Origin: a virus
Reading direction: 5' to 3' (one strand)
DNA: 64,000 bases
Virus record (IMG/VR): IMGVR_UViG_3300043639_000076
Coordinates: 3,463 to 67,462 of that record
This document shows positions 1-64,000 of the stretch, one piece after another. How positions within the stretch are numbered: the stretch's first letter is position 1; the number at the start of each line of letters is the position of its first letter. The notes under the pieces are model-generated. The model was not told the DNA's origin. It made no database searches and saw only the letters and a program-made list of their open reading frames with translations. Both the position numbers and the translations under genes were made by a program.

Positions 1-1386
1 CGGCGCTTTCGCGTGGTTTACGAAGAAATTGGCCGGAAAAACGGAAAAAGCACCAGCGCGTCCGTCATCGCGTTGAAGTGTTTGGTCGCCGATGGCGAGC
101 CTGGTGCCGATGTCTACTCGGCGGCGACCCGGAAGGATCAGGCCCGCATCGTTTTCGATGAAGCGCGGCGTACCGTCCTCAGATCGGAGGATTTGCAGAA
201 AATCGTGTCGGTTTACCGTCTGAGCCTGGCGGTCGATGGCACGATGTCGAGTTTTCAGCCGTTATCGGCCGATGATCGCACCCTGGATGGCCTGAACCCG
301 CACGCGATCATCATCGATGAACTCCACAAGCACCGGAACAGGGCGGTTCTGGACGTTTTGGACACCGCCATGGGGTCCAGACGGCAACCGTTGATGTGGA
401 TCATCACCACCGCCGGCGATGATTCACCGGAAAGCGTCTACGCGCAGGAACACACTTACGCGCGCAACGTGGTGCAACAGGCCTTCGTGGACGACGAATG
501 GCTGGTTTATATCGCGACCCTGGACCCGGAAGACCGCTGGGACGACCCGAAAGTCTGGATAAAAGCCAACCCCAACTGGAATGTTTCGGTCAAACCGGAC
601 GATATGCAGCGCCAGGCGCGGGCCGCGAAGCACAATCCGGCCAAATTGATGGAGTTCAAAAGGCTCCGTCTGAACATGAGGACCGCGTCGGCCACGCAGC
701 TTATCGCCGGCCCACTCTGGGACGCCAACTCGACCGGCGCTTTCGACCCGGATGCCCTGCGCGGCCGGCGCTGCTTCGCTGGGCTGGATCTGGCGACCAA
801 GACCGACCTCGCGGCCTACGTGAAGCTGTTCCCACCCGTGGACCTCGGTGAGCGCTGGCATGTGGTCGCGAATTTTTGGATGCCTGGCGACACCGTCGAA
901 CAGAAGGCGGATCGCGATCAGGTCCAGTATCGCCGCTGGATCTCGGACGGACTGATCGAGCCGACAGAAGGCAACATCATCGACCACAACGAGATCCAAA
1001 GGTTCATCGAGGAGGATGGGCGGCTTCACGATATCGCCGCCATCGCTTACGACCCATGGAACGCCGCGCAGATCGCCGTGGGATTGCAGAACTCCGGCTT
1101 CGTGATGGAAGAATTCATCCAGGGAATTCGTTCGTATACAGCACCGACCAAAGAATTGCTGGCATGGCTGTTGTCGAACCGCCTGAATCATGGTGGAAAT
1201 CCCGTACTTCGCTGGATGGCGCTCAATCTTCGCGTACGGACCGACGTGAACGAGAACTACATGCCGACGAAGAAACTCAGCACCGGGCGGATCGACGGTG
1301 TGATGGCGCTGATCATGGCGATCGGCCGCAGCATGAGTGATGACGCCGCCGGGTTGGCCGGATTCCTGGAAAGACCGGTGATGTAG
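1..1386 (+). CDS. terL: Terminase large subunit (5'-truncated by window edge)
   Basis: Frame open from base 1 (RRFRVVYEEIGRKNGKS, Walker A); IIIDELH Walker B; IITTAG motif; GLDLA and RIDG nuclease motifs; directly upstream of portal. Confidence 0.97.
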   Translation, partial: RRFRVVYEEIGRKNGKSTSASVIALKCLVADGEPGADVYSAATRKDQARIVFDEARRTVLRSEDLQKIVSVYRLSLAVDGTMSSFQPLSADDRTLDGLNPHAIIIDELHKHRNRAVLDVLDTAMGSRRQPLMWIITTAGDDSPESVYAQEHTYARNVVQQAFVDDEWLVYIATLDPEDRWDDPKVWIKANPNWNVSVKPDDMQRQARAAKHNPAKLMEFKRLRLNMRTASATQLIAGPLWDANSTGAFDPDALRGRRCFAGLDLATKTDLAAYVKLFPPVDLGERWHVVANFWMPGDTVEQKADRDQVQYRRWISDGLIEPTEGNIIDHNEIQRFIEEDGRLHDIAAIAYDPWNAAQIAVGLQNSGFVMEEFIQGIRSYTAPTKELLAWLLSNRLNHGGNPVLRWMALNLRVRTDVNENYMPTKKLSTGRIDGVMALIMAIGRSMSDDAAGLAGFLERPVM

Positions 1387-1405
1387 CAATGAATTGAGGT
1401 GACGT

Positions 1406-2689
1406 ATGTCGTTCTGGAGTCGCCTCAAACTGAAAGCGGTCACCACCATCGCCTCTGGCATCGGCCTGACCGATCCGCGCCTGTATCAGTATTTCGGGGC
1501 CGGCCCCAGCTATGCCGGCGAGACAGTGGGCGTCGAGGGCGCGCTCAACATCGACACCGTCTGGGCGTGCGTGCGATTGATCTCCAGCACCATCTCGACC
1601 CTGCCCATGCAGACTTTCGAGAAGCTGCCTGACGGGCGTGGCAATCAGGTCAGGGACACGCCGCTCTATTACCTGCTGCACGACCAGCCGAACGCGGACA
1701 TGTCGGCGGCGACCTTCTGGACCGCCATGACGGCGTGCCTCTTGTTGTGGGGTAACGGCTACGCCTACATCGATCGGCGTAAGGACGGCTCAGTCATTTC
1801 GCTTACGCCATTATTACCCAACCGTGTGTCGGTCAAAACCGAGAGAGACGGCTCACTGACTTACGCCTACGCCGATGGTCAGCGGCGCGACGACTTCACC
1901 GAGAAGCAGATCTTCCACATTCGCGGTTTCTCGCTCGACGGCCGGATGGGCATGTCGCCGATCAGCCAGGCGCGCGAGACGCTGGGGATCGCGGTCGCCG
2001 CGGAGAAGAGCGCCGGCAGCTTCTTCCGCAACGGCATGCGTCCAAGCATGGTGTTGAAGGCTCCCAACTTCCTATCCGATACGCAGCGGGAACGGTTCGG
2101 CTCCGAATGGATGGAGAAGTTCACCGGCTCGATCAACAGCGGCAAGATCCCGTTGGTCGAAGGTGGCTGGGCCTTGGACCAGATCACCATGAAGCCGGAA
2201 GACGCGCAGCTTCTGGCGACGCGCGCGTGGTCGGTCGAACAGATCTGCCGCTGGTATGGTGTCGCTCCCGTAATGGTTGGGCACATGGAAAAAACCACGG
2301 CCTGGGGCACCGGGCTGGAACAGATGAATCTGTGGTTCCTGACTTACGGTTTGCGGCCGATCCTGCGTTCAATCGAACAGGAGATCACCCGTTCCGTTAT
2401 GACGCCGGCGCAACGCATCGCCTATTATTGCGAGTTCAATGTCGAGGGTCTGCTTCGCACCGACAGTCTCGGCCGCGCCAACGTCATGAAGATCATGGTC
2501 GATACCGGCATCAATACGCCGAACGAAATGCGCGCGAAGAACAACGATCCACCCATGGAAGGCGGCGACAAGCTGACCATGGCCTCGGGCCGTCTGCCGC
2601 TCGACAAGCTGGGCGAAACACCGCCCCCGACACTCCCTCCACCTGATCCGGTCAAGGATCAACCAGCCGCGTCCTCCGCGGGCGCATAG
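1406..2689 (+). CDS. HK97-family portal protein
   Basis: VWACVRLIS, LLLWGNGYA, IFHIRGFSLDG..GMSPI, FFRNG, TPNEMR motifs; position after terL. Confidence 0.97.
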   Translation: MSFWSRLKLKAVTTIASGIGLTDPRLYQYFGAGPSYAGETVGVEGALNIDTVWACVRLISSTISTLPMQTFEKLPDGRGNQVRDTPLYYLLHDQPNADMSAATFWTAMTACLLLWGNGYAYIDRRKDGSVISLTPLLPNRVSVKTERDGSLTYAYADGQRRDDFTEKQIFHIRGFSLDGRMGMSPISQARETLGIAVAAEKSAGSFFRNGMRPSMVLKAPNFLSDTQRERFGSEWMEKFTGSINSGKIPLVEGGWALDQITMKPEDAQLLATRAWSVEQICRWYGVAPVMVGHMEKTTAWGTGLEQMNLWFLTYGLRPILRSIEQEITRSVMTPAQRIAYYCEFNVEGLLRTDSLGRANVMKIMVDTGINTPNEMRAKNNDPPMEGGDKLTMASGRLPLDKLGETPPPTLPPPDPVKDQPAASSAGA

Positions 2690-2698
2690 GGGATCGAT

Positions 2699-3580
2699 AT
2701 GCTCCATCGCGAACGCTACGCGGCGAACGCCGAGTTGAAATACAAAAAGACCGAGACGGGCGTTGGTGAACTCACCGGCTACGCCTCGGTATTCGGCGTG
2801 GAGGACTCGGCGGGTGACGTGATCGATCCAACCGCGTTCGACAAGACGCTGGCCGATCATAAATCCAAGGGCACCATGCCGCACATGTTCGCGGAGCATT
2901 CCGCCTATCAGTTCGGTGGCGATCCGTTGCCCATCGGTAAGTGGACCGATATGACGGTCGATGAGAAGGGTCTGAAGGTCACCGGTCACCTGATCGCGCT
3001 CGACCATCCGGATGTGAAACGCGTTCACGACCTGATGCTGGAAGATGTCATGGGCGGTATTTCCATCGCCTTTTCCACGCATCCGGACGGCGTTACCTGG
3101 GGCACCAAGGCGAACGAGCCGCGCCGGCGCATATCCAGCCTGGAACTGTATTCGGCTGATCCCGTCTGCGATCCGGCGAACCACCTGGCGCGCATCGACA
3201 GCGTCAAGTCGGCCAATCAGATGGCGGCGGTGGAACTCCGCAATGCCATCGCGCTGGTGAGCGAGATGCCAGACAACGAGGAACGCGCTCTGCTGCGAAC
3301 GCATCTGGAGCGTGTTTACAAAGAGGTTACCGGCGAGGAACTGAAGACCAGGACCAAGCCGGAAACGATCCGACAATTCGAAGACTGGTTGCGGGACGCG
3401 GCCACCCAGTGCGGGTTTAAGTATTCGAATTCGGAAGCCCGCGCGATCAGTGAAGGCCGCGCGTGGAAGAAGACGCATACCGCCGATCCTCGGGAAGAGG
3501 AGGCAAAATCGAAGCGGAGGGCGTTTGGCGACATTGGCCACGCTCTCAGCGGCTTTTCCCTTCCAAAGATAGGAGACTGA
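2699..3580 (+). CDS. HK97-family prohead maturation protease
   Basis: GYASVFGVEDSAGDVI..AF, PIGKW, GISIAF, PAN motifs; lies between portal and capsid. Confidence 0.92.
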   Translation: MLHRERYAANAELKYKKTETGVGELTGYASVFGVEDSAGDVIDPTAFDKTLADHKSKGTMPHMFAEHSAYQFGGDPLPIGKWTDMTVDEKGLKVTGHLIALDHPDVKRVHDLMLEDVMGGISIAFSTHPDGVTWGTKANEPRRRISSLELYSADPVCDPANHLARIDSVKSANQMAAVELRNAIALVSEMPDNEERALLRTHLERVYKEVTGEELKTRTKPETIRQFEDWLRDAATQCGFKYSNSEARAISEGRAWKKTHTADPREEEAKSKRRAFGDIGHALSGFSLPKIGD

Positions 3581-3581
3581 C

Positions 3582-4793
3582 ATGCCCGATGGTGGCGACG
3601 TTCCAACCGACATCGAACTGAAAGCCTTGAGTGTAGACCTCAAGAAAGCGACCGACGAGGTCAAGACCTTCGCGGAAAAGGTCACCACCGAGATGAAGAA
3701 CCTCGGTGCCGCGACGACCGAGACGAAAGCGGACGCCGACAAGGCGCTGACCGCGATGAACGAGTTGTCCACCCGGTTGACGGAAGTGGAACAGAAGATG
3801 TCACGCCGTGGCAACGGCGATGTACCGCCGGAAATGAAAACGCTCGGCCAGCATGTGGTGGACGACGCGGGCGTCAAATCGCTGATGGAACAGAAGAACG
3901 GCCAGGCGCGGATCACCGTGGAGTTGAAAGACATCCTGTCCGGTCCCGGCATCTGGGGCACGGGCGTGTCGCCGACCAACGCGCTGGTGATCCCAGATCG
4001 TCAGGCGATGGTCATGCCGCCGCGCCGGCAACTGGTGGTGCGCGATCTGCTGACGCCGGGAACCACCCGGTCGAACGCGATTGAATACCCGGTCGAAACG
4101 GATAACCCGATGACAACGGGTGCCTCGGTGGTTTCGGAAGGCGCGTTGAAGCCACAGTCGAATATCACGTTCGATCTGAAGTCGTTGCCGGTTCGCACCA
4201 TCGCGCACTGGATGAAGGCTTCACGGCAGATCATGGACGATGTGCCGCAGTTGCAGTCCTACATCGACGGTCGTCTGAGGTATGGACTGGAATACGTCGA
4301 GGAGAACGAGTTGCTCTACGGTGACGGCACCGGACAGCATCTCCTGGGCATCATCCCCCAGGCGACGGCCTACACGGCGGCGTTCGCGCCGACCGCGCCC
4401 CAGGCCATCGACACGCTGCGTCTGGCGGCGCTCCAGGCCACCCTCGCGCTCTACCCGGCGACCGGATACGTCATGCATCCGACCGATTGGGCGAAGATCG
4501 AACTCACCAAAGATGGAATGAATCGCTACATCGTCGGCGACCCGCAGAACCAGATCGCCGCGAGGCTCTGGACCCTGCCGGTCGTGCAGACCCCGGCGAT
4601 GCAGGTGTCTAAATTCCTAACTGGTGCGTTTCGTCTCGGGGCCCAGATCTTTGATCGCATGTCGATTGAGGTTTTAATCTCAACAGAGGACCAGGACAAC
4701 TTTGTGAGGAATATGATCACAATCCGTGCTGAAGAGCGGCTGGCACTCGCCGTCTACCGCCCCGCCGCTTTCATCTACGGAACGCTGCCCTGA
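3582..4793 (+). CDS. HK97-fold major capsid protein with N-terminal coiled-coil delta domain
   Basis: EGALKPQS, TIAHW..ASRQIMDD.PQLQSYI, LLYGDGTG, FVRNMITIRAEERLALAVYRPAAF. Confidence 0.97.
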   Translation: MPDGGDVPTDIELKALSVDLKKATDEVKTFAEKVTTEMKNLGAATTETKADADKALTAMNELSTRLTEVEQKMSRRGNGDVPPEMKTLGQHVVDDAGVKSLMEQKNGQARITVELKDILSGPGIWGTGVSPTNALVIPDRQAMVMPPRRQLVVRDLLTPGTTRSNAIEYPVETDNPMTTGASVVSEGALKPQSNITFDLKSLPVRTIAHWMKASRQIMDDVPQLQSYIDGRLRYGLEYVEENELLYGDGTGQHLLGIIPQATAYTAAFAPTAPQAIDTLRLAALQATLALYPATGYVMHPTDWAKIELTKDGMNRYIVGDPQNQIAARLWTLPVVQTPAMQVSKFLTGAFRLGAQIFDRMSIEVLISTEDQDNFVRNMITIRAEERLALAVYRPAAFIYGTLP

Positions 4794-4829
4794 TCGACTG
4801 ACTGATCCGACATCGTAAGGAGACGACAC

Positions 4830-5087
4830 ATGCCCCTCATGAGAGCAACGGCTGACTGGTACAACGCGGATCATGAGGGGCAAGTGGAGCGAGGGCAGGA
4901 ATTCGAAGCATCGGAATACCGCGCGACCGAACTGGAGATGGCCGGTCTGGCGGTGCGCGCACTGAGCGAGACGAAGCCAACGCGCGTGGTCGCCGACGAG
5001 CCGGAAGATGATGACGACAACAACAATGACGACGACGACGACGAGAAGAAAGCGCCACGCAAAGCGGCGGCGAAGCGGAAGCATTGA
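4830..5087 (+). CDS. Small head-associated protein with acidic low-complexity tract and basic tail
   Basis: Good RBS (AAGGAG); G.EFE....A.EL...GLA motif typical of small ORFs following the capsid gene; poly-D/N tract. Confidence 0.6.
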   Translation: MPLMRATADWYNADHEGQVERGQEFEASEYRATELEMAGLAVRALSETKPTRVVADEPEDDDDNNNDDDDDEKKAPRKAAAKRKH

Positions 5088-6001
5088 CGCCACTGCACGT
5101 TAAAGCGCCGTGGGGCCTGGGCGACGCGATCTACGTGCGGCCCCTCCTCAAGGCGGCGGCGAAGCAGCGCACGCTCTACGTCGATACGCCGTGGCCGGAA
5201 TTCTACGACGATATCCCCAACCTTAAATTCGTGCGCGGCGAGCGGCTGCTGCGGACGCAGAACAAGAATATCCGCCGGCAACCACCGGAGCGTTGGACTC
5301 CGCTACCGGCGGGCCTGGGCATGATCGCGCTCGGCTACGGCCACCTCGAAATGGAACATGGCGTGTTCGCCGCCATGGAGCGCAAATTGCCGATGACGGC
5401 GAAAGAGGCGAAAGCGCCAGACTGGGATTTACCGGAGATGGGACCGTGCCCGTTCGACACCGGGGGCGCGCCGCTCGCCGTCGTGAGGCCGGTGATGCGG
5501 CGGCTGGAATGGGACAACCAGGCGCGCAACCCGTTGCCAGAGTATGTCCATTTCGTCGCCGGCGACCTCAAGCGGCGCGGCTTCGCGGTGGTGGTGATCG
5601 CCGACACATCCAACACCTACAACGCGGAATGGATCGAGGGCGACGTGCCGCCACACAATCTGGCCAGACTGCGTGGCGAAAGCACGGTCAATCAGTTAAT
5701 GGCCATGGTGCGTGACGCGGCGGTGGTCGTGGGAGGTGTCGGATGGATCGTTCCGGCGGCGATAGCCATGAAAACACCGACGTTCATCGTTCTTGGCGGG
5801 AACGGTGGCATGAACTCACCCGAAAAAATCATCGACAGGCGCATGGACGGATCGAAGATCGGTTTCGCGACACCAAAGGAATTCTGCCAATGCATCGACA
5901 TGCGACATCAGTGCGAGAAGCAGATACCGGACCTGGAAAAGCAATGGCGTCGCTGGGCGAGTGCTTTGCCACGCCTTTCCCGATCCTCCCGCGCAGCCTG
6001 A
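5084..6001 (+). CDS. Glycosyltransferase, GT-B/GT9 (heptosyltransferase-like)
   Basis: N-terminal GLGDAIYVRP and C-terminal LMAMVRDAAVVVGG.G....AIAMKTPTFIVLG match the GT9 pattern; start overlaps upstream stop. Confidence 0.72.
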   Translation: MTPLHVKAPWGLGDAIYVRPLLKAAAKQRTLYVDTPWPEFYDDIPNLKFVRGERLLRTQNKNIRRQPPERWTPLPAGLGMIALGYGHLEMEHGVFAAMERKLPMTAKEAKAPDWDLPEMGPCPFDTGGAPLAVVRPVMRRLEWDNQARNPLPEYVHFVAGDLKRRGFAVVVIADTSNTYNAEWIEGDVPPHNLARLRGESTVNQLMAMVRDAAVVVGGVGWIVPAAIAMKTPTFIVLGGNGGMNSPEKIIDRRMDGSKIGFATPKEFCQCIDMRHQCEKQIPDLEKQWRRWASALPRLSRSSRAA

Positions 6002-6615
6002 CCAAGGCGTTATCCACTGAACTCTGCTGGTTTCCTGAACTGGGCTACGGGTATTTCCCGGCGACTGGCGGCACGCAGATTTATGACGAGGCCTACTTCG
6101 AAAAGTATCGCGGCTACGCGCAAACCGAGATGGGAGCGCGGCTGAACGTGGCGCGCATCGCGCTGGTCGCGCGGCATTACACCGGCCACCTGATCGACAT
6201 CGGCATCGGCTCGGGGGCTTTCGTCAACGCCCGACCGTTTACCTGGGGTTATGACATCAACCCGGCGGGCATCGCGTGGCTGAAGGCGCAGGAGAAATTG
6301 TGGAACCCCTACCGCCAGCCGTGCCTGGCGATGTCGTTCTGGGACAGCCTGGAACACATTCCGGACTTCCCAAAGCTTCTGGAACAGGTCGAGGACAGCG
6401 TCTTTATTTCGCTTCCGGTCTTTCCTGGTCCCGCCGAGGTGTTGAATTCGAAACACTATCGGAAAGATGAACATTATTGGTACTTCAGTAAGGCGGGCCT
6501 GATCATTTTCATGGACAGGCTTGGCTGGAAGCTGCGCGAGGTCAGCGACATCGAGACGATCCTGGGCCGCGATGGGATAGCCTCGTTCGCGTTCCGGCGG
6601 GTGTCGCGGCCATGA
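5944..6615 (+). CDS. Class I SAM-dependent methyltransferase
   Basis: LIDIGIGSGAF (motif I), GYDINP, FWDSLEHI, EHYWYFS; start taken at ATG 5944 inside track ORF 5743..6615. Confidence 0.8.
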   Translation: MASLGECFATPFPILPRSLTKALSTELCWFPELGYGYFPATGGTQIYDEAYFEKYRGYAQTEMGARLNVARIALVARHYTGHLIDIGIGSGAFVNARPFTWGYDINPAGIAWLKAQEKLWNPYRQPCLAMSFWDSLEHIPDFPKLLEQVEDSVFISLPVFPGPAEVLNSKHYRKDEHYWYFSKAGLIIFMDRLGWKLREVSDIETILGRDGIASFAFRRVSRP

Positions 6616-7280
6616 AATCATCCATCATCGAGGTGATCGCGCCGGCCATCACGCACGACCTGACGACACTGGATATCGCCAAGGAAGAACTCGGCATCGA
6701 CACCGATGAGAATGACGCGCGGCTGGCGCGGTGGATACGTGAAACCAGCGTTTACATCGAGCGACACTGCAATCGCACCCTGGTCAAGGAGACGGTCAAG
6801 GAGATCTGGCATGGCGCGGATTACTGGTACCTGCCGGAGGTGTCCCAGGAGATCCGGCCGCTGAACCTGCGCCGCTATCCGGTGGTGGAGATCACCTCGT
6901 TCGGTTCGGTCGATGAAGACCCGCCGCTGACCATGGATGATTACCAGCTTGACGCCTTCAGGGGACGGCTGTGGCGGCTGCACGAGGGGCAGCGGTCTTA
7001 CTGGTCATGGCACTGGTCGAACACCGCCCTGATGAGCCTGGAGATCACTTACACGGGCGGCTACGACAACCCCGACAACCTGCCGCCGGATCTTCAGGCG
7101 GCGTGCCTGGCGCTGCTGAAGATCCGCAACGACACGTTTGGCCGCGACCGGTTCATCCGTTCGCAGGAAATCCCAGGCGTGATCAAGGAAGAATACAACA
7201 ATCCGGCGTCACCCGGTCAGTCGGGTCTGCCGCCGGAAATATGCGAGATGCTCCAGCCGTTCCAGGAGTTCAACGCGTGA
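6612..7280 (+). CDS. Head-tail connector/adaptor (gp6-like)
   Basis: LTTLDIAKEELGI, IERHCNRTL, LRRYPVVEI, ITYTGGY..LPPDLQAAC; position. Confidence 0.85.
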   Translation: MKSSIIEVIAPAITHDLTTLDIAKEELGIDTDENDARLARWIRETSVYIERHCNRTLVKETVKEIWHGADYWYLPEVSQEIRPLNLRRYPVVEITSFGSVDEDPPLTMDDYQLDAFRGRLWRLHEGQRSYWSWHWSNTALMSLEITYTGGYDNPDNLPPDLQAACLALLKIRNDTFGRDRFIRSQEIPGVIKEEYNNPASPGQSGLPPEICEMLQPFQEFNA

Positions 7281-7627
7281 ACAAGGGGGACTATGTGGCC
7301 AAACAGGTGGCCGACGCCATCGCGCGGGTCGGTGAGCCGGGTCTGTTGATCCGGCTGGCGGGACGCACCACGCCGCGGGTCGAGGTGGCGGTGAAATGCG
7401 TACCCACCTTCACGGCTCCTGGGGAGGCCACTGGCGGCGTCGTGCAGGGGCGCATCGATGTTCGGATCAGCAACCGGGAGATCGCCGCCAGCGGATGGCC
7501 AGCGCCTGTCCGCAGGGGCGATCAGATCATCATCGCCCAGACGACCTACACCGTGCAGGGCGTTCAGGTCGCCGCCCCCGGCGGCGTGATCGCGGAGCAT
7601 ATCATGCAGGTCATGGGGATGGCGTGA
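7277..7627 (+). CDS. Head-closure/stopper protein
   Basis: GTG start overlapping upstream stop (GTGA); WPAPVRRGDQII; size and position in neck cluster. Confidence 0.65.
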   Translation: MNKGDYVAKQVADAIARVGEPGLLIRLAGRTTPRVEVAVKCVPTFTAPGEATGGVVQGRIDVRISNREIAASGWPAPVRRGDQIIIAQTTYTVQGVQVAAPGGVIAEHIMQVMGMA

Positions 7628-8367
7628 TGGCGGCGGTCGCGAGGGGTTTCACGCCACAGGTGGTCAATGACCTCATCGATTATCATCAGGCCGCGACACG
7701 CAAGGTTCTGATCAGCGAGACGCGGCGACTGGTGGCGCTCAACGAACAGGCCATCATGGACACGTTCGGTTCGCCGGCGGAAATCGAGCAAACCGTGGAC
7801 GGCCAGGTGGGTCGGGCGCTGGATCAGGCGCTGAAATACACCGACACGGTGTTTCATCTGCATGCCAACGTGGTCGATGAGGCGCTGCGGCTGCTGATCA
7901 CGCGCTCGCCGATCGGCCCTGGCCGGCATGGCCACTACAAGGACGCGCACTGGCTCTACGTCAACGGCACCCGGCGCGACGTGCAACTGGAAGGCAACAA
8001 GGTCGAACTGAAGCGGGGCGACAAGATCGTCATCGTCAATGTCAAGCCCTACGCACGCAAGATCGAGGGCACGCCGTATCAGCGGTTCAAACAGCGAATG
8101 ACCCATCGCCGGCCCGGTCTGTCGGTCCAGGCACCAGACGGCGTCTACGAGGTCACCGCGCGCGATTTGCAAAAGCTGTACGGCAAGATCGCGATCATCA
8201 ATTTCACGTATCGCGGCAACGTGGAAGGCGCTCTGTTGGAACAGGCGACGGTGGCCCGGTCACCGAAACGCAATCGCAGCGGCCGTTATCATTCGCAGGG
8301 CGGGCCGCGCTCGGGTGGCGATGCCAAGGATCGTTTCCCGGCGCTGGAGATCGAAGCGAGGTTCTAA
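7627..8367 (+). CDS. Neck/tail-completion protein (HK97 gp10-like)
   Basis: TGATG coupling; RSPIGPG.HGHY, NVKPYARKIEG, SVQAPDGVY motifs. Confidence 0.65.
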   Translation: MAAVARGFTPQVVNDLIDYHQAATRKVLISETRRLVALNEQAIMDTFGSPAEIEQTVDGQVGRALDQALKYTDTVFHLHANVVDEALRLLITRSPIGPGRHGHYKDAHWLYVNGTRRDVQLEGNKVELKRGDKIVIVNVKPYARKIEGTPYQRFKQRMTHRRPGLSVQAPDGVYEVTARDLQKLYGKIAIINFTYRGNVEGALLEQATVARSPKRNRSGRYHSQGGPRSGGDAKDRFPALEIEARF

Positions 8368-8368
8368 A

Positions 8369-8806
8369 ATGCTGGCACCGGCGATCAAGGCCATCCGCGA
8401 GCGCGTGGAGGCCAACTTCACCGCGCTTCCGATGCGGTGGGCAAACGAAAACTGGGACGGGCAGGATCCGATGCAGACCGCGTCTCCATTCGTGGAATGC
8501 GAGATCGTCGGTGGCTACAACGCGCTGACCGGGTTCAGCCAGCGCGGCAATCAACTCTACATCCATCCCGGACTGATCAGATTCTACATCTGGACGCCGT
8601 GGAACACCGGCATGGATGACTCCCTGGAGGTCGCCGACGCGCTGGCGTTGTTCATGGAGCGCACTGAGTTTGGTCGCGTGCCGGAACTCGGCCAAACCGT
8701 CAGAACTCTCGACTTTTCGGCATACGACAGCGTGGCCACGGATGAAGCGGGAAACTATGCGATTCTGCTTTGTAGCGTGCCGTTCGATTTCTATTACACG
8801 GCCTGA
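8369..8806 (+). CDS. Tail terminator protein
   Basis: Immediately precedes tail tube gene; size and pattern (W.NE...P...PFV, GLIRFYIWTP..TG). Confidence 0.65.
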   Translation: MLAPAIKAIRERVEANFTALPMRWANENWDGQDPMQTASPFVECEIVGGYNALTGFSQRGNQLYIHPGLIRFYIWTPWNTGMDDSLEVADALALFMERTEFGRVPELGQTVRTLDFSAYDSVATDEAGNYAILLCSVPFDFYYTA

Positions 8807-8832
8807 AAGGCCCGCTCACAGGAGTTGTTGCC

Positions 8833-10095
8833 ATGGCGTACCAAACACAATCCAATGCCATCGTCGCCTACAAGGCGCAGTCTGGACTTGGGGTTCCCGC
8901 GACCGGTGCCGGCGCGCAGGTCTTGCGTGTCGCCGGCGGTGCCGGCGGCGATCTGACGAAGGCGGCGACTGAAAGTAACGAAGTTCGCTATGACGGCATG
9001 CGGACCCGCGGTCGTCATGGCATCCAAAAGACCACGGGCGCGTGGTCTGGCGAGGCCTCGCTCGGCACCTTCGATGTCATCGCCGAGGCGATCTCGCGCG
9101 ACACCATGTCGGCGGCCGATCTGACGATCACCGAGACGACCGGTGGCCTGACCTCGATCACCACGACGGCCTACATCCAGGTCAGCAACACGCTGCCCAC
9201 CATCGTCGCGACGGCGGGTTCGTGGATCACGGCGGGGCTGCGCGTTGGCGATGTCATCCGTCTGAGCGGCGTCACGCCAGCGGGCAACAACAACCGCAAC
9301 GTACGGATCGTCGGGCTGACCCCCACGGTCATCACCGTGGCCGATCAGTGGCTGGAACAGAACGCCACGCCGATGACCACGTTCACCGTCATTCGTCCCG
9401 GCAAAAAACTGATCCAGACCGGCACGCAGTTGATCAAACGCTACTTCACGGTCGAGGAATACGAGATCGACATCGATCAGTCCCAGGTGCTGACTGACTT
9501 TGTCTGGGGCGCGATGCGCGTGGGCATGGCCCCGAACGGCATCATCACCATCGATCCATCCGGTATCGGAACGGGTCAGATGAACGTCAACGACCCGGCT
9601 TCATCGCCGGTCTTCACCACGCCGACAACCTCCAACTCGCTGCCGCTCGCGGTGGTGGACGCGACCATCCGCATCGGCGGCAAGGACATGGTCGATCTGA
9701 CCAGCTTCGACCTGACGATGGATATCTCGCCGATGGCACCGGACGTGTTCGGTTCCGGAAACATCAAGTATGCGCCTGATGTTTTCACTGGTCAGATGGG
9801 ACTTGGCGTCAACTTCACCTGTCTGCGGAAAGACCTCCAGATGTTGAAGGATTTCATCGCGGAGACGCAATATTCGATCTCCATCCTGGCGGTGGAAAAC
9901 GAAGCGGAGCCGAAAAGCTTCATGTCCATCTACATCCCGAATCTGACGCTCGGCGGTCTGACGAAATCCGCTTACGCGAAGGAAGGCGGGCCGCGCACGC
10001 AGTCCGTCACCGTGCCGATGGCGCTGATTGGTAAGGATATCGGCGGGCCGGAAATCGACGGAACGATGATCAAGATCCAGACCAGCGCCACATAA
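8833..10095 (+). CDS. Major tail tube protein
   Basis: RBS AGGAG; ESNEVRYDG..TRGRHG, YFTVEEY; Thr-rich inserted domain; followed by chaperone and tape measure. Confidence 0.8.
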   Translation: MAYQTQSNAIVAYKAQSGLGVPATGAGAQVLRVAGGAGGDLTKAATESNEVRYDGMRTRGRHGIQKTTGAWSGEASLGTFDVIAEAISRDTMSAADLTITETTGGLTSITTTAYIQVSNTLPTIVATAGSWITAGLRVGDVIRLSGVTPAGNNNRNVRIVGLTPTVITVADQWLEQNATPMTTFTVIRPGKKLIQTGTQLIKRYFTVEEYEIDIDQSQVLTDFVWGAMRVGMAPNGIITIDPSGIGTGQMNVNDPASSPVFTTPTTSNSLPLAVVDATIRIGGKDMVDLTSFDLTMDISPMAPDVFGSGNIKYAPDVFTGQMGLGVNFTCLRKDLQMLKDFIAETQYSISILAVENEAEPKSFMSIYIPNLTLGGLTKSAYAKEGGPRTQSVTVPMALIGKDIGGPEIDGTMIKIQTSAT

Positions 10096-10121
10096 AAGTT
10101 AAACCAGGAACAGGAGAGTTC

Positions 10122-10622
10122 ATGCAAAACGGGGAACTTAACGGGAGCGCGGGCGGTGATTCGTTCGATCTCGATGATCTGAGATCGACCGACACCGACG
10201 AACTGGCCATCGTGCATCCCAAAACGGGTGAAGTGACGACGTGGATCTGGACGCTGGCCGGCCCAGGTCATCCACGTTCGATCGAAGCGGCGAACATCGC
10301 CGCGCGCGAGGCGCTGCGGGTGCAGCGGCTGCGCGAACAGGCCATGGTGAACCGGCGCAAGTGGATCGAGCCGGATCGCACACCAGACGAAATGCGGCGC
10401 GAGAACGCGGAAAGCTTCGCCATTCGCGTTCTCGACTGGACGCCGGTCAGGCTGAGTGGCAACGACTATCCCTACTCCAGGGAAAACGTGGTCAAGCTGT
10501 TGCTCGATCCGTCATTCGGAAAGATTTACTTGCAGTTGCTGGAGTATTTCAATTCGGATGAAAGTTTTACCAGACACTCGGCGCGGAACTCACCGACTTC
10601 GCCGAGTGTGAATTCCGACTGA
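10122..10622 (+). CDS. Tail assembly chaperone (G)
   Basis: HPKTGE..WIWTLAGPGHP; position between tube and tape measure. Confidence 0.75.
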   Translation: MQNGELNGSAGGDSFDLDDLRSTDTDELAIVHPKTGEVTTWIWTLAGPGHPRSIEAANIAAREALRVQRLREQAMVNRRKWIEPDRTPDEMRRENAESFAIRVLDWTPVRLSGNDYPYSRENVVKLLLDPSFGKIYLQLLEYFNSDESFTRHSARNSPTSPSVNSD

Positions 10623-10960
10623 GCGCCACCGACAAGAATGGCGTGACCTGGCGGGACACGCTGGAGGGGTTGGTGAAGCGAACCCGGCGCAATGAAAAGC
10701 GCGCCGAGTACGAGGCGGAACTGTGGATGCCGGAATTCCCCATGTCGGCGATGTATCTGTGGCGGGTTTTCCACCGGATACGCAGCCGCAAGGGGGGTGC
10801 CGGCATGGGCATTTCGCCTTTGGAATGGCCTGACATCGAGGCGTTCTCACGCCTGTCGGGCATGCGCCTGTTGCCGTGGGAGGTCACCATGATCGAGAAG
10901 ATGGACGACCTCTGGCTGCGAAGCATGGCGGAAGCCACGCGGAGCAACGCCGATGTCTGA
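10562..10960 (+). CDS. Tail assembly chaperone -1 frameshift extension (GT)
   Basis: The -1 frame relative to G opens right after TGA 10559-10561 at AAGTTTT and reads KFYQTLGAELTDFAECEFRL...PLEWPDIEAF..L.PWEV..I..MDD. Confidence 0.75.
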   Translation, partial: KFYQTLGAELTDFAECEFRLSATDKNGVTWRDTLEGLVKRTRRNEKRAEYEAELWMPEFPMSAMYLWRVFHRIRSRKGGAGMGISPLEWPDIEAFSRLSGMRLLPWEVTMIEKMDDLWLRSMAEATRSNADV

Positions 10961-13900
10961 AACCCGGCGGGTCGTCACCGAGATCATCGTTGATGCCCGC
11001 CAGGCCGAGGCGGGTCTGGCGGCGGTCGCGGCGGCATCGCGCGCGGCGCAGCGCGAGTTCGACAAGCACATCGCCAAGACCCTGGAAATCGACGCCGCCA
11101 ACAAGCGGGTCAAGCAGTCGGGGAAAGAAGCCTCCGAGGTACTGACCCTCTCGGCGGCGGGCCTGAACAGAGCCGCCACGGCGGCGGATGCCTATCGTGG
11201 CCGGCTCGATCCCCTGGTGTTCGCTCAGAACGCGTTGGGTAAGGAACTAAAGAACGTCGGAGCGGCGATCACGGCCACCGACGCGCTGTTGCTGAAACGT
11301 AAGATCTCCGACACCGAGGCGATCGAGCGAACTCAACAATTCAAGCTTCGTCAGGCCGAACTGGCTGACGTGATGGACAAACTAACAGCCAAAACCATCA
11401 GCGTCGCCGACGCGCTGACCTACCTGAAGACGGCGCACGAACGCGCCAGCGAGCCGGCCAAGGTCGCCGCCGTCGATGCCGACGCGCTGCGACTGAAATA
11501 CGACAAGCTGTATGCCTCGCAAAAGATATATGCCCAGGCGGTCAAGGACATCATCGCGGCGCGGAACGAGGAGAAGATCTCCATCGATCTGGCCAAGGCG
11601 GCGCTGCAACAGGAGGTCGAGGCGCTCAACGCGCGCGACGCGGCGATCAAGAAGGGAGCCACCGGCGGCGGCGACGCCGAGGCGGCGCGGCTTCAGGCGT
11701 TGCGGCTTAAATACGACGATGTCTATCGGATCGCGAAACAATACAAAGATGCCCTGAACGATATCGCCGAGGCGGAAGAAAAGGCCGGCCTGGGTTCCGT
11801 CGAAGCCACCGCGGCGCGGGAAAAAGCCCGCCTCTCCATGGAAACCTCCGTCGCGACCCTTAAGAAAAGCATGGCGGGTCCATCCGCCGCCGACACCGCG
11901 GCGGAAATGAACAAGCTGCGCGCCAGCATCGATCCGCTGTTCGCGACGTGGCAGAAATATCAGGCCGAACTGACCAAGATCGCCGAGGTGGAAAAGAAGG
12001 TCGGCGGGATCACCAACGAGGCGAACGCGGCGCGCGCGCGCGCCCTGACCACGTATCAGAAAGAGGCCGACGCGATCATCGGTGTCGGCAAAGGTCACGA
12101 AGACCTCGACAAAAAGATGAAGGACGGCACCGCGTCGGCGGGTCAGATGAAGTTCGCCACGCAGCAGTTGACCGTGCAGATGAGCCAGATGTTCTCTGGC
12201 ATCGCCACCGGCCAGCCGATTCTCATCACGCTGATCCAACAAGGCCATCAGGTCGCCGACGTGATGTGGGCCACCGGCACCAGCGTCAAGCAGCTTGGCG
12301 AACAGTTCATGACGGTGCTGAGTGGCGCGCTGAAGGCGATGACCAGCCCCATGGGCCTCCTGATCACCGGTGCCGCCGCTCTCGTCGGCAGCTTCATCCT
12401 CCTGGTGAAGTACGCGGAAGACGCGGCACAGGCGTTCAACGACCTGAAGGTATCGCTGTCGGCGACGCGCGGAGACTATGGCGCGGTCGCCGAAACCATC
12501 GAGAAGGATTCTCGCCGCATCGCCGCGTCACTGGGCCTGTCGCGCGACGAAGTGACCAAGACCATGGGGTCGATCGCCGCTCTGCCGCTGCCGGCCGGCC
12601 TGAACTCCAGCCTGGAGGATCTGACCCGCACCGCGGCGAACCTGGGGACGGTGCTGGGCAGCGGTCTGGCCGGCGGGCTGAAGAGCGTCAGCGCCGCGCT
12701 GGAAGACCCCAAGAAAGCCGCCGAGGCGTTCGCCGGCACGGCGACCGGGCTACGCACGCTGAGTGGCGCGTTGCTGCGGAACATCTCGGACCTGCAAAAC
12801 GCCGGCGACAAGGTCGGAGCCACCAACGTGTTGCTGGTGGCGATGAAGACGTCCGCCGAGATCGCCGAGAAGCAGGGGCTGACGCCGCTGGGGCTGGCGA
12901 TGCGGCACCTCAACGAGGCATTCGTTGACGGCAGCAAGAACGGCAAGAATTTCTTCAAGGATCTGGGTGAGGGGCTTGGCGGCGCGGTCGCCAAGGCGAT
13001 CGAGGGTGTCGCTCTTCTCGTTGGCGGCATCAACAAACTTTACGAACTGGCCGGGAAGATCCCTGGCGGCGTGACCACGCTTGGGACGATCCTGTTTCCC
13101 TTCGCCGGAGCCGCCACCGCCGCGTTCGGCATCGGCAACGGCATCACTGATTTCTTCAATCCCGGCAACGGCTCGGGCGGGCTGATCACGGGTGCCAAGA
13201 ACTCGACCGCCGCCGACCTGGCTCTGGTCGAGAAGTGGCGGCAGGATCCGAGGGCGGTGCGGACGGCGGTGTCGCCGGCCAACGCGCTCGGCGTGGGTCA
13301 GTTGATCCCCGGCACGGCGGCGGGTGAGGGCGTCAACCCGATGATCCCCACCGAGAACATCAAGGGGATGATGTCGTATCTGCAAAAGATGCTGAATCAG
13401 TTTCACGATTTCGATGAGGCGGCGGCGCATTACAACACGGGACCGGCGGGCGGCGGGAAGAGTTCGGCGGCTGGCCAGGATTACCTGCGCGCCATGGCCA
13501 TATCCAACCCCGGCGGCATGCCGCAAACCACCATCGATTATATCGAATACTGGGGCAAATTCTTCGGTATGTCGCGGGAACAGATCGAACTCGGCAAGCG
13601 GATCGCCGCGACCGAGAACGCGGGTATGCAAGGCCCCCGCAGCGTCATGTTCAGGCATATCGATCCAGTGGGGACGGGCGGGTCGTCGGTCACCCCCGAC
13701 GTTGATCCGAACACCGGCCAGCCGCGCGTGGGCGCGAACAAGGATACCGCCGCCGGCAAGGCGCAGGTCGATGCCTACACCGCCTCCATCGAGGCGCTGA
13801 AGGAACAGCAACGCCAACTCAACAAGGCACGCGCGGAAGAAGCGATCACGGCCGACGAACACGCCAAGCGCACGGCGCAGATCACCCTGCTTATCGCCAG

Positions 13901-16900
13901 GGAAACCGACAAGATGATGGAGGCGAACCGGGCGTCGGTTCAGGGCAACGAGGTAAGCAAGCAGACGACGGCGGCGGACGCGGCGATGTTGCGGAACCGT
14001 CAGGAGATGGAGAATCAGCGCCGTAACGATCCGACCATCACCGACGCCCAGGCGGCGGGGCGACTGGCGCAACAGGAAAAGGATCTGGCGAACGCGTACA
14101 ACCAGACGGTCATTGAACTCGACAAGAAACTCGCCATCGATGACAAAGCCGCCCAGGCCGTGCTGGAGGGCACCGACGCGACGCTGAAACAGGAAGCGGC
14201 GCAACTGGCCCTGAACAAGGCCAACGAATCTTTCGTCTCCAACAGCGACGGGCATCGCGACGCGGTGGCCAACCTGACCCAGAAGTATCTGGAAGCCGCC
14301 GGCGCGACGCAGAAGATCAACGGGGCCAGGGAGCATATGGCCGCGGTGGACACGACCACCATCCTCAAGGCCGAGAGTGAGGCGCTGCACATGCAGGCCG
14401 ACGCCGGCGCGCTTTACGTGCAGCACGCCAAGGACATCATCTCGGTCAACAAAGAATATTCGCGCATGTCGCCGGAGTATCGCGCCGACCGGTTGAAGGA
14501 GCGCGACGCGCTGGCGCAACTGACTCAGGAACTGAACAACCAGCGCGCCATCGGGCAATATCTCGCCGGCCAGTTCGACACGATGTTCAGCACCATCGGC
14601 ACCGCCATCACCCAGGCGTTCACGCAGGGTCAGGGCGCGGCGGTGAACTGGGGCAACGTGACCAAGGCGGTCATCACCCAGGTGGAACAGGCGCTGATCC
14701 AACTGGCGATCATCAACCCGATCAAACAGATGTTCCTGGGGTCGTCCATCGCGTCGGCCCCGACGATCTTCGATGTGCTGGGCTATTTCGGCAGCGGAGC
14801 CACGGGTGGCGTCGGCAACACCGGCTCCGGCGCATCCGCCGGCGGTGCCAGCGGAACCAAGGGCGGTGGCCTTCTTGGCAGTCTCAGCAGCCTCGCCAGC
14901 GTGTTCTCCGGGGCCAAGACTGTCGGCGAGTTCACCGGCCTCACCGGGGCCGGCGGCATCTTCAGTTCGACCGGCCTGTTCGGTTCCGCCGGGTCGGTGG
15001 CCAACCTGTTCGCCACCCCGGTCTTTGGCTCGGTCAGCGCCACCGCGACGAACACCGCGCTCGCGGGGCTTGGTCCGGGGGTCTACGGCCCCGCCACCGC
15101 ATCGTCCTACACGGCGGCGGGTGGTGCCATACCATCGACCCTTGGCACGTTCGCCGGTCCCGCCGCTGGCGTGGTCGGCGGCTTCGCGCTGGGCAGTCTG
15201 GCGGGTGAGGGCATCCAGGGGATGCGCGGGACCACCGGACCCGCCCCAGAGATCGGCGCGGCCATCGGTGCCGGGATCGGCACCGCGATTGGCGCGATCT
15301 TTGGACCCATTGGCGCGCTTCTCGGCGGTCTGGCCGGCGGCTTGCTCGGCGGCGGTGCCGGCGGCTTCATCGGCCCGAAAAAAGCCAGCCCGTTCTCCTC
15401 CACGATGCTTGAACTCACCGATGGCCGCGCCGGTCTGGGGCAGACGCTGGGCCAGGGTGTCGATACCGCGGCGGAACGCGCCGCGCTGATGGACGACATC
15501 ACCAAGCTGAACACCTACCTGGACAACACCGGGCTGAAGCTGACCGGGCTGGGCAAGGTGGCCCAGATCGGCAGCAACACGCCTGGCGGGTTCCAGGATC
15601 CGTCGAAGTTCGCCAACCTGGGCACGGCGTTCAGCGAGCTGCGTTTTGGTTCCGCGACCGATACGGATCTGAACAAATACCTGAAGGATCGGTCGTTCAA
15701 GGATGACGCCGCGTTCCAGGAAGCGATCAAGGGCTACCGCGATCTGGTGGACAACACGATCCCCGGCCTGATGGCGTTCGGGAAAACGACCGGTAGCGTG
15801 AACGATGCGATCAAAGAACTGAACGACGCGTTCAACGCCGGCATCGCCAAGGCGAAAGAATACGGCCTCGCCACCGACGCCCTGTCCAAGGCCCAGGCCG
15901 ATGGCGAGAAGAAGATCCGCGACCAGGCCAACACCACGATCAGCAACGTCGATTTCCAGTTCCGCATGCGGAAGCGGATCGCCGAGGGCACCAGCGATCC
16001 CCAGAGCCTGGAACTGGAGAATTTCGACCAGGGTGCCAAGGAACAGCGCGACGCGTTCAAGGCGCAGATGGTCGGCCTGTTCGGCGACGCGTTCACCAGC
16101 ACGACCTATTACGCGGACCAAATGAAATTACTGGAGGAGACGCTCGGCGCGGAACGCGCGGCGATCGTCAAGCGCTACGCGGACCAGATCGTGCAGCAAG
16201 AAAAACAGATGCGGCAGATCAACGCCAACCTCGATGTCCGCGCGATGAACGCGTCGAGCGCGAGCGCCGTGGACAAGGCGTTGTTCACTTTCGACACGAA
16301 CGCGCGCCAGGAGCGCGAGTCGTTCGGCGACAGTCTGGCGGGGATTTACGGCGAGGCCTACCGGAAGACGGAGGCCTACGCCAAGGAGATGCAGCGGCTG
16401 GAAACCGTGCAGGGCATGGAGCGGGTGGCGATCGTCAAACAGTACGCCGACGCGCTGAAAGAAGCCGAGAAGAACATCATGCGCGGCGACGCCTCGTTCC
16501 GGATCAGGATCAACAACGCCACGCCTGGGATCTCCGATCTGGACAAGCGGCTGTATGCCTTCGACATCAACGCGCAAAACGAGCGCGAGGATTACGCCAG
16601 AAGCCTGATCAATGTTTACGGCGAGTCCTACGCGACCACCGTCGATTACGCCAACCACATCGCGTTGCTGGAGAAGGCGCTCGGCGCGGAGCGCCTCGCC
16701 ATCGTCACCGAGTCGAACGACGCCATCGCGCAGCAGACCGAGGCCGCTCAGAACAAGGCGGCGAGCGCCATCCAGTCGCTGGTGAACTACGCGACCGGGC
16801 TGCAAACCTCCTCCGCGTCTCCGCTGTCGGCGCAGGATCAGTACACGCTGGCGCGCAACAAATTCAACGCCGTGGCCGGTGCCGCCGCCGCCGGCGATTA

Positions 16901-17189
16901 CAACTCGATCACGCAATTGCAGGGCTTCAGCGACACCTTCCTGAACGCCTCGCGCACCGTCTATGGCTCGGGCGAGGTCTACGCCAGCGACTTCCAGCGG
17001 GTGCTGGACGCGTTGAACCAGGTCGCCTCCGTGGCACCGGATACGCTGACCGCGTCGGTGCTGGCGACCGAGACGCGCACGCAAACGGCCGAACTGGTGG
17101 CCTCGCTGGCCGACCTCAAGGCGGCGGTCGAGTCAATCACCACGCAACTGCGGCAAAACGCCACAGCCCCAGCCAGGATCGCCGCATGA
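10953..17189 (+). CDS. Tape measure protein with internal lytic-transglycosylase-like domain
   Basis: 2078 aa, Ala-rich helical; lambda-type motif QMSQMFSGIATGQPILITLIQQGHQV; SLT motifs GVGQLIPGTA and AHYNTGP; Gly-rich hydrophobic segment; three ~90-aa C-terminal repeats. Confidence 0.93.
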   Translation: MSETRRVVTEIIVDARQAEAGLAAVAAASRAAQREFDKHIAKTLEIDAANKRVKQSGKEASEVLTLSAAGLNRAATAADAYRGRLDPLVFAQNALGKELKNVGAAITATDALLLKRKISDTEAIERTQQFKLRQAELADVMDKLTAKTISVADALTYLKTAHERASEPAKVAAVDADALRLKYDKLYASQKIYAQAVKDIIAARNEEKISIDLAKAALQQEVEALNARDAAIKKGATGGGDAEAARLQALRLKYDDVYRIAKQYKDALNDIAEAEEKAGLGSVEATAAREKARLSMETSVATLKKSMAGPSAADTAAEMNKLRASIDPLFATWQKYQAELTKIAEVEKKVGGITNEANAARARALTTYQKEADAIIGVGKGHEDLDKKMKDGTASAGQMKFATQQLTVQMSQMFSGIATGQPILITLIQQGHQVADVMWATGTSVKQLGEQFMTVLSGALKAMTSPMGLLITGAAALVGSFILLVKYAEDAAQAFNDLKVSLSATRGDYGAVAETIEKDSRRIAASLGLSRDEVTKTMGSIAALPLPAGLNSSLEDLTRTAANLGTVLGSGLAGGLKSVSAALEDPKKAAEAFAGTATGLRTLSGALLRNISDLQNAGDKVGATNVLLVAMKTSAEIAEKQGLTPLGLAMRHLNEAFVDGSKNGKNFFKDLGEGLGGAVAKAIEGVALLVGGINKLYELAGKIPGGVTTLGTILFPFAGAATAAFGIGNGITDFFNPGNGSGGLITGAKNSTAADLALVEKWRQDPRAVRTAVSPANALGVGQLIPGTAAGEGVNPMIPTENIKGMMSYLQKMLNQFHDFDEAAAHYNTGPAGGGKSSAAGQDYLRAMAISNPGGMPQTTIDYIEYWGKFFGMSREQIELGKRIAATENAGMQGPRSVMFRHIDPVGTGGSSVTPDVDPNTGQPRVGANKDTAAGKAQVDAYTASIEALKEQQRQLNKARAEEAITADEHAKRTAQITLLIARETDKMMEANRASVQGNEVSKQTTAADAAMLRNRQEMENQRRNDPTITDAQAAGRLAQQEKDLANAYNQTVIELDKKLAIDDKAAQAVLEGTDATLKQEAAQLALNKANESFVSNSDGHRDAVANLTQKYLEAAGATQKINGAREHMAAVDTTTILKAESEALHMQADAGALYVQHAKDIISVNKEYSRMSPEYRADRLKERDALAQLTQELNNQRAIGQYLAGQFDTMFSTIGTAITQAFTQGQGAAVNWGNVTKAVITQVEQALIQLAIINPIKQMFLGSSIASAPTIFDVLGYFGSGATGGVGNTGSGASAGGASGTKGGGLLGSLSSLASVFSGAKTVGEFTGLTGAGGIFSSTGLFGSAGSVANLFATPVFGSVSATATNTALAGLGPGVYGPATASSYTAAGGAIPSTLGTFAGPAAGVVGGFALGSLAGEGIQGMRGTTGPAPEIGAAIGAGIGTAIGAIFGPIGALLGGLAGGLLGGGAGGFIGPKKASPFSSTMLELTDGRAGLGQTLGQGVDTAAERAALMDDITKLNTYLDNTGLKLTGLGKVAQIGSNTPGGFQDPSKFANLGTAFSELRFGSATDTDLNKYLKDRSFKDDAAFQEAIKGYRDLVDNTIPGLMAFGKTTGSVNDAIKELNDAFNAGIAKAKEYGLATDALSKAQADGEKKIRDQANTTISNVDFQFRMRKRIAEGTSDPQSLELENFDQGAKEQRDAFKAQMVGLFGDAFTSTTYYADQMKLLEETLGAERAAIVKRYADQIVQQEKQMRQINANLDVRAMNASSASAVDKALFTFDTNARQERESFGDSLAGIYGEAYRKTEAYAKEMQRLETVQGMERVAIVKQYADALKEAEKNIMRGDASFRIRINNATPGISDLDKRLYAFDINAQNEREDYARSLINVYGESYATTVDYANHIALLEKALGAERLAIVTESNDAIAQQTEAAQNKAASAIQSLVNYATGLQTSSASPLSAQDQYTLARNKFNAVAGAAAAGDYNSITQLQGFSDTFLNASRTVYGSGEVYASDFQRVLDALNQVASVAPDTLTASVLATETRTQTAELVASLADLKAAVESITTQLRQNATAPARIAA

Positions 17190-20100
17190 CGAAGATCAGC
17201 GAACTCGACCCGCTGCACGAGTTCACGCCGACCCTGGATCTAATCCCGGTTGTTCACGCCGGCAAAACTTATTCAATGCGGGTCAGCGACTTTCAGATAT
17301 CAGCCGAGGGCAGCACCTTCCTGCCCACCACCGGCGGATATTTGACCGGCCCCCTCTATTTGTACGATCTCCCAACATTTCCCAACGAAGCCGCGACCAA
17401 GGGCTACGTCGATAGTCACGTCCAGGCTGGTGGACCCTTCCTGCCCATAAGCGGCGGGCAGATGCTGGGTAATCTGTCCCTGGTGGGCGATCCCCAGGAA
17501 AGCCTGGACGCGGCCTCGAAATCCTATGTCGATTCACTGATGGCGGCGACCGCGTCGGGCGGCGTCACGGTCATGGAGTATACCATCAAGACCGTGATCG
17601 CCTCTGGCGATCCTGGCACTGGCGCGATCAACTTCAACGTATCCAATCAGAGCGACGCGACGGCGCTCTACATCGATCAGGTCAGCAACGCCGGCCGCGA
17701 TTGGACACTTTTGTTGATGGCGCTGAAGGTTGGCCAGAAGGTCAGCATCCAGCCGCTCGGCGATCATAACCGTGTCGCGCGTTGGACGATCGCCGCGCCA
17801 TCGGAAGACATGAGCGGATACACCATCCTGCATGTCACGCCGGTCAGCGCGACCGGCTTTCCGCTGCCGAACAACACCACCGTCGCCATCGCCATTCAGG
17901 GCGATACCGTCGCTGAGTTCCTACCGTTATCCGGCGGTACGATGCAGGGCGGGATTTCGTTCGGTCAGCGTTTCGGCGCGAACCTGACGGACCTGACGCA
18001 GCACATCTCTTTGTATGACGGCTGGGGCGGTTTCAACGTTACCGGCAACAGCCTCAACATGATCGCCGGTAGCGTGAACGTGTTGTCCTCTGATGGTAGC
18101 TGGCTCTACGCGAAGGCACCGATCTACCTGCCGCGCACGCCGATCGACCCATGGGAAGCCGCCCCAAAGAATTACATAGACACCAATTTCGCGCCCATCG
18201 CGAACGGTGGGTATGTGATGAAGACCGGCGACCAGATGACCGGTGCGCTTTATATCACCAGCGATACGGATGCGACGATCCGCGTGATCGGCACGGGCGG
18301 CGACTGGCCCGCGGTCAAGTGGAACACGACGACGGCGACCAGCGCCGCCGGCTATTTCGAGAGCCAACGCTACGGCAAGCCGCGCTGGAGCATCGAGTTC
18401 GGCACTGGCGGCGGCGAGCCGGGTGGCAACGTCGGCACCGACTACATCATGAACCGTTTCGATGATGACGGTAACTGGATCTCGCCGACGCCGCTCGTCA
18501 TCCGGCGCGGCACGGGTGCCATCGAAACCTACACGCCGCTGTATCTGATGGGCGACCCGACCACGGGTCTGCAAGCCGTGCCGATGCGGTGGGTGACGAA
18601 CAACTTCGCGCCCATCAAGGACGGCGGGTATGTCGCCAAAACCGGCGATGTAATGACCGGCCCATTATCGATTACCGGCACCGGAACGCTGACGATCACC
18701 GGGGAAACCAACGAACTGCCGATGTTGGTGATCGACGCGACCAACACGTTTCTGTCGAACCCGACGATCTACATCGCCAACATGGGGACGAAGAACGAAG
18801 GCTGGTGGCCGGGGATCACCTTCGATCACAAGAAGAACGTCGGCCTCGCCAACGCCCTCGCCAGCCAGGTGGACAGCGTCTCGCGCTGGGTGATCGAGTT
18901 CGGCGACAGCGCGTATGAGGCGGGTGGCAACACCGGTACCAACTTCACGCTGTTCCGTTGCGCCGACGACGGAGGTTATATCGCCGGTCCCCAGCCGCTG
19001 CATATCGAACGCTCCACCGGACAGGTGACCATTGGTGCGACGCACGGCACCTCGCCGCTGACCTTGCTCGACATCGAACAGTGGAACGCGCCGCTCAAGA
19101 CGCCGCACCCCGATACCATCCTGATGCTGAACGGGAGGGCGACCGGCCCGAACACCAACATCGAGATAGTCACCTACGGCGGCGCGAACATCATTCGCGG
19201 CTACGCGGCGGAAGGCTCGCCTGGGGCCGTGAGGGCTACCGGCCAGAACCGCAACATGCTGATCGTCACCGGCAGCGGCTACGATGGAGCGGTCTGGCAG
19301 GGCGGGCGCGGGGCCATGTGGTTCACCGCCAGCGAGAACTGGACGCCAACAGCCAACGGCACGCAAATCTCCTGGCGCACCACGCGCAATGGTCAGACCG
19401 CCCAGCAAGACTCGATGCTGTTGTCGAACGCCGGGGCACTAAGCCTCGCCTATGGTGGCCTCAGTTTTGGCAACGATACGGTCGGCGCACCCCAGGATAC
19501 CTCGCGCCACATCAACCTCTACAACGGCTTCGCCGGGTTTAGCGTCACGGGCGGAACACTCAACATCGTATCGGGCTGGGATACGCATTTCGTAAGCACT
19601 GACGGAACGGTGTTGTTGCAGCTTAACAACGCTGGCGACCTGGAACTGAAACGCGATCCGGTCTTCCCGATGCACGCCGTCAACCGGGGATGGATCGAAA
19701 CCAACTATCTGACGACCACACAGGCCGACGCTCGTTTCGTGAATGTAACCGGCGACCAAATGTCTGGTCCATTGGCGATATCGGCGAGCGGGAACGCGTG
19801 GTCCTTGTTCGTCGGCGGGAACGTGGGCGGCGCTTTCCCAGCCGCCAACTTTGGCCAGTATATCGGCTACAACGTGACCGGCGGCGGTGAGGCCAGCTTC
19901 GTCAATTCATGGGTATCCGCGCAAACCAGTTTTCAGTGGTGGCAGATGAACGCCGCTGGCAACGCGCTCATCTCGCTGGCGACACTGGGACCACAGGGGA
20001 ATTTCGCCGCCGTTGGCAACATTGATGCTGGCAGCGGCACGACCCGGAATAACAGCATCAGGGTCAACTCAGCGAAGACCAACTGGCCTGACGCCACCAG

Positions 20101-23100
20101 CGGCGCTGGTTACTCCTGGCTCGCTGGCGGCTCGCAGCGTTGGTTCTTTGGCACTGACGGCTACCCAAACGAAGATGGCTCCGACGTTGGCACCGCGCTG
20201 ACGCTGCATCGTTACGGCGACGATGGGCGCTACCTTGGCTCCGCGTTCAACGTGGATCGCAAGGTTGGAAAGGTTTACTTCCAGGGCGGCATCTACTTCT
20301 GGAACGAGATCGGCGCGGACTTTGGTGGCGCGGTCGGCGCGAACAACTGGGATGTCAGCAAACACATCAGGCTGCACTACGCGGGCTACGGCATCTCGGT
20401 CACCAGCAATCGGTTGAACTACGTGGCCCCCGCCAGTAGTCGGCATGAGTTCGTGGTGAACACCGCCGACGTGGCCAACCTGGACGCGACCGGGCTGCAC
20501 ATGAACAACCTGGGCATCAGTCTGGGTGAGTTTCAGGTAGCTGGCGACTATGACCTGTCGAAGCACATCCTGCTTTACGATGGTGCCGGTCAGCACACCT
20601 ACGGCCTCAACGTCCAATGGAACGGGGTCAACCCGGCGCACTTCAACTACGTCGCCGGATTGGATGGGGTTCACCAGTTCCTGATCCAGGGCACCGGGCT
20701 GATCGCCACTTTCCAGCCCGCTGGTCTGCTGATGAACGCGGGAATCAGTTTCGGCGGCGCGATCACCGGGAACAACAACACCGATCTGACGAAGCATATA
20801 TCGCTCTATCCAAACCACGGTATCAACGTCTCCTACCGTGGCCTGAACGTCGTCGCCGGGTCCACGTTCTTCGTCAACAACGGCGTCACCATCGTCGCGC
20901 TCAACGACACGACGGTGACCGTCAATGGCGGCATGACCTTCGGCAACCTCACCACGCCGAGTAGCAGGCCCACCGACCTCACGAGGCATCTGTCGCTGTT
21001 TGGTGGCGGGGGCGACGGAAGCTATGGCTTCTCGATCACCGCCAATCGCCTGAACATCGTCAGCCCCGTCTGGACGTATTTCAACAGCGGCGGCAACGAC
21101 ATCGCCCGGTTCGACGCCACCGGTCTGACCTTCGACGGCTTCTACACCGTCACGCTGGGACGCGAGCCGACAGCCGATATGGAAGCGGCGACGAGGAAGT
21201 ACGCCGATGGGGTGCTGGACCGCGCTGGCGGGCCGTTCCTGCCGCTGACGGCGGGATCTGGGATGGCGCTGACCGGCATGCTTTACCTGCCGCACACGAC
21301 GCCCACGGTCGATGAACACGCGACGCCGTTGTTCTACGTGCGGAACGCCGATCAGGTCTTGCAGGACCAGATATCGGCGGTCGCCGCCGGTAACCTCGTG
21401 TTCTATGGCCAGTTGCACCTGAACGCCGCGGGAACGCGCGACGAGGTGTTCTACAAAACCATGCTGAACCTTCCCAACGGGCCGTTGCCCGACCCGACCA
21501 CGCTGGTCAAGGGAAGTTACTTCATCGTGGTCGAGGCGGGCATTCCACCAGCCTCTGGAACGCATGTTCCGCCGATGCCAGCGGGCACCTCGCAATACGT
21601 GCGCGGCGATTGGTTCATCTCCGATGGCGAGGACTGGATCTTCCTGCCGCTCGGCCTGGTCTACTTCACCGCGTCGGCGGTGGCGGTCGATCCGCCGGTC
21701 CAGGGCACCTACAATGTGCAGGACACATTGCAGTGGTTCGACGCCAACGACCTGAAAATCGCTGGCGGAACGATGCAGGGTCATCTCTATCTGGATGGCA
21801 TTCCCACCACCGGCACCCAGGCGGCGAGCAAGGACTACGTCGATAACAAAGCGTTTCTGAAGCTGACCGGCGGGGTACTGAGCGGAGGACTCAGTTTCGG
21901 TTCCGAGGGCGTTCCTAGCGGTAACCCCACCGACCTGTCGCGTCACATCGCGCTGTGGGGCACGTCGCTGGGCTTCTCGGTCACCGGCTACCAACTGAAC
22001 TACGTGACCGACACGCTCACCAGCCACGTTTTCTACGTTGGTGGCGGCGAATCGATGCGAGTTAATTCCACCGGCCTGAAGATCGGCACGGGAAACATTC
22101 TCACGCTCGCGCGCGATCCACAAAATGACTACGAAGCTGCAACGAAGCACTACGTCGATGTGCAGGGCAACGCTTTTCTGAAGCTGACCGGCGGCACGAT
22201 GCTCGGCGACATTCAGATGTCGGGGTCGTATCAGGTGCGTTTCGGCAACGCCAGCCAGTTCATCGGCGGCGGTCCCGCCGACGCGGCATGGTTCGGCGGC
22301 GTCAACTATCACATGGGATCGTGGAACGGCATCGGCATGACGACCTCATGCGGCGGGCAGTTCGTTCCACCCGGCATATACGGCATCGTGTTCGGCACAC
22401 GCGATGGAAACCTCGACCTGCACGGGCAACTCGCTGTCCATGACAGCCGGAACGCCGTGAAGAGCCAGATCCAGACCATCGGCTTCTTCAACGTGGGCAC
22501 CGACCAGACCATCGAGGTGAACGGGATATCGATCATCCCGTCGCTCGGGTCCATCGCCAATGGCGGCGGCTCGGTCAACGTGAACGACCGCTTCTATGAC
22601 GACTACGGCAACATCTACACCGCGCTGGCGACCTCCGGTGGCCAGGTCACCGACCTCCGCATGGACAGCGCGCGGGCGACGATCTGGAACGCCAACGCCA
22701 ACCCGGTGCCGTTGCACGCCATCGCGCCTTCAATCGCGTTCAACGTCAGCGTCAACATCAACTGGAGAAACCCGAACCGGCTGATGATCCAGCACACCAA
22801 CGGTGTGGCGGCTCTGTATGGCTACCGCGGCACACAACTGGATGGTGGGATCGGCGGCATCCTGCTTGCCGGTGGCGGTCCCGGCGTCACGGTTGGCGGC
22901 ACGTTGTGGATGCAGAATGGCCTGGACTTCAACTATGCCGTATCTGGAAATCCGCAGGATACATCTCGCGGTATCACGTTTTTTGGCCCACAGACCGGAT
23001 CGAACTACGGCATCGTCGTCACCGGCTCGACGCTAAACTACAACGTCTACTCGCCAGACAATAAGCACGACTTCTGGGCGGGCGGAAACTTGCTGTTCCG

Positions 23101-26100
23101 CATTTGGGGTGGTGACAAGGTCTATTCGTATTTGCCGCTGACCGCGAAAACATATGTGCAGATTGACGGAGTTCCTGGGCCGGGAGCGAACGCGCAACTG
23201 GTGCTGAACGCCACATCAGGCGGGTCATCATTTATTTCGGCTTACAATGGCGGTTCCATCCGTTGGCAGATGTTTTTCTCCGACGCGGGCGAAAGCGGCG
23301 TGGCGACGGAAAACGGAGGCTCCAACTTCGTCCTCAATGCGTTTCGGAATGACGGAGCGTTCATCGGTCAACCGATGTGGATCACGCGCGGCGGCGATAC
23401 TTCGTTCACCGGCTACGTCTACGTCGGCAAAGACCCATGGCAACCGACCAGCGCGGTGACGCTGCGCTACCTCCAGGGAAACTACACCACGACCGCCGAT
23501 GGAGACGCCCGGTGGGTGAACGTCAGCGGCGACGAGATGCACGGGCAGCTTGTCGTGAGCGGCACGCTGTTCGCCAACGGGCGGTTCCTGTTCAACGACT
23601 CCAACGGCGGCAATCCATGGCCCGCGGCGGGGGCCGGATATCTCGGCTGGAACAGTCTGGGTTGGTGCGGCGAGGTGGACTTCGTCAACGGCTGTGACTG
23701 GGTGCCGAATGGCGCGGGCTTCGATTGGAAGCAGATCGTCTCGGGTGGCGGCATGGCCACGCTGGCGACCCTTCGCGCGGACGCGATTCTGCGGCTTTAT
23801 GGGCTTGGCGTCGGCTATCCCGGTCTTCCAGGCGGTGGCAACACCATCGGCTTTGTCTGGACCGGCAGCAACGCCGCCAGGATGTTCGTGGATGGTAGCG
23901 ACGTAGGGCTTCTGGCTGGGCAAGGCTGGGTCGATGGTAATTACCTGAAACTATCGGGCGGGACGGTTACAGGCGTAACTACCTTTAACGCCACGACGTT
24001 CTTCTCACCCGCTATCGTGGTGAGCAACGGCGCGTCGAATTTTCAGGTTCTCCCAAGCCTCGCTGGCGGCTCCTACAACGGGATCGTGCAGACCGGTGAT
24101 GTGGTTCTGCTCGCGGCTGGTCCAGCGAATGATCTGAACGCGCTCACGCTCACGGCATGGAGTAATTACCCTATCGGCATTCGCATCGATGCCGTGGCGA
24201 AAAGCATAAACATGCGGGCCGACAACGGAATCACGGCCAACAATACCCTGTACATCGCCAACAATCAGAACCTCCAGTTCAACGACCCATTCGGAACTGG
24301 TGTACGAATGATTATCGGCGGCGACAAGCATTTCGGCGTCTATTCCAATGATACCGATGGCGGCGTCATAGCGGTCTGGGATTTCTATTCGCGCACGACC
24401 AACCCGGCGCAGAACTTTTGGCTGGAGACGTGGTTCCAGCGGATGACGCACCACGGCAGCGGGCTGTCATGGTCTGGTGGCGATTACCGGCAAGGTTCCG
24501 TCTACACTGATGGCAACTGGGGAACCTTGATCAGGGGCCTCCCAGGCAACATCGCGGATGTCGCTTTCGCTGATCGAGACGGCAACATTCCGCTTCGCAT
24601 CGTGTTCGGCAATCAGGTGAAACTGGCGGGGCCGACCGCCTTTGTATCCGCTGACACACTCACCCTTGGCCGCGATCCATCGGCGGCGATGGAAGCGGTT
24701 CCGAGACAATATGTCGAAGCCAACTTCGCGCCAAAAATTGGCGGTGGCTATGTCGCGAAATCCGGCGATGTGATGAGTGGGGGCCTTGGATTTGGCCAGG
24801 TCAACGTACAACCGACCGACACCTCGCACCACATCAGGCTGTACGACGGGGGCGTGGGGAACCACTATGGCTTCAGTGTGTCATGGGACGGTGTCTCCAT
24901 CGCGCGCCTGAATTATGTCGTGACAGAACCAGGCCATACCTATCACGCATTCTGGAACGGGACTTTAGAAACTCTTCGTATCGGCCCGAACGGTGTGGAT
25001 ATCCGGTCGCCCGACACATCGGATATGGGTCAACTTCAGTTGCGCCCCAGCAACTGGGGTAGCAAGCTGTCGAGCAAGCTGCGCTTCTATGGCTCGTTTG
25101 ATTATGCCGGGGGCGACTACGGCCCGCGCATGGTCGCCTCGCTGCGCGGCGGTTACGAGGGCGGCGCGTGGTATAACGAACATCTCGATGTCTGGATCAC
25201 GAACCAGGTGATCACTGGTCTGGACACCGACGCCATGCAGACCAGGGTCGCGCGCTTCACGGCGGGGATGGTCACAATAGACCGAGACCTCACGGTCACC
25301 GGGCATGCCGGGTTCCGCTCTGGCATCGACTTCAACCCAAATGTCGTCACCAACTCGACCGACCTGTCAAAGCATGTTGACCTGTATGCCGGGGTTTATG
25401 GGTTCTCAGTAAGTAATGACGGAGCGACGAACCACGTCAGCGGCGGGTTCCACAACTTCTATGTCGGCGGCGGGGGTTCGGTCGCCACATTCACATCTGC
25501 ACTCGCGACCATTAAAACAAACCTTCAAGCGAACGGAATTATTTCAATTCCGAATGGCGGCATTGATCTCGTCAATGGCGTGTCAGGCCCGTATGACAGT
25601 TCACGCGGCATCACGTTCTGGGGTTCTCCGACCGGACCTAATTACAGCATCGTCGTCAGTGGCAGCACGTTGAATTACAATGTCAACAACGTCGTTGATC
25701 ATCATGACTTCAATAGTGGTCAGGCGCTGCGGTTTCGCATAAGCGATACGATCACCTCGTATATGCCGATGATCGTGAACGGCAACCTAAGTGTATCCGC
25801 CGGCTCACTGGCGGTCAGCTATGATGTTACGTTCGGATTTAATGGTGCCGGATACTCGGCCATTTATATGAACGCCGCGCCGAACACCAACCGCATCACG
25901 TACTACCAGTCGAACGGCAAGACGCGCTGGCTCTATGGCACGGGTGCCGGGGCCGAGAGCGGCGGCAACGTGGGATCGGACTTCTTCCTCGCCGCCTATA
26001 ACGATGCTGGCACGGCGATACACACCTCGCTGTATTTCTCTCGCGCCACCGGCCTGGGGACCGTGGAGGGCGATCCAACCGCGCCGCTTGGAATCGCGAC

Positions 26101-27673
26101 GAAGCAATATACCGACAACAAGTTCGTTGCCATTTCAGGAGGGAATTACGTCAAAAAAGACGGCGACACGATGACCGGATCACTGACCGTGAACCCCGAT
26201 ATCACCGCGTCTGGGGCGATGTATGCCGGGGTATTCTCGTCTGTTCAGGCCAATGGCTATCCGCAATTCCGTTGGACGAATACGGCGGCGGGGGTGAACC
26301 TAAAGAAGCTGGTCGCCTTCATAAGTCCGGCCGGCGACTTCACGATGCAATTTGAGAATGACGCCAGCAGTCAGGCGGCTGCGTTCCTTCAGGCGACGCG
26401 CAGCGGCTACGCCGTGGCGACGGTGACGTTGACCGCGCCTAACATTTATCTGAGCGGCGTCACGCGCGCGAACGACATCTACAGCCCGGTCTACAGGTTC
26501 ACCAACACGGGCGGCTACATCTACGGCGACACCAACGTCACCCAGTTCATTCAGGACAGTGGCATGTGGCGCTGGGAATATGCCAGAGCCACGGGCCAAC
26601 TGACGTGGATGCAGGGCGGCACCAACCTGACCTTGTTTCAGGTCACTCCGAATGGCGCGCTTTGGAACAACGATTATCACTCGGTCGGCGGCAACGGAAT
26701 CATCTACCGGGGCTTCACCGGCAACGCCATCGCGTTCAACTGGGATAGCGCGAACACTTGCATCAACCAATACATCGACGGCTCATGGCAAGGGACCGTC
26801 GCCACACGGGGCTGGGCCGGTGCCACTTTCAAAGGCATCGGCGCATACACGCCAAATCAGGTCGTCGATTACGGTTCCGGTCCTGTTTTTGGTGGCGTGA
26901 CGATCACGGGTGACGCCGTCACGCACAACGTCTTTTGCGACGGCAGTGTCGGCATCAAGTATCGGGCTTACTCCAACGTATTCACCGCGTTCGGTTGGAA
27001 TGGCCGCGTGCAATGCTGGCTCGATGGCGGTGGGGCGTACGTCGAACTGCGCGACACACGCGATTACATACCAAACCAGAACGTTGATGTCAGTGCCGGT
27101 CCTACTTTCAGCATCGTCTGGCTCAATAATAACGGCATCGTCTACTCACCCTGGAACGGTTCCGCCGTCGCCCTCCCGTGGGACGGTTATAGCCTCAGTT
27201 TTAAGCTGGACGGAGGTGACCGTGGACGGCTTCTCAGGTCGTTTGATACCGGGGGCGGCTGGACCGGTTGTCATCAGTTGATGCTAAACGGTAACGGAAC
27301 CTGTGGCATCTGGTGGCCTGACAATAACTTCGCGGGTTGGACAATCGTCTGGTCCGACCGTCGCCTGAAAAGCAACATCCGGCCCGCCACCATCGACGCG
27401 CTTGGCCTGATCAACAGACTGACGGTCCACGAACTCGATCTTCTGCCGCCGGTCCCTCACGCCGTCAGCCAGCACTGGGATTGCGCGCTGATCGCCGACG
27501 AGGTGGAAGAGGTCATTCCACTCGCCGTCGTCAACTACGAAGAAGGCGAAGGATACGCGCAGATCAGGGAAATGCCGCTGATCGCGACGATGGCACGCGC
27601 TATTCAGCAGTTGACGGAACAGAATGTCGCGCTCATGGCGCGCATGGAACAACTTGAACAGAGGATGCACTGA
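17186..27673 (+). CDS. Giant modular tail fibre/adhesin with C-terminal intramolecular chaperone (peptidase S74-like)
   Basis: 3495 aa; N-terminal KISEL..DLIPVV; repeated AATKxYVD / LPxxGGxMxG fibre motifs; WSDRRLKSNI...LIADEVEEVIP...AIQQL autochaperone. Confidence 0.88.
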   Translation: MTKISELDPLHEFTPTLDLIPVVHAGKTYSMRVSDFQISAEGSTFLPTTGGYLTGPLYLYDLPTFPNEAATKGYVDSHVQAGGPFLPISGGQMLGNLSLVGDPQESLDAASKSYVDSLMAATASGGVTVMEYTIKTVIASGDPGTGAINFNVSNQSDATALYIDQVSNAGRDWTLLLMALKVGQKVSIQPLGDHNRVARWTIAAPSEDMSGYTILHVTPVSATGFPLPNNTTVAIAIQGDTVAEFLPLSGGTMQGGISFGQRFGANLTDLTQHISLYDGWGGFNVTGNSLNMIAGSVNVLSSDGSWLYAKAPIYLPRTPIDPWEAAPKNYIDTNFAPIANGGYVMKTGDQMTGALYITSDTDATIRVIGTGGDWPAVKWNTTTATSAAGYFESQRYGKPRWSIEFGTGGGEPGGNVGTDYIMNRFDDDGNWISPTPLVIRRGTGAIETYTPLYLMGDPTTGLQAVPMRWVTNNFAPIKDGGYVAKTGDVMTGPLSITGTGTLTITGETNELPMLVIDATNTFLSNPTIYIANMGTKNEGWWPGITFDHKKNVGLANALASQVDSVSRWVIEFGDSAYEAGGNTGTNFTLFRCADDGGYIAGPQPLHIERSTGQVTIGATHGTSPLTLLDIEQWNAPLKTPHPDTILMLNGRATGPNTNIEIVTYGGANIIRGYAAEGSPGAVRATGQNRNMLIVTGSGYDGAVWQGGRGAMWFTASENWTPTANGTQISWRTTRNGQTAQQDSMLLSNAGALSLAYGGLSFGNDTVGAPQDTSRHINLYNGFAGFSVTGGTLNIVSGWDTHFVSTDGTVLLQLNNAGDLELKRDPVFPMHAVNRGWIETNYLTTTQADARFVNVTGDQMSGPLAISASGNAWSLFVGGNVGGAFPAANFGQYIGYNVTGGGEASFVNSWVSAQTSFQWWQMNAAGNALISLATLGPQGNFAAVGNIDAGSGTTRNNSIRVNSAKTNWPDATSGAGYSWLAGGSQRWFFGTDGYPNEDGSDVGTALTLHRYGDDGRYLGSAFNVDRKVGKVYFQGGIYFWNEIGADFGGAVGANNWDVSKHIRLHYAGYGISVTSNRLNYVAPASSRHEFVVNTADVANLDATGLHMNNLGISLGEFQVAGDYDLSKHILLYDGAGQHTYGLNVQWNGVNPAHFNYVAGLDGVHQFLIQGTGLIATFQPAGLLMNAGISFGGAITGNNNTDLTKHISLYPNHGINVSYRGLNVVAGSTFFVNNGVTIVALNDTTVTVNGGMTFGNLTTPSSRPTDLTRHLSLFGGGGDGSYGFSITANRLNIVSPVWTYFNSGGNDIARFDATGLTFDGFYTVTLGREPTADMEAATRKYADGVLDRAGGPFLPLTAGSGMALTGMLYLPHTTPTVDEHATPLFYVRNADQVLQDQISAVAAGNLVFYGQLHLNAAGTRDEVFYKTMLNLPNGPLPDPTTLVKGSYFIVVEAGIPPASGTHVPPMPAGTSQYVRGDWFISDGEDWIFLPLGLVYFTASAVAVDPPVQGTYNVQDTLQWFDANDLKIAGGTMQGHLYLDGIPTTGTQAASKDYVDNKAFLKLTGGVLSGGLSFGSEGVPSGNPTDLSRHIALWGTSLGFSVTGYQLNYVTDTLTSHVFYVGGGESMRVNSTGLKIGTGNILTLARDPQNDYEAATKHYVDVQGNAFLKLTGGTMLGDIQMSGSYQVRFGNASQFIGGGPADAAWFGGVNYHMGSWNGIGMTTSCGGQFVPPGIYGIVFGTRDGNLDLHGQLAVHDSRNAVKSQIQTIGFFNVGTDQTIEVNGISIIPSLGSIANGGGSVNVNDRFYDDYGNIYTALATSGGQVTDLRMDSARATIWNANANPVPLHAIAPSIAFNVSVNINWRNPNRLMIQHTNGVAALYGYRGTQLDGGIGGILLAGGGPGVTVGGTLWMQNGLDFNYAVSGNPQDTSRGITFFGPQTGSNYGIVVTGSTLNYNVYSPDNKHDFWAGGNLLFRIWGGDKVYSYLPLTAKTYVQIDGVPGPGANAQLVLNATSGGSSFISAYNGGSIRWQMFFSDAGESGVATENGGSNFVLNAFRNDGAFIGQPMWITRGGDTSFTGYVYVGKDPWQPTSAVTLRYLQGNYTTTADGDARWVNVSGDEMHGQLVVSGTLFANGRFLFNDSNGGNPWPAAGAGYLGWNSLGWCGEVDFVNGCDWVPNGAGFDWKQIVSGGGMATLATLRADAILRLYGLGVGYPGLPGGGNTIGFVWTGSNAARMFVDGSDVGLLAGQGWVDGNYLKLSGGTVTGVTTFNATTFFSPAIVVSNGASNFQVLPSLAGGSYNGIVQTGDVVLLAAGPANDLNALTLTAWSNYPIGIRIDAVAKSINMRADNGITANNTLYIANNQNLQFNDPFGTGVRMIIGGDKHFGVYSNDTDGGVIAVWDFYSRTTNPAQNFWLETWFQRMTHHGSGLSWSGGDYRQGSVYTDGNWGTLIRGLPGNIADVAFADRDGNIPLRIVFGNQVKLAGPTAFVSADTLTLGRDPSAAMEAVPRQYVEANFAPKIGGGYVAKSGDVMSGGLGFGQVNVQPTDTSHHIRLYDGGVGNHYGFSVSWDGVSIARLNYVVTEPGHTYHAFWNGTLETLRIGPNGVDIRSPDTSDMGQLQLRPSNWGSKLSSKLRFYGSFDYAGGDYGPRMVASLRGGYEGGAWYNEHLDVWITNQVITGLDTDAMQTRVARFTAGMVTIDRDLTVTGHAGFRSGIDFNPNVVTNSTDLSKHVDLYAGVYGFSVSNDGATNHVSGGFHNFYVGGGGSVATFTSALATIKTNLQANGIISIPNGGIDLVNGVSGPYDSSRGITFWGSPTGPNYSIVVSGSTLNYNVNNVVDHHDFNSGQALRFRISDTITSYMPMIVNGNLSVSAGSLAVSYDVTFGFNGAGYSAIYMNAAPNTNRITYYQSNGKTRWLYGTGAGAESGGNVGSDFFLAAYNDAGTAIHTSLYFSRATGLGTVEGDPTAPLGIATKQYTDNKFVAISGGNYVKKDGDTMTGSLTVNPDITASGAMYAGVFSSVQANGYPQFRWTNTAAGVNLKKLVAFISPAGDFTMQFENDASSQAAAFLQATRSGYAVATVTLTAPNIYLSGVTRANDIYSPVYRFTNTGGYIYGDTNVTQFIQDSGMWRWEYARATGQLTWMQGGTNLTLFQVTPNGALWNNDYHSVGGNGIIYRGFTGNAIAFNWDSANTCINQYIDGSWQGTVATRGWAGATFKGIGAYTPNQVVDYGSGPVFGGVTITGDAVTHNVFCDGSVGIKYRAYSNVFTAFGWNGRVQCWLDGGGAYVELRDTRDYIPNQNVDVSAGPTFSIVWLNNNGIVYSPWNGSAVALPWDGYSLSFKLDGGDRGRLLRSFDTGGGWTGCHQLMLNGNGTCGIWWPDNNFAGWTIVWSDRRLKSNIRPATIDALGLINRLTVHELDLLPPVPHAVSQHWDCALIADEVEEVIPLAVVNYEEGEGYAQIREMPLIATMARAIQQLTEQNVALMARMEQLEQRMH

Positions 27674-27674
27674 C

Positions 27675-28025
27675 ATGGCCGCGATTATCATTCCGAACAG
27701 CACGACATTTGGGCAGATGACCAACAGTGTCGTCTCCCGGCTGGCGGGCCTCAACACCACCGTGGTGCGGCTCAACGAGGCCGTGGCGACCGCCTCGACT
27801 GGTTTCATGGGGACGGCGGGGACCGAGTTCGAAGCCGCCAGCGGCGGCATGGGGATGCCCTACACGCAGAACAATTTCGGCGTGCAGCCAGACGCCACCA
27901 CGCCCGGTTTGAACGGCACCGCCTACGCCGAGGCCGTGCAGGCCCTGGCCGTGCAGTGGGAAGCGTTCTGGGCGCTGGCCGCGCCGATCATCAAGACCCT
28001 CGACAACGGCCAGGCGGCGATGTGA
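27675..28025 (+). CDS. Hypothetical virion-associated protein
   Basis: ATG 2 nt after fibre stop, coupled to next gene; no recognised motif. Confidence 0.6.
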   Translation: MAAIIIPNSTTFGQMTNSVVSRLAGLNTTVVRLNEAVATASTGFMGTAGTEFEAASGGMGMPYTQNNFGVQPDATTPGLNGTAYAEAVQALAVQWEAFWALAAPIIKTLDNGQAAM

Positions 28026-28312
28026 TGGGAGATACCGTATCCGGTGGGGGACCGCCCCCTCCCGCTCCGAACGCCAATCCGGACTGCCCGCACAAGCCGG
28101 ATTATAGCCAGTGCCGGGTGACGCGAACGGCGAGCGTGGTCGAGCCGGTCATCGCCTGGGAGCCGATCTATGACGGCACCGGGCGGATGACCAACAGCGA
28201 TCCGAACACGCATGTGTCCACGTTTACCTGCGCCACCTGTTCGCAGATGTGGGAAGCCTCCCAGGTCGCCGGTCAGGCGGTGCGACACAAGAAGCTGCCC
28301 GACAAGATCTGA
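28025..28312 (+). CDS. Small Cys-rich (probable zinc-binding) protein
   Basis: TGATG coupling; C-x8-C and CxxC (CATC). Confidence 0.55.
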   Translation: MGDTVSGGGPPPPAPNANPDCPHKPDYSQCRVTRTASVVEPVIAWEPIYDGTGRMTNSDPNTHVSTFTCATCSQMWEASQVAGQAVRHKKLPDKI

Positions 28313-28353
28313 TATCGGCGGTCGTTCTCGATTGAGATGGGGCACACCATGCG

Positions 28354-30126
28354 ATGCTATGGATTTTTGGCGGTCCTTACGCGATCAGAATGGAAGAGAA
28401 CGGGGAGGACGCGCTGACCATGGAAGACAGCATCACCCCGATCGAGATCGAGCATTACGATGATATCCCAGGACCGGACATCCGGTTTCTGGTGGTGGAA
28501 CTCGATGTCTATCGGCCGGGTGGCGTCGTCACGGTGACCACCGCCGAGGGTCACCTGACGCATCCGCATCTGGCGCTGGCGATGACGGAAGATCCGGCCG
28601 AGGTGTCCGCGCGCCTTCTCGCGTCCGACCTGGGCTACCGCACGCTGGCGACCGATCCGGGTGGGATCGTTCCCTACGCACCCGTATTGGATCAGGCGTT
28701 CCAGGTAGACAACAAGGTCAATCTCGACATGGCGGCGTCCGGTGTCGGCGCGGCCTGGGGCACGATCGTGTTGTCCAACGCCGACGATCAGTATGACGAG
28801 ATCGCCGGCACCTATAACTGCGACGGCCGCAACGTGCGGATCCTGACCGGGGTGAAAACCTGGGACAGCCCGCGCCAGTATCATCGCGACCCGCCCTACG
28901 CCTCGCTGCATTTCATGTGGGCCGGCGTGGCGACGCCGTGGTTCCTCTCCGACACCGCGCTGACCATCCCCGTGCGCGACGCCACGTACTGGTTGGACCG
29001 GCCGTATCAGAATTCCCTGTATTCCGGCACCGGAACCTATTTCGGCACGCCCACCCTGTCTGGCAAACCGCTGCCGCGGGTGCGCGGTGGCACCACCGCC
29101 AACCCGGTGCAGAACGTCACGCCGGTGCTGGTCGATCCGATCAACAGGATTTACCAGTACACCGATGGTCCTGGCACCATCGTGCATCTCTATGAGGGCG
29201 GCGCGGAGGTCATCACTTATGCTGGTGACACCAACAACCTCTACGTCGGCGGAACCCAGCAAGGCCGTTACCGCAGCGACAACTCGCGTGGCATGTTCCA
29301 GCTTGGCAGCAACCCGGTCCACGCGATTACCTGCGACGTGACCGGGCAATTTCCGCTGTCGGGCAATGTCACCACGTTCAGCCAGATCGCGCGCTGCATC
29401 CTGACCGAGGATCTGTTGCTGCCGGCGGACCTGATCGACATCGGCTCGTTCAACGCGGTCGATGCGTACTGGCCCTACATCGCCGGCGGCTACTACGGCT
29501 CCGACGCGGCGGTCACCGGCGTCGATGTGCTGACCGCGATGCTCTCGGGACCGGGCTGCAAACTGATCTCCAAACGCGACGGCCGGCTCGGGTTGTTCAT
29601 GCTGCGCGCGCTGCCGGAGAACTATCACTCCGACATCATCTTCGACCTGTCGAACATCGTGCAGATCGAGCCGATCCCGCTGCCTTCCTCGCTCGACCCG
29701 CCGCCGTATCGTATCCGTTCCGAGTTCGCGCATAACTTCACCGTGCAGACGAGCGACATGAACACCGCGTCGATGTCGGCCGCGCACAAGCAATTTGTCG
29801 AGATGACCGGCAGCTACGCCTACTGGTCATCGACGGCGGTGCTGACCGCCTTCCGCCGGCCGAACGACCCGCCGCCGATCACCGGGACGCTTCTGCGGCA
29901 GGAAGACGCCCAGGCGGTGGTGAACGACCTGGGCGCGCTGTGGGGCGTGCGTAGGCGGCTCTACGATGTCACGGTGCCGGCGTTCACCGGCGTGGCGCTC
30001 GACATCGGCCACGTCGTCTCGATCATCTATCCCATGGATGATCTGGTGCATGGCCGGGTCGGGCAGATCGTTGGATACTCGTTCCGTTCACCCGACGCCG
30101 CCGTCACCGTGAGGGTTCTGATCTGA
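28354..30126 (+). CDS. Tail tip / baseplate hub-like structural protein
   Basis: GKPLPRVRGG...NVTPVLVD motif seen in siphophage tail-tip proteins; position. Confidence 0.65.
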   Translation: MLWIFGGPYAIRMEENGEDALTMEDSITPIEIEHYDDIPGPDIRFLVVELDVYRPGGVVTVTTAEGHLTHPHLALAMTEDPAEVSARLLASDLGYRTLATDPGGIVPYAPVLDQAFQVDNKVNLDMAASGVGAAWGTIVLSNADDQYDEIAGTYNCDGRNVRILTGVKTWDSPRQYHRDPPYASLHFMWAGVATPWFLSDTALTIPVRDATYWLDRPYQNSLYSGTGTYFGTPTLSGKPLPRVRGGTTANPVQNVTPVLVDPINRIYQYTDGPGTIVHLYEGGAEVITYAGDTNNLYVGGTQQGRYRSDNSRGMFQLGSNPVHAITCDVTGQFPLSGNVTTFSQIARCILTEDLLLPADLIDIGSFNAVDAYWPYIAGGYYGSDAAVTGVDVLTAMLSGPGCKLISKRDGRLGLFMLRALPENYHSDIIFDLSNIVQIEPIPLPSSLDPPPYRIRSEFAHNFTVQTSDMNTASMSAAHKQFVEMTGSYAYWSSTAVLTAFRRPNDPPPITGTLLRQEDAQAVVNDLGALWGVRRRLYDVTVPAFTGVALDIGHVVSIIYPMDDLVHGRVGQIVGYSFRSPDAAVTVRVLI

Positions 30127-30911
30127 TGGGCAACACCGTTCTGGGCCTGAAGAACCTGATCAAGAGCGGCTCGCTCGTCGCCGGCTCGTCGGTGCCGACG
30201 ATGCCGATCACCAATCTCCAGACCGATTCGGGCGCGCCCTCGATGGCGTGGCAGACCGTGTCTGGGGTGCTGACCCCCGCCGCCGGCGCGACTTTTCGGG
30301 TCACCGACGCGCGGCAGATGTGGCGGCTGTTCGGATTGTTCCGGACCAACCTGTCGCAGACCGCCTCGATCACTTTCAGCTTGTTCATCAACCCGTCGAA
30401 CCTGATCTGGAGCGGCACGGTGACGGGGCCGCAACCGGGCTACGCCCAGGTCGTCGCCGTGGCACCACAGGACATCTACGCTGATTATTGCGTGGTCGAT
30501 ATCACCGACACGGCGAACACCGATAATTTCATCAACGTACCGTTGGCCTACGCGGGACCGGCGTGGATCCCCAGGCTTGGCTTTACCTGGAATTCCACTT
30601 ACGGCCGAGACAGCACCGTCGATGAAATGGTCAGTCGTGGTGGGCAGGAATATCCCACCTACAGGTTTCAGCAACGCCGATGGGAAGCCGCCTTCGACGC
30701 GATCTCGGACAGTGAACTGTGGACCGAGGCGCAGAACCTCGACCGAACATCACGCTATGGCGGCAACATCCTGTTCGTTCCGGATCTGGGATCGATCACC
30801 GCGTCGAACGAAGCGGTGTTCGGCCGTGTGACGGTGACGGCGGATGTGTCTTACATCGCCGGCTTTCATGATCGGCACGCCTGGAAATTCAGGATCAAGG
30901 AGCGCCTCTGA
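30126..30911 (+). CDS. Tail tip (distal-tail-like) protein
   Basis: TGATG coupling; C-terminal SRGGQEY..RRW...ILFVPD...WKFRIKERL pattern. Confidence 0.55.
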   Translation: MGNTVLGLKNLIKSGSLVAGSSVPTMPITNLQTDSGAPSMAWQTVSGVLTPAAGATFRVTDARQMWRLFGLFRTNLSQTASITFSLFINPSNLIWSGTVTGPQPGYAQVVAVAPQDIYADYCVVDITDTANTDNFINVPLAYAGPAWIPRLGFTWNSTYGRDSTVDEMVSRGGQEYPTYRFQQRRWEAAFDAISDSELWTEAQNLDRTSRYGGNILFVPDLGSITASNEAVFGRVTVTADVSYIAGFHDRHAWKFRIKERL

Positions 30912-32885
30912 ATGCTCGGCAACCTCATCCTCGAAACATGCAACGCGCCGGGGACGGCGGCGGACTGCAATCTGTTGGGCGCGACCTCCGGCCGTCTGCC
31001 GTTCAGCTTCTGGTTCACATCGGGCACGCAATGTTTTTACTGCATGTCGGACGGCTCGCAGATGGAATGGGGCATCGGCACTTTCACCGCCGGATCGCCC
31101 AACAAACTCAACCGCACCATCGTGCTGAAGAATTCCGCCAACTCCACCGCGCGCCTGAATTTCCTTGGCACCACCAACGTCTACAATGAAACGCCGGCGG
31201 AACGGGAACTCTGGGTCGATAACAACGGCAACGTCAGTGTTCCCGGCTCGATGGTGGCCGGGGGTTTCAACGCGTACAAGGCTGGCGGCGCGGTGATGAC
31301 GCTGACCGATCCATCCGCCGCGGTGAACGCCAAATACTGGGACTTCCTGTCTCAGGCGGGAAACTTCGTCGGTCGCGCGGTCAACGATGTTTACAACGCG
31401 GCGACCAACTGGCTGACCGTCACGCGCTCGGGCACGACGGTGACCGGCATCACCCTGGCGGCGACCAACCTCGCGCTGAACGGTGCCACCGTCGTCAACG
31501 GCTCACTGAATATCACCGGCGCTTTTACCTTCGCGCAGAGCGTCAACACCGCCAATGGGATCACCGCCGGATATCTCCAAAGTACGGGAGATATGAACGT
31601 CGCTCGCAATTTCGCGGCTGGCAACAACGTCTGGTGCGTTTCCCTTAACACCGGGACACTGAATGTTTCGGGTAACGCCGGCATCGTCGGAAATCTTGGT
31701 GCCGCCTACCTCAACAGTTCCGGCAGCGTTGATGGCGGCTATCTCTACAGTCGCGGTGACGGGTCGGCGGCTGGCACTTTCACCGCCGCCAACCTCACCG
31801 CCAACAACGCTCTGAACGTCGGTGGTACCGCCAACATCAGCGGCATCCTCACCACCGGCACGCGCATCAGGATCGGCGTCGGCGACAACGGCTTCCAGGC
31901 CAATACACATAACTATTACGTAACGATCAATGGCAGCATCGAGTTCGCCTACGCCGCCAACTTCATCGTCAGCGGCGGCGGGCGCGGGGCCTACGGCTTT
32001 GAATGGTACTGGGGCACCGGGCGGATCGCCGAGATGGATACCGGTGGCAGTCTCTCGCTGCGTGGCAACATCACCACCGGCAACACGGGATACTTTGGCG
32101 CGCTGCAATCCAGCACCGGATTGTTCCAGGTCGGGCCGGGATATTATCTGCAACGCGGCGGTGATGGGCACTGGCGCTTTGTCGAGGCCAACACTGAAAA
32201 CTTTCGGGTCGGCACCGATGGGAATATCTATCCGCGCTCCGGCCTGATCACCCAGAACCTTCTCCTCTATGGCGACTCGGACTGCCGCGGGCGGGCCTAC
32301 GCCGCTGATCAGAACATGTGGATGGGCTACGGCGGCAATGGCCGCGTCATGCAGTTCAATCCTGGAGCCTACTGGGAATGGGGCGGCGACTGGGCGCTGC
32401 AATACTATCGGGCCGACAGGGGTCCGCACTTCATCATGCGGAACGACGGCTGGGTCGAGAACCGCCTGGGCGGCGGCGGGGGACAGGATCTCTGGTACAG
32501 AATCAGCGACATCCGGACCAAGGAAAACGTCGTCAGGGCAACCGCCGGTCTGGCCGAGATCCTCCAGTTGAAACCGATCCGCTACACGCGGATCAAACGC
32601 GCGATCGGCGACGAGACGAACGAGCATCGAATCCCCCAGGTCGGCTTCAGCGCCCAGCAGATCCGCCCCTTCATTCCGGAAGCGGTGCGGGCTTTCCCGG
32701 ACTCGGACAAACCGGATGATCCGGAACCGCTCCTGGCGGTGGCTGATGGGCCGATCGTGGCGGCGCTGGTGAACGCCTTCCGCGAACTGCACGACCTGCT
32801 AAACGAGACACGCGAACAACTCGGTGTCGCCACCCGGCGCATCATTCAACTGGAGAGCCGCGCCGCGGCTTCGCCGGCAACCTGA
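30912..32885 (+). CDS. Second tail fibre with S74-like chaperone domain
   Basis: N-terminal anchor (EWGIGTF...LNRT.VL.NS); Gly/Asn beta-repeats; ISDIRTKENV...LKPIRY...GFSAQQI..IPEAV. Confidence 0.85.
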   Translation: MLGNLILETCNAPGTAADCNLLGATSGRLPFSFWFTSGTQCFYCMSDGSQMEWGIGTFTAGSPNKLNRTIVLKNSANSTARLNFLGTTNVYNETPAERELWVDNNGNVSVPGSMVAGGFNAYKAGGAVMTLTDPSAAVNAKYWDFLSQAGNFVGRAVNDVYNAATNWLTVTRSGTTVTGITLAATNLALNGATVVNGSLNITGAFTFAQSVNTANGITAGYLQSTGDMNVARNFAAGNNVWCVSLNTGTLNVSGNAGIVGNLGAAYLNSSGSVDGGYLYSRGDGSAAGTFTAANLTANNALNVGGTANISGILTTGTRIRIGVGDNGFQANTHNYYVTINGSIEFAYAANFIVSGGGRGAYGFEWYWGTGRIAEMDTGGSLSLRGNITTGNTGYFGALQSSTGLFQVGPGYYLQRGGDGHWRFVEANTENFRVGTDGNIYPRSGLITQNLLLYGDSDCRGRAYAADQNMWMGYGGNGRVMQFNPGAYWEWGGDWALQYYRADRGPHFIMRNDGWVENRLGGGGGQDLWYRISDIRTKENVVRATAGLAEILQLKPIRYTRIKRAIGDETNEHRIPQVGFSAQQIRPFIPEAVRAFPDSDKPDDPEPLLAVADGPIVAALVNAFRELHDLLNETREQLGVATRRIIQLESRAAASPAT

Positions 32886-32896
32886 AGGAGAAGACC

Positions 32897-33121
32897 ATGG
32901 AACTCACCGACAAAGTAGCGATCACCCTGGAAGCCGGCATGTGGAACGGGGTGCTGGACGCGCTGCACAGCGCACCCTACCGCCAGGCCGCGCCGGTCAT
33001 CGCCGAGATCATGCGACAGGTGCAGGATGTCGAGATGAAACGCCAGATGGCGTCACGCGATGCCCCGGTCGAGGGTCAGGTGATCCCGCCGACAGCGAAC
33101 GGAGCCGCGCACGCGCCATGA
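32897..33121 (+). CDS. Small hypothetical protein after tail fibre
   Basis: Strong RBS GAAGGAG; W..VL.AL..APY..AAPVIAEI..Q pattern. Confidence 0.65.
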   Translation: MELTDKVAITLEAGMWNGVLDALHSAPYRQAAPVIAEIMRQVQDVEMKRQMASRDAPVEGQVIPPTANGAAHAP

Positions 33122-33939
33122 TCAAGAACAACCCCGTCATCGACATCAGTCACTGGAATGAAGTGACCGACTGGAACGCCATCAAGGCCTCCGGCGTGAT
33201 CGGTGTGATCCATAAGTTTTCCCAGGGCACCGGCTATCGGGATCCGATGTTCGACGCCGCGCGCGAGGGCTGTAAGAAGGCGGGGTTGTTGTTTGGTCGT
33301 TATCATTTCGCCGAGGGATCGGATGTCATGGCCCAGGTGCGTAACTTCCTGGCCGACTTCGCGGACGGTGAACTCCTGGCGCTCGACTGGGAAGACAATA
33401 CCAGCAACTCCACCGGAACGATGTCGCTGTCCCAGGCCGTGACGTTCGTGGAAGAGGTTCACGGGCTGACCGGGCAGATACCGGTCCTCTACTCGGGTCA
33501 TGTGGTCAAGGAAGCGCTGGGGGCACCCAACGCGACCTTGTCCAAATGCCGGCTCTGGCTGGCGCAGTATGCCAGCCAACCGGAATGCCCACCCGGCTGG
33601 GACAAGCCCTGGCTGTGGCAATGGACCGATGAGGGTCATGTGCCGGGGGTCGCCGGCAACGTCGATATGGACGCCTTCGAAGGATCCGAGGCGACGCTTG
33701 AGGCGGAATGGTGCGGCGAGCGTCCGCTCCTGGTATCGGAACGGCCGGCGCGGCCGGCGCTGCCAGCGCGGCCGGAGCGGCACCCGCGTCCTCCCACGCG
33801 CATGGAGGAGGCTTACGACTTCATCTCGCTGGTCGTGCCGGGATCGGTCAAGGAAGGCATGCTGACCATACGGGTGCCGGCGGGCGCGGGGCTGATGATC
33901 CACACGACGGGCAACCCCCGCGACATTGTCGTAACGTAA
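33118..33939 (+). CDS. Endolysin, glycoside hydrolase family 25 muramidase
   Basis: VIDISHWN, GRYHF, LALDWED (DxE), LWLAQY, WLWQWTD.G.VPGV.GNVDMD; start at ATGA overlap 33118. Confidence 0.92.
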   Translation: MIKNNPVIDISHWNEVTDWNAIKASGVIGVIHKFSQGTGYRDPMFDAAREGCKKAGLLFGRYHFAEGSDVMAQVRNFLADFADGELLALDWEDNTSNSTGTMSLSQAVTFVEEVHGLTGQIPVLYSGHVVKEALGAPNATLSKCRLWLAQYASQPECPPGWDKPWLWQWTDEGHVPGVAGNVDMDAFEGSEATLEAEWCGERPLLVSERPARPALPARPERHPRPPTRMEEAYDFISLVVPGSVKEGMLTIRVPAGAGLMIHTTGNPRDIVVT

Positions 33940-33953
33940 CAAGGAGAACTCAA

Positions 33954-34565
33954 ATGGATCAGGCCAAAGGCGTCATCGACCGCGCCTTGGCCTTCATCGG
34001 CGACAAACCGTGGAAAGCCGCTTTCGTTGTTATAGCGTTTCTTATATGCGGCAGCGCCTGGGTTTTATATGAGAAGCGTGATGAAATCATCGAGGCATGG
34101 TTGACGCCATCGGCACCGGAACTGCGGAACGATCTGGTGCCCGAGGCGCTCGACAAGCTGATCACTGAAACGAGCGCCGACATCGTGCAAATCTGGGCCG
34201 TCGATCTCGCTTCCAACTCGCAATGGTTTCTCGCCGCGCGTCGCGCGGATGGCGAGCGTCCGGTGATCCCGCCGCCACGCAGACTGCCGATCATCGTTCA
34301 CACCAGCGACGTGCGGGCGCTGATAGATGTGATGGAAGGGCACCCGACCTGCGTCGATCTGGAAAAGACCGGATCACCGTTGGCGCGTCGGCTGGCCGAC
34401 CGGGGCATGCATCGTGGCTGCGCCGTTCCCATTCCCCCGAATCCGGAAAGCTTCGTCGGCGTGATCTACCTGGCCTGGACGAAAGATACCGTGCCAGACG
34501 AATCGCAGCAGAAGGTAGCGGTCGGCGCGGCACGCGAGGTCGCCAAGAAACTCGCCACGCACTGA
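33954..34565 (+). CDS. Single-TM membrane protein with soluble C-terminal domain; holin candidate (T4 T-like topology)
   Basis: RBS AAGGAG; one hydrophobic helix (AAFVVIAFLICGSAWVLY); GAF-like tail CAVPIPP..FVGVIYL; adjacent to endolysin. Confidence 0.5.
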   Translation: MDQAKGVIDRALAFIGDKPWKAAFVVIAFLICGSAWVLYEKRDEIIEAWLTPSAPELRNDLVPEALDKLITETSADIVQIWAVDLASNSQWFLAARRADGERPVIPPPRRLPIIVHTSDVRALIDVMEGHPTCVDLEKTGSPLARRLADRGMHRGCAVPIPPNPESFVGVIYLAWTKDTVPDESQQKVAVGAAREVAKKLATH

Positions 34566-34574
34566 GGAGGCACC

Positions 34575-34940
34575 ATGATCATCGCGAGCGATCCCCATGA
34601 AGCGCTTGGTTGCGTGGTCGATAACGGCCACTGCATGCGCCACGTTCAGGAGTGCCATGGCGTGCCGCACTCATCGGCGCTGCGGCGCGGAGCCAGGGTG
34701 GGTCCGGACACGCCGCCGGGAGCCATCATCGCCACCTTCAACGCCGCCGGCCGCTACGCCAACAGGACGGACGGCTCATCGCACATCGCCGTGTTCCTGG
34801 CCTGGAACGAGGATGGGTCGATCGACGTGGTCGATCAGTGGCGGGGTCAGCCGGTGCATGAGCGAACGATCCGCGACAAGGCCGGCGCGGGCACGGCGAA
34901 TAACGACGCGTCGCGGTACTTCGTCGTTGAAACGGCCTGA
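34575..34940 (+). CDS. BPSL0067/Tae2-like NlpC/P60-fold peptidoglycan amidase
   Basis: RBS GAGGAGG; G.C..HV, PGAIIATF..GRY.N....SHIAVFL, V.DQW motifs (Cys/His dyad). Confidence 0.75.
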   Translation: MIIASDPHEALGCVVDNGHCMRHVQECHGVPHSSALRRGARVGPDTPPGAIIATFNAAGRYANRTDGSSHIAVFLAWNEDGSIDVVDQWRGQPVHERTIRDKAGAGTANNDASRYFVVETA

Positions 34941-34952
34941 GAGGGGATCGCC

Positions 34953-35111
34953 ATGCCACGCAACGTTCTCGTATTCATTGTCCTGATCGTGCTGCTGATC
35001 GCGGTGCTGCCGTCCTGGCCGTATAGCGCGTCCTGGGGCTACGCCCCGACCGGCGTCCTCTCGACGGTGCTAATTATCGTGCTGATTCTGGTCCTGCTTG
35101 GCATGCTCTAG
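34953..35111 (+). CDS. DUF3309-family small membrane protein (52 aa, not in ORF track)
   Basis: Translated by hand: MPRNVLVFIVLIVLLIAVLPSWPYSASWGYAPTGVLSTVLIIVLILVLLGML; LPxWPYSxxWGYxP motif; RBS GAGGGG. Confidence 0.8.
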   Translation: MPRNVLVFIVLIVLLIAVLPSWPYSASWGYAPTGVLSTVLIIVLILVLLGML

Positions 35112-35152
35112 CGCGGTCGCCCCCGCGACCGCACACACCCGTTCCACCTCTA

Positions 35153-35180
35153 CCCCGGAGCCTTGGCTCCGGGGTTTTTT
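35153..35180 (+). terminator. Rho-independent terminator ending the late operon
   Basis: CCCCGGAGCC-TT-GGCTCCGGGG followed by T6; at convergence with leftward genes. Confidence 0.85.
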
Positions 35181-35233
35181 ATTGTCCGCTTCATCGACGG
35201 GACCGAGGCACTCGCAACTCGTGAGGTGCAGCA

Positions 35234-35452
35234 TCAGGCCTTATCTCCATCGGGCTTCCAGAATTCCATCTGGCTTTCGAGTTGTTCGCGTATGTCGGCC
35301 AGCGTCTCCTTGGCCGAACGGATGCGGGCCTTCATGTCGTACATCTCCAGGATGATGCGGTGGAACGCTTCAGTGGTCCGCTCGCGCTCAGTGGGATCGG
35401 CGATGCGCGCGAGCGCGACCTGAACCATTCCCATGTCGTCCCTGATGGTCAT
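35234..35452 (-). CDS. Hypothetical protein
   Basis: Last gene of a stop/start-coupled leftward cluster. Confidence 0.55.
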   Translation of the reverse strand: MTIRDDMGMVQVALARIADPTERERTTEAFHRIILEMYDMKARIRSAKETLADIREQLESQMEFWKPDGDKA

Positions 35453-35841
35453 GCGCGCTCTCCCGGTGGCCATGGTTCAAGCCGATCGACCCAACCAAAT
35501 GTCTCGCCCTCCGGACGCGGCCCGCCGCCATCCCAGGCCAGGGCGTAAAGCAAGGCGAGGTTCCCCTCCGGGTTGGTCACGATGGCGGCGCGGATGTCGC
35601 GCAGTTCCTCCCGCCAGCCTTCCGACCATCGGTCGAGAGCGTCGATCTGGCAGTCCAGCGCGACCTTCAGATACTGGTGCGCGAGCCGATCGCCGTTGGG
35701 CGTCTCCCAGTCCAACGGCTCACCGTTGACCTCTTCGTACAGCGCGAACACCTCGTTGGCGAACAGGCGGGTTCGGTCTTTGTTGGGGTCTGGGAACACC
35801 TCGACCGATTGGTTTTTGACCCAGACGAACGAGCGCATCAT
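35449..35841 (-). CDS. Hypothetical protein
   Basis: 4-nt overlaps with both neighbours. Confidence 0.6.
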   Translation of the reverse strand: MMRSFVWVKNQSVEVFPDPNKDRTRLFANEVFALYEEVNGEPLDWETPNGDRLAHQYLKVALDCQIDALDRWSEGWREELRDIRAAIVTNPEGNLALLYALAWDGGGPRPEGETFGWVDRLEPWPPGERA

Positions 35842-36113
35842 GGCACCAGGCTCTCGCCGGGGCCTTCAATGCGCCAGCCGTTATTGCCGTGGATGACGAC
35901 ATTGTGCGGGATCTCGCGGTTCTGTCGGTCGCGCAGACTACCTTTGATCCAACAGCGTTCCTCGACGTGCCATTCCCAGCATACGCGGATGTCGGGCAGG
36001 ACCGGCGGGCCACCGTAGCCAGGGGCATGATCGACCTCCCGGCGGGTGATCCACCAGAAGCCGCGCACGGTGGGGTCCGGTGGCTCGATCCACCCGGTTG
36101 GCCTGTCGGTCAT
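35838..36113 (-). CDS. Hypothetical Trp-rich protein
   Basis: 4-nt overlaps with both neighbours. Confidence 0.6.
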   Translation of the reverse strand: MTDRPTGWIEPPDPTVRGFWWITRREVDHAPGYGGPPVLPDIRVCWEWHVEERCWIKGSLRDRQNREIPHNVVIHGNNGWRIEGPGESLVP

Positions 36114-36346
36114 GGTTGCTCTCCCCTCACGAAGTCAGGCCCCGGCGCGTATTCCAGGGTCAGGCTGTCATGGTCGTCGCCGCGCAAAACCCTGACGGTG
36201 CCGTCTTCGAACATCACCACGGTATGCGCGGAGATCGCCGGGTTATCCGTGGCGTCGATGATGGTGCGCCACGCGGGACCGTCCGCGCGTAGCCGCACGA
36301 TGCCGCCGCGGGCGATGTAGCGATTGATCTGATCGGCGCGGCTCAT
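36110..36346 (-). CDS. Hypothetical protein
   Basis: ATGA-coupled start at 36346 with RBS GAGGA. Confidence 0.6.
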   Translation of the reverse strand: MSRADQINRYIARGGIVRLRADGPAWRTIIDATDNPAISAHTVVMFEDGTVRVLRGDDHDSLTLEYAPGPDFVRGEQP

Positions 36347-36552
36347 CGCTTGTCCTCTATGTGTGCCTTCAGCAACGAGTAGCTGTGAACCCACTTGTGG
36401 AGCGCCAGCCAGGTATCCGGCTCCATGGCGACGCGGTGATCGCCCTCTGGACGTGGCGCGCGCAACCAGACGCGGAAGCCGTCGAAGGATGCGTACAGAC
36501 CATCGCCGAGGTAGGTTTCCGCGTCGCGCTCGGGCAGTCGTTCGTCGGTCAT
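36343..36552 (-). CDS. Phage hypothetical protein (YLGDGLYA type)
   Basis: ETYLGDGLYASFDG..VWL motif; RBS GGAGGA; coupling. Confidence 0.7.
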   Translation of the reverse strand: MTDERLPERDAETYLGDGLYASFDGFRVWLRAPRPEGDHRVAMEPDTWLALHKWVHSYSLLKAHIEDKR

Positions 36553-36749
36553 GACTGGTTTTCCTCCGGTATGAATGAGACGGTGTCGGTATCGCTGCTA
36601 TCGAAGCACCGTTGAAAGGCGCGCCACTCGACTTCGCGGAACACCAGTTCGCCGTTCATCGCGAAGCCGCCACCCTCGATGGCGGCGGCGAACACACGCG
36701 CGTGGACGTGGTTGCCCTGGCGTTTCCAACGCACGCGGAAGTGGCTCAC
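36549..36749 (-). CDS. Hypothetical protein
   Basis: GTGA-coupled start (VSHFRVRWKRQGNHVHARVF...). Confidence 0.6.
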   Translation of the reverse strand: MSHFRVRWKRQGNHVHARVFAAAIEGGGFAMNGELVFREVEWRAFQRCFDSSDTDTVSFIPEENQS

Positions 36750-36895
36750 GTCGCCACCGTCAGCATCCAGATGATGACGGAGCCGGCGGTCAACGCGACC
36801 AGCATCGTGTCGGGCAGCGCGGCCAGGAAGGCCTCCAGGCGCACGACGCGCCGGCGTTGGTGGTGACGGTGCCAGGCGAGAGGATGGTTCAGCAT
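36746..36895 (-). CDS. Small membrane protein (49 aa, not in ORF track), first gene of leftward operon
   Basis: MLNHPLAWHRHQRRRVVRLEAFLAALPDTMLVALTAGSVIIWMLTVAT; preceded by AGGGAAACCC element. Confidence 0.55.
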   Translation of the reverse strand: MLNHPLAWHRHHQRRRVVRLEAFLAALPDTMLVALTAGSVIIWMLTVAT

Positions 36896-36919
36896 CGGGT
36901 TTCCCTTTCATATGCCGGC

Positions 36920-37009
36920 GGCTCTTCGCATCGATCTGGACTGGTCGTCAAGTGGGATATTTCCCCTCTGCTGTTGACCCGTTGAAATAATCGTGTAGGG
37001 ATATCGCCC
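36920..37009. promoter_or_regulatory. Divergent promoter/operator region
   Basis: Two related imperfect palindromes GGGATATTTCCC (36954-36965) and GGGATATCGCCC (36998-37009); TTGAC boxes on both strands. Confidence 0.6.
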
Positions 37010-37216
37010 ATGTATGAGATCATGGAAAAAGAGTTGTTGCGAGCCATTGAGTCTTATCTCCGAGAAACCGGAGAGGCGAGTACGGCGTTTGGCAAGCGCG
37101 TGGCCGGCGATTCCCATTTGGTCCTGGATCTCCGTAATGGTCGGAGCGTCGGGATGAAGATGCGGCGCAGGATCGAGGCGGCGCTGATCACCACGCAAAG
37201 GAAAAGGGCATCATGA
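37010..37216 (+). CDS. Cro-like HTH regulator
   Basis: LL..IE.YL..TG...TAFG..VAGD..LV.DLR.GRS pattern of alphaproteobacterial phage Cro-like proteins; first gene of rightward operon. Confidence 0.75.
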   Translation: MYEIMEKELLRAIESYLRETGEASTAFGKRVAGDSHLVLDLRNGRSVGMKMRRRIEAALITTQRKRAS

Positions 37217-38412
37217 GCGAAGTAAAGACAAGGCAACCGCGCGCCAAAAAGGCGGCGGCGTCGGCCGCGCCGGCCGCGCCGGCCGTGACGCTGGACATCA
37301 AGGTCACCAATCGCGCGTTTGGTGAAACCTTGACCCGCGCCAGGGATCTGATCGCGCGGGCCACCGTGTTGCCAATTTTGAAATGCGTGGCGCTGACCGT
37401 GGGCGGCGGCTCCATGACGGTCGAGTCCAGCAACCTGGAACAGGCGTTGCGCCAGACCACGCCGATCGCCGGCATGGGATCGGGTGGCGGCTGCGTGGAC
37501 GCGGAGCGCCTGTCGGCCGTGATCGCGCGTCTGCCGCCCGATGAGGAGACGACGCTGGAATTCTCGCCGGCGGCGCTGCTGATCCGCTGTGGCGCGGTGA
37601 AGGTCACGCTGACCTCGTGGCCGCTCTCCGACTTCCCGGTGTTCGCGGTGCGTGACGAGAGGCGCACCGCTTTCGCCATGAGCGCGGCGACATTGGTGAC
37701 GGCGCTGCGGCGGGTGTCCTGGGCCATGTCGGAGGAACAGACGCGGTTCTATCTCTGTGGTGTCTCCCTGAACGTGGCCGGCGAGGGCGAGGCGGCGCGG
37801 CTGCGCGCGTGCGCGACCAATGGCAACGACATGGCGTTGGCGCGCATGCCCTTGCCGGAGGGCGCTGACGGCATGCCGGCCATCATCGTTCCGTCCCCGG
37901 CGGTCGAGGAACTGGAGAAGGTGCTGAAGAACGCCGACATCGTGGACCTGACGATCAGTGAGGCGGCGCTGGTCGCCGAGATCGGCGGCACGGTGTTCCT
38001 GACCAAACTGATCGCGGCCTCGTTCCCGAATTATGACCGCATCATCCCGGAGCCGGCGGGTCGCAAATTCTCCGTCGCCGGAGCCGAACTGGTTCGCGTC
38101 ACCCGGTTGGCGTCGCTGTTTTCGAAAAGCGAGAAGGTGAAGCCGTGGGCACGGCTGAATCTGTCGGCCGAACGCGCGGTGGTTTTCGCCGGCGAAGGCA
38201 ACGACCGGGTGGTCAGCGAACTGGCCGCGGAGACATTCTCCTTTGAAGGTGAGAAGCTGGACATCGTCGCCACCGCGTTCGCGCTGCTTGAGACGGCGAG
38301 CCGGGTGCGGGACAGGATCGCCCTGCACATGACGGCGGAAGACGCGCCCATCCTTATCCTGGATGAGAGCGATCCAGAGGTGCTTTGCATGACCAGTCCG
38401 GTGAGGGGTTGA
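37213..38412 (+). CDS. dnaN: DNA polymerase III beta sliding clamp homolog
   Basis: RATVLPILKCV, DFP, AMS.EQTRFYLCGV, ATNG..MA, KLIAASFPNYDRIIP; ~370-aa three-domain size. Confidence 0.88.
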   Translation: MSEVKTRQPRAKKAAASAAPAAPAVTLDIKVTNRAFGETLTRARDLIARATVLPILKCVALTVGGGSMTVESSNLEQALRQTTPIAGMGSGGGCVDAERLSAVIARLPPDEETTLEFSPAALLIRCGAVKVTLTSWPLSDFPVFAVRDERRTAFAMSAATLVTALRRVSWAMSEEQTRFYLCGVSLNVAGEGEAARLRACATNGNDMALARMPLPEGADGMPAIIVPSPAVEELEKVLKNADIVDLTISEAALVAEIGGTVFLTKLIAASFPNYDRIIPEPAGRKFSVAGAELVRVTRLASLFSKSEKVKPWARLNLSAERAVVFAGEGNDRVVSELAAETFSFEGEKLDIVATAFALLETASRVRDRIALHMTAEDAPILILDESDPEVLCMTSPVRG

Positions 38413-38418
38413 TGAAGA

Positions 38419-38646
38419 ATGAAGAAGCCCAGGAGCGGCGCGACGATATCGGAGATCCGGCGGTTGATCAGGATGATAGAGGAGCAGGGACCGGACACCA
38501 ACGAGCCAAGGGACTTTCCAAGGCCGTACGAGAAAGCGATCCTGATCGAGGCGTTGGATCTGCTGGCAGATATGATCGAGCGGGAACGTGGCGTCCGCAT
38601 AAAGGCCGCGGATCAGGGAGTTACCGTCCGCTCATTCCCCAGGTGA
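38419..38646 (+). CDS. Hypothetical protein
   Basis: In-operon ORF coupled to next gene. Confidence 0.55.
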   Translation: MKKPRSGATISEIRRLIRMIEEQGPDTNEPRDFPRPYEKAILIEALDLLADMIERERGVRIKAADQGVTVRSFPR

Positions 38647-38861
38647 TGGTCCGAGTCTGCCGCCAGATGGCGGTGGATTTGCGCGCGGAGCATGCCATGG
38701 GCGAGCCAGGGATTACTCTGACCGGCGAGACGTTCGGCGTCATCACCCGCGAGGAAGCGGCGATCCGGATGGACGCCCAGGCGGATCGCTGGGAACTTGA
38801 GATCAGGACCGGCGAGTTGAACCTGTATGATCGTAAGCTGATGGGGGCGGCTCCGCGATGA
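38646..38861 (+). CDS. Hypothetical protein
   Basis: TGATG and ATGA coupling. Confidence 0.5.
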   Translation: MVRVCRQMAVDLRAEHAMGEPGITLTGETFGVITREEAAIRMDAQADRWELEIRTGELNLYDRKLMGAAPR

Positions 38862-39190
38862 AGTGGCGGCTGAAGCGCACGCGTCAATGCGTCGCATGTC
38901 CATGGCGGGTGGCGACGGACCCGGCGCGCGACATTCCGAATGGTTACGATGCCGAGAAACATCGGGCGCTGGCCTTGACCATCGCCACGCCGGGTAGCTG
39001 GGTGGATAATCTCCACGTCATGGCGTGCCACGAAACGGAGGACAGCCACTGCATCGGCTGGCTGGTGAACCAGTTAGGACCAGGCAACAACATCCCTCTG
39101 CGGATCAGGATACGCGACTGCGAGAATGCCGGGAACATCCGGTTGCGCGGCAAACAGCACGGGACATTTGAGGATACGTTACCAGAATGA
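38858..39190 (+). CDS. DUF6283-like Cys/His protein
   Basis: QCxxCPWR, MACHE, CIGWL.NQL..GNNI.LR. Confidence 0.6.
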   Translation: MKWRLKRTRQCVACPWRVATDPARDIPNGYDAEKHRALALTIATPGSWVDNLHVMACHETEDSHCIGWLVNQLGPGNNIPLRIRIRDCENAGNIRLRGKQHGTFEDTLPE

Positions 39191-39531
39191 TATGCGCGCG
39201 GCCAGGATGCGGACGTGAGATTCCAACGGGACCGGGTCACAAGGAAATGGCGCATAAGCGATATTGCTCGCAGGACTGCCAGCAGAAATTCAATCGCGGC
39301 AAAGCCGACAGAGAGCGGCGCATGGCGTGGCATCTGTTCCGATATATGCAACGGAATTCGCCAAAGGCGCTGGCGAAACTGATGGCCTGGATGAACGAGG
39401 AGAAGGAACGGAATGCACGATCCAATGGAGCGTCCGAAAGAGCGGGCCTGGCATCCGGCGGCGCTGGAATTGCTGGACCGGCTGGTGCTGTCAAATATGT
39501 ACATCGGGGCGATCAGGGGCCGGATGCGTAG
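39187..39531 (+). CDS. Zinc-finger hypothetical protein
   Basis: CARPGC...YCSQDC. Confidence 0.55.
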   Translation: MICARPGCGREIPTGPGHKEMAHKRYCSQDCQQKFNRGKADRERRMAWHLFRYMQRNSPKALAKLMAWMNEEKERNARSNGASERAGLASGGAGIAGPAGAVKYVHRGDQGPDA

Positions 39532-39693
39532 CGTCCTGGGCTGGTATCCAAGCGAGCATGAGGTGCTGTGGCAAGCCGGCCGCTGGAATCGCTCGCCGCC
39601 GCCGCCGGCGGAACGACCAGCGAAACCGATGCCGGCACCGGATCGGCCGCGGCTGGGCAAGGGTGGTTTTACCATGCTGGGAGGACGCGCGCG

Positions 39694-39999
39694 GTGACCA
39701 CCTGGTGGCGGGCCGATGGGTTCCCGATCGTCCTGATCCGAGACGCGGCCTACATGTGGCGGCTGCACGACAAGTTGCGGAAACGCATGCCGGTCTGGGT
39801 GATCTACAGGCCGACGACGCGCGAATATCCAGGCCTGTGGGTGACCCGAATGCATGTCATCCTGCCCGAGGCGCGGCCCACGCGGTTCGTCATGAGCCAT
39901 GACACGCTGGAGGAGTTGCGGACCTTGCTGCCGCCGGGTCTGGTCAAAGCCGCCGCCGATCCACGCGACGTGCCAGAGATACAGGAGACGTGGTTGTGA
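39694..39999 (+). CDS. Phage hypothetical protein
   Basis: W.IY.P..EYPG.WV.R...DTLEELR..LPPGL....P.D.PEI.ETWL pattern; GTGA-coupled start with RBS GGAGG. Confidence 0.6.
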   Translation: MTTWWRADGFPIVLIRDAAYMWRLHDKLRKRMPVWVIYRPTTREYPGLWVTRMHVILPEARPTRFVMSHDTLEELRTLLPPGLVKAAADPRDVPEIQETWL

Positions 40000-40054
40000 T
40001 ATGCTCGGCTGGCGTTGACCGCGACGGGTTCCAACTGTCGGGCGGCGGAACCCC

Positions 40055-40522
40055 GTGAGCGGCCCTCACTGGTCCGACGCACCGCCCGACCGGGTGCTGA
40101 CGATGCGCCGCGGGCCATCGACCAATGCCTTGTGGATACGAGGTAACGGGCGGGCGCGGGTGCGTAGCCCAGACTACGTCAAATGGATCAACGAGGCGGG
40201 TTGGGAGATCAAGATGCAGATGGTCGGCATGCCCATCGTGGCGTGCCGGTTTAACTGCGTCATCGAGGTTCCGATATCGAAACGTGATACCGGAAACTGG
40301 GAAAAAGCCATCCTCGATCTGTTGGAACATGTCCATGTGGTCAGCAACGACGGCAACATGCACCAGTTGGAGGTGCGTCCCATGGAGCGCGCCGACGTGA
40401 TGGTCGCGCTGTGGCTTTTACCAGGGATGGGCAACGTCAGGCCCCAGGCCCCGGATCGCTACATCGGCAAGGAATGGCGTCGGCCAAAGAGCAAGGGGCT
40501 GCAATGGAAACTGCCGTTATGA
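40055..40522 (+). CDS. RusA-like Holliday junction resolvase
   Basis: PSTNALW, Y.KW, RDxGNxEKAILDLL..VVSND (variant of the RusA DxDNxxKxxxD motif). Confidence 0.65.
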   Translation: MSGPHWSDAPPDRVLTMRRGPSTNALWIRGNGRARVRSPDYVKWINEAGWEIKMQMVGMPIVACRFNCVIEVPISKRDTGNWEKAILDLLEHVHVVSNDGNMHQLEVRPMERADVMVALWLLPGMGNVRPQAPDRYIGKEWRRPKSKGLQWKLPL

Positions 40523-40949
40523 CGGATGCGACACCAGCACAACGGGCCGCGTGCCGCAACGGACAATGAAGATGCCCACGATTTACCGCTATCAAGGCCG
40601 ATGGTGGCATGGCGGCTTTAAAGCGTTCCCCGAAGAAACCGCGTGGAGCTTGCTAAAAGAATTAGCCTGGCTATTGCGCCACGGGGAATGGTGCGCCGGG
40701 TGGGAAGGATCGCAACTGATCTTCGGCTTCGGGCGCATGTGGTATGACGGGCCGCACTGGCATCTGAATGTCGGAGTGGCGTCCATTTCTCTGTCGGCAA
40801 ACTGACAATATTAAACGGAGAACTGAGATGGTCGACCCGCGCATTGCCGCAGCAGATTTTCTGTTGGTCAGTGGGCCTATATTTGCGAAAGCCGCCCGCT
40901 TTCGAAATCACAACCCTAAACGGACCACTGTCTGAAGCATTTCGTTGAG

Positions 40950-41198
40950 ATGACTACCTACGCGTGGGCGATTTTGCACCGGTCGAAGAATCTTTTGGAC
41001 GGCGACCGGTCATGGTTGGAGGGCGTGCCGGATGGCATGACACGAACCCGACTGTTCGCCACGCGGCGTGAGGCGCGAGCCTGGTGCGTGGAACAGCATG
41101 GCTGGATCAGGCGACGGCCAGACTGCCGCGCGGAGCCGCATGGCATGTTCATGCCGCGTGTCGTTCGGGTGCGAATCGAGATTGAAATTTACCCTTGA
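40950..41198 (+). CDS. Hypothetical protein
   Basis: LFATRREARAW....GWIR.RPD.RAEPHG pattern. Confidence 0.6.
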   Translation: MTTYAWAILHRSKNLLDGDRSWLEGVPDGMTRTRLFATRREARAWCVEQHGWIRRRPDCRAEPHGMFMPRVVRVRIEIEIYP

Positions 41199-41245
41199 CC
41201 AAGGTGCGTGTGAGGTGCTTACTCGCACCTCCACGGGGAGGAGCC

Positions 41246-41416
41246 ATGAGCGAACTATCACCCAGGACAGTTCATTTTACCCAGCCGCAATCTTCATACT
41301 TACGTGAGGAGTCAGACCGGCTCGGGATAACCGTGTCGGAACTGATACGACGTATCATCGACCAGTTCAGAGGAAATAAAAATGCCAGACGGGATCGTAA
41401 CGAAGCGGCGAACTAA
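41246..41416 (+). CDS. Ribbon-helix-helix (CopG-like) regulator
   Basis: RBS GGAGGAG; RTVHFT....YL...S.RLGITVSELIRRIID. Confidence 0.75.
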   Translation: MSELSPRTVHFTQPQSSYLREESDRLGITVSELIRRIIDQFRGNKNARRDRNEAAN

Positions 41417-42299
41417 ACTTCTCGGCACCGCCGCCACGATTATCAAGGCGCGGCATCCGACCATGCTGCTTTACGGCGGTGCTGGTGTTGGTAAGACTAT
41501 GCTGACCACGCAGTTTCCGGATGTCTATTTTATTGATTCGGAAGGCGGCGCGACGCAGCCGGAATACCGCCAGAAGCTGCGTGACGCGGGCGCTTTGTAT
41601 CTCGGTCCCGATGATGGGGCCGCGTCCATGGATGTGGTTCTGGATCAGGTTCGCGCACTGGCGACGACACAGCATGATCGCAAGACGCTGGTCATCGATA
41701 GCATCACCAAGCTTTTCGCCAATGAGATCGCGCGTGAGGCCGAGAGATTGTCGGACGCCGGCAAGAAGAACGAATTCGGCCTGGATCGGAAACCGGCGGT
41801 AAACCAGATGCGCCAGCTTGTGGCGTGGCTCCCCCGGCTCTCGATGAACGTCATCCTGACGGCGGGCGAGGTCGCCGAATGGGGCCTGATCAACGGCGAG
41901 CGGGCACAGGTCGGCACCACGTTCGATGCCTGGGTACGCCTGGAATACGAACTCGATCTGGCCATCAATATGTTCAAGTCTGGTCCTCGCAGGATGGCGC
42001 GGGTGCGGAAGACGCGGCTGGCGGCGTTCGTGCAAGGTGACACGTTCGAATGCACCTATGAAGAGTTCAGTCAGCGCATGGGTAGCGTGATCGAGGAAGC
42101 GCCGGAACCGGAGAAGTTCGCGACACCGGTCCAGTTGGCCGAGGTGGCGCGGTTGCTGGACATCGTTCGTCTCGATGAAGGAACGGTCGATAAGTGGCTC
42201 GCCGCCGCCAACGTCAGTTCGTGGGATGAGATGTCGGAAGAGCGGATCGGCAAGGCCATCACCTATTTGCAGGGGAAAATCGCCCCGGCGGGTGGCTGA
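41382..42299 (+). CDS. AAA_24 / Sak4-like recombination ATPase
   Basis: LLYGGAGVGKT (Walker A), FIDSEGG, TLVIDSIT; near DUF669 SSB gene. Confidence 0.85.
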   Translation: MPDGIVTKRRTKLLGTAATIIKARHPTMLLYGGAGVGKTMLTTQFPDVYFIDSEGGATQPEYRQKLRDAGALYLGPDDGAASMDVVLDQVRALATTQHDRKTLVIDSITKLFANEIAREAERLSDAGKKNEFGLDRKPAVNQMRQLVAWLPRLSMNVILTAGEVAEWGLINGERAQVGTTFDAWVRLEYELDLAINMFKSGPRRMARVRKTRLAAFVQGDTFECTYEEFSQRMGSVIEEAPEPEKFATPVQLAEVARLLDIVRLDEGTVDKWLAAANVSSWDEMSEERIGKAITYLQGKIAPAGG

Positions 42300-42661
42300 T
42301 GGAGGGGTTCGATTCCGCCTTCATCGAGATCGGCCTGAAGGACGAACTGACCGCGATCAACGCCATGGCGGCGGCGCGGGTCACCATCATGGCGATGCTG
42401 CGGTATCCGTTCGCGGAGATCTCGCTGGTGATCGGCGGCTTCGATGCTGATCCGCGCGAGGTTTGGGATATTCCGGAAGCGAAAGACTATTTCGAAATGT
42501 TCATCGGCGCGATGTTCGTTCTCAACGCGCCTCATGTCAGGGAGTGGCGGCTGGACAAGGCCACCATGGGTGTCGTCGCCATGTGTTGCGGTTTCGGAAA
42601 GATCGTGGGGCGTGACCCAAAGACCGGTGCTTACGATATTCGGATCGCCTGGAAGGAATGA
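42299..42661 (+). CDS. DUF1817/CRR6-like protein
   Basis: GFDADPREVWDIPEAKDYF resembles the DPRELxEIPEVR motif. Confidence 0.45.
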   Translation: MEGFDSAFIEIGLKDELTAINAMAAARVTIMAMLRYPFAEISLVIGGFDADPREVWDIPEAKDYFEMFIGAMFVLNAPHVREWRLDKATMGVVAMCCGFGKIVGRDPKTGAYDIRIAWKE

Positions 42662-42885
42662 AGTTCGTTCCGGTGCCCTCGCGCTCGCCGCGCGTGCTGC
42701 GGCGTGTGGTCCTGGAAACCGAACCACCCATGGTCCTGGAACTGATTCATGACCGGGTGGCGAAGTGTAACATTCTGTCGGTCGGCATCGGGCGTGGAGC
42801 GCTTCGCCGGGTCTGGCTGAATGAAGCCGATACCGCGAAGCTGGTATCGTCAATCGTTAGTTTAACCATGGAGAAACCCAGATGA
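42658..42885 (+). CDS. Hypothetical protein
   Basis: ATGA coupling on both sides. Confidence 0.5.
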   Translation: MKFVPVPSRSPRVLRRVVLETEPPMVLELIHDRVAKCNILSVGIGRGALRRVWLNEADTAKLVSSIVSLTMEKPR

Positions 42886-43379
42886 GAATCCCCACACCAG
42901 CGTCACAGGCGGAAGCCGACAAGGGCGGCAACTTCACGCCGTGGCCGGCCGGCGACTACGATTTCGAGGTCGAGAACGCGGAGGACGAAACGTCGAAAGC
43001 GAGCGGTCGCGATCAAATGAAGCTGACCTTGTTGGTGTTCAACGCGAAAGGCGAACAACGTAAGGTCTTCGACTACCTGGGCGCGGACGAAAAATCGCAG
43101 TGGAAAGTCAGGCACTTTTGCGGCGCGATCGGCCTGATCCCGCAATACGAAAGCGGCGAACTGGAACCCTACGATTGCATCGCCAAGCAGGGTCGTCTGG
43201 CGATGATCGTGCGGCCGGCGCGTGGCGAGTATGGCGCGTCGAACAGCGTGCGTGACTACATCCAGCCAGACGAGAACGCGACGGCGAAGCGGCCGGCACC
43301 GGCGCGGCCAGCCGCGACCCAGGCGGCGCGTAAGCCGGTCCCCGCCGGCAATGTCGAGGACGATGACATACCGTTCTGA
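42882..43379 (+). CDS. DUF669 single-stranded DNA-binding protein
   Basis: P.GDYDFEV..AE..TSK.SG..MKL; acidic C-terminal tail EDDDIPF. Confidence 0.85.
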   Translation: MRIPTPASQAEADKGGNFTPWPAGDYDFEVENAEDETSKASGRDQMKLTLLVFNAKGEQRKVFDYLGADEKSQWKVRHFCGAIGLIPQYESGELEPYDCIAKQGRLAMIVRPARGEYGASNSVRDYIQPDENATAKRPAPARPAATQAARKPVPAGNVEDDDIPF

Positions 43380-43392
43380 TATGGAGGTTTCG

Positions 43393-43608
43393 ATGCGGAC
43401 GAAGCCAGAACCTGATGCGCTGACCGACGAGGAGGTGGAGCGCATCAGGGAGATCGTCAAAGAGTCTGAACACACCAATGTGCTGACCGACTGGGAGGCC
43501 GCGTTCATCGACGATGTCGGGGATCGCCTCCTCGACTACGGAAACAAGACGCGGATCTCCGACAGGATGTGGGAGATCATCAACCGGATCGAGGAAAAGC
43601 TTGGCTGA
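43393..43608 (+). CDS. Hypothetical protein
   Basis: RBS GGAGG; LTDWEAAFIDDV. Confidence 0.6.
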   Translation: MRTKPEPDALTDEEVERIREIVKESEHTNVLTDWEAAFIDDVGDRLLDYGNKTRISDRMWEIINRIEEKLG

Positions 43609-43887
43609 TTTCAAAGACGATGACGTTAACAGGGGAGTGCCGGGTGTCGTGCGGGATTTTGTCCCGCCCGACACGCCGCCGCATTTCACTGGACTCTTGT
43701 GGAAGAACAAGAATGGTTCTCTCGGCATAACGATCAACGATCTGCTGAACTGGCCGATCCACCTGATCGGCACACTGGAGGCCGGCGTCTATTACCTGCG
43801 CGGCTGGCGCGGTGTGGTGCCGGCGGAAATTCATTTCCCTTTGATTGATGGGCCGCTGCCCGACGATGGTGAACCCAAGGAAGAAGA

Positions 43888-44091
43888 ATGACGCGCTGGA
43901 AGTCTTCCTCGTTCAGCCACGAGGGGCCGGAATGCCCCGGCTGTGGCCACACCTGGAAACTCGATGAGTCATGCTACTTTGATGAGAACGGTTACGAATT
44001 GCATTGTGATGAATGTGAAACAGATTTTTCCGTGCAGCCGCACGCCCTGTGGTCGTGGACCGGCAGGAAAATAACAGAGGAAGACAAATGA
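43888..44091 (+). CDS. Zinc-ribbon protein
   Basis: CPGCG...CDEC. Confidence 0.65.
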   Translation: MTRWKSSSFSHEGPECPGCGHTWKLDESCYFDENGYELHCDECETDFSVQPHALWSWTGRKITEEDK

Positions 44092-45449
44092 AAATCGCTG
44101 GCGAAGAGGTTGTCGTGTCCCTGGAGGCACGGCGTCTGGGGGCGGAGAAGCTGAACGCCTGGATCAATGACCCGCCGCCGACGCCGGTGCCGGATATCAC
44201 GCTCACCGAGGACCAGCTTCGCGCCAAACAGGAGATGGAAGCCAGCATCGAGATGCGACGGTTCCATCTGTTGACCGGGTCGGCTGGCACGGGAAAGACC
44301 ACGCTCGTCCAGATCATGGCGCGCGAGGCTTACGCGCGGGGCCTGATCGTGCGCCTCGCGGCACCCACGCACAAAGCCGCCGGCGTGCTGCGCGCCAAGC
44401 TGGGACTGCCGTGTGGCACCATCCACAGCCTCCTGTCGCTGCGGCCGAAAGCCGATCGGGACCGGCAGGTGTTCGTGCGCTCGGCCAACGCCAGACCACT
44501 CACGGGCGACCTGTTCATCATTGACGAGTGCAGCATGCTTGGCGAGGAGTTGATGCGCCATGTGCGGCGTTTGCTCAATGGTCACGCGGTTATCCTGGTG
44601 GGTGATCCCGCCCAGATCCCGCCAGTGGGTGAGGCGAACTCGGAGTCGTTTGATACGGTTCCGGCTTCGCATCTCACGACCGTGGTGAGACAGGCGGCGG
44701 GCAACCCGATCATCGCCGCGGCGCAGATTATCCGCGCCACCCAGGATGACCCGGACGCGCCGATGGACTGGTCCTGGTGCCGCCAGGAGCGGGTCGGCGA
44801 CATCGGCGTGTTCCTGCCGCCACGCGGTCAGGCGGATGCCTGGTTGAAAAAAGCGATCATGTCGGACGCGTTCAAGGAAGATCCGGATTTCGCGCGTTAC
44901 CTTTGCCACACCAACGATCGTGTCCTGCACGTCAACACCCGTGTCAGGACGTGGCTGTTCGGCAAGGACGCGCTCGCCGCGCCGTTCCTGGAAGGCGAGA
45001 TGCTGTTGATGCGCTCGCCGCTGGTGCTGGACGACGCCATCGCCATCGCCACGAACGAAGAGGTGCGGGTGCTGGATATCGATTACGGCTCGCACCAGAA
45101 CGTCGGCACCTGGGAGATCAAGGTGCGGACGGACATGGACAAGGTTTACAACATCCACGTCCCGCGCGACTGGAATGAATACCAGTTGGCGCTCGCGGAA
45201 ATGCGCGACGCGTGCAAGGGCGGCACGCAGGAATGGGAAGCGCTGCACGAGTTCACCGCGTCGTTCATCCGCGCCCAGAGCATCTATGCCATGACCCTGC
45301 ACGCGAGCCAGGGAAGCACCTTCCAGTGGGCGTTCCTCGACGTGCCGAACGCACGCGCGCGCATGATGGACAACCCGCTGGAGGTGCGCCGGCTCCTTTA
45401 CACGGGGGCGACGCGCGCGGCGAAGGGTTTGGTGCTGGTGGGAGTGTGA
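44088..45449 (+). CDS. SF1B Dda/RecD-like DNA helicase
   Basis: LTGSAGTGKTT, APTHKAA, TIHSLL, IIDECSM, GDPAQIPPV, YAMTLHASQGSTF, LYTGATRA. Confidence 0.93.
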   Translation: MKIAGEEVVVSLEARRLGAEKLNAWINDPPPTPVPDITLTEDQLRAKQEMEASIEMRRFHLLTGSAGTGKTTLVQIMAREAYARGLIVRLAAPTHKAAGVLRAKLGLPCGTIHSLLSLRPKADRDRQVFVRSANARPLTGDLFIIDECSMLGEELMRHVRRLLNGHAVILVGDPAQIPPVGEANSESFDTVPASHLTTVVRQAAGNPIIAAAQIIRATQDDPDAPMDWSWCRQERVGDIGVFLPPRGQADAWLKKAIMSDAFKEDPDFARYLCHTNDRVLHVNTRVRTWLFGKDALAAPFLEGEMLLMRSPLVLDDAIAIATNEEVRVLDIDYGSHQNVGTWEIKVRTDMDKVYNIHVPRDWNEYQLALAEMRDACKGGTQEWEALHEFTASFIRAQSIYAMTLHASQGSTFQWAFLDVPNARARMMDNPLEVRRLLYTGATRAAKGLVLVGV

Positions 45450-45451
45450 TC

Positions 45452-46156
45452 ATGGGTGAAACAATTACAAAGGCAGAATACAACCTTCGTTTTTCTGGAG
45501 GATGTAGCATATGTCATCTTCCAGTTTGTCTGATCCCCAATGGACCAGCTATGTGGCTATGTGAACATGCGGGGTATTTAGGTGATGTGATCATCGAAGA
45601 TGATCCGCCCTCCACACCTTCGCGGCAAATCCAGACTACGTGGCACCTCTATGTATTAACCTGTCATCCAACCGGACAAAGGTATATCGGCCAGACACGC
45701 CGTCCCGTCGCGGTCAGGTTTGGTCAACATCTGCAAGATGCCTCTTCTCAGAGGTATGATTGGTTGATCGCCAAAGCCATGAGGGAACATGGTCCCGATG
45801 CTTTTTCAATCGAGCATGTCGCTTGTTGTCGCTCTCGGAACGAAGCAAACGAATGTGAGGTGTTGCTGATAAAGCAATATGGCACTTTAGCCCCAGACGG
45901 CCTCAACATGACGTTGGGTGGTCATGGACGCAAAGGCATGAAGATGTCCGACCAATGGCGCGCCGGTCAAAGTGCGAGGATGAAAGTTATTTCAGACCAG
46001 CCAGCGTGGCGAGCGGATGTCAGCGCACGCCTGAAAGCCAGATGGGCCACCTTATCCCCCGCCGAAAGATCGGCGATTGTGCGTAAGGGTTACCTGACCA
46101 GGAGTCGCGCCATTAATCAAACAGGACAACATCCTTTGTTTGATTTGGATTGTTGA
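45452..46156 (+). CDS. GIY-YIG endonuclease (probable homing endonuclease)
   Basis: HLYVLT...GQRYIGQT, RF.QH, AM..HG.D.F, E..LI..Y.TL.P.GLN.T.GG; visibly more AT-rich than flanks. Confidence 0.82.
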   Translation: MGETITKAEYNLRFSGGCSICHLPVCLIPNGPAMWLCEHAGYLGDVIIEDDPPSTPSRQIQTTWHLYVLTCHPTGQRYIGQTRRPVAVRFGQHLQDASSQRYDWLIAKAMREHGPDAFSIEHVACCRSRNEANECEVLLIKQYGTLAPDGLNMTLGGHGRKGMKMSDQWRAGQSARMKVISDQPAWRADVSARLKARWATLSPAERSAIVRKGYLTRSRAINQTGQHPLFDLDC

Positions 46157-46369
46157 GTGATGAACAGCTTCTTCGACGGCGAGCCGACGTTTCCCGCCAG
46201 GATCACTTTTAGTTTCGGTAACGAAGCGGTGAAGATCATTCTGAACGCGGATGGGACGTTCGACGGGGATCCCGCGGCGATGCGGGCCGCGATGGAACGC
46301 TCGCGCGGCGGGGAGTCGCATCCCGTGATCCTCGCCTGGTTGCTGCTGCGAGCGATGGAGAAGGGCTGA
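46157..46369 (+). CDS. Hypothetical protein
   Basis: In-operon ORF. Confidence 0.5.
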   Translation: MMNSFFDGEPTFPARITFSFGNEAVKIILNADGTFDGDPAAMRAAMERSRGGESHPVILAWLLLRAMEKG

Positions 46370-46636
46370 TGAGCGGCGTCGAGGATGAACCGGAAGTGAT
46401 CGTCACCCGCGTCACCCAGGAGGGTGAGATCATGGTCACGCTGCCGTCCGGACGGGTGATGTTCATGGGGTTTCTGGTGGGTGCGCGGTTCGTGATCGAC
46501 GCGACCAGGAACGGCTTCAAGGTGACGGTCGAGGATTAGCCGCGCCACGGTGACGGGACCGGCGACCGGCGTATAACGGTCGCCCAAGAAAAAGGGGATG
46601 GGGTACCATGAGGATCATAAAACCGGCGGGTGAGTG

Positions 46637-47470
46637 ATGCACCCGGAACTGGAGCGTGTCGCCCTGTTGGGCTGGCACGTCTATCCCTGTTCGCGTACGT
46701 CGAAAGCCGGCCTCTGGAAAGGGGCGCAAAGCGAGGCGACCTCCGATCTGAATGTGCTGTCGCGCTGGAGCCGGGACCACCCGGACGCGAACTGGCGCGT
46801 GGTGTTCGGCCGCTCCGGCCTCTGGGGCCTGGACGTGGACAGCGCGGAGACGCACGCGCACGACGGGCTGGCGTCCATGGCGGCGCTGGTCGATCGGAAC
46901 GGACCCTTGCCGGTCGGGCCGCGGGCCAGATCCGGTGGCGGCGGCGTGTTGTTGTTCTGGCGCGACCCCGGCGGGCTGGCGATCGTGGGGTCAGCGGAGC
47001 GGCTGGGAGCGGCGTGGGCCGGCATCGATCCGAAACGCGGAGCGCAGACGCAAACGATCCCTCCCTCCGTCCACACGCTCACCGGACGGCCGTATCGCTG
47101 GCTGGTATCGCCATGGGAAGTGGCACCGCCCGACGCGCCGAAATGGCTCTCGACCGCTTTACGGACTCCACCCGCGCCAGTGGCGACGTATCGCGCGATT
47201 GGTGACCAAAGGGGGGCGGACGCGCATGAGCGTTTGCATCGGGCGGCGCGCGCGATCATGCAAGCCCGCGAGGGGGCGCGCAACATCACCTTGAACCGTC
47301 GCGCCTACGGCGTGGCGCGCATGGTCGGAGCCGGCCTGTTGGATGAGCGGGTCATGGTCGATGTGCTGTACCGGGTTGGCCGCGACATTGGTCTGGATCA
47401 CGATGAAGTCCGCAACACGATCCACTCCGCGCTGGTAGCGGGACGGCGGAAACCAACGGAGAGCCGCTAA
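46637..47470 (+). CDS. Bifunctional primase/polymerase (Prim-Pol)
   Basis: GWHVYPC, ATSD, PDANW, LDVD, RSGGGG, PPSVH..G.PY.W; C-terminal GARN.TLN. Confidence 0.9.
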   Translation: MHPELERVALLGWHVYPCSRTSKAGLWKGAQSEATSDLNVLSRWSRDHPDANWRVVFGRSGLWGLDVDSAETHAHDGLASMAALVDRNGPLPVGPRARSGGGGVLLFWRDPGGLAIVGSAERLGAAWAGIDPKRGAQTQTIPPSVHTLTGRPYRWLVSPWEVAPPDAPKWLSTALRTPPAPVATYRAIGDQRGADAHERLHRAARAIMQAREGARNITLNRRAYGVARMVGAGLLDERVMVDVLYRVGRDIGLDHDEVRNTIHSALVAGRRKPTESR

Positions 47471-48849
47471 TGGCCGAACAGGATGACCCGCCTTCAGCAC
47501 CATTCTGGATGCGCCGGCTAAAATATCCCGCCAACGGCGGCGAACCCTGGCCGACGCTCGGCAACGCCATCCTGATCCTGACCAACGACACGGTGTTCGC
47601 CGGCATGTTCGGCCTCGATCGATTCACCGGACAACGCGTGTTGATGCGCGCCCCGCCCCGGATCGAGGACGACGATCCAGAGATCCCCGGACCCTATCCA
47701 CGCGGCTGGACCGAGGACGAGGATGTCTCGCTGATCCTGGCCTGGATGCAGGGAACCTGGGGCCGCAAGTGGGCGCGCAACACCATCGTGGACGCGATGA
47801 TCGTGGTGTCGCGGCGCAACACGTTCCATCCGATCCTCGACTGGATCGACAAGTTGGTCTGGGACGGCCAGGACCGGCTCGACACCTGGCTACGCAGTGC
47901 CTTCGACGTGAAGAATGAGTTCAATCCATTGAGCGACGATCCGGCGGAACGGAAGCGGTGGAAGGAGAAGAACGACTATTTCGCCATGATCGGAGCCAGA
48001 TTTCTGATCGCCGCCGTGCGCCGGCTGCGCCAACCCGGCTGCAAATTCGATCACCTTCTGATCCTTGAGGGCGCGCAGCGGATCGGCAAATCGACGGCGG
48101 TGGCTCTCCTGTTTGGCGCGGAATATTTCACCGACGACGTGCCAACCGATTTGAAAAACAAGGACGCGGCGCTTGGATTGCACGGCAAATGGTGCATCGA
48201 GTTCGCGGAAATCGAGCATCTGGTCAGGACCGAGGTGGAGGTGATCAAGGCGTTTTTGTCGCGCGCCACCGATCATTACCGACCCCCTTACGGTGAGAAA
48301 TACATCGATGTGCCACGCGCGTCGGTGCTGATCGGCACGACCAATTCGGATGATTACCTGCGGGACGGGACCGGAAACACGAGAATGTGGCCGGCCTGGT
48401 GCCAGAGCGTGGATCTGGTCTGGCTGGCGATGTGGCGCGACCAGCTATGGGCCGAGGCGGCGGCGCGCGAGGCGAAGGGCGAGGTCATCTGGCTGGACGA
48501 CGAGAAGCTACAGGACGAGGCGAAGACGGCGACCGCGCACCGCCTGGCCGGCGAGGTATGGGAGCCGGCGATCGTGAAGTGGCTGGGCGAGAACGCCCTC
48601 CAGATCGATGAGGATCGTCCGCTGACGATCGCGCGCGTGCTGGAACACGGGATCGGTATGTCGAAAGACAAAATGACCCGCGCTTCCGAGATGCGCGTGG
48701 GAGCGGTGCTGCGCTCGCTCGGCTACCAGAGAAAATTCGGATCAATCGGCGGCAAAACCATTCGGGTGTGGCGCATGCCTGATTTGCCTAACAATGATGC
48801 AGTTTCTCAGGAAAAAGATTGGTCGGAAGACCCCATCGGATTTGGTTGA
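47470..48849 (+). CDS. VapE/VirE-family SF3 helicase
   Basis: FHPI, WDG..RLD, PGCKFD..LILEGAQRIGKST, KAFLSR..D.YRPPYG, GTTN..YLRDGTGN.R.WP. Confidence 0.92.
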   Translation: MAEQDDPPSAPFWMRRLKYPANGGEPWPTLGNAILILTNDTVFAGMFGLDRFTGQRVLMRAPPRIEDDDPEIPGPYPRGWTEDEDVSLILAWMQGTWGRKWARNTIVDAMIVVSRRNTFHPILDWIDKLVWDGQDRLDTWLRSAFDVKNEFNPLSDDPAERKRWKEKNDYFAMIGARFLIAAVRRLRQPGCKFDHLLILEGAQRIGKSTAVALLFGAEYFTDDVPTDLKNKDAALGLHGKWCIEFAEIEHLVRTEVEVIKAFLSRATDHYRPPYGEKYIDVPRASVLIGTTNSDDYLRDGTGNTRMWPAWCQSVDLVWLAMWRDQLWAEAAAREAKGEVIWLDDEKLQDEAKTATAHRLAGEVWEPAIVKWLGENALQIDEDRPLTIARVLEHGIGMSKDKMTRASEMRVGAVLRSLGYQRKFGSIGGKTIRVWRMPDLPNNDAVSQEKDWSEDPIGFG

Positions 48850-48867
48850 CAGGGTTTGTCTTTGGTT

Positions 48868-48895
48868 AAAACGGCAGGTTTCCTGCCGTTTTTTT
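48868..48895 (+). terminator. Rho-independent terminator after VapE
   Basis: AAAACGGCAGG-TTT-CCTGCCGTTTT plus T run. Confidence 0.8.
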
Positions 48896-48899
48896 GTTT

Positions 48900-49075
48900 T
48901 AGGCCCACCCTGTTTTAGGTCGTGTTTTGAGGTCGTGGTCCAAAATCCATAGACACTGTCTGCATCCCACTACTATAACCACCTCCACTACCTATGGGGT
49001 TAGTTATATTGATTTAAGGGGGGAGATTCCCATAGAACTTTTTGGCCACTACGTGGAGGAGGAGGTCGTGGTGGG
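48900..49075. other. Candidate replication origin
   Basis: Non-coding, AT-enriched; CCAC(T/G)AC(CT) motif in both orientations (6 copies) right after primase/helicase genes. Confidence 0.5.
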
Positions 49076-49132
49076 TTGAACCGGCCTCGTATCGCGCCTT
49101 GCATCACGTTAAAATTCAATTTAGAAAAACGA

Positions 49133-49372
49133 ATGTCTACAGCTACTTTTCGTTATCGCGTGTTTGGTAATGGCAGCGTTCATGCCGGATGCGCTGAACT
49201 GGATACGGCGCGCGAGATCGCGCGCCTGATGAGTAAGCGACTGAAATGCGCGTTCACCGTGTTCGACCATCCGTACGGCGCGGGACGCTATGGTTCCACG
49301 CCGGTCGCGTGGTTTCTCAGAGGCCTGGAGGATGCACATGATCCAACTGAAGCCGATCACTCATCTGACTGA
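49133..49372 (+). CDS. Hypothetical protein
   Basis: ORF downstream of the ori candidate; weak support. Confidence 0.4.
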   Translation: MSTATFRYRVFGNGSVHAGCAELDTAREIARLMSKRLKCAFTVFDHPYGAGRYGSTPVAWFLRGLEDAHDPTEADHSSD

Positions 49373-49628
49373 TGAGGAACACGCGGAAGCCGCCAGATTG
49401 CTGAACGAGGTCGAGGCGCATCTGAAGCAAGTGGCCAGCATCGTCAGACGAGCGCCCTACACCGACCAGGCCTTGCGGGTCAGCAAGGCGGTTCAGGAGG
49501 TGCTGATCGATCCGCTGCGCGAAGGGTGGAGCGGCGACAAATGGGACCGAGACGGCAATCCGTATCAGTCCCACGGTTACGGTGTGTCGAACTACAAAAG
49601 GTTCATCGACAAGATCGCCGCCGGTTAG
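49338..49628 (+). CDS. Hypothetical protein
   Basis: RBS GGAGG; helical protein. Confidence 0.55.
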   Translation: MIQLKPITHLTDEEHAEAARLLNEVEAHLKQVASIVRRAPYTDQALRVSKAVQEVLIDPLREGWSGDKWDRDGNPYQSHGYGVSNYKRFIDKIAAG

Positions 49629-49850
49629 TCACGCCGCGTCGGGCGAGGGGCCGTAAATGTCGGGCCGCAGCCGGTAACGGGACACGCCGCTGATCCGCTC
49701 GACCGAGAGGACGCGCAGCGAGGGGACGCGGGTCCACTGCGAGACGGCGGGGCTGGCGATGTTGAGGTGACGCGCGAGCGCCTTCACGCCGCCGGCGCGT
49801 TGGATGGCTTCGCGCAGGGCTTCCCGCATCATTTTTTTCGGTTCCGTCAT
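49629..49850 (-). CDS. Cro/YdaS-like HTH regulator
   Basis: AI..AGG..ALAR.L.I.S.AVSQW.RVP..RV..VE..SGVSR..LRPDIYG. Confidence 0.88.
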   Translation of the reverse strand: MTEPKKMMREALREAIQRAGGVKALARHLNIASPAVSQWTRVPSLRVLSVERISGVSRYRLRPDIYGPSPDAA

Positions 49851-49938
49851 TTCGCTCGTTGACAGGTCATTCGCGGTAAGAATAGCTTATCGACCGTGCC
49901 GATGGCAATTCCGCCGCAGGGCACGCGAGGAGACGAAA

Positions 49939-50940
49939 ATGGCTGCTATCCCCAAGGGTGACGGGTGGAAACCCGCCGTCACGCTGAGTCTCGATACCGC
50001 CGGGACCAACGCTTTCGAGGAGGCCAAGAAGCAATTCGCCGAATGGTCGAAGACCCAGCCGCCGCCGGGTCCGATCGGCATGCAGAACGGCTGGTACGAC
50101 ATCACGCCGAAAATCGCCGAGGACTTGTTGCGGCGCAATATCGGTAACCGCAAGGCCACGTTGTCCGTCGTCAAGAAATACGCCAAGGCGATGAAGAGCG
50201 GGGACTGGGTGGGCACCGGACAGCCGATCCTGGTCAACAAAGACGGCAAGCTGGAGGACGCCGCGCATCGTTGCTGGGCTTCCTATCTGGGGCAGGTGAC
50301 CTTCCACAGCTACGTGATCACCGACGTTCCGGTCGTCGCGGATCTGTTCGCCTACCTGGATGACTGCAAGCCGCGCAGCGTCGCCGACGCGCTCTACACG
50401 TCGGGGTCGAACGGCTTGTCGGGCGTGCTGGCGGCGACGATCAAGCTGGCCGGCCGCTATGACGACGGCACGCTGAACGCGTTTCAGGGGAGCCGCTCCG
50501 GCGACATGAGCGTGCGGGAGGCGCTGGCTTATTCCCGGTTCCACCCGCGGCTGGGCGAGGTCACCCATCTGGTCATGTCGGACTATTCGAACGCCGTCGA
50601 TGCGATCGGTCATAAGGCGGTGGCCGCGTTGTTCTGTTGGAAAGTCGAGGAGGCGTTCGGTCACGAAGTGCTGGATGATTTCCTGGTCGCGATGGCGGCG
50701 GATGATCTGGAAGTGGATGATCCGATCGTAGGTTACCAGTCGCGGCTTCTCAAACAGGAAAAGATGAAGGAGCCACTGAAGGCACCGCACATGCTGGCGC
50801 TCCTGATCAAGGCGTTCCAGCTTCGCGCCGCCGGCCAGAAGATCAACGTCAAGAAGGGGCTGTACCTGACCGACAGCGAGCCGTTCCCGCAGATCGAGGA
50901 CGCCCAGATCGACGCGGCGATGGCGGAAGCGGCCGACTGA
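49939..50940 (+). CDS. ParB-like N-terminal domain protein
   Basis: ITP.IA..LL..N..NR....YA..MK.G.W..TG.PI....G.L.DAAHR (DGQHR variant); RBS GAGGAG; TTGACA at 49859. Confidence 0.7.
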   Translation: MAAIPKGDGWKPAVTLSLDTAGTNAFEEAKKQFAEWSKTQPPPGPIGMQNGWYDITPKIAEDLLRRNIGNRKATLSVVKKYAKAMKSGDWVGTGQPILVNKDGKLEDAAHRCWASYLGQVTFHSYVITDVPVVADLFAYLDDCKPRSVADALYTSGSNGLSGVLAATIKLAGRYDDGTLNAFQGSRSGDMSVREALAYSRFHPRLGEVTHLVMSDYSNAVDAIGHKAVAALFCWKVEEAFGHEVLDDFLVAMAADDLEVDDPIVGYQSRLLKQEKMKEPLKAPHMLALLIKAFQLRAAGQKINVKKGLYLTDSEPFPQIEDAQIDAAMAEAAD

Positions 50941-50963
50941 TTTTGGTTGGTCGATCGAAACCA

Positions 50964-50994
50964 GGGGGGTGGGGAAACCCGCCCCCTTTTTTTT
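50964..50994 (+). terminator. Rho-independent terminator with GAAA tetraloop
   Basis: GGGGGTGGG-GAAA-CCCGCCCCC followed by T8. Confidence 0.8.
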
Positions 50995-51017
50995 CATGAT
51001 GGGGTGATGGTGTTTCA

Positions 51018-52076
51018 ATGAAAAAGTCTGATGTTTCCTCCGTTCCGAACGCGCCGGATCTGATGCGCCGTCTTCGCGATACGGACTTCGATGACGACCG
51101 GTTACGGAAATCGCTGGAGGCCAACGGCTGGGTCAGTGAACTGCCGGCGATCATGGATGAGCATGGCGTGGTGCTGATCGGCGAACGGCGGGTGCGGATC
51201 GCCGGCGAGATCGGCATCGAGCCGGTGATCCGGCGGGTCGAGTTCGGTGCCGGCGCGGAAGTCGATGTCGCGCGCGTCAGGCTGGCGATGGTGTCCAACG
51301 CCGGCGGCGTGGCGATGTCGCCCAACGAGCGGCGTCGGCTCGCCAACCATCTGTTCGGGCTTGCCTGGACCCAACAGGCGACCGCCTACGCGCTTGGCGT
51401 GAGCCAGCGGCAGATCAAACGCGACGTCAATCATGTGGACAGCACGGCCAAACCAAAGCGCGGAAGGCCGGCGAAACCATCGTTTGTCCCCAGAAAAGCG
51501 GCCAGGAATCCAGAGTTTGATTTCGCCGCGAAGCCGGAGAAGGTGGCGAGCGAACCGCCGCGGCCGAAACCGGTGCCGGCATGGAAGATGGCGGTCGGCG
51601 TCTCGCCGCCGCGGGAACTGACCGGCAAACCCGGTCCCGGCTCCTCCATCGAGGAGCATAACGCCTACGATGAGGAGTATGGCCGCACGCCGCTGCACCC
51701 CAAGGTCGTCATGGACCTGACCCGCGCCGCTCGGCGGGTCAGCAGCCTGACCGAATGCGTGGCCGGCGTGGAGCGTGCCGATCGACCTACCGTCGAGGGG
51801 TATCTGGAAGCGGTCGAGGCCATGCTGGCTTACGTTCCGGACAAAGACCAGACTGATGGACGCGAGAACGATTACGCGGCCGAGGCGCGCAAATCGCTCT
51901 CGCGCATGCGTAAGGCGCTGCCGGGTGCGCTGACGAAACTCCAGGATCTGGAAGATCGACTGCGCCGGCGCGACGGGGACAAGGTCAAATCACAGCCGGT
52001 ACCGGAAGTGGTGCATGAGATCGTGTCGCCGGAGTCCGAGATCATGCGGCCGGCCTGGGCGAGAGCAAGGCCATGA
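51018..52076 (+). CDS. ParB/Srx-domain plus HTH protein
   Basis: LRKSL..NG...P.IMDE.GVVLIGERR (ParB box II), then WTQQATAYALGVSQRQI.RD HTH. Confidence 0.72.
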   Translation: MKKSDVSSVPNAPDLMRRLRDTDFDDDRLRKSLEANGWVSELPAIMDEHGVVLIGERRVRIAGEIGIEPVIRRVEFGAGAEVDVARVRLAMVSNAGGVAMSPNERRRLANHLFGLAWTQQATAYALGVSQRQIKRDVNHVDSTAKPKRGRPAKPSFVPRKAARNPEFDFAAKPEKVASEPPRPKPVPAWKMAVGVSPPRELTGKPGPGSSIEEHNAYDEEYGRTPLHPKVVMDLTRAARRVSSLTECVAGVERADRPTVEGYLEAVEAMLAYVPDKDQTDGRENDYAAEARKSLSRMRKALPGALTKLQDLEDRLRRRDGDKVKSQPVPEVVHEIVSPESEIMRPAWARARP

Positions 52077-52092
52077 GCGACTGGTAACCGTC

Positions 52093-52455
52093 ATGCCACG
52101 AAAAAATTCAAACCAAATGGGTCTGTTCGAACCGCACACCCGCGCGCGGCCTGGCGATCCCGATACATCGCATGCCGCCGCGAGGCGCATCCAGCATACG
52201 ATGACGGATATTCAGCATAAGGTGTTGACTTACTTCCGCGCGATTTATCCGCGCGCGATCACCGACCTGGACCTCCAGGCGTATTTCAATGATGACAAAA
52301 GCACCTACCGCACCCGGCGCTCGGAACTGGTCGCGATGGGGTTGATCGTTGATACCTTGCAGCGACGCTTTCAGGACGGTTCGAATCGCGTGTTGTGGGT
52401 CGCGGTGAAAGAGGAGCCGGAACATGAGGGTCCGCGTCAGGAAGACATCTTTTGA
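52093..52455 (+). CDS. Phage winged-helix-type DNA-binding protein
   Basis: AR..DP.TSHAAA, TD.DL, RTRRSELV..GLI.D motifs. Confidence 0.6.
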   Translation: MPRKNSNQMGLFEPHTRARPGDPDTSHAAARRIQHTMTDIQHKVLTYFRAIYPRAITDLDLQAYFNDDKSTYRTRRSELVAMGLIVDTLQRRFQDGSNRVLWVAVKEEPEHEGPRQEDIF

Positions 52456-52699
52456 TGAACTGAAGCGGCTCGACGCGGCGCGCCGGCGCGAGGAGGCGTT
52501 TCGTCTGGAGAACGGTACCGTGCGCCACTGGGTGGAGTGCCATGGCCTGTCCACGCGTGTCGCGCGGCTCCTGGCCAATGATGGGTTTCACAATCTGGCA
52601 TCGTTACGCTCGGGCAAATGGTTTCTGATCCCGCGTTGCGGCGAGAAGATGCGGCTGGAGATCTTCAGGTTGTTGGGAAGGATCGAGAATGAGCGATGA
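52424..52699 (+). CDS. RNA polymerase alpha-CTD-like domain protein
   Basis: GLSTRVARLLANDGFHNLASL....FLIPRCGEKMRLEIFRLL parallels alphaCTD LSVRxxNCLxxxGIxxxxDL....LxxPNxGxKSLxEI. Confidence 0.6.
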   Translation: MRVRVRKTSFDELKRLDAARRREEAFRLENGTVRHWVECHGLSTRVARLLANDGFHNLASLRSGKWFLIPRCGEKMRLEIFRLLGRIENER

Positions 52700-52979
52700 C
52701 ATGAGCCATCGGCTGGTGGCGCTGACGCGGGCGGTGGACATGACCCTGGTCACCGCGCATGGGCTGCTGCACGATCTTCTGGCGCACCATGAAAAGGCCG
52801 GGACCGTGATGCCGCCATTCCGGATCGTGTCGGGTGATCTGACGGTGGAGGAGAACCGCAGCGCCTCGATGGCGGCGGCGCTGCGGGCCTACGGTGGGGT
52901 GCCGGGGCCATTATTCAATTTGTGGCAACACCTGGCGGCGTTCGACCAGCTTCGTTTGGCGTGGCTGGGAGGAAGATGA
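52689..52979 (+). CDS. Hypothetical protein
   Basis: Coupled in-operon ORF. Confidence 0.55.
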   Translation: MSDDMSHRLVALTRAVDMTLVTAHGLLHDLLAHHEKAGTVMPPFRIVSGDLTVEENRSASMAAALRAYGGVPGPLFNLWQHLAAFDQLRLAWLGGR

Positions 52980-53398
52980 TGGGCACGCCGATGACGGATG
53001 ACGCGGTGAAGACCTTGCGTGAATACGTGAAGCGAGCGGCGTGGGACATGGTTTACGCCGAACATATGCGTCTGCTGAATCGGCGGCGGCTTTCTTTCAT
53101 CAAGGAAATTCTGCGCCGCGGCGGATTTCCCACGAACATCCCGGCGTCGGGAGACGACGACGAAAGTGATGAAGATACCTGCCTGACCGTTGAGGAATTC
53201 GCCGCCTGGATGATCTCCGATGCGAAGACCAGCATTGAATTCCATGAAAATAATATGCCGCGCTACACGGCGAAATTCGCTTGCGTGCGGATCATGGTCG
53301 ATCAAATCGATTGTGGCCTGGATGTCGAGGACGTCCTGCGCGGGGTGCGCGCCGAGATGGAAGAGAAATGGCCGTTGCTGGGAGCGGGGGGCGAATGA
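52976..53398 (+). CDS. Hypothetical protein
   Basis: RBS GGAGGA; ATGA coupling. Confidence 0.55.
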   Translation: MMGTPMTDDAVKTLREYVKRAAWDMVYAEHMRLLNRRRLSFIKEILRRGGFPTNIPASGDDDESDEDTCLTVEEFAAWMISDAKTSIEFHENNMPRYTAKFACVRIMVDQIDCGLDVEDVLRGVRAEMEEKWPLLGAGGE

Positions 53399-53775
53399 CC
53401 CGCCAGGTCTACGAGGTCGTTTTCGCGTGGACCGAGATGGCCGAGGCCATCGCCGCGAAAGTCGCTGACGGCGACAAGGGAGCGGCGCGGGTGATGTTCA
53501 TGATGGAGGCGGCGGCGGTGCGCTGGATCGATGATCCGGCGCGCTCGTGCTGTCTGCTGTGCGAGCGCACCGTGACGCTGGAAGGCTGGCATCTGGTCGG
53601 TGGGATGTTCGATGACGATGATGGTCTGCGCTGCACGTTCTATGTCTGCGACGATTGTGGACCGCCGTTGAAAATGAACCTGATGGCGACGATCAGGGAC
53701 AAGATGGCCAGGGTCATGCACGCCGACGTCAACGTGATCCACGGCGTGGGGCGGAACGGTGAAGGGCACGCGTGA
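53395..53775 (+). CDS. Zinc-binding hypothetical protein
   Basis: CxxC...CxxC (CLLC, CDDC); ATGA coupling. Confidence 0.55.
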   Translation: MTRQVYEVVFAWTEMAEAIAAKVADGDKGAARVMFMMEAAAVRWIDDPARSCCLLCERTVTLEGWHLVGGMFDDDDGLRCTFYVCDDCGPPLKMNLMATIRDKMARVMHADVNVIHGVGRNGEGHA

Positions 53776-54008
53776 TGAAAGTTCCGGCCTGGGGACGCTG
53801 CACCTTCTGCCATTCATATCAGCCCCGGATCATCCTGGAGTGCCAGGTTGAACCGGATGACGGCGGTTACACCCAGTTGTTCAGGTTTTTTTGTAATGCC
53901 GCGTGTCATGCGAACTGGGGCACCAATCAGGAAAAGCCGCCGATCGGCAAAGCGAAAGGGAAACCAGTGAAAGTCGTTCGGAAAGTTCAGGTGGGACTGG
54001 GATTATGA
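53772..54008 (+). CDS. Zinc-binding hypothetical protein
   Basis: CTFC...FCNAAC. Confidence 0.55.
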   Translation: MMKVPAWGRCTFCHSYQPRIILECQVEPDDGGYTQLFRFFCNAACHANWGTNQEKPPIGKAKGKPVKVVRKVQVGLGL

Positions 54009-54169
54009 AAGTCAGCGAGAGCGATGATCTGCTGCGGGCGCGGATCGAGGAACTGGAACGCCTGGTGGCGGACCTGACCCGGCATAATGTTGAGTTGCGC
54101 GAGACGGTGAAGGCGTTGCTGGAGCCGACGAAAGCGCCGATCGACACCATGGGTGGTCGGTTCGGATGA
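54005..54169 (+). CDS. Small coiled-coil protein
   Basis: LRARIEELERLVADL..N.EL; ATGA coupling. Confidence 0.5.
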   Translation: MKVSESDDLLRARIEELERLVADLTRHNVELRETVKALLEPTKAPIDTMGGRFG

Positions 54170-54297
54170 TGTTCCGGCTTTACCTCGTGTTGGGCCTGAC
54201 GGTGTTTCTGGTTATTCTGGTGGTGGGATGCATCGTTGTCGTCGTCCAATCAGATACCGGCATCGAACGCCTTCAGACGGAGCCGCCCCGCATGTGA
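54166..54297 (+). CDS. Small single-TM protein (43 aa, not in ORF track)
   Basis: MMFRLYLVLGLTVFLVILVVGCIVVVVQSD...; ATGA coupling. Confidence 0.5.
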   Translation: MMFRLYLVLGLTVFLVILVVGCIVVVVQSDTGIERLQTEPPRM

Positions 54298-54488
54298 GGT
54301 GGGAGGGCCGGCGTCGGAAGAGTTTACGGTTCGCCGCCAAACGCCGAGTTTCGTTCTTTAAGCTGTTGTTCTTATTATTCCATCCCAAGAAACGAGACGA
54401 GACGATTGTGCATTCCAGTAAAAGGGAACCCTCCTACAATGGATAACGCGGCGGGATAGACGCCGCGTCATCCATGGGAGACATCACC

Positions 54489-55214
54489 TTGAGAAAGTTA
54501 CTCTACGCGGCCACGGCTCTGAGTGCCATGGCCTTTGTGCAGCCCGCGTCGGCGGTGTTGCAGATCAGCGCCGACATCAACGGCGCGCTGTTTAGCTGCC
54601 AGGATCAGGCGGCATGCGACACCAACGTCACGCCTGGCATCCTGTCCATCGCCGATCAGACCATCGGCGGCGTGCAGTTCCTGGGATCGGCGCAGACCCA
54701 GGTCATCGGCGCGACCAACTCACTCAACACCTCGACTTTTCAGGTCAACAACCTGACCGGCGGCACGGTGCCGATCACGGTGGCGATCTCGGGCACCAAC
54801 TTCCAGGGTCCGGTGCTGGCGTTCTCGGCGTCCGGTTCAGGGACGTTCCAGACCGCCGATGGGTCATCGGCGACCTTGACGTTCTGGGGTAGCGCGCTGA
54901 ACGAGCAAGGCGCGGACACGCCCACCGATCTGCCGGGTGTGTTGCTGGCGACGATGACGGAGGTGGCGACGGGCGACACGGATTCGTTCAACCAGGACTT
55001 CAGCGGGCCGTTCGCGGGACCGGCGCTCTACTCGATGAGCCTGGGAACGTCGGGTTTCCTGACGGCTGGCGGGTCGCTGGTCGGTCGGTCACAGGCCATC
55101 GTCACCCGTGAGGATGTGCCGGAACCGGCCAGCCTCGCGATCCTGGGTGCCGGTCTGGTGGGTCTGGGGCTGACGCGCCGCTTCCGGCGCGATAGCTTTG
55201 AGGTGGCGGCATGA
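54489..55214 (+). CDS. PEP-CTERM sorting-domain surface protein 1
   Basis: Signal peptide (MRKLLYAATALSAMAFVQPASA; TTG start after GGGAGA); Ser/Thr/Gly-rich body; VPEPASLAILGAGLVGLGLTRRFRR. Confidence 0.9.
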   Translation: MRKLLYAATALSAMAFVQPASAVLQISADINGALFSCQDQAACDTNVTPGILSIADQTIGGVQFLGSAQTQVIGATNSLNTSTFQVNNLTGGTVPITVAISGTNFQGPVLAFSASGSGTFQTADGSSATLTFWGSALNEQGADTPTDLPGVLLATMTEVATGDTDSFNQDFSGPFAGPALYSMSLGTSGFLTAGGSLVGRSQAIVTREDVPEPASLAILGAGLVGLGLTRRFRRDSFEVAA

Positions 55215-56011
55215 ACAGGGCGACAACCTTTCACGCGGCCATCGTCGGAGCCATGGGTGTCCTCGCCGTCGCCCTGGCTCCGACTCCGGTCGCCGCGCAT
55301 CTCGTGTTCCAGGGTGGTATCGATCTTGGTGGCACCGGGTTGGGCGCGGTCGATACGATTTTGACCATGAATGGTCAGGGATCGGAGACTGAGGAGTCGG
55401 GCAAGGTATCGTGGAACGGCACGACCAACGTCGTCGTGGGCGATCCCACGGGCGTCGGCGGGCCGTTGGCGGGCGGGGCGTATACCCTGGCTGGGTCCAC
55501 GACGATGACCGGGCAGAACCACACGGTGACCATGACGCAAACCGGCTGGACCGCGGGGGAGGGGCTTGGCATCGTGTTCAACCCGGCGGAACCCGGCCCG
55601 GTGGGTGGGGCGGCGAACGCGATCACGTTGCGCCAGATGACCATGACGATCTACGCGTCAGACGGCTCGGTGCAGTTCACCGCGCCGTGGTCGGAAGGGC
55701 CGTTGACCTTGCTGGCGGTCGATCCTGGGACCGGCAATACCGGTTATCTGTTCACCCTGGATCAGGCCGAGACGAACGCGCTCAACCATGTCACGGGGAT
55801 CGGGCCTGATAGCCGCGTGGGCCTGTTCGCCTACGTCACCGATGCCACGGGCGGTAACGAGACGTTCTTTGGCACCGTGATCCAGGCTGGTCTTTGCGAC
55901 GACTGCACGATCACCCCGGTGATCGTGGACACGCCGGAACCGGTGTCCATGGCGTTGCTGGGATCGGGGCTGGTCGGCCTCGCCGTGGCGCGTCGGCGTC
56001 GCCGTGCCTGA
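55211..56011 (+). CDS. PEP-CTERM sorting-domain surface protein 2
   Basis: Signal peptide (...AVALAPTPVAA); TPEPVSMALLGSGLVGLAVARRRRRA. Confidence 0.9.
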   Translation: MNRATTFHAAIVGAMGVLAVALAPTPVAAHLVFQGGIDLGGTGLGAVDTILTMNGQGSETEESGKVSWNGTTNVVVGDPTGVGGPLAGGAYTLAGSTTMTGQNHTVTMTQTGWTAGEGLGIVFNPAEPGPVGGAANAITLRQMTMTIYASDGSVQFTAPWSEGPLTLLAVDPGTGNTGYLFTLDQAETNALNHVTGIGPDSRVGLFAYVTDATGGNETFFGTVIQAGLCDDCTITPVIVDTPEPVSMALLGSGLVGLAVARRRRRA

Positions 56012-56161
56012 TGGTTTGGCCCGGTTGGCGGCGCTCGTGCTGTTCATCTGGGCGGTGATTTGCCTCGCGGTCTGGACCGTGTGGTGACGAGGTTGGCCTG
56101 GATATCCCCACCCCCTCCAGGCCGACAGGCGATGGTCTATCATCGTCACGACCCCCAACTG

Positions 56162-56209
56162 GACCCGGTTTCCGCCTCTTGCCAGAGGGCTGGAGCCGGG
56201 TCTTTTTTT
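56162..56209 (+). terminator. Terminator after PEP-CTERM genes
   Basis: GACCCGGTTTCC...GGAGCCGGGTC stem followed by T7. Confidence 0.65.
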
Positions 56210-57386
56210 AGTTCGACCAGCGGTCGCCGGGAATCACCCCCAGCACCGTGGTGCTGTTCATTTCCTTGCTGAACACTTTCAGGGTCTGCGGTTTGGTGGA
56301 CAGTTTCGGATTGAGCGCGGCCCAGGCCGCGAAATCGGCGAGGATAGTGGCGTGGTATTGCTCGAGTGGAGAGAGGACCGGTGATGGCGGTGGGTCAGGC
56401 GTGGGCATGGGTGGGATCGGCGGTGGCGGCTGTTCTGGTGGCGGTGGCGACGGCGACGGTGGTGGTGATGCTCCTGATCCAAGGAAAGCGATGGGAGCGA
56501 GGTCGAGGACCGGCCGATCCGCGAGAGTGACGATGTTCGACGGGGTCACTGGTCCCGACACAGCCTGTGATCCAAACACATTGATGTTAGTATATGTAAC
56601 GGGCACGTTAGTCGCGTTCCAGAGGCTGGTGCCACTGGAGCGGTCGTTGATGATGGTGTCGCCGTCGATCGTGGCGCTGGCGTTGGCGATCAGGTTGCCT
56701 TCCTCGCCGTAGGCGATGATGGCGGGGTTCTGCGTGTTCGGGCCTTGCTGGATGATGTTGTTGGCGATCGTGGCGTTACCGCCGTTCGGCAGGTCGATGG
56801 AGTAGCTGGCGCTGCCGGCGTTGTCGAAGATTCGGTTGCCGGTGATGACGTTGTTGGTGGCGCGGGATTTGACCTCGTGGCCGATCACGGCGTCGTGGAT
56901 ATAGCTGTTGGTCAACGTGAAAGTGTTGAGCGGGCCTACGTAGATGTTGTGGGTATGGCCGTCGCCGCCGATCCCGTTGTGGCTGAATTCCGAGTTGGTG
57001 ATGGTGATGTTGCCGGCGGGATCGGCGGCGGCGAGGATGCCGTCCTGGTTGTCGTGGATGAAGACGTTGTCCAGCGTGAGGTTGCCGCCCTGGTAGCGAA
57101 TGCCGGCCCCGTTGGCGTCGGGCACGGTCACGCCGGATATGTCGAAGCCGCTGATGGTGACGTTGCCGCTCTCGGTGATGTAGGCCTTGCCATCCGGCGG
57201 TTGCGCCGTGGCGAGAAGCTTCACCCAGCCGCCTTGGGCGATCAGCGTCAGGTCGTGGTCGATCTGGAGCCAGTCGTTGGTGTAGGTGCCGGCATTGACG
57301 GTGATGGTGTCGCCGGCGGATGAGGCGGCGACGGCGGCTGAGATGGTGGCGTAGGCTTGGTTTTGTCCGACCGAGAGGATGGCCAT
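56208..57386 (-). CDS. Right-handed parallel beta-helix (pectin-lyase-like) protein with Pro-rich linker
   Basis: LSVG...YATISAAVAA..AGDTI.V.AGTY; NGAGIR; HDNQDGIL; HNIYVG; GHEVKSRA; SIDLPNGG. Confidence 0.85.
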   Translation of the reverse strand: MAILSVGQNQAYATISAAVAASSAGDTITVNAGTYTNDWLQIDHDLTLIAQGGWVKLLATAQPPDGKAYITESGNVTISGFDISGVTVPDANGAGIRYQGGNLTLDNVFIHDNQDGILAAADPAGNITITNSEFSHNGIGGDGHTHNIYVGPLNTFTLTNSYIHDAVIGHEVKSRATNNVITGNRIFDNAGSASYSIDLPNGGNATIANNIIQQGPNTQNPAIIAYGEEGNLIANASATIDGDTIINDRSSGTSLWNATNVPVTYTNINVFGSQAVSGPVTPSNIVTLADRPVLDLAPIAFLGSGASPPPSPSPPPPEQPPPPIPPMPTPDPPPSPVLSPLEQYHATILADFAAWAALNPKLSTKPQTLKVFSKEMNSTTVLGVIPGDRWSN

Positions 57387-57423
57387 TTGGTGGTTCCTTG
57401 TGTGGTCGGGTCGGAGGTGTCGC

Positions 57424-57951
57424 ATGTCGAAGCTGAGTGATCCAGACGTGGCTGAAATCGTACTGGCGCTGAAGGCGAAATATGACATCGACGTACTGGT
57501 CGAGACGGGCACGTTCGAAGGTGACAGCACTCTCTGGGCGGCGGAACGATTTCGTCACGTCTTCACCATCGAGGTGTTCTCGGACTTTCAGGATTTGGCC
57601 CGCGAACACTGCGCCAGTCATGCCAATGTGACGTTTCTTTCCGGCAACACGCGGTTCGTCCTGCCGTTCGTCGCGTCGGTGCTGACGGGGCCGTCGATGT
57701 TCTGGCTGGATGCCCACTCGGCACCCGGCCTGTTCGGCGAGGCGGATGACTGGCCGGTCATGGAGGAACTGGCGGTGATCGAGCAATCACAATTCCATCA
57801 TGTGATTCTAATCGATGACGCGCACTGTTTTATGCCGGGGACGCCGCATCCGGCGTGTCCGCCGCTCGGCGCGGTGGAAAAATGGGCGCTGTTGTCTGGC
57901 TACGACTGCGCGGTCAGGGGCGACGTGATCGTGCTGACGCCGGTCGAGTGA
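57424..57951 (+). CDS. SAM-dependent methyltransferase-fold protein
   Basis: VETGTFEGDS, VFTIE, FWLDAH, P.MEEL..I, ILIDDA; RBS GGAGG. Confidence 0.8.
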   Translation: MSKLSDPDVAEIVLALKAKYDIDVLVETGTFEGDSTLWAAERFRHVFTIEVFSDFQDLAREHCASHANVTFLSGNTRFVLPFVASVLTGPSMFWLDAHSAPGLFGEADDWPVMEELAVIEQSQFHHVILIDDAHCFMPGTPHPACPPLGAVEKWALLSGYDCAVRGDVIVLTPVE

Positions 57952-58015
57952 ATTTTTGAATCAGGTGCAAAAACCGGGGGTCGGATTTTTGAATCAGGTG
58001 CAAAAACCGGGGGTT
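57950..58015 (+). repeat. 33-bp repeat cluster A (2 tandem copies)
   Basis: G(A/G)ATTTTTGAATCAGGTGCAAAAACCGGGGGT(C/T) x2. Confidence 0.95.
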
Positions 58016-58046
58016 GCTTTTAAGCGACCGGCTTAAAAGCAACCCC
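58010..58046. repeat. Perfect 16-bp inverted repeat with 5-nt loop
   Basis: GGGGTTGCTTTTAAGC-GACCG-GCTTAAAAGCAACCCC. Confidence 0.9.
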
Positions 58047-58070
58047 ATTTTCGGATTTTCCAGGCCTTTT

Positions 58071-58130
58071 TTTCGGCGGTTTTCGGCGGTTTTCGGCGGT
58101 TTCAGGCGGTTTCAGGCGGTTTCAGGCGGC
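58071..58130 (+). repeat. 10-bp tandem repeat x6
   Basis: TTTCGGCGGT x3, then TTCAGGCGG(T/C) x3. Confidence 0.95.
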
Positions 58131-58382
58131 GCTCGGACGCCGGCCGGCGACCCGGCGGATCGGCGGCGGCGGGTTGTCGAGGTGCAGCGCGGCCAGCCGC
58201 TCGACCCAGGCCACGACATCCTCCGGCGGCGCGGTGCGGCCGTCGCACCAGTAGATCGCCGTCGTGTGACCGATCTGGATCTGTTCGGAGAGCGTCGCGC
58301 GGGTCCAGCCGACCGTGTCCATGGCCGCGCGCAGCCGTTCACCGAGTGTCGGTGGCGTCGGTGTCTTCCTTGGCTTTTTCAT
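58122..58382 (-). CDS. XRE-like HTH protein, paralog 1
   Basis: LRAAMDTVGWT..TLS..I.I..T...W.DG...PP..V.AW..RLA..H..NPPP. Confidence 0.72.
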   Translation of the reverse strand: MKKPRKTPTPPTLGERLRAAMDTVGWTRATLSEQIQIGHTTAIYWCDGRTAPPEDVVAWVERLAALHLDNPPPPIRRVAGRRPSAA

Positions 58383-58578
58383 CGTTGATCTCCTGGATCA
58401 GATCCCAGTGGTGGATGCGCGCGGTGTAGCGGCCATTCCGGCCGTAAAAGGCGACCTCGCCTTTCGTGTTGATGCCGGCGAACCGGTTGGTCCCCGTGGC
58501 GGTGGTTTCGCATTCGATGGTGATGCGCTCGCCGCGGCGGTTCAGGTATGAACCGCCGACTTTCAGCGTGACTGGCAT
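58339..58578 (-). CDS. Hypothetical protein
   Basis: LKVG..Y.NR.GE.I.I...NG.Y....DL pattern. Confidence 0.6.
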   Translation of the reverse strand: MPVTLKVGGSYLNRRGERITIECETTATGTNRFAGINTKGEVAFYGRNGRYTARIHHWDLIQEINDEKAKEDTDATDTR

Positions 58579-58581
58579 GGC

Positions 58582-59520
58582 TCATCCCCGCAGGATCTTG
58601 ACCGCGTCCACGGTCGTCAGGTTACGCATCAGCCCGTCGTCGCCCATCTGTTGGATGACGTGGACGGATTTGTCGTGGCGTTTCATGTCCTTCTGACCCC
58701 AGGCGATGATGTCACCGGGCTTGCAGGGGAGGCGCATGATGCCGGCCTCGCCGACGCGGCCGATCCACTCGCCCCAGTTGTACGTCAGCTTGCCGGCGGC
58801 GGCGTCGAGCGTGACGGTGGCGCACCAGGGCTTGCCATCGCGGCGGGAATTGTAGGCCGCGGTTTCCCGCTCCCAGTAGCCGCTTTCCAGGCGTCCCGCT
58901 CCCAGCGCGACCAGCGCCGCCTTTTTCTCGGCCGCTTCGATGGCGGCGGCTTCGGCTGAGATCTTGTCGGCTTCCACCTTCTCCTCGCGCAGCCGTGGCA
59001 GGGCTGCTTCGATGGCGGCGTTGTTCCTGACTTCGATGGCGTTGGTCATGGCGCTGAACGCCGCCTCGAGACGCGCCCAGATCGGATCCGCGCGACGGTC
59101 GGCGGTGACCCTCCGGTCATACATCCCTGGACGCGGAATGTGCGGCGGCTTCCAGTTGGTCAGTTCGCCCAGTGCCGCGAAGGTGTCGGGATCGCGGATG
59201 AGCCGCTGGTATTCGATCGGCTCGGCGGCGCGCGTCGCCGCGATGGCGGCTTCGATCTCGGCCGTGATCTCGTTCCAGCCGGCTTCGAAGTAGGCCTTGT
59301 CGGCCGCGACGGCGGCGATGACCGCCTCGATGGTCGGTGCGGCGATGTTGCGCGCCTGGCAGACCGCTGACCCGTCATTGGACAGGTCGAGCGCGGCGAC
59401 GACATCGGGCCAGGCGTCGCCAAAATCCGCCGGCGCGGCGTCGAGGACGGCGGTCTGGCCAATCTCGTGGCCGGCCAACAGCGCGGCGCGGCGGTCGATG
59501 TTGCGGAGCGTGATCTTCAT
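58582..59520 (-). CDS. Hypothetical protein (312 aa)
   Basis: Long ORF; C-terminal YNSRR..KPW.A...PGDIIA.GQKD; AGGGAAACCC leader. Confidence 0.75.
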   Translation of the reverse strand: MKITLRNIDRRAALLAGHEIGQTAVLDAAPADFGDAWPDVVAALDLSNDGSAVCQARNIAAPTIEAVIAAVAADKAYFEAGWNEITAEIEAAIAATRAAEPIEYQRLIRDPDTFAALGELTNWKPPHIPRPGMYDRRVTADRRADPIWARLEAAFSAMTNAIEVRNNAAIEAALPRLREEKVEADKISAEAAAIEAAEKKAALVALGAGRLESGYWERETAAYNSRRDGKPWCATVTLDAAAGKLTYNWGEWIGRVGEAGIMRLPCKPGDIIAWGQKDMKRHDKSVHVIQQMGDDGLMRNLTTVDAVKILRG

Positions 59521-59611
59521 GGCAGGGTTTCCCTCTGGGGATTAATCGTCCGCGGGATGCGGACCATCTCGCTGGGTATCCTGGACATCCCAGGCATACC
59601 CGGCGGCATGG

Positions 59612-59818
59612 TCAGGCGTCGTGATCGATGAGCGCGCCAATGGCCTCGTTATTGGCGTGTGCCTGGGCGCGGTAGGCCTTCCTGATCCAGGCCTGGGCGT
59701 CCGCTCTGGTTTCGAAGGTGGCGCAGTTCTGAGCGGGAAGGTTGAAGGGTTTGCGCCGCACCATCCAGGGCTTGTTCGTGGGTTCCTGGAGGTGATGGAT
59801 GAGGTAGCTGTAGGTCAT
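59612..59818 (-). CDS. Hypothetical protein
   Basis: F.TR.DA.AWI motif; in leftward operon. Confidence 0.55.
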   Translation of the reverse strand: MTYSYLIHHLQEPTNKPWMVRRKPFNLPAQNCATFETRADAQAWIRKAYRAQAHANNEAIGALIDHDA

Positions 59819-59821
59819 GGT

Positions 59822-60088
59822 TCAGGCCTTCTGGCTTTTGATGGCGCGGATGATCGCGCCCAGTTCGTCATAGATCGCGACGACCGACCGGACCCGCTGG
59901 CTGTTCTGTTCCTGGGCCAGCGAGAAGGTGGAGGGGGTCTGGATGTAATAGTCGCGGCCGTTCGGCGCGGCGTCCTGCAAGGTCAGAGCGGCCTCGTGGA
60001 GCGCGTTGCGTGCCCGCATCAGACCTTCGATCAGGTCGTCCTTGTCGGAGCCGTTGGAGTGGATCGTGGGGACTGCGATGGTGGTCAT
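59822..60088 (-). CDS. Phage hypothetical protein
   Basis: PTIH.NG....L, APNGRDYY; AGGGAAACCC leader. Confidence 0.7.
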   Translation of the reverse strand: MTTIAVPTIHSNGSDKDDLIEGLMRARNALHEAALTLQDAAPNGRDYYIQTPSTFSLAQEQNSQRVRSVVAIYDELGAIIRAIKSQKA

Positions 60089-60147
60089 GTCGGGTTTCCC
60101 TCTGGGATGGTGGAGTAGCCCGCTCCTCGTGGAGCGGGCCGGGTTGG

Positions 60148-60378
60148 TCAGTCGATGGTGGGTTTGACTTCCTGGATGAGGCCGTTGTCCCAGTGCGGGT
60201 AAACCAGGGGGCCGGTGGCATCGATGGCGCGGAACAAGCGGGCCAGATCGTCGTCCTTGTTGAAGGCGCTGCCGGCGACCCGGTTGACCGCGGTGTAGGG
60301 GTTGGTGGCCATGGCGAAGGCAATCTCTTTCGCGATGTAGACGAGTTCGCGAACAGCGTGGAGTTCCTGGGCGTTCAT
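60148..60378 (-). CDS. Hypothetical protein, first gene of leftward operon
   Basis: AGGGAAACCC leader; downstream of predicted promoter. Confidence 0.65.
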   Translation of the reverse strand: MNAQELHAVRELVYIAKEIAFAMATNPYTAVNRVAGSAFNKDDDLARLFRAIDATGPLVYPHWDNGLIQEVKPTID

Positions 60379-60424
60379 GATCGGGTTTCCCTTCTGTGTG
60401 GCGGCCGGTTCGTCTCGGCCAGTG

Positions 60425-60500
60425 GTGATTAATTAGTCCCGTGATCTCACAAAGGCAAGCGATATTTTGTGATCATCGTGATTTAATCTGTCACAAAAAC
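60425..60500. promoter_or_regulatory. Divergent promoter/operator region
   Basis: Minus-strand TTGCCT-N17-TAATTA enclosing palindrome GTGATCTCAC; inverted TTTTGTGA...TCACAAAA; AT-rich. Confidence 0.6.
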
Positions 60501-60601
60501 GCATGCCAGCCATGCGCGCCGGCATTTGGTCTGGCGTTGCTTTCGGATCCGGCTTCGTGGTCATGGTACGAGGTCTGAATGTTCATGAGGGAAACCCGGA
60601 G

Positions 60602-60790
60602 ATGATGATGTCGATGATGATGTTGACGTTGACGCGAGAAGAGAGGGTCGAGGCGGCGCGGCTGATGTATGAGCGGCGCGCGGAGCGGCTGGTGGGGCAT
60701 CATATGCCGGCCTGGGAAGGTCTTTCGGATATGCAGCGCGAGCGGCTGATCCAGGTCGAGGCGGATCGCATGGCGCTGGTGCGGTCGTGA
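60602..60790 (+). CDS. Hypothetical protein
   Basis: GAGGGAAACCC leader before ATG run; PAWEGLS..QRE motif. Confidence 0.55.
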   Translation: MMMSMMMLTLTREERVEAARLMYERRAERLVGHHMPAWEGLSDMQRERLIQVEADRMALVRS

Positions 60791-61197
60791 GGTTGTTTCC
60801 GCGTAGCGAGGCATGGCCGGCGGCGGTTTCGGCCGAGGCGGTGTTGGAGGCCTTCGACCGGGCGCGCGCCGCTGGCGTTAATTCGCCGGGGCTGCGGCTC
60901 GGCGATTTTAATTTTCGGCCAGCGCCGCCGGCCGGCCGCAATGCCGGCGCGATTTACGTGACCCGGCGGCGCATTTACCTGGGCAAGATCCTGTACGGCC
61001 GTTTCACGCCATCGTCGGATTGCGACCAGGTGACGACCGACGCGGTGGTGGCGACGGTCGCCGACCCCCAGGCGGCGGCGGTGGCTTATGGCCGCGACAC
61101 CGGGCGGTGTTCCTGTTGTGGTCGGTTGCTGACAGACCCCGAGAGCGTAAGAGTGGGAATCGGCCCGATCTGCGCGGGTCGATATTTCGGGGAGTGA
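60787..61197 (+). CDS. DUF6011-domain protein
   Basis: YG..TGRCSCCGRLLTDPESV.VGIGPIC. Confidence 0.8.
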   Translation: MRLFPRSEAWPAAVSAEAVLEAFDRARAAGVNSPGLRLGDFNFRPAPPAGRNAGAIYVTRRRIYLGKILYGRFTPSSDCDQVTTDAVVATVADPQAAAVAYGRDTGRCSCCGRLLTDPESVRVGIGPICAGRYFGE

Positions 61198-61202
61198 CAA
61201 TA

Positions 61203-61415
61203 ATGGGGGATCTGTCCTGGGTTGATCTTCGCTGCCGCTGCGGCGCGGATCACGTCATCGCGCTGGCACCAGGGTTTGACCCCAGAGGGGAGGGGGGCGG
61301 AACGCTTACTCTGTTCGACCCGCCGGCGATCAAGGACCGGGCATGGTGCGTCGATTGCTGGCGCGCTTCGTTTGTTTCGGTTAGTGCCGCGAGAGGGGCG
61401 GCTGTCCTGCCCTGA
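61203..61415 (+). CDS. Small zinc-binding protein
   Basis: CRCG...WCVDCW. Confidence 0.55.
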   Translation: MGDLSWVDLRCRCGADHVIALAPGFDPRGEGGGTLTLFDPPAIKDRAWCVDCWRASFVSVSAARGAAVLP

Positions 61416-61435
61416 TCTCTGTCGGGGGTTTTGGG

Positions 61436-61990
61436 TTGGTCGTCAGTCGGTCGCGCCAGAGGGGGGATCCTCGTTCTGGGTCTGACCTGGGGCCGGGGCT
61501 GCGCCGGCGACCGGTGCGTGACCGATTTGGCGAGGTGTTGCGGGAGCCTGACATCGAGGTCAGCGATCGGGCGGCGGATCCGGACAATCCCAACCGCCGG
61601 CTGCGGCGGGCCTATCGCGTGGACTCGGTCGAACTGCTGCGCCGCGCCGGCACGCTCGGTCCACGCGAGGTCGAGGCGGCGGAAGAACTGCGCGCGCACC
61701 TGGAGCGGCTGGTCGCATCCGGTGGCGGGGACTTCGCTCGTGTTTCGTTGTCGGGCTACCCGGTCGAGCCGATCAGCGACAGCCAGCTACGATCGTCCAG
61801 GCACCTGCGTGAGGCCCAGGACGCGCTCGGCATGGTGACGTGGCCGGCGGTGTTGTGGGTTTGTCTGGGCGGTACGGTGCGGGGATATTGCGAGCGGGAG
61901 TTGATCGACCGCCGGCGTGGCACCGCGCGCGTGATAGAGGGAATGCAACGGCTGGCGGTTTACTTTTACGGGGACGGGGTCACGGGATGA
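61436..61990 (+). CDS. DUF6456-like transcriptional activator/antiterminator (start uncertain)
   Basis: L.R.GTL..REV.AAE.LR...E, A.DALG.....VL.VCL, ER, L..L..F C-terminal HTH pattern. Confidence 0.6.
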   Translation: MVVSRSRQRGDPRSGSDLGPGLRRRPVRDRFGEVLREPDIEVSDRAADPDNPNRRLRRAYRVDSVELLRRAGTLGPREVEAAEELRAHLERLVASGGGDFARVSLSGYPVEPISDSQLRSSRHLREAQDALGMVTWPAVLWVCLGGTVRGYCERELIDRRRGTARVIEGMQRLAVYFYGDGVTG

Positions 61991-62742
61991 GTATTCGGGT
62001 TGTTTGCTGGTTTTCCTGCGGCGACGCATCGGCCGTGGCGACCAAGTTGGCCCTGGCCAAATACCTCGATGATGAGGTCGCCGTGGCGCGCTGCGTGGTG
62101 CCGGAAGAGCATCCGGACAATGACAGATTCGCGCGCGACTGCGCCGAATGGTTCGGTGTCGAGGTTAATGATCTGAAGAGCGTCGAGTATGCTTCATGCG
62201 ATGAGGTGTGGCGCAAACGCCGGTATATGAGCGGCGTGTTGGGGGCGATCTGTTCGGTGGAAATGAAAAAGGTCGTGCGGCATGCGTTCGAACGCGTGTG
62301 GCATCCGGACGTGCAGGTTTTCGGCTACACCGCGGAAGAGGCTGACAGGGCTGATCGGTTTCGCTCGCAGAACCCCGATGTTGTTTTGGAATGCCCGCTG
62401 ATCGATGAGGGGCTTTCGAAGGAAGATTGCCACGCCATCGTGCGTCGCGCCGGCCTGGAAGTGCCCGAGATGTATCGATTGGGCTACCCCAACGCGAACT
62501 GTATTGGTTGCGTTAACGCACAGAGTCCAACTTATTGGAATCATGTTAGGAAGACATTCCCAGACATTTTCGACCAGCGCGCGCGTCTGAGCCGGGAACT
62601 CGACGTGCGTTTGGTGAAGGGGACGCTCGGCGATCGGGAGCGGCTGTTCCTGGACGAACTGGATCCGGAACTCGGCCGCGACGTGGCGATGCCGGCGATG
62701 GAATGCAGTTTGCTTTGTTACATGGCCGAACAGAAGTTGTGA
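61987..62742 (+). CDS. PAPS-reductase-like (PP-loop) protein
   Basis: VVCWFSCG.ASAVA, EEHPDN.RF, C..EMKK, FGYTAEE..R..RF, PLI, MY.LGY.NANCIGCV. Confidence 0.82.
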   Translation: MSIRVVCWFSCGDASAVATKLALAKYLDDEVAVARCVVPEEHPDNDRFARDCAEWFGVEVNDLKSVEYASCDEVWRKRRYMSGVLGAICSVEMKKVVRHAFERVWHPDVQVFGYTAEEADRADRFRSQNPDVVLECPLIDEGLSKEDCHAIVRRAGLEVPEMYRLGYPNANCIGCVNAQSPTYWNHVRKTFPDIFDQRARLSRELDVRLVKGTLGDRERLFLDELDPELGRDVAMPAMECSLLCYMAEQKL

Positions 62743-62830
62743 GTTTTTGGGTCAGGTGCAAAGACCTGGTCTAATTGGTCAAATTGAAAACCCCGCCGAG
62801 AGGCGGGGTTTTTGAGTCAGGTGCAAAGCG
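62742..62830 (+). repeat. Repeat cluster B (2 core copies flanking a terminator)
   Basis: TTTTTGGGTCAGGTGCAAAG and TTTTTGAGTCAGGTGCAAAG. Confidence 0.9.
62787..62813. terminator. Bidirectional Rho-independent terminator
   Basis: AAAACCCCGCC-GAGA-GGCGGGGTTTTT between convergent genes. Confidence 0.85.
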
Positions 62831-62835
62831 GTGGG

Positions 62836-63117
62836 TCAGCGGAGGTCTTTTTCCTTCCAAATCGCGTAGGCATGCCGCCCCTCGACCCGGTAAATTCCGC
62901 CTTGCTCGGTCTGGGCGATCAGGTACTTGCCCGACGCGCCTTTGACCTCGACCCAGACGCGTTCGGACCATTGGCCGCGGCTTTGGCAGACCTTGATCAT
63001 GTCGCCGGGGGCGATCATGGCCAGTTCGCGCGGCGTGGGGGCTTCGAAGGTGTCGGGATGGTCAATGTGCATTTGCTGTGCGTCGGTCAGTCCGCGCATG
63101 ATGGGGTAGGTGGGCAT
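62836..63117 (-). CDS. Hypothetical protein
   Basis: HPDTFE.P...L..I.PGD..KV...ER.WVEV motif; AGGGAAACCC leader. Confidence 0.7.
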   Translation of the reverse strand: MPTYPIMRGLTDAQQMHIDHPDTFEAPTPRELAMIAPGDMIKVCQSRGQWSERVWVEVKGASGKYLIAQTEQGGIYRVEGRHAYAIWKEKDLR

Positions 63118-63132
63118 GGTCTGGGTTTCCCT

Positions 63133-63348
63133 TCAGGCCGGGTTGAAACGGGTCGAGATGCGGGGGGCGGGGTATCTGCGATGCTCGCGGGCCAGCGCTT
63201 TCATCCAGGTGGCGACAGCCTTGGGCACCGGGAGCCGGCCGGAGGCCCACCGGCGCACATTGGTTTCCTCGACCTCCAGCCGTGTGGCCAGGCCGCGCAT
63301 GGTCCAGCCGATATCGGTGAGGCAGTCGATGAATTCATGGTTGTTCAT
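63133..63348 (-). CDS. XRE-like HTH protein, paralog 2
   Basis: EF..CL..IGWT.RGLA..L.V.ET.VRRW.SG..PVP..VA.W..ALA..H...PAP; AGGGAAACCC leader. Confidence 0.8.
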   Translation of the reverse strand: MNNHEFIDCLTDIGWTMRGLATRLEVEETNVRRWASGRLPVPKAVATWMKALAREHRRYPAPRISTRFNPA

Positions 63349-63380
63349 GGTGTGGGGTTTCCCTCCGTTGGTGGTGCCGT

Positions 63381-63409
63381 GTTTTGCCGCGCCTTGCGGC
63401 ATATGTCAA
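63381..63409 (-). promoter_or_regulatory. Promoter with palindromic operator candidate upstream of HTH paralog 2
   Basis: Minus-strand TTGACA (63404-63409) with TGCCGC-N5-GCGGCA in the spacer. Confidence 0.55.
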
Positions 63410-63621
63410 GCCTCGCGTGCCTGTCCGCGCAGATCTGGCGGTGGATTTTCGTCCATTTGTTGGGCGAGCCGGCGCAGCCATAGTTCGACGTTGACCGGCA
63501 CCTTGCGCTCGCCGCTTTTCCAGCGCCGGAACCGGCGCTGATCGACGTCGAGCATTTGCATCAGCCACGACTCGCGCAGCGGCAAAACGTAGAGGCAATC
63601 GCGAAACTCTTCAGGTGTCAC
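63406..63621 (-). CDS. XRE-like HTH protein, paralog 3
   Basis: GTG start after AGGGAAACCC; MTPEEF..CL.......L...L.V..R.FRRW.SG...VP..V..WL..LA......PPP. Confidence 0.75.
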   Translation of the reverse strand: MTPEEFRDCLYVLPLRESWLMQMLDVDQRRFRRWKSGERKVPVNVELWLRRLAQQMDENPPPDLRGQAREA

Positions 63622-63665
63622 GGTTTGGGGTTTCCCTCTCGAAACGCTGGCCGCGAGTCGATAGT

Positions 63666-63799
63666 GGATTTTGAGTCCAGGTGCAAAAAGTGGGGGTCGG
63701 ATTTTGAGTCCAGGTGCAAAAACGGGGGGTCCAATTTTTTGGTCAGGTGCAAAGACGGGGGGTCCGATTTTGGAATCAGGTGCAAAAAGGGGGGGGGTC
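63666..63799 (+). repeat. 33-bp repeat cluster C (4 tandem copies)
   Basis: Units start at 63666, 63699, 63732 and 63765; each is ATTTT..N..CAGGTGCAAA..GGGGG(G)TC. Confidence 0.95.
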
Positions 63800-64000
63800 G
63801 AGGGCACTTTTCGGCCGTTTTTCGGGGGGTCAATCCCAAAAATGAGACGATTTTGAGGGGGTCCGGAGGGGCACCATACCGTCCGGACGGTACAGTCAGG
63901 AAACGGCGGATTTCCGCCATTTTTCGGGGGCATGGCAGGGGCAGAGGGGCACGGCCGGCCGTCATGCCGGGGCACGGCCGGAGCCGGGGCAGAGGGGCAG

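Follow-up and report, generated by a model that had tools for sequence, protein, structure and literature searches.

A ten-nucleotide word, AGGGAAACCC, stands directly before the start codons of eight genes in the 67.5-kb genome of a soil siphophage (labelled G000 here; CheckV completeness 86%), and all eight copies lie in the 64,000-nucleotide stretch that we analysed, hereafter the window. We read this word as a start-associated sequence (SAS), a lineage-specific standard head for translation initiation at early or accessory genes that are initiated independently, and give this reading a probability of about 0.55. The comparisons presented below support the view that an element under selection, independent of the gene behind it, occupies the ribosome-binding site (RBS) in one set of non-structural genes.

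In 100 dinucleotide-preserving shuffles of the genome, the word occurs 0.13 times on average (sd 0.39) and at most twice, and the order-0 expectation is 0.16, against eight copies observed. Exact matching over the remaining 3462 nt, which lie beyond the window, yielded no extra copy, and the 7-mers of AGGGAAACCC are the top enriched words upstream of G000 gene starts. An earlier note on this DNA had listed eight sites and strands, all of which proved exact, and had described a spacing of 1-6 nt in gene orientation. The eight copies agree with this description: all are located at gene starts, on the strand of the ORF that follows (8/8), and the gaps to the start codon, in the order in which the copies are presented below, are 1, 4, 3, 4, 4, 5, 6 and 6 nt. 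The start codon is ATG behind copies 1 to 7 and GTG behind copy 8, and the ORFs thus opened have 49-312 codons and GC3 values of 0.70-0.92.

Copy 1 (36897..36906, minus strand) precedes a 49-aa ORF (36895-36746) and heads an operon that runs leftward (36895->35234), with the replication genes on the other, divergent side; in related phage records, its orthologous sites are exact in G001 and G041 and read AGGGAAAACC in G002. Copy 2 (59525..59534, minus) is followed by a 312-aa ORF (59520-58582) without match in Pfam or PHROG, and copy 3 (60092..60101, minus) by an 88-aa ORF (60088-59822) whose G001 orthologue has a plain GGAGG site in place of the motif. Copies 4 and 5 lie in a divergent control region (60379-60601), the former (60383..60392, minus) before its first leftward gene, a 76-aa ORF (60378-60148), and the latter (60588..60597), the sole plus-strand copy, before its first rightward gene, a 62-aa ORF (60602-60790) whose G041 counterpart has AGGGCAACCC. 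Copy 6 (63123..63132, minus), immediately after the TGA of an upstream HTH gene, precedes a 93-aa ORF (63117-62836), and both G041 and L136 have the exact motif at their orthologues of this gene. Copies 7 (63355..63364, minus) and 8 (63628..63637, minus) precede two paralogous 71-aa HTH proteins (63348-63133 and 63621-63406), and copy 8 lies just downstream of a 33-bp repeat array (63664-63793). Both proteins match PHROG 4779, 'transcriptional regulator' (E 1e-7), with a weak HTH_31 match, in line with the mention of two HTH paralogues among the tagged genes in the earlier note. In all, the tagged region harbours three HTH genes that are paralogues, along with repeat arrays.

The distribution of the tag among gene classes is uneven. 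By our own crude gene calls, on which all gene-class counts rest, the motif is found at 0/31 genes of the structural and lysis block, 20 of which have GGAG, GAGG or AGGA instead, and at 8/52 of the remaining genes; the script marked seven of the latter, as the caller had set the eighth start, the GTG at 63621, further downstream. These counts agree with the earlier note, which had placed the tag at small non-structural genes and ordinary AGGAG-type RBSs at structural ones. Each of the eight tagged genes is separated from the gene upstream by 15 nt or more, and leftward genes whose start overlaps or adjoins the preceding gene (-4 to +3 nt) are devoid of the motif. The 10-mer is also absent from the replication genes, one of which has the variant GGAGAAACCC, and those that start after gaps in G000 have other RBSs. 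The description of the tagged genes as often first in an operon is partly right: three sites head divergent units (36897, 60383 and 60588) and that at 63628 follows the repeat array, but genes within operons, such as that at 63123, also have the tag. The term 'phage-wide' was too broad, as, apart from a single divergent rightward gene, the motif is limited to accessory operons read leftward.

The tag is shared by related soil phage records. In G041 (a record 65% complete), 10/10 exact copies are on one strand and 0-7 nt before an ATG, for 0 occurrences of a reversed-pattern control; in L136, 5/5 exact copies are directly upstream of an ATG (within 0-7 nt), and in G001 two of three precede an ATG. 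Close variants are present in G001, G002, L128 and L130, and degenerate versions (AGAGAAACCC, GGGGATTACCC, AGGGAAAGACCC and GGGGCTTCCC) in L128, L130 and G001, while the tag is absent from the more distant relatives G004, G007, G042 and G043 and from many loci. The degenerate copies in some relatives and the absence from distant ones indicate that it is not indispensable. In a curated set of 45 sites and variants from 7 records, 24 protein families stand behind the tag, and four of the eight tagged G000 genes have no homologues in G001. Over 24 cross-record orthologous pairs, motif identity is 93%, compared with 30% for the 15 nt upstream, and a three-way alignment at site 36897 similarly has the motif kept and its flanks drifting. 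The best-conserved part of the 45-site alignment is the CCC (one C invariant, the other two at least 90% conserved), which Shine-Dalgarno (SD) pairing, judged on the general anti-SD sequence, would not explain. All 24 exact start-associated sites are 0-7 nt from the start codon, which is ATG in 23 of them and in 59/79 other predicted starts, the exact sites being partly orthologous and hence not independent. The leaders of tagged genes contain 41% C and 20% G, those of other genes 28% C and 30% G, and upstream of the tagged starts AGGGA is the sole SD-like word. The ordinary RBSs of the phage often have A/C-rich spacers that end in CC(C), e.g. GGAGAAACCC and GGAGCGACCC, and given these spacers part of the motif may be generic.

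Such a tag might be a routine RBS context in the host lineage. The 10-mer occurs at 119 per Mb in the phage and at about 1 per Mb, near control level, in 34 bacterial genomes from candidate host lineages. In 31 genomes from the family of an Acetobacteraceae metagenome-assembled genome (about 140 Mb), there are 143 copies for 84 of the control, and the Methylobacterium, Inquilinus and Orrella genomes have 3, 4 and 3 copies, respectively. In these 34 genomes, with the reservation that the host itself may lie elsewhere, the 10-mer is thus not a routine RBS context. The phage encodes PEP-CTERM genes, and its HK97-type capsid is nearest to those of proteobacterial phages.

Two companion elements are found at SAS sites only, upstream of a subset of them. 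Element A (59535..59604, minus strand), reminiscent of the extended SAS (ESAS) of other phages, abuts copy 2. Hairpin 1 (59574-59601) comes first in it, then the linker CAGCGAGATGG and hairpin 2 (59547-59565), and finally CGAT, a stretch rich in A and C, and CCCAG. A regular expression for this element gave 10/10 hits across records (8 distinct) immediately upstream of SAS or a variant, and hairpin 1 has compensatory changes at 4 pairs. Element B (60118..60140, minus), a GC-rich hairpin (...GCTCC-N4-GGAGC...), is located 16 nt upstream of copy 3; it is found upstream of SAS in 6 records, with compensatory changes at 3 pairs. Neither element contains recognisable promoter -35/-10 hexamers.

We propose that this uncultured clade sets the tag before non-overlapping genes, namely in leftward accessory or early operons and before one divergent rightward gene. 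A typical unit would start with element A or B in a subset of cases, continue with a G-poor, C/A-rich leader and two purines, and reach AGGGAAACCC, which after 0-7 nt, often GAC, would give way to the AUG. The purine/G run AGGGA presumably makes the SD contact. AAACCC cannot pair with the anti-SD, judged on its general sequence, which may not be that of the host, yet it is at least as conserved, and it is therefore likely to be read by something else. Fold-back of the CCC on the GGG might give a weak mini-hairpin by which the SD is gated; an RNA-binding factor specific for the sequence might also be involved, alone or together with that hairpin. The tagged genes would share their initiation behaviour and be tunable together, up or down, regardless of which gene has been shuffled in behind the tag.

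The earlier note had proposed a GNRA-tetraloop mini-hairpin. The best predicted fold, in which GGG pairs with CCC around an AAA triloop, is weak (-1.4 kcal/mol), and the G run, when folded in sequence context, has varying predicted partners. In the corresponding alignment of 111 cells, 92.8% are paired and nearly invariant, with three A.C mismatches. The covariation check in related phages yielded a single compensatory cell (L130, AGAGAAACTC), which is not significant, as 62/500 shuffles reach that count. A mini-hairpin at the motif is thus possible but marginal.

No candidate reader emerged from the phage genome. Six-frame profile searches detected no homologues of CsrA, RegA, RegB, S21, Hfq or cold-shock domain proteins, including for the RegB (PF10715) and CsrA (PF02599) profiles, and Pfam no RNA-binding domains among the non-structural proteins. 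CsrA/RsmA sites display a GGA core in a hairpin loop; AGGGA contains GGA, and its G run is in the stem of the predicted mini-hairpin. The cleavage target of RegB is GGAG, which is absent from the motif, and with PF10715 empty in six frames the motif does not qualify as a RegB-type signal. Of the earlier idea of a translational regulon, what stands is a selected element kept before unrelated genes while the flanks drift; the RNA operator or cleavage signal that it implied did not find support in these searches.

It is also conceivable, although unlikely in our view, that the motif is a standard RBS cassette without special reader, i.e. a good SD with an unstructured A/C spacer, copied with gene cassettes or serving as microhomology for their exchange, and that it is uniform owing to past recombination and to selection for efficient initiation rather than to a regulon. 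Gene exchange around the tag is evident, as the small SAS-headed genes in the stretch from the beta-helix gene to the rightward operon differ from phage to phage, and in G001 an insertion of 870 nt, with three genes, sits precisely after the motif and before the start codon of the 49-aa gene. Whole ORFs are replaced at 59617-59815 and 60151-60427 in a near-identical strain of run X4, but the junctions of these replacements are away from the motif. Similarly, the A/C-rich spacers ending in CC(C) at ordinary RBSs and the degenerate variants tolerated in L128, L130 and G001 are what a cassette would predict, whereas the gap-started replication genes of the same phage have other RBSs and the CCC is as strictly conserved as the G run. 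Orthologous flanks have reached random-level identity, and the contrast with the motif argues for purifying selection on the ten letters rather than recent shared copying.

Action at the DNA level appears improbable. In that case the motif would be an orientation-specific operator similar to stoperators, which are DNA sites for a repressor, without SD and without fixed start-codon spacing, and a phage repressor, for instance one of the small HTH paralogues, would block transcription there. The asymmetry of the site, its strict correlation with the direction of transcription, and the three HTH genes and repeat arrays of the region are compatible with such a role. However, the tight spacing to starts (0-7 nt, 24/24 exact sites) and the ATG bias, the supply by the motif of the sole SD-like word, and its presence at genes inside operons, e.g. 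at 63123, speak against it, and as operators the 33-bp repeats, or the inverted repeats at 60430-60500, are the better candidates.

The probability is lower still that the tag is an endoribonuclease cleavage signal that inactivates or matures the tagged mRNAs at the RBS. T4 RegB, which cuts within the SD of early mRNAs, provides the logic, the middle of the motif is predicted to be single-stranded and is A-rich, and the upstream hairpin modules could act as processing or stability elements; yet the phage encodes no RegB homologue, the motif is missing GGAG, and the only nuclease domain among the scanned non-structural proteins is a weak, sub-threshold RusA (a DNA junction resolvase). Least probable of all is pairing of a phage antisense RNA with all copies: copies 60588 (+) and 60383, 195 nt from each other, make up an inverted repeat of 18 nt (83%) and the non-coding left end of the genome contains an 8-nt complement, but none of the complements of at least 8 nt is placed, in transcript sense, in the loop of a predicted hairpin, the GGTTTCC of the one terminator that has it (48868-48894) is a stem tip not conserved in relatives, and there are no Rfam matches.

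The SAS reading, which we favour, can be set against several known phage systems. In T4, early-gene RBS regions are under common post-transcriptional control by RegB and RegA. The tag would resemble the RegB targets and RegA operators as a common control point at such RBSs, and differs from them in the absence of GGAG and of detectable RegB and RegA homologues. With stoperators, it has in common many short asymmetric copies whose orientation follows transcription, but those DNA sites exclude the SD and their spacing to starts is not fixed. Stoperators of L5 and Cluster A mycobacteriophages are mentioned in PMC3203893. In Citrobacter phage Mordin, a 26-bp repeat before 8 genes is, in the words of its authors, 'reminiscent of SAS' (PMC4611695); it too is a conserved sequence before hypothetical gene starts in a phage of a Gram-negative host, but much longer and unrelated in sequence, and the passage on it reports no comparative analysis.

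The SAS of Cluster K mycobacteriophages was described in 2011 (PMC3203893), and more recent papers (PMC11373665, PMC12699233) still termed its function unknown in 2024-25. The two elements are alike as short asymmetric repeats in one orientation, a few nucleotides before the starts of non-structural genes only, at an RBS that is, here probably and judged on the general anti-SD sequence, conserved beyond 16S pairing, with an ATG bias, different gene families across related phages, a longer upstream element in a subset and an outer GGG...CCC symmetry. The 8 exact copies in G000 and 10 in G041 also agree with the roughly ten or more per genome of the Cluster K SAS. It is shorter (10 nt versus 13) and lacks an internal AGGAG, so that the G run must be the SD, and it is present in 8-10 copies per record versus 11-19. 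The Cluster K ESAS is described as combining an inverted repeat, an imperfect one, and a promoter of SigA-like type, whereas here we find hairpins with compensatory changes and no -35/-10 hexamers. The phage lineages also differ, ours having a capsid closest to proteobacterial phages and PEP-CTERM genes. The Cluster K consensus is not matched with two deviations or fewer, and only the outer GGG...CCC is common to both; the motif is an analogue of the SAS kind and not a Cluster K homologue.

SAS/ESAS-like motifs with the consensus GGGAAAGGACCCC have also been reported in Cluster EF Microbacterium phages (Jacobs-Sera et al. 2020, PMC7302621). They are unusually conserved, occur in about ten copies at RBSs, and each has an upstream companion; the start and end of the consensus resemble those of our motif, and a single missing G sets the L128/L130 variant AGGGAAAGACCC(C) apart from it. 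Nevertheless, the EF motif has an AGGA core, and given the unrelated phages and host phylum the likeness may be a case of convergence.

As it stands, the finding is a well-documented further example of SAS in an uncultured phage rather than a new principle. SAS have been known since 2011 and, in the literature cited above, are still without mechanism. This clade, which appears to lie outside actinobacteriophages, adds a minimal 10-nt version in which the G run itself would serve as the SD, a natural series from invariant (G000, G041) to degenerate copies (L128, L130, G001), and two upstream hairpin modules with compensatory changes that accompany the tag. We consider it doubtful, if worth stating, that the GGG-(A-rich loop)-CCC build of this tag and of the Cluster K and Cluster EF SAS, which belong to unrelated phages with unrelated hosts, reflects a single general mechanism, namely a very small initiation signal of hairpin type that the 30S initiation complex reads directly or that a conserved host factor reads. 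If so, phages would own a private class of RBS that co-translates or co-silences shuffled early genes independently of SD strength. A common reader of the GGG...CCC build would make such co-control at the ribosome a general phage strategy, and the tag would, in addition, be a portable element for expression, and a compact one.

The 10-mer AGGGAAACCC, which we call the tag and read as a start-associated sequence (SAS), occurs eight times in the window, at 36897-36906, 59525-59534, 60092-60101, 60383-60392, 63123-63132, 63355-63364 and 63628-63637 on the minus strand and at 60588-60597 on the plus strand, as the earlier note had it, and at every copy it is oriented like the ORF that follows. An order-0 model predicts 0.16 copies for the genome, and 100 dinucleotide-preserving shuffles gave a mean of 0.13 and a maximum of 2. 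The source record is a single sequence of 67,462 nt, linear and 86% complete according to CheckV, of which the window represents bases 3463-67462; the 3.4 kb outside the window hold no additional copy. A start codon, ATG in seven cases and GTG in one, lies 1-6 nt after each tag and opens an ORF of 49-312 codons with a GC3 of 0.70-0.92, in a genome of 59-65% G+C. The eight sites show no alignment beyond the ten letters, and 7-mers of the motif are the top enriched words upstream of gene starts in this genome. Among the matches listed by a literature search with the 10-mer, all of them animal or mammalian-cell studies, there was no phage paper.

The genome comprises a long rightward block of structural and lysis genes, a rightward replication block (beta clamp, AAA_24, DUF669, SF1 helicase, Prim-Pol and VapE), two PEP-CTERM genes and then the right end, where small genes form leftward and rightward units between repeat arrays. 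Seven tags lie in the only two sizeable leftward units, one running from 36895 to 35234 and the other at the right end, and the eighth heads a rightward unit divergent from the leftward gene at 60378. All eight tagged genes are separated from the preceding gene by 15 nt or more, and the leftward genes that overlap or abut the preceding gene are without a tag. The proposed restriction to non-structural genes holds in our gene calls (83 genes, with starts, from our own crude codon-bias caller): none of the 31 structural or lysis genes is tagged vs 8 of the 52 others, seven of which were flagged by script, the eighth being the gene with the GTG start at 63621. Ordinary ribosome-binding sites (RBSs), with GGAG, GAGG or AGGA, stand before 20 of the 31 structural and lysis genes. 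As for the products of the tagged genes, they are mostly orphans, and two are the paralogous small HTH proteins already recognized in the earlier note.

Other repeats are found close to these units. A 31-33-bp repeat with the core CAGGTGCAAA is present in eight same-strand copies, in three clusters (57948-58011, 62739-62834 and 63664-63793) that flank the leftward units and the HTH paralogues, and a tandem array of the 10-bp unit TTTTCGGCGG and its variants, reported as six overlapping 20-nt copies, occupies 58070-58129. Both resemble arrays of iterons or operators. The divergent region 60379-60601, between two tag-headed genes, contains inverted repeats (TTTGTGA...TCACAAA) around 60430-60500 that are likely operators of a genetic switch, and the second gene of the rightward unit (60841-61197) codes for a DUF6011 domain (E 2e-15). 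A promoter scan found no sigma-70-like promoter in 56000-64000. G-rich repeat arrays (GCAGAGGGGCA and relatives) stand at both contig ends (window 63940-64000 and, outside the window, genome 1-870). It is probably within this array that the contig was broken off in assembly; given the 86% completeness, additional tag-headed genes may thus exist beyond the right end.

By megablast, the region 56000-64000 has no close relative in the annotated phage collection, and the capsid region has matches of only 60-80% to Pseudomonas, Burkholderia and other phages. Related-locus searches yielded no match with the 312-aa protein or the HTH paralogue, one distant locus with the 88-aa protein and distant loci only with the helicase; the homologues of the tagged 93-aa gene's product are five proteins on short contigs. 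The portal relative G001 (72 kb, colinear, ~65-90% nucleotide identity across aligned blocks) has three exact tags, two before starts and one within a 3688-codon ORF, as well as the start-associated variants CGGGAAACCC, AGGGGAACCC, AGGGACACCC and GGGGATACCC. With the beta-helix gene adjoining the right-end cluster (56208-57386) as an anchor, 37 loci were fetched, five of which, representing four distinct records, contain exact tags. The related record G041 (38 kb) has ten on a single strand, all 0-7 nt before an ATG, and no match to the reversed 10-mer used as a control. Locus L136 has five, plus the variants AGGGCAACCC and AGGGAAATCC, every one before an ATG; L135/L163 have one exact copy, and L154 is G001. 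Two further loci, L128 and L130, have variants only, before starts (AGAGAAACCC, AGAGAAACTC, GGGGATTACCC, AGGGAAAGACCC, AGGGCAACCC and GGGGCTTCCC), and in the related record G002 AGGGAAAACC stands at the orthologue of site 36897. The tag is absent from the more distant relatives G004, G006, G007, G008, G010, G042 and G043; most other anchor loci are without it, and the remainder have scattered one-mismatch copies only. Crude k-mer counts in SAS-negative relatives revealed no alternative start-associated words.

Scans of viral contigs for a two-copy pattern gave G041 as the sole true relative. Of the other matches, L171 is due to chance, those in L169 and L170 reflect tandem repeats in coding sequence, and L167 comes from an unrelated phage that has a longer repeat of its own. 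The latter locus (record G044, a 54.6-kb viral contig) holds at ~2700-4700, on the minus strand, three copies of a start-associated repeat made of ATGG, AGGGAA[A/G]CCC, C and ATGG in succession, each ahead of an ORF (67, 128 and 378 codons). This repeat may represent an independent SAS-like system in which the same 10-mer occurs by chance.

Exact tags and variants were curated as 45 sites in seven records, which stand before 24 protein families; as many of them are orthologous, site counts are not independent. Four of the eight tagged genes have no homologue in G001, and the 88-aa gene has an orthologue there that starts behind a plain GGAGG site. Over 24 orthologous cross-record pairs, themselves non-independent, the motif is 93% identical vs 30%, about random, for the 15 nt upstream, which shows that the ten letters themselves are under selection, whichever gene follows.

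Gene content behind the tags differs between related genomes. Relative to window 36746-36906, G001 (L101, 29792-30679) has three extra genes, ~870 nt in all, between the tag and the start of the 49-aa gene, such that the tag remains at the head of the operon and the first gene differs. Sequencing run X4 contains contigs of a near-identical strain in which the entire 68-aa ORF (59617-59815) is swapped for 147 other letters, and the entire 76-aa ORF together with its tag (60151-60427) for 309 other letters; these swaps are cassette-wise replacements. In that strain, which is ~3% different, no change is listed within the three covered tags, which is uninformative since fewer than one was expected.

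The 24 exact start-associated sites have 0-7 nt between tag and start codon, and 23 of these start codons are ATG, vs 59 of 79 among the other predicted starts. Purines occupy positions -1 and -2, and the three positions after the motif most frequently hold G, A and C. Leaders of these sites are rich in C and A and poor in G (41% C and 20% G, vs 28% C and 30% G before other genes). In the 45-site alignment, conservation is highest in the columns of the three C's, one being invariant and two conserved at 90% or more. G2 is invariant too, and the stretch between the G run and the C's differs from site to site both in its letters and in its length (3-5 nt). Compared with mononucleotide shuffles, the regions upstream of the 45 sites have on average more structure (mean z -1.56; 17 of 45 below -2), and two conserved hairpin modules precede some of the tags. 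Element A (~65 nt; 59535-59604 in this genome, minus strand) consists of two hairpins joined by CAGCGAGATGG, running into CCCAG and the tag. All ten hits of its regular expression in the records, eight of them distinct, directly precede a tag or variant; at least five gene families lie behind it, and four pairs of its first hairpin show compensatory changes. Element B (60118-60140), a GC-rich hairpin with a tetraloop, is found in six records 13-40 nt upstream of a tag, with three covarying pairs.

The earlier note proposed that the tag itself can fold into a GNRA-tetraloop mini-hairpin. In isolation, the 10-mer is predicted to form a GGG/CCC stem with an AAA triloop (-1.4 kcal/mol); within its natural surroundings, the G run is predicted to be paired nearly always, with a partner that varies between its own CCC and an upstream CCC(A). 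The tetraloop is consistent with the variants GCAA and GGAA but not with GACA and GATA. As for covariation, 92.8% of cells in the 45-site alignment are paired, nearly all invariant, and the single compensatory site, an A-U in L130 AGAGAAACTC where the orthologues have G-C (G041) and A.C (L128), was matched by 62 of 500 shuffles and is thus not significant. The RNAalifold consensus of the element-B alignment includes the mini-hairpin, and the putative hairpin is thus compatible with the data.

The earlier note also raised the question of whether the 10-mer is a routine RBS context in the host lineage. A portal search of 185,579 species genomes gave its nearest matches in an Acetobacteraceae MAG contig (55%), in Methylobacterium (51%) and in Inquilinus (43%). 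Thirty-one genomes of the family of that MAG (~140 Mb) contain 143 exact 10-mers vs 84 for the reversed control, and the Methylobacterium, Inquilinus and Orrella genomes contain 3, 4 and 3 copies, the control level. With a density of ~1 per Mb, vs 119 per Mb in the phage, the 10-mer is not a routine RBS context in these candidate lineages, from which the true host may differ. By Pfam, two tandem phage proteins have a PEP-CTERM motif at the C-terminus (window 54474-56011; E 3e-6 and 9e-5), suggesting that the host is Gram-negative and has an exosortase.

We propose, with a probability of roughly 0.55, that the tag serves as the RBS in a standard expression head, its conserved AAACCC being read in another way. 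Going by what anti-Shine-Dalgarno sequences generally pair with, AGGGA and the preceding purines would contact the anti-Shine-Dalgarno, and AAACCC might be read through fold-back on the G run, through a sequence-specific factor, or in both ways. No candidate for such a factor emerged: six-frame genome searches found no CsrA, T4 RegA, T4 RegB, ribosomal protein S21, Hfq or cold-shock domain, and Pfam and PHROG scans of the non-structural proteins found no RNA-binding domain. In this reading, a single initiation behaviour would be common to the entire shuffled gene set, which could be controlled jointly, with the upstream hairpin modules insulating or processing the units. Alternatively, the tag may be no more than a good RBS, carried along with cassettes or used as microhomology. 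The mosaic cassette array, the insertion in G001 that falls exactly between the tag and its start codon, and the whole-ORF replacements in the near-identical strain all favour this possibility, but the conservation of the motif far above its flank and the strictly kept CCC speak against it, and we consider it less likely.

It is improbable that the tag is a DNA operator of the stoperator type, and slightly more so that it is a nuclease signal, as in the RegB-like cleavage suggested earlier. Rfam gave no match at the gathering score, two sub-threshold matches being unrelated to the sites, and a tRNA search gave none. Least probable of all is an antisense-RNA target, no tag complement having been found within a hairpin loop in the transcript sense. 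In one terminator, at 48868-48894 and not conserved, the complement makes up the tip of the stem. The terminator after the ParB-like gene (window 50960-50990) bears the tag-like GGGGAAACCC at the tip of a long G/C stem that leads into a T run, and this copy is sense rather than antisense.

The tag has counterparts among known start-associated sequences, whose function is still called unknown in papers from 2024 and 2025 (PMC11373665, PMC12699233). The tag agrees with nearly all the descriptive criteria that PMC3203893 gives for the SAS of Cluster K mycobacteriophages, namely position, orientation, presence at non-structural genes only, ATG bias, occurrence before different gene families, probable conservation beyond the Shine-Dalgarno and, in a subset, a longer upstream companion. 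Its build also resembles that of the Cluster EF motif (PMC7302621). Its sequence matches neither motif, and it has no internal AGGAG. Judged by sequence, the tag is therefore an analogue, rather than a homologue, of the Cluster K and Cluster EF elements.

What the first reader, a model, noticed from the sequence alone, without database searches (positions are those of the whole stretch)
58010..58130. Perfect 16-bp palindrome followed by helically phased 10-bp tandem repeats
Seen: a 16-bp inverted repeat overlapping the second 33-bp unit. Degenerate TTTTCGG/TTTTCCAGG units follow, then six 10-mers that switch from TTTCGGCGGT to TTCAGGCGGT and run into the stop of HTH paralog 1. Similar TTTTCGG units recur after cluster C (about 63808-63830 and 63920). 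Inference: T-tracts at one-turn spacing give intrinsically bent DNA next to a cruciform-capable site, so this may be a structural or recombination site rather than just a terminator.
Basis: partly seen in the sequence, partly recalled or inferred. Interest (0 to 1): 0.5.

Follow-up and report, generated by a model that had tools for sequence, protein, structure and literature searches.

The report
Phage terminator hairpin with expanded T-tract repeat
In an uncultured soil phage, the palindrome is most likely an ordinary transcription terminator between two converging genes, and the phased 10-base repeats beside it look like a lineage-specific slippage expansion that makes the DNA predicted-bent but is not kept in related phages.

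Summary
It comprises two 33-bp units, a perfect 16-bp-arm inverted repeat (58010-58046, 5-nt loop), degenerate T-tracts, then six 10-mers (58070-58129) that end on the TGA of a minus-strand HTH gene.

The window is a 67-kb siphovirus-like phage contig. The hairpin lies between convergent genes. It folds at about -27 kcal/mol on either strand and is the top terminator-like site of the region, on the minus strand.

Five related records cover the junction:
- One keeps the same hairpin (15/16 pairs) with only three degenerate repeats, which there encode the HTH C-terminal tail.
- Two carry a different hairpin in the same slot, with one copy of the TTTYCAGGC motif.
- Two have neither hairpin nor array.

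A/T-tract phasing here is the strongest in the genome, and modelled curvature is the fifth-highest peak. Bending is therefore predicted, but it is conserved only partly.

Best reading: a terminator plus a slippage-expanded tail. I found nothing to support a cruciform or recombination role.

The more interesting feature is the 33-bp unit family. It has 8 copies, all in one orientation, is conserved in relatives, and usually sits upstream of leftward genes.

The parts
57424..57951 (+). Methyltransferase-like gene (175 aa) that converges on the hairpin from the left
   Evidence: ORF. Weak Methyltransf_24 match, E 0.0031, 18.8 bits, below the 26.3 cutoff. Conserved in relatives at 90, 80, 78, 71 and 57% aa identity.
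57952..58017 (+). Two tandem 33-bp units (core TCAGGTGCAAA), members of an 8-copy family
   Evidence: The units are present after the same gene in G001, L136 and L288.
58010..58046 (.). Hairpin with a 16-bp perfect stem and 5-nt loop; a likely intrinsic terminator, mainly for the leftward operon
58048..58069 (+). Degenerate T-tract units (TTTTCGG, ATTTTCCAGGCC, then a T7 run). The TTTYCAGGC motif is shared with relatives.
58070..58129 (+). Six tandem 10-mers (TTTTCGGCGG x3, TTTCAGGCGG x3). On the minus strand the last three carry TGA in all three frames.
   Evidence: TCA at 58102, 58112 and 58122 (read).
58122..58382 (-). HTH gene (86 aa), last gene of the leftward operon 60378->58122
   Evidence: HTH_31, E 1.5e-6, 28.8 bits, above the cutoff of 27. 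phrog_2328 transcriptional repressor, E 5.8e-9.
62742..62837 (+). Second unit-plus-hairpin module: unit, canonical bidirectional terminator hairpin (62785-62815), unit
63666..63795 (+). Four tandem 33-bp units directly upstream of a minus-strand HTH-like gene. They are followed by TTTTCGG motifs and a second strongly curved stretch.

Best explanation
The palindrome encodes the stem-loop of a Rho-independent terminator at the 3' end of the phage's leftward early operon (312-aa, 79-aa and HTH genes). The operon converges there with a rightward methyltransferase-like gene. On the minus strand the HTH stop is followed by about 75 nt of A/C-rich unstructured RNA, then the 16-bp hairpin, then CGGUUUUUG. 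On the plus strand the same hairpin is followed by AUUUUCGGAUUUUCC, so it may also stop rightward transcription, but less canonically. The 10-bp array is not a separate machine. It is a replication-slippage expansion of the A-rich (T-rich on the plus strand) stretch between the HTH gene and the hairpin. In the closest relative that stretch is three degenerate 10-11-mers encoding the Pro/Lys-rich C-terminal tail of the HTH protein. In this phage a repeat variant carrying TGA cut the ORF short and was itself triplicated. The phased T-tracts make the DNA predicted-bent as a by-product. Shown: the anatomy, position, folding energy, comparative pattern and phasing. Inferred: that termination happens, that the array arose by slippage, and that the bend has no required function.
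For: Position: the element lies between convergent ORFs, with the stop codons at 57949-57951 (+) and 58122-58124 (-).

Terminator scan of 56000-64000: 17 sites against 9.0 +/- 3.0 in shuffles. The top row is this hairpin on the minus strand, with 16 pairs and tail CGGTTTTTGC.

Folding: RNA hairpin energy is -27.7 (+) and -26.4 (-) kcal/mol. Canonical terminator hairpins elsewhere in the phage are -16 to -23. The hairpin is the dominant structure in both strand folds, and the upstream minus-strand RNA is unpaired in the centroid.

A second hairpin, flanked by A- and T-runs, sits between convergent genes at 62785-62815 in the same 33-bp-unit context.

Relatives:
- L288 has the same hairpin with 15 of 16 pairs, followed by TTTTCGGGTGG, TTTTCCTGGG and TTTTTGGGGG. 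These lie inside its HTH ORF tail ...RPPKTQENHPKTLSNF*.
- L136 and L297 carry another hairpin (10-bp arms, 8-nt loop) after a unit pair, with a single GTTTCCAGGCC or GTTTTCAGGCG.
- G001 has the units but no hairpin and no array.
- L304 has none of these.

So a hairpin is present in 3 of the 5 related records. A 10-bp array of 6 clean copies is present in 0 of 5.

In our phage only one in-frame TGA separates the HTH ORF from 33 further open codons. Those codons read ..KPPETAEN.., like the L288 tail RPPKTQEN (read).
Against: The plus-strand tail has only 4 T in the first 8 bases, and the scan does not list the plus orientation. 'Bidirectional' is therefore only half supported.

The alternative hairpin in L136 and L297 has no T-run on the minus strand and only 3-4 T on the plus strand. 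The slot is thus not always filled by a canonical terminator.

A 16-bp perfect stem is longer than needed for termination.

Predicted curvature just past the hairpin is also very high in L288 (99.97th percentile of our genome's distribution, and the top peak of that locus) and fairly high in L297 (98.9). The same 'units then curved TTTTCGG stretch' order recurs at 63800-63880. Selection for a bend therefore cannot be excluded.

No transcript ends could be examined.
Confidence: 0.6

Rival explanations
1. The phased T-tract array is a functional architectural element. In this reading it is a static bend, or a row of weak binding sites, that works together with the neighbouring 33-bp units. Those units are presumed operators of one of the phage HTH regulators. 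The array would act, for example, by wrapping or looping DNA at the operon boundary.
For: This is the strongest A/T-tract phasing in the genome. Curvature is the fifth-highest peak here and the top peak in the L288 locus. The same order, units then a curved TTTTCGG-rich stretch, recurs after the four units at 63666-63795, and a curved stretch follows the corresponding units in G001. The 10-mer TTTCAGGCGG shares TCAGG-G with the invariant unit core TCAGGTG (by eye).
Against: The array is absent in G001 and L304, reduced to one motif in L136 and L297, and coding in L288. Three of the six units have only T3, which bends weakly (established knowledge of A-tracts). No partner protein is identified. 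Curvature after the hairpin in L136 reaches only about the 95th percentile.
Confidence: 0.2
2. The spacer (units plus hairpin) is a module-boundary sequence at which related phages exchange cassettes by recombination. The palindrome and repeats would be scars or facilitators of that exchange.
For: DNA homology with relatives stops inside this spacer: at 57944 (L297), 58015 (G001 and L136) and 58099 (L288). It resumes only at a conserved ~100-bp segment at 59511-59620. The 1.4-kb HTH/79-aa/312-aa cassette between them has no DNA match in any relative. In L136 an extra gene is bracketed by two unit pairs; recombination between those pairs would give exactly our arrangement.
Against: Junctions at gene boundaries are the general rule in phage mosaicism and need no dedicated site (established knowledge). 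Any conserved regulatory repeat gives such homology. No recombinase gene appeared in the PHROGs scans of 61 ORFs in all. No read or contig joint maps to the palindrome (contigs only).
Confidence: 0.1
3. The C-rich, unstructured minus-strand RNA made from the array is a Rho-loading (rut) site placed just after the stop codon, backing up the hairpin terminator.
For: In the minus-strand RNA each 10-mer has 4 C and 2 G (read). The stretch is unpaired in the centroid fold and starts right at the stop codon.
Against: The C/G ratio of the 78-nt window is 1.51, only the 86.7th percentile for this genome's minus strand. The array is not conserved in relatives. The host and its Rho are unknown.
Confidence: 0.05
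4. The perfect palindrome acts at the DNA level, as a cruciform, an operator of the adjacent HTH protein, a replication origin or a hairpin end.
For: It is the longest perfect inverted repeat of the window. The DNA hairpin energy is about -18 kcal/mol per strand. An HTH gene is adjacent.
Against: The likely-source contig spans it with 0 differences and no joint. GC skew does not switch here. L288 has a mismatch in the stem, and G001 lacks the palindrome. By eye, the L288 HTH (hairpin type 1) resembles the L136 HTH (hairpin type 2) more than ours, so hairpin type does not follow HTH type; no alignment was computed. 16-bp arms are far longer than usual operator half-sites.
Confidence: 0.03

Closest known systems
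Rho-independent (intrinsic) terminators shared by convergent genes
   Same: A stem-loop with a G+C-rich base lies directly after two converging stop codons. A T-run follows on the minus strand, with an A-rich stretch on the other side that gives a T-rich tail for the plus strand.
   Different: The stem is unusually long (16 bp) with an A/T-rich upper half. The plus-strand tail is interrupted (AUUUUCGGAUUUU) and fails the scan's rule. No 3' ends are mapped. That an upstream A-tract goes with bidirectional terminators is my own knowledge; for the papers I saw only the search listing and the starts of abstracts.
A-tract intrinsically bent DNA (phased A/T runs, as in kinetoplast DNA and some phage origin or pac regions)
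   Same: T-runs recur every 10 bp over about 80 bp. This is the top phasing signal and a top-five modelled curvature peak of the genome.
   Different: Tracts are short (T3-T4 apart from one T7). The period is 10.0 rather than about 10.5 bp. No mobility data exist. The array is not conserved in relatives. The named examples are recalled, not looked up.
Tandem 10-11-bp iterons of ParR-type plasmid centromeres (parC of R1, pSK41)
   Same: Six or more direct repeats at one-turn spacing.
   Different: No partition genes appeared in the PHROGs scans of 61 ORFs. The repeats abut a gene's stop rather than a promoter, and they are absent from relatives. The comparison is recalled from memory.
Stoperators of cluster A mycobacteriophages (asymmetric repressor sites spread through the genome)
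   Same: This applies to the 33-bp units, not the 10-mers. They are asymmetric repeated sites, all in one orientation, in short intergenic spaces and conserved across related phages. PMC9283540: search listing and start of abstract only.
   Different: The units come in tandem arrays of 2-4 at 33-bp spacing. There are only 8 copies, confined to the last 6 kb. No repressor binding is shown, and no integrase was found in the ORFs scanned.

Membership tests
Intrinsic (Rho-independent) terminator | Stable G+C-containing stem-loop in the transcript | tested here: met
   16 pairs, 8 of them G-C. Energy is -27.7 (+) and -26.4 (-) kcal/mol. It is the dominant structure in both strand folds.
Intrinsic (Rho-independent) terminator | U-run immediately 3' of the stem | tested here: inconclusive
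   The minus strand has CGGUUUUUG, which passes the scan's rule and is the top hit. The plus strand has AUUUUCGGAUUUU, only 4 U in the first 8, and is not listed by the scan.
Intrinsic (Rho-independent) terminator | Located at the end of a transcription unit, after a stop codon | tested here: met
   It lies 75 nt after the HTH stop on the minus strand and 58 nt after the methyltransferase-like stop on the plus strand.
Intrinsic (Rho-independent) terminator | RNA 3' ends map to the U-run | not testable with these tools
   No RNA data for this stretch were available, and the only runs laid were DNA contigs.
A-tract bent DNA | Runs of at least 4 A or T without TpA, repeated in phase with the helix | tested here: met
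   Runs are T4, T4, T7, T4, T4, then T3 x3, with 3' ends spaced 8, 14, 10, 10, 9, 10 and 10 bp. This is the top periodicity peak of the genome, z 16.1. The last three tracts are only T3.
A-tract bent DNA | Anomalously slow gel migration or cyclisation | not testable with these tools
   Only a model is available: end-to-end shortening of 0.11 over 60 bp, z 7.4, fifth-highest peak. The parameters were recalled from memory.
Iteron or centromere-like protein-binding array | Array conserved with its binding-protein gene in related elements | tested here: not met
   0 of 5 related records have a multi-copy clean 10-mer array. No partition or initiator gene lies next to it.
Stoperator-like repressor sites (33-bp units only) | Asymmetric site, single orientation, many intergenic copies | tested here: inconclusive
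   8 of 8 copies are on the plus strand, in 3 intergenic loci. They are confined to 57951-63795 and arranged in tandem, unlike dispersed single stoperators.
Stoperator-like repressor sites (33-bp units only) | Bound by the phage repressor, blocking elongation | not testable with these tools
   No binding or expression data are available.

The most novel reading that the evidence does not exclude
The block 'A-tract bend, hairpin, pair of 33-bp units' would be a portable, regulated boundary cassette of a new clade of soil phages. One of the paralogous HTH proteins would bind the one-orientation units cooperatively, helped by the adjacent static bend. That would make the terminator a switchable roadblock or promoter gate between exchangeable early-gene cassettes: a Proteobacteria-type counterpart of mycobacteriophage stoperators, with tandem 33-bp sites.
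Probability: 0.12. Interest if true: 0.55.

Novelty: new member of a known kind. Interest (0 to 1): 0.25.

Why it matters
If the main reading holds, this is routine annotation. It marks the 3' end of the leftward early operon of an uncultured soil phage, and it shows how a tandem repeat can grow out of a gene's A-rich 3' end and truncate the protein tail. It also shows that 'phased T-tracts next to a palindrome' can arise as a by-product of a terminator tail. The wider value lies next door. The conserved, one-orientation 33-bp units mark the regulatory sites and cassette boundaries of this phage clade. They give concrete DNA targets for testing what its three HTH paralogs bind.

Tried and rejected
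Searches for relatives that gave nothing:
- blastn of 57300-59600 against cultured phages found no match. The best cultured portal relative is below 47% aa identity.
- The exact and degenerate single-unit patterns had 0 hits in viral contigs.
- The 312-aa neighbour had no relatives in viral contigs.

Searches that gave little:
By blastn only 2 of the fetched metagenome loci (L136, L145) and none of the fetched genome-contig loci are related. This gives no host clue.
- The hairpin-arm pattern in viral contigs gave 8 stretches. Seven are chance hits without the palindrome; one is the L288 record.
- The methyltransferase-like protein in viral contigs gave one distant locus, L304.

Other negative or uninformative results:
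- Rfam gave three matches far below the gathering scores.
- No RNA holder is listed for this stretch.
- Only contigs could be laid. The likely-source contig spans the stretch unchanged. Contigs of three other runs end at 58070, 58090 and 58093 at low depth. This says nothing about copy number, strand ends or expression.
- GC skew shows no switch at 58 kb.
- The Rho-loading idea is weak: C/G ratio 1.51, 86.7th percentile.
- The sigma-70 promoter scan of 56000-64000 found 0 sites against 1.4 expected. My by-eye '-35-like TTGCAC' in the units therefore has no tool support.
- Earlier scan notes held nothing. One search failed on its word limit and was not repeated.
- A computed alignment of the HTH paralogs was not obtained, so the remark on their likeness is by eye.

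Full report
WHAT THE WINDOW IS

The window is bases 3463-67462 of a single 67,462-bp virus contig with 62% G+C. PHROGs names a portal, protease, major head protein, head-tail connector, tail proteins, a clamp-like processivity factor, Dda-like and DnaB-like helicases and a primase among 46 ORFs scanned. Nearly all of these lie on the plus strand. The nearest cultured phage portal is below 47% identical, and blastn of the region finds nothing among cultured phages. It is therefore an uncultured, siphovirus-like soil phage; the runs that hold it are soil and rhizosphere metagenomes.

The last 6 kb is an early or regulatory region with short genes on both strands. It includes three HTH paralogs.

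THE OBSERVATION

From left to right the region reads:
- the stop of a methyltransferase-like gene at 57949-57951 (+);
- two 33-bp units (57952-57984 and 57985-58017, 94% alike);
- an inverted repeat with perfect 16-nt arms (58010-58025 and 58031-58046) around a 5-nt loop, whose left arm overlaps unit 2;
- TTTTCGG, ATTTTCCAGGCC and a T7 run;
- TTTTCGGCGG x3 and TTTCAGGCGG x3 (58070-58129).

The minus-strand TGA of an 86-aa HTH gene (58122-58382) lies inside the last 10-mer.

The palindrome is the longest perfect inverted repeat among 27 pairs in the window. The array is the only period-10 tandem repeat with more than 2.2 copies among 44 repeat rows.

IS IT BENT?

A parameter-free scan of A/T-tract periodicity (9.8-10.8 bp, 80-bp windows) puts this stretch first in the whole genome, z = 16.1.

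A wedge-model trajectory gives an end-to-end shortening of 0.11 over 60 bp, z = 7.4, 99.8th percentile. This is the fifth-highest non-overlapping peak. The four higher peaks lie in non-coding DNA near the contig ends.

Three of the six clean units carry only T3, which bends weakly.

WHAT THE HAIRPIN IS

The hairpin sits between convergent genes. The terminator scan of 56000-64000 finds 17 sites against 9.0 +/- 3.0 in shuffles. Its top row is this hairpin on the minus strand, with 16 pairs and tail CGGTTTTTGC. The plus orientation is not listed, because its tail AUUUUCGGAUUUU has only 4 U in the first 8.

The RNA stem is worth -27.7 (+) and -26.4 (-) kcal/mol. Three clearly canonical terminator hairpins elsewhere in the phage are worth -16 to -23. 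In 196-nt folds of either strand the hairpin is the dominant element, and the minus-strand RNA upstream of it is unpaired in the centroid.

A second hairpin (62785-62815, AAAACCCCGCC-GAGA-GGCGGGGTTTTT) lies between another convergent gene pair and is flanked on both sides by the same 33-bp unit. Rfam offers nothing, and GC skew does not turn here.

RELATIVES

Portal-based searching gave 65 related loci. The records that reach this junction are:
- G001, 72 kb, portal 96% identical;
- the L288 record;
- L136, from a metagenome;
- the L297/L286 record;
- the distant L304.

Their methyltransferase-like proteins are 78, 90, 71, 80 and 57% identical to ours. After that gene each record reads as follows.
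- L288 has two units and the same hairpin with one mismatch (15 of 16 pairs). Then come TTTTCGGGTGG, TTTTCCTGGG and TTTTTGGGGG, which lie inside its HTH ORF and encode the tail RPPKTQENHPKTLSNF.
- L136 has two units, a 15-bp duplication, an extra minus-strand gene and two more units. Then comes a different hairpin (10-bp arms, 8-nt loop) followed by GTTTCCAGGCC.
- L297 has no units after the gene. It has the extra gene, two units and the same alternative hairpin, followed by GTTTTCAGGCG.
- G001 has two units, no hairpin and no array. In their place is a small plus-strand ORF whose product looks like a lipoprotein signal peptide by eye.
- L304 has none of these.

A hairpin is therefore present in 3 of 5 related records, in two unrelated sequence versions. 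The clean six-copy array is present in none.

Both hairpin versions are followed by a TTTYCAGGC motif. That motif is also the body of our second 10-mer type. The hairpin-arm pattern found no further relatives: 1 true hit of 8.

HOW THE ARRAY AROSE (INFERENCE)

Read on the minus strand, the L288 stretch is three degenerate 10-11-mers (CCCCCAAAAA, CCCAGGAAAA, CCACCCGAAAA) in frame with the HTH tail.

In our phage the HTH ORF ends at a TGA in the first repeat. The frame then stays open for 33 more codons, up to a TAA in the hairpin. It reads ..KPPETAEN.., close to the L288 sequence RPPKTQEN.

The three TGA-bearing repeats place stops in all three frames, with TCA at 58102, 58112 and 58122. This follows simply from a 10-bp period.

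The simplest history is slippage amplification of an A-rich tail-coding 10-mer. One variant introduced a stop and turned the rest into 3' untranslated RNA.

Copy-number variation could not be examined. Only assembled contigs were available. The likely-source contig is identical to the window, and contigs from three other runs merely end inside the array at low depth.

POINTS AGAINST A PLAIN 'TERMINATOR PLUS JUNK' READING

- Modelled curvature just past the hairpin is the top peak of the L288 locus (99.97th percentile of our genome's distribution) and is raised in L297 (98.9). In L136 it is only about 95.
- The order 'units, then a curved TTTTCGG-rich stretch' recurs at 63800-63880 and in G001.
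- A terminator at 48868-48892 is likewise followed by a 13-bp T-tract duplication.
- The alternative hairpin of L136 and L297 lacks a proper U-run on either strand.
- Homology with relatives ends inside this spacer, at 57944, at 58015 (twice) and at 58099. It resumes only at a conserved ~100-bp segment at 59511-59620, so the 1.4-kb HTH cassette between them is unique to this phage.

These points keep the architectural-bend and module-boundary rivals alive, at about 0.2 and 0.1. For a cruciform, origin or operator role of the palindrome I found nothing in support and several things against.

THE 33-BP UNITS (CONTEXT, OUTSIDE THE GIVEN COORDINATES)

A profile built from the eight copies finds exactly eight in the 67-kb genome. 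All are on the plus strand, at 57951-58014, at 62742-62772 and 62807-62837, and at 63666-63795.

Relatives carry 2 to 7 copies per fetched locus, always in one orientation. TCAGGTGCAAA and the T-run are invariant in the four-way alignment.

Unit clusters lie directly upstream of minus-strand gene starts in our 63666-63795 locus, in G001, in L136, in L297 and twice in L286. Read on the minus strand each unit contains TTGCAC preceded by a T-run. That looks like a -35 element to me, but the sigma-70 scan finds no promoter in 56000-64000.

My guess is that they are operator sites in front of leftward early promoters. The pair at 57952-58017 would then be what is left after a downstream cassette, present in L136 and L297, was lost. 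The nearest known analogy is the stoperator system of cluster A mycobacteriophages (PMC9283540, search listing and start of abstract only). The tandem arrangement and restricted distribution differ from that system.

VERDICT

The bend is predicted. The 'more than a terminator' interpretation is not supported. This is a new instance of known kinds of element: an intrinsic terminator with a slippage-expanded A/T-tract tail. Its interest is modest.

Noticed in passing
57951-58014, 62742-62837, 63666-63795; relatives L070, L136, L145, L286, L288, L297: A 33-bp unit family with invariant core TCAGGTGCAAA. There are 8 copies here, all on the plus strand and confined to the last 6 kb. It is conserved in related soil phages, usually in tandem pairs to quadruplets just upstream of minus-strand gene starts. 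These may be operator or promoter sites of the HTH paralogs.
   Followed up: partly
contig bases 1-530 (before the window) and window 63925-64000; L070 2700-2860: Both contig ends consist of GGGGCAG/GGGGCAC/GGCTCGG-type short repeats. The relative G001 ends in an analogous but different repeat field (GGTCGAGG/GGCCAGCGG). Together with about 0.9 kb of further non-coding DNA, which holds the strongest curvature peaks, this may be the packaging or replication region. It probably explains why the assemblies break there.
   Followed up: no
59521-59611: A ~100-bp non-coding segment holding an imperfect hairpin (GGGTATCCTGGACATCCCAGGCATACCC). It is 77-81% conserved in L288, L297 and G001 (twice in G001), although the genes on its left differ. 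It forms the right-hand boundary of the variable HTH cassette.
   Followed up: partly
58020-58124, minus strand: Only one in-frame TGA ends the HTH ORF. The frame stays open for 33 more codons into the hairpin and resembles the longer C-terminal tail of the L288 homologue. This suggests a recent truncation, or possibly stop-codon read-through.
   Followed up: partly
48868-48937: Another canonical terminator hairpin (AAAACGGCAGG...CCTGCCGTTTT) after the helicase gene is followed by a 13-bp T-tract duplication (TGTTTTGAGGTCG, 2.2 copies) and a curvature peak. T-tract reiteration after hairpins may be a habit of this phage.
   Followed up: partly
54474-55214 and 55211-56011: Two adjacent phage genes end in PEP-CTERM sorting domains (TIGR02595, 22.6 and 21.1 bits against a cutoff of 16). 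This suggests that the unknown host has an exosortase system.
   Followed up: partly
L070 8060-8170 (G001), in place of the hairpin and array: The closest full-length relative carries a small plus-strand ORF whose product starts like a lipoprotein signal peptide (by eye). It sits where our phage has the hairpin and 10-mers.
   Followed up: no
L286 3100-3170: A 12-bp tandem repeat (GCGCGTTTCCTG-like, about 4-5 copies) lies inside the 3' part of a minus-strand gene of a relative. It is another T-tract-bearing tandem repeat next to a unit pair, but it has a coding period.
   Followed up: no
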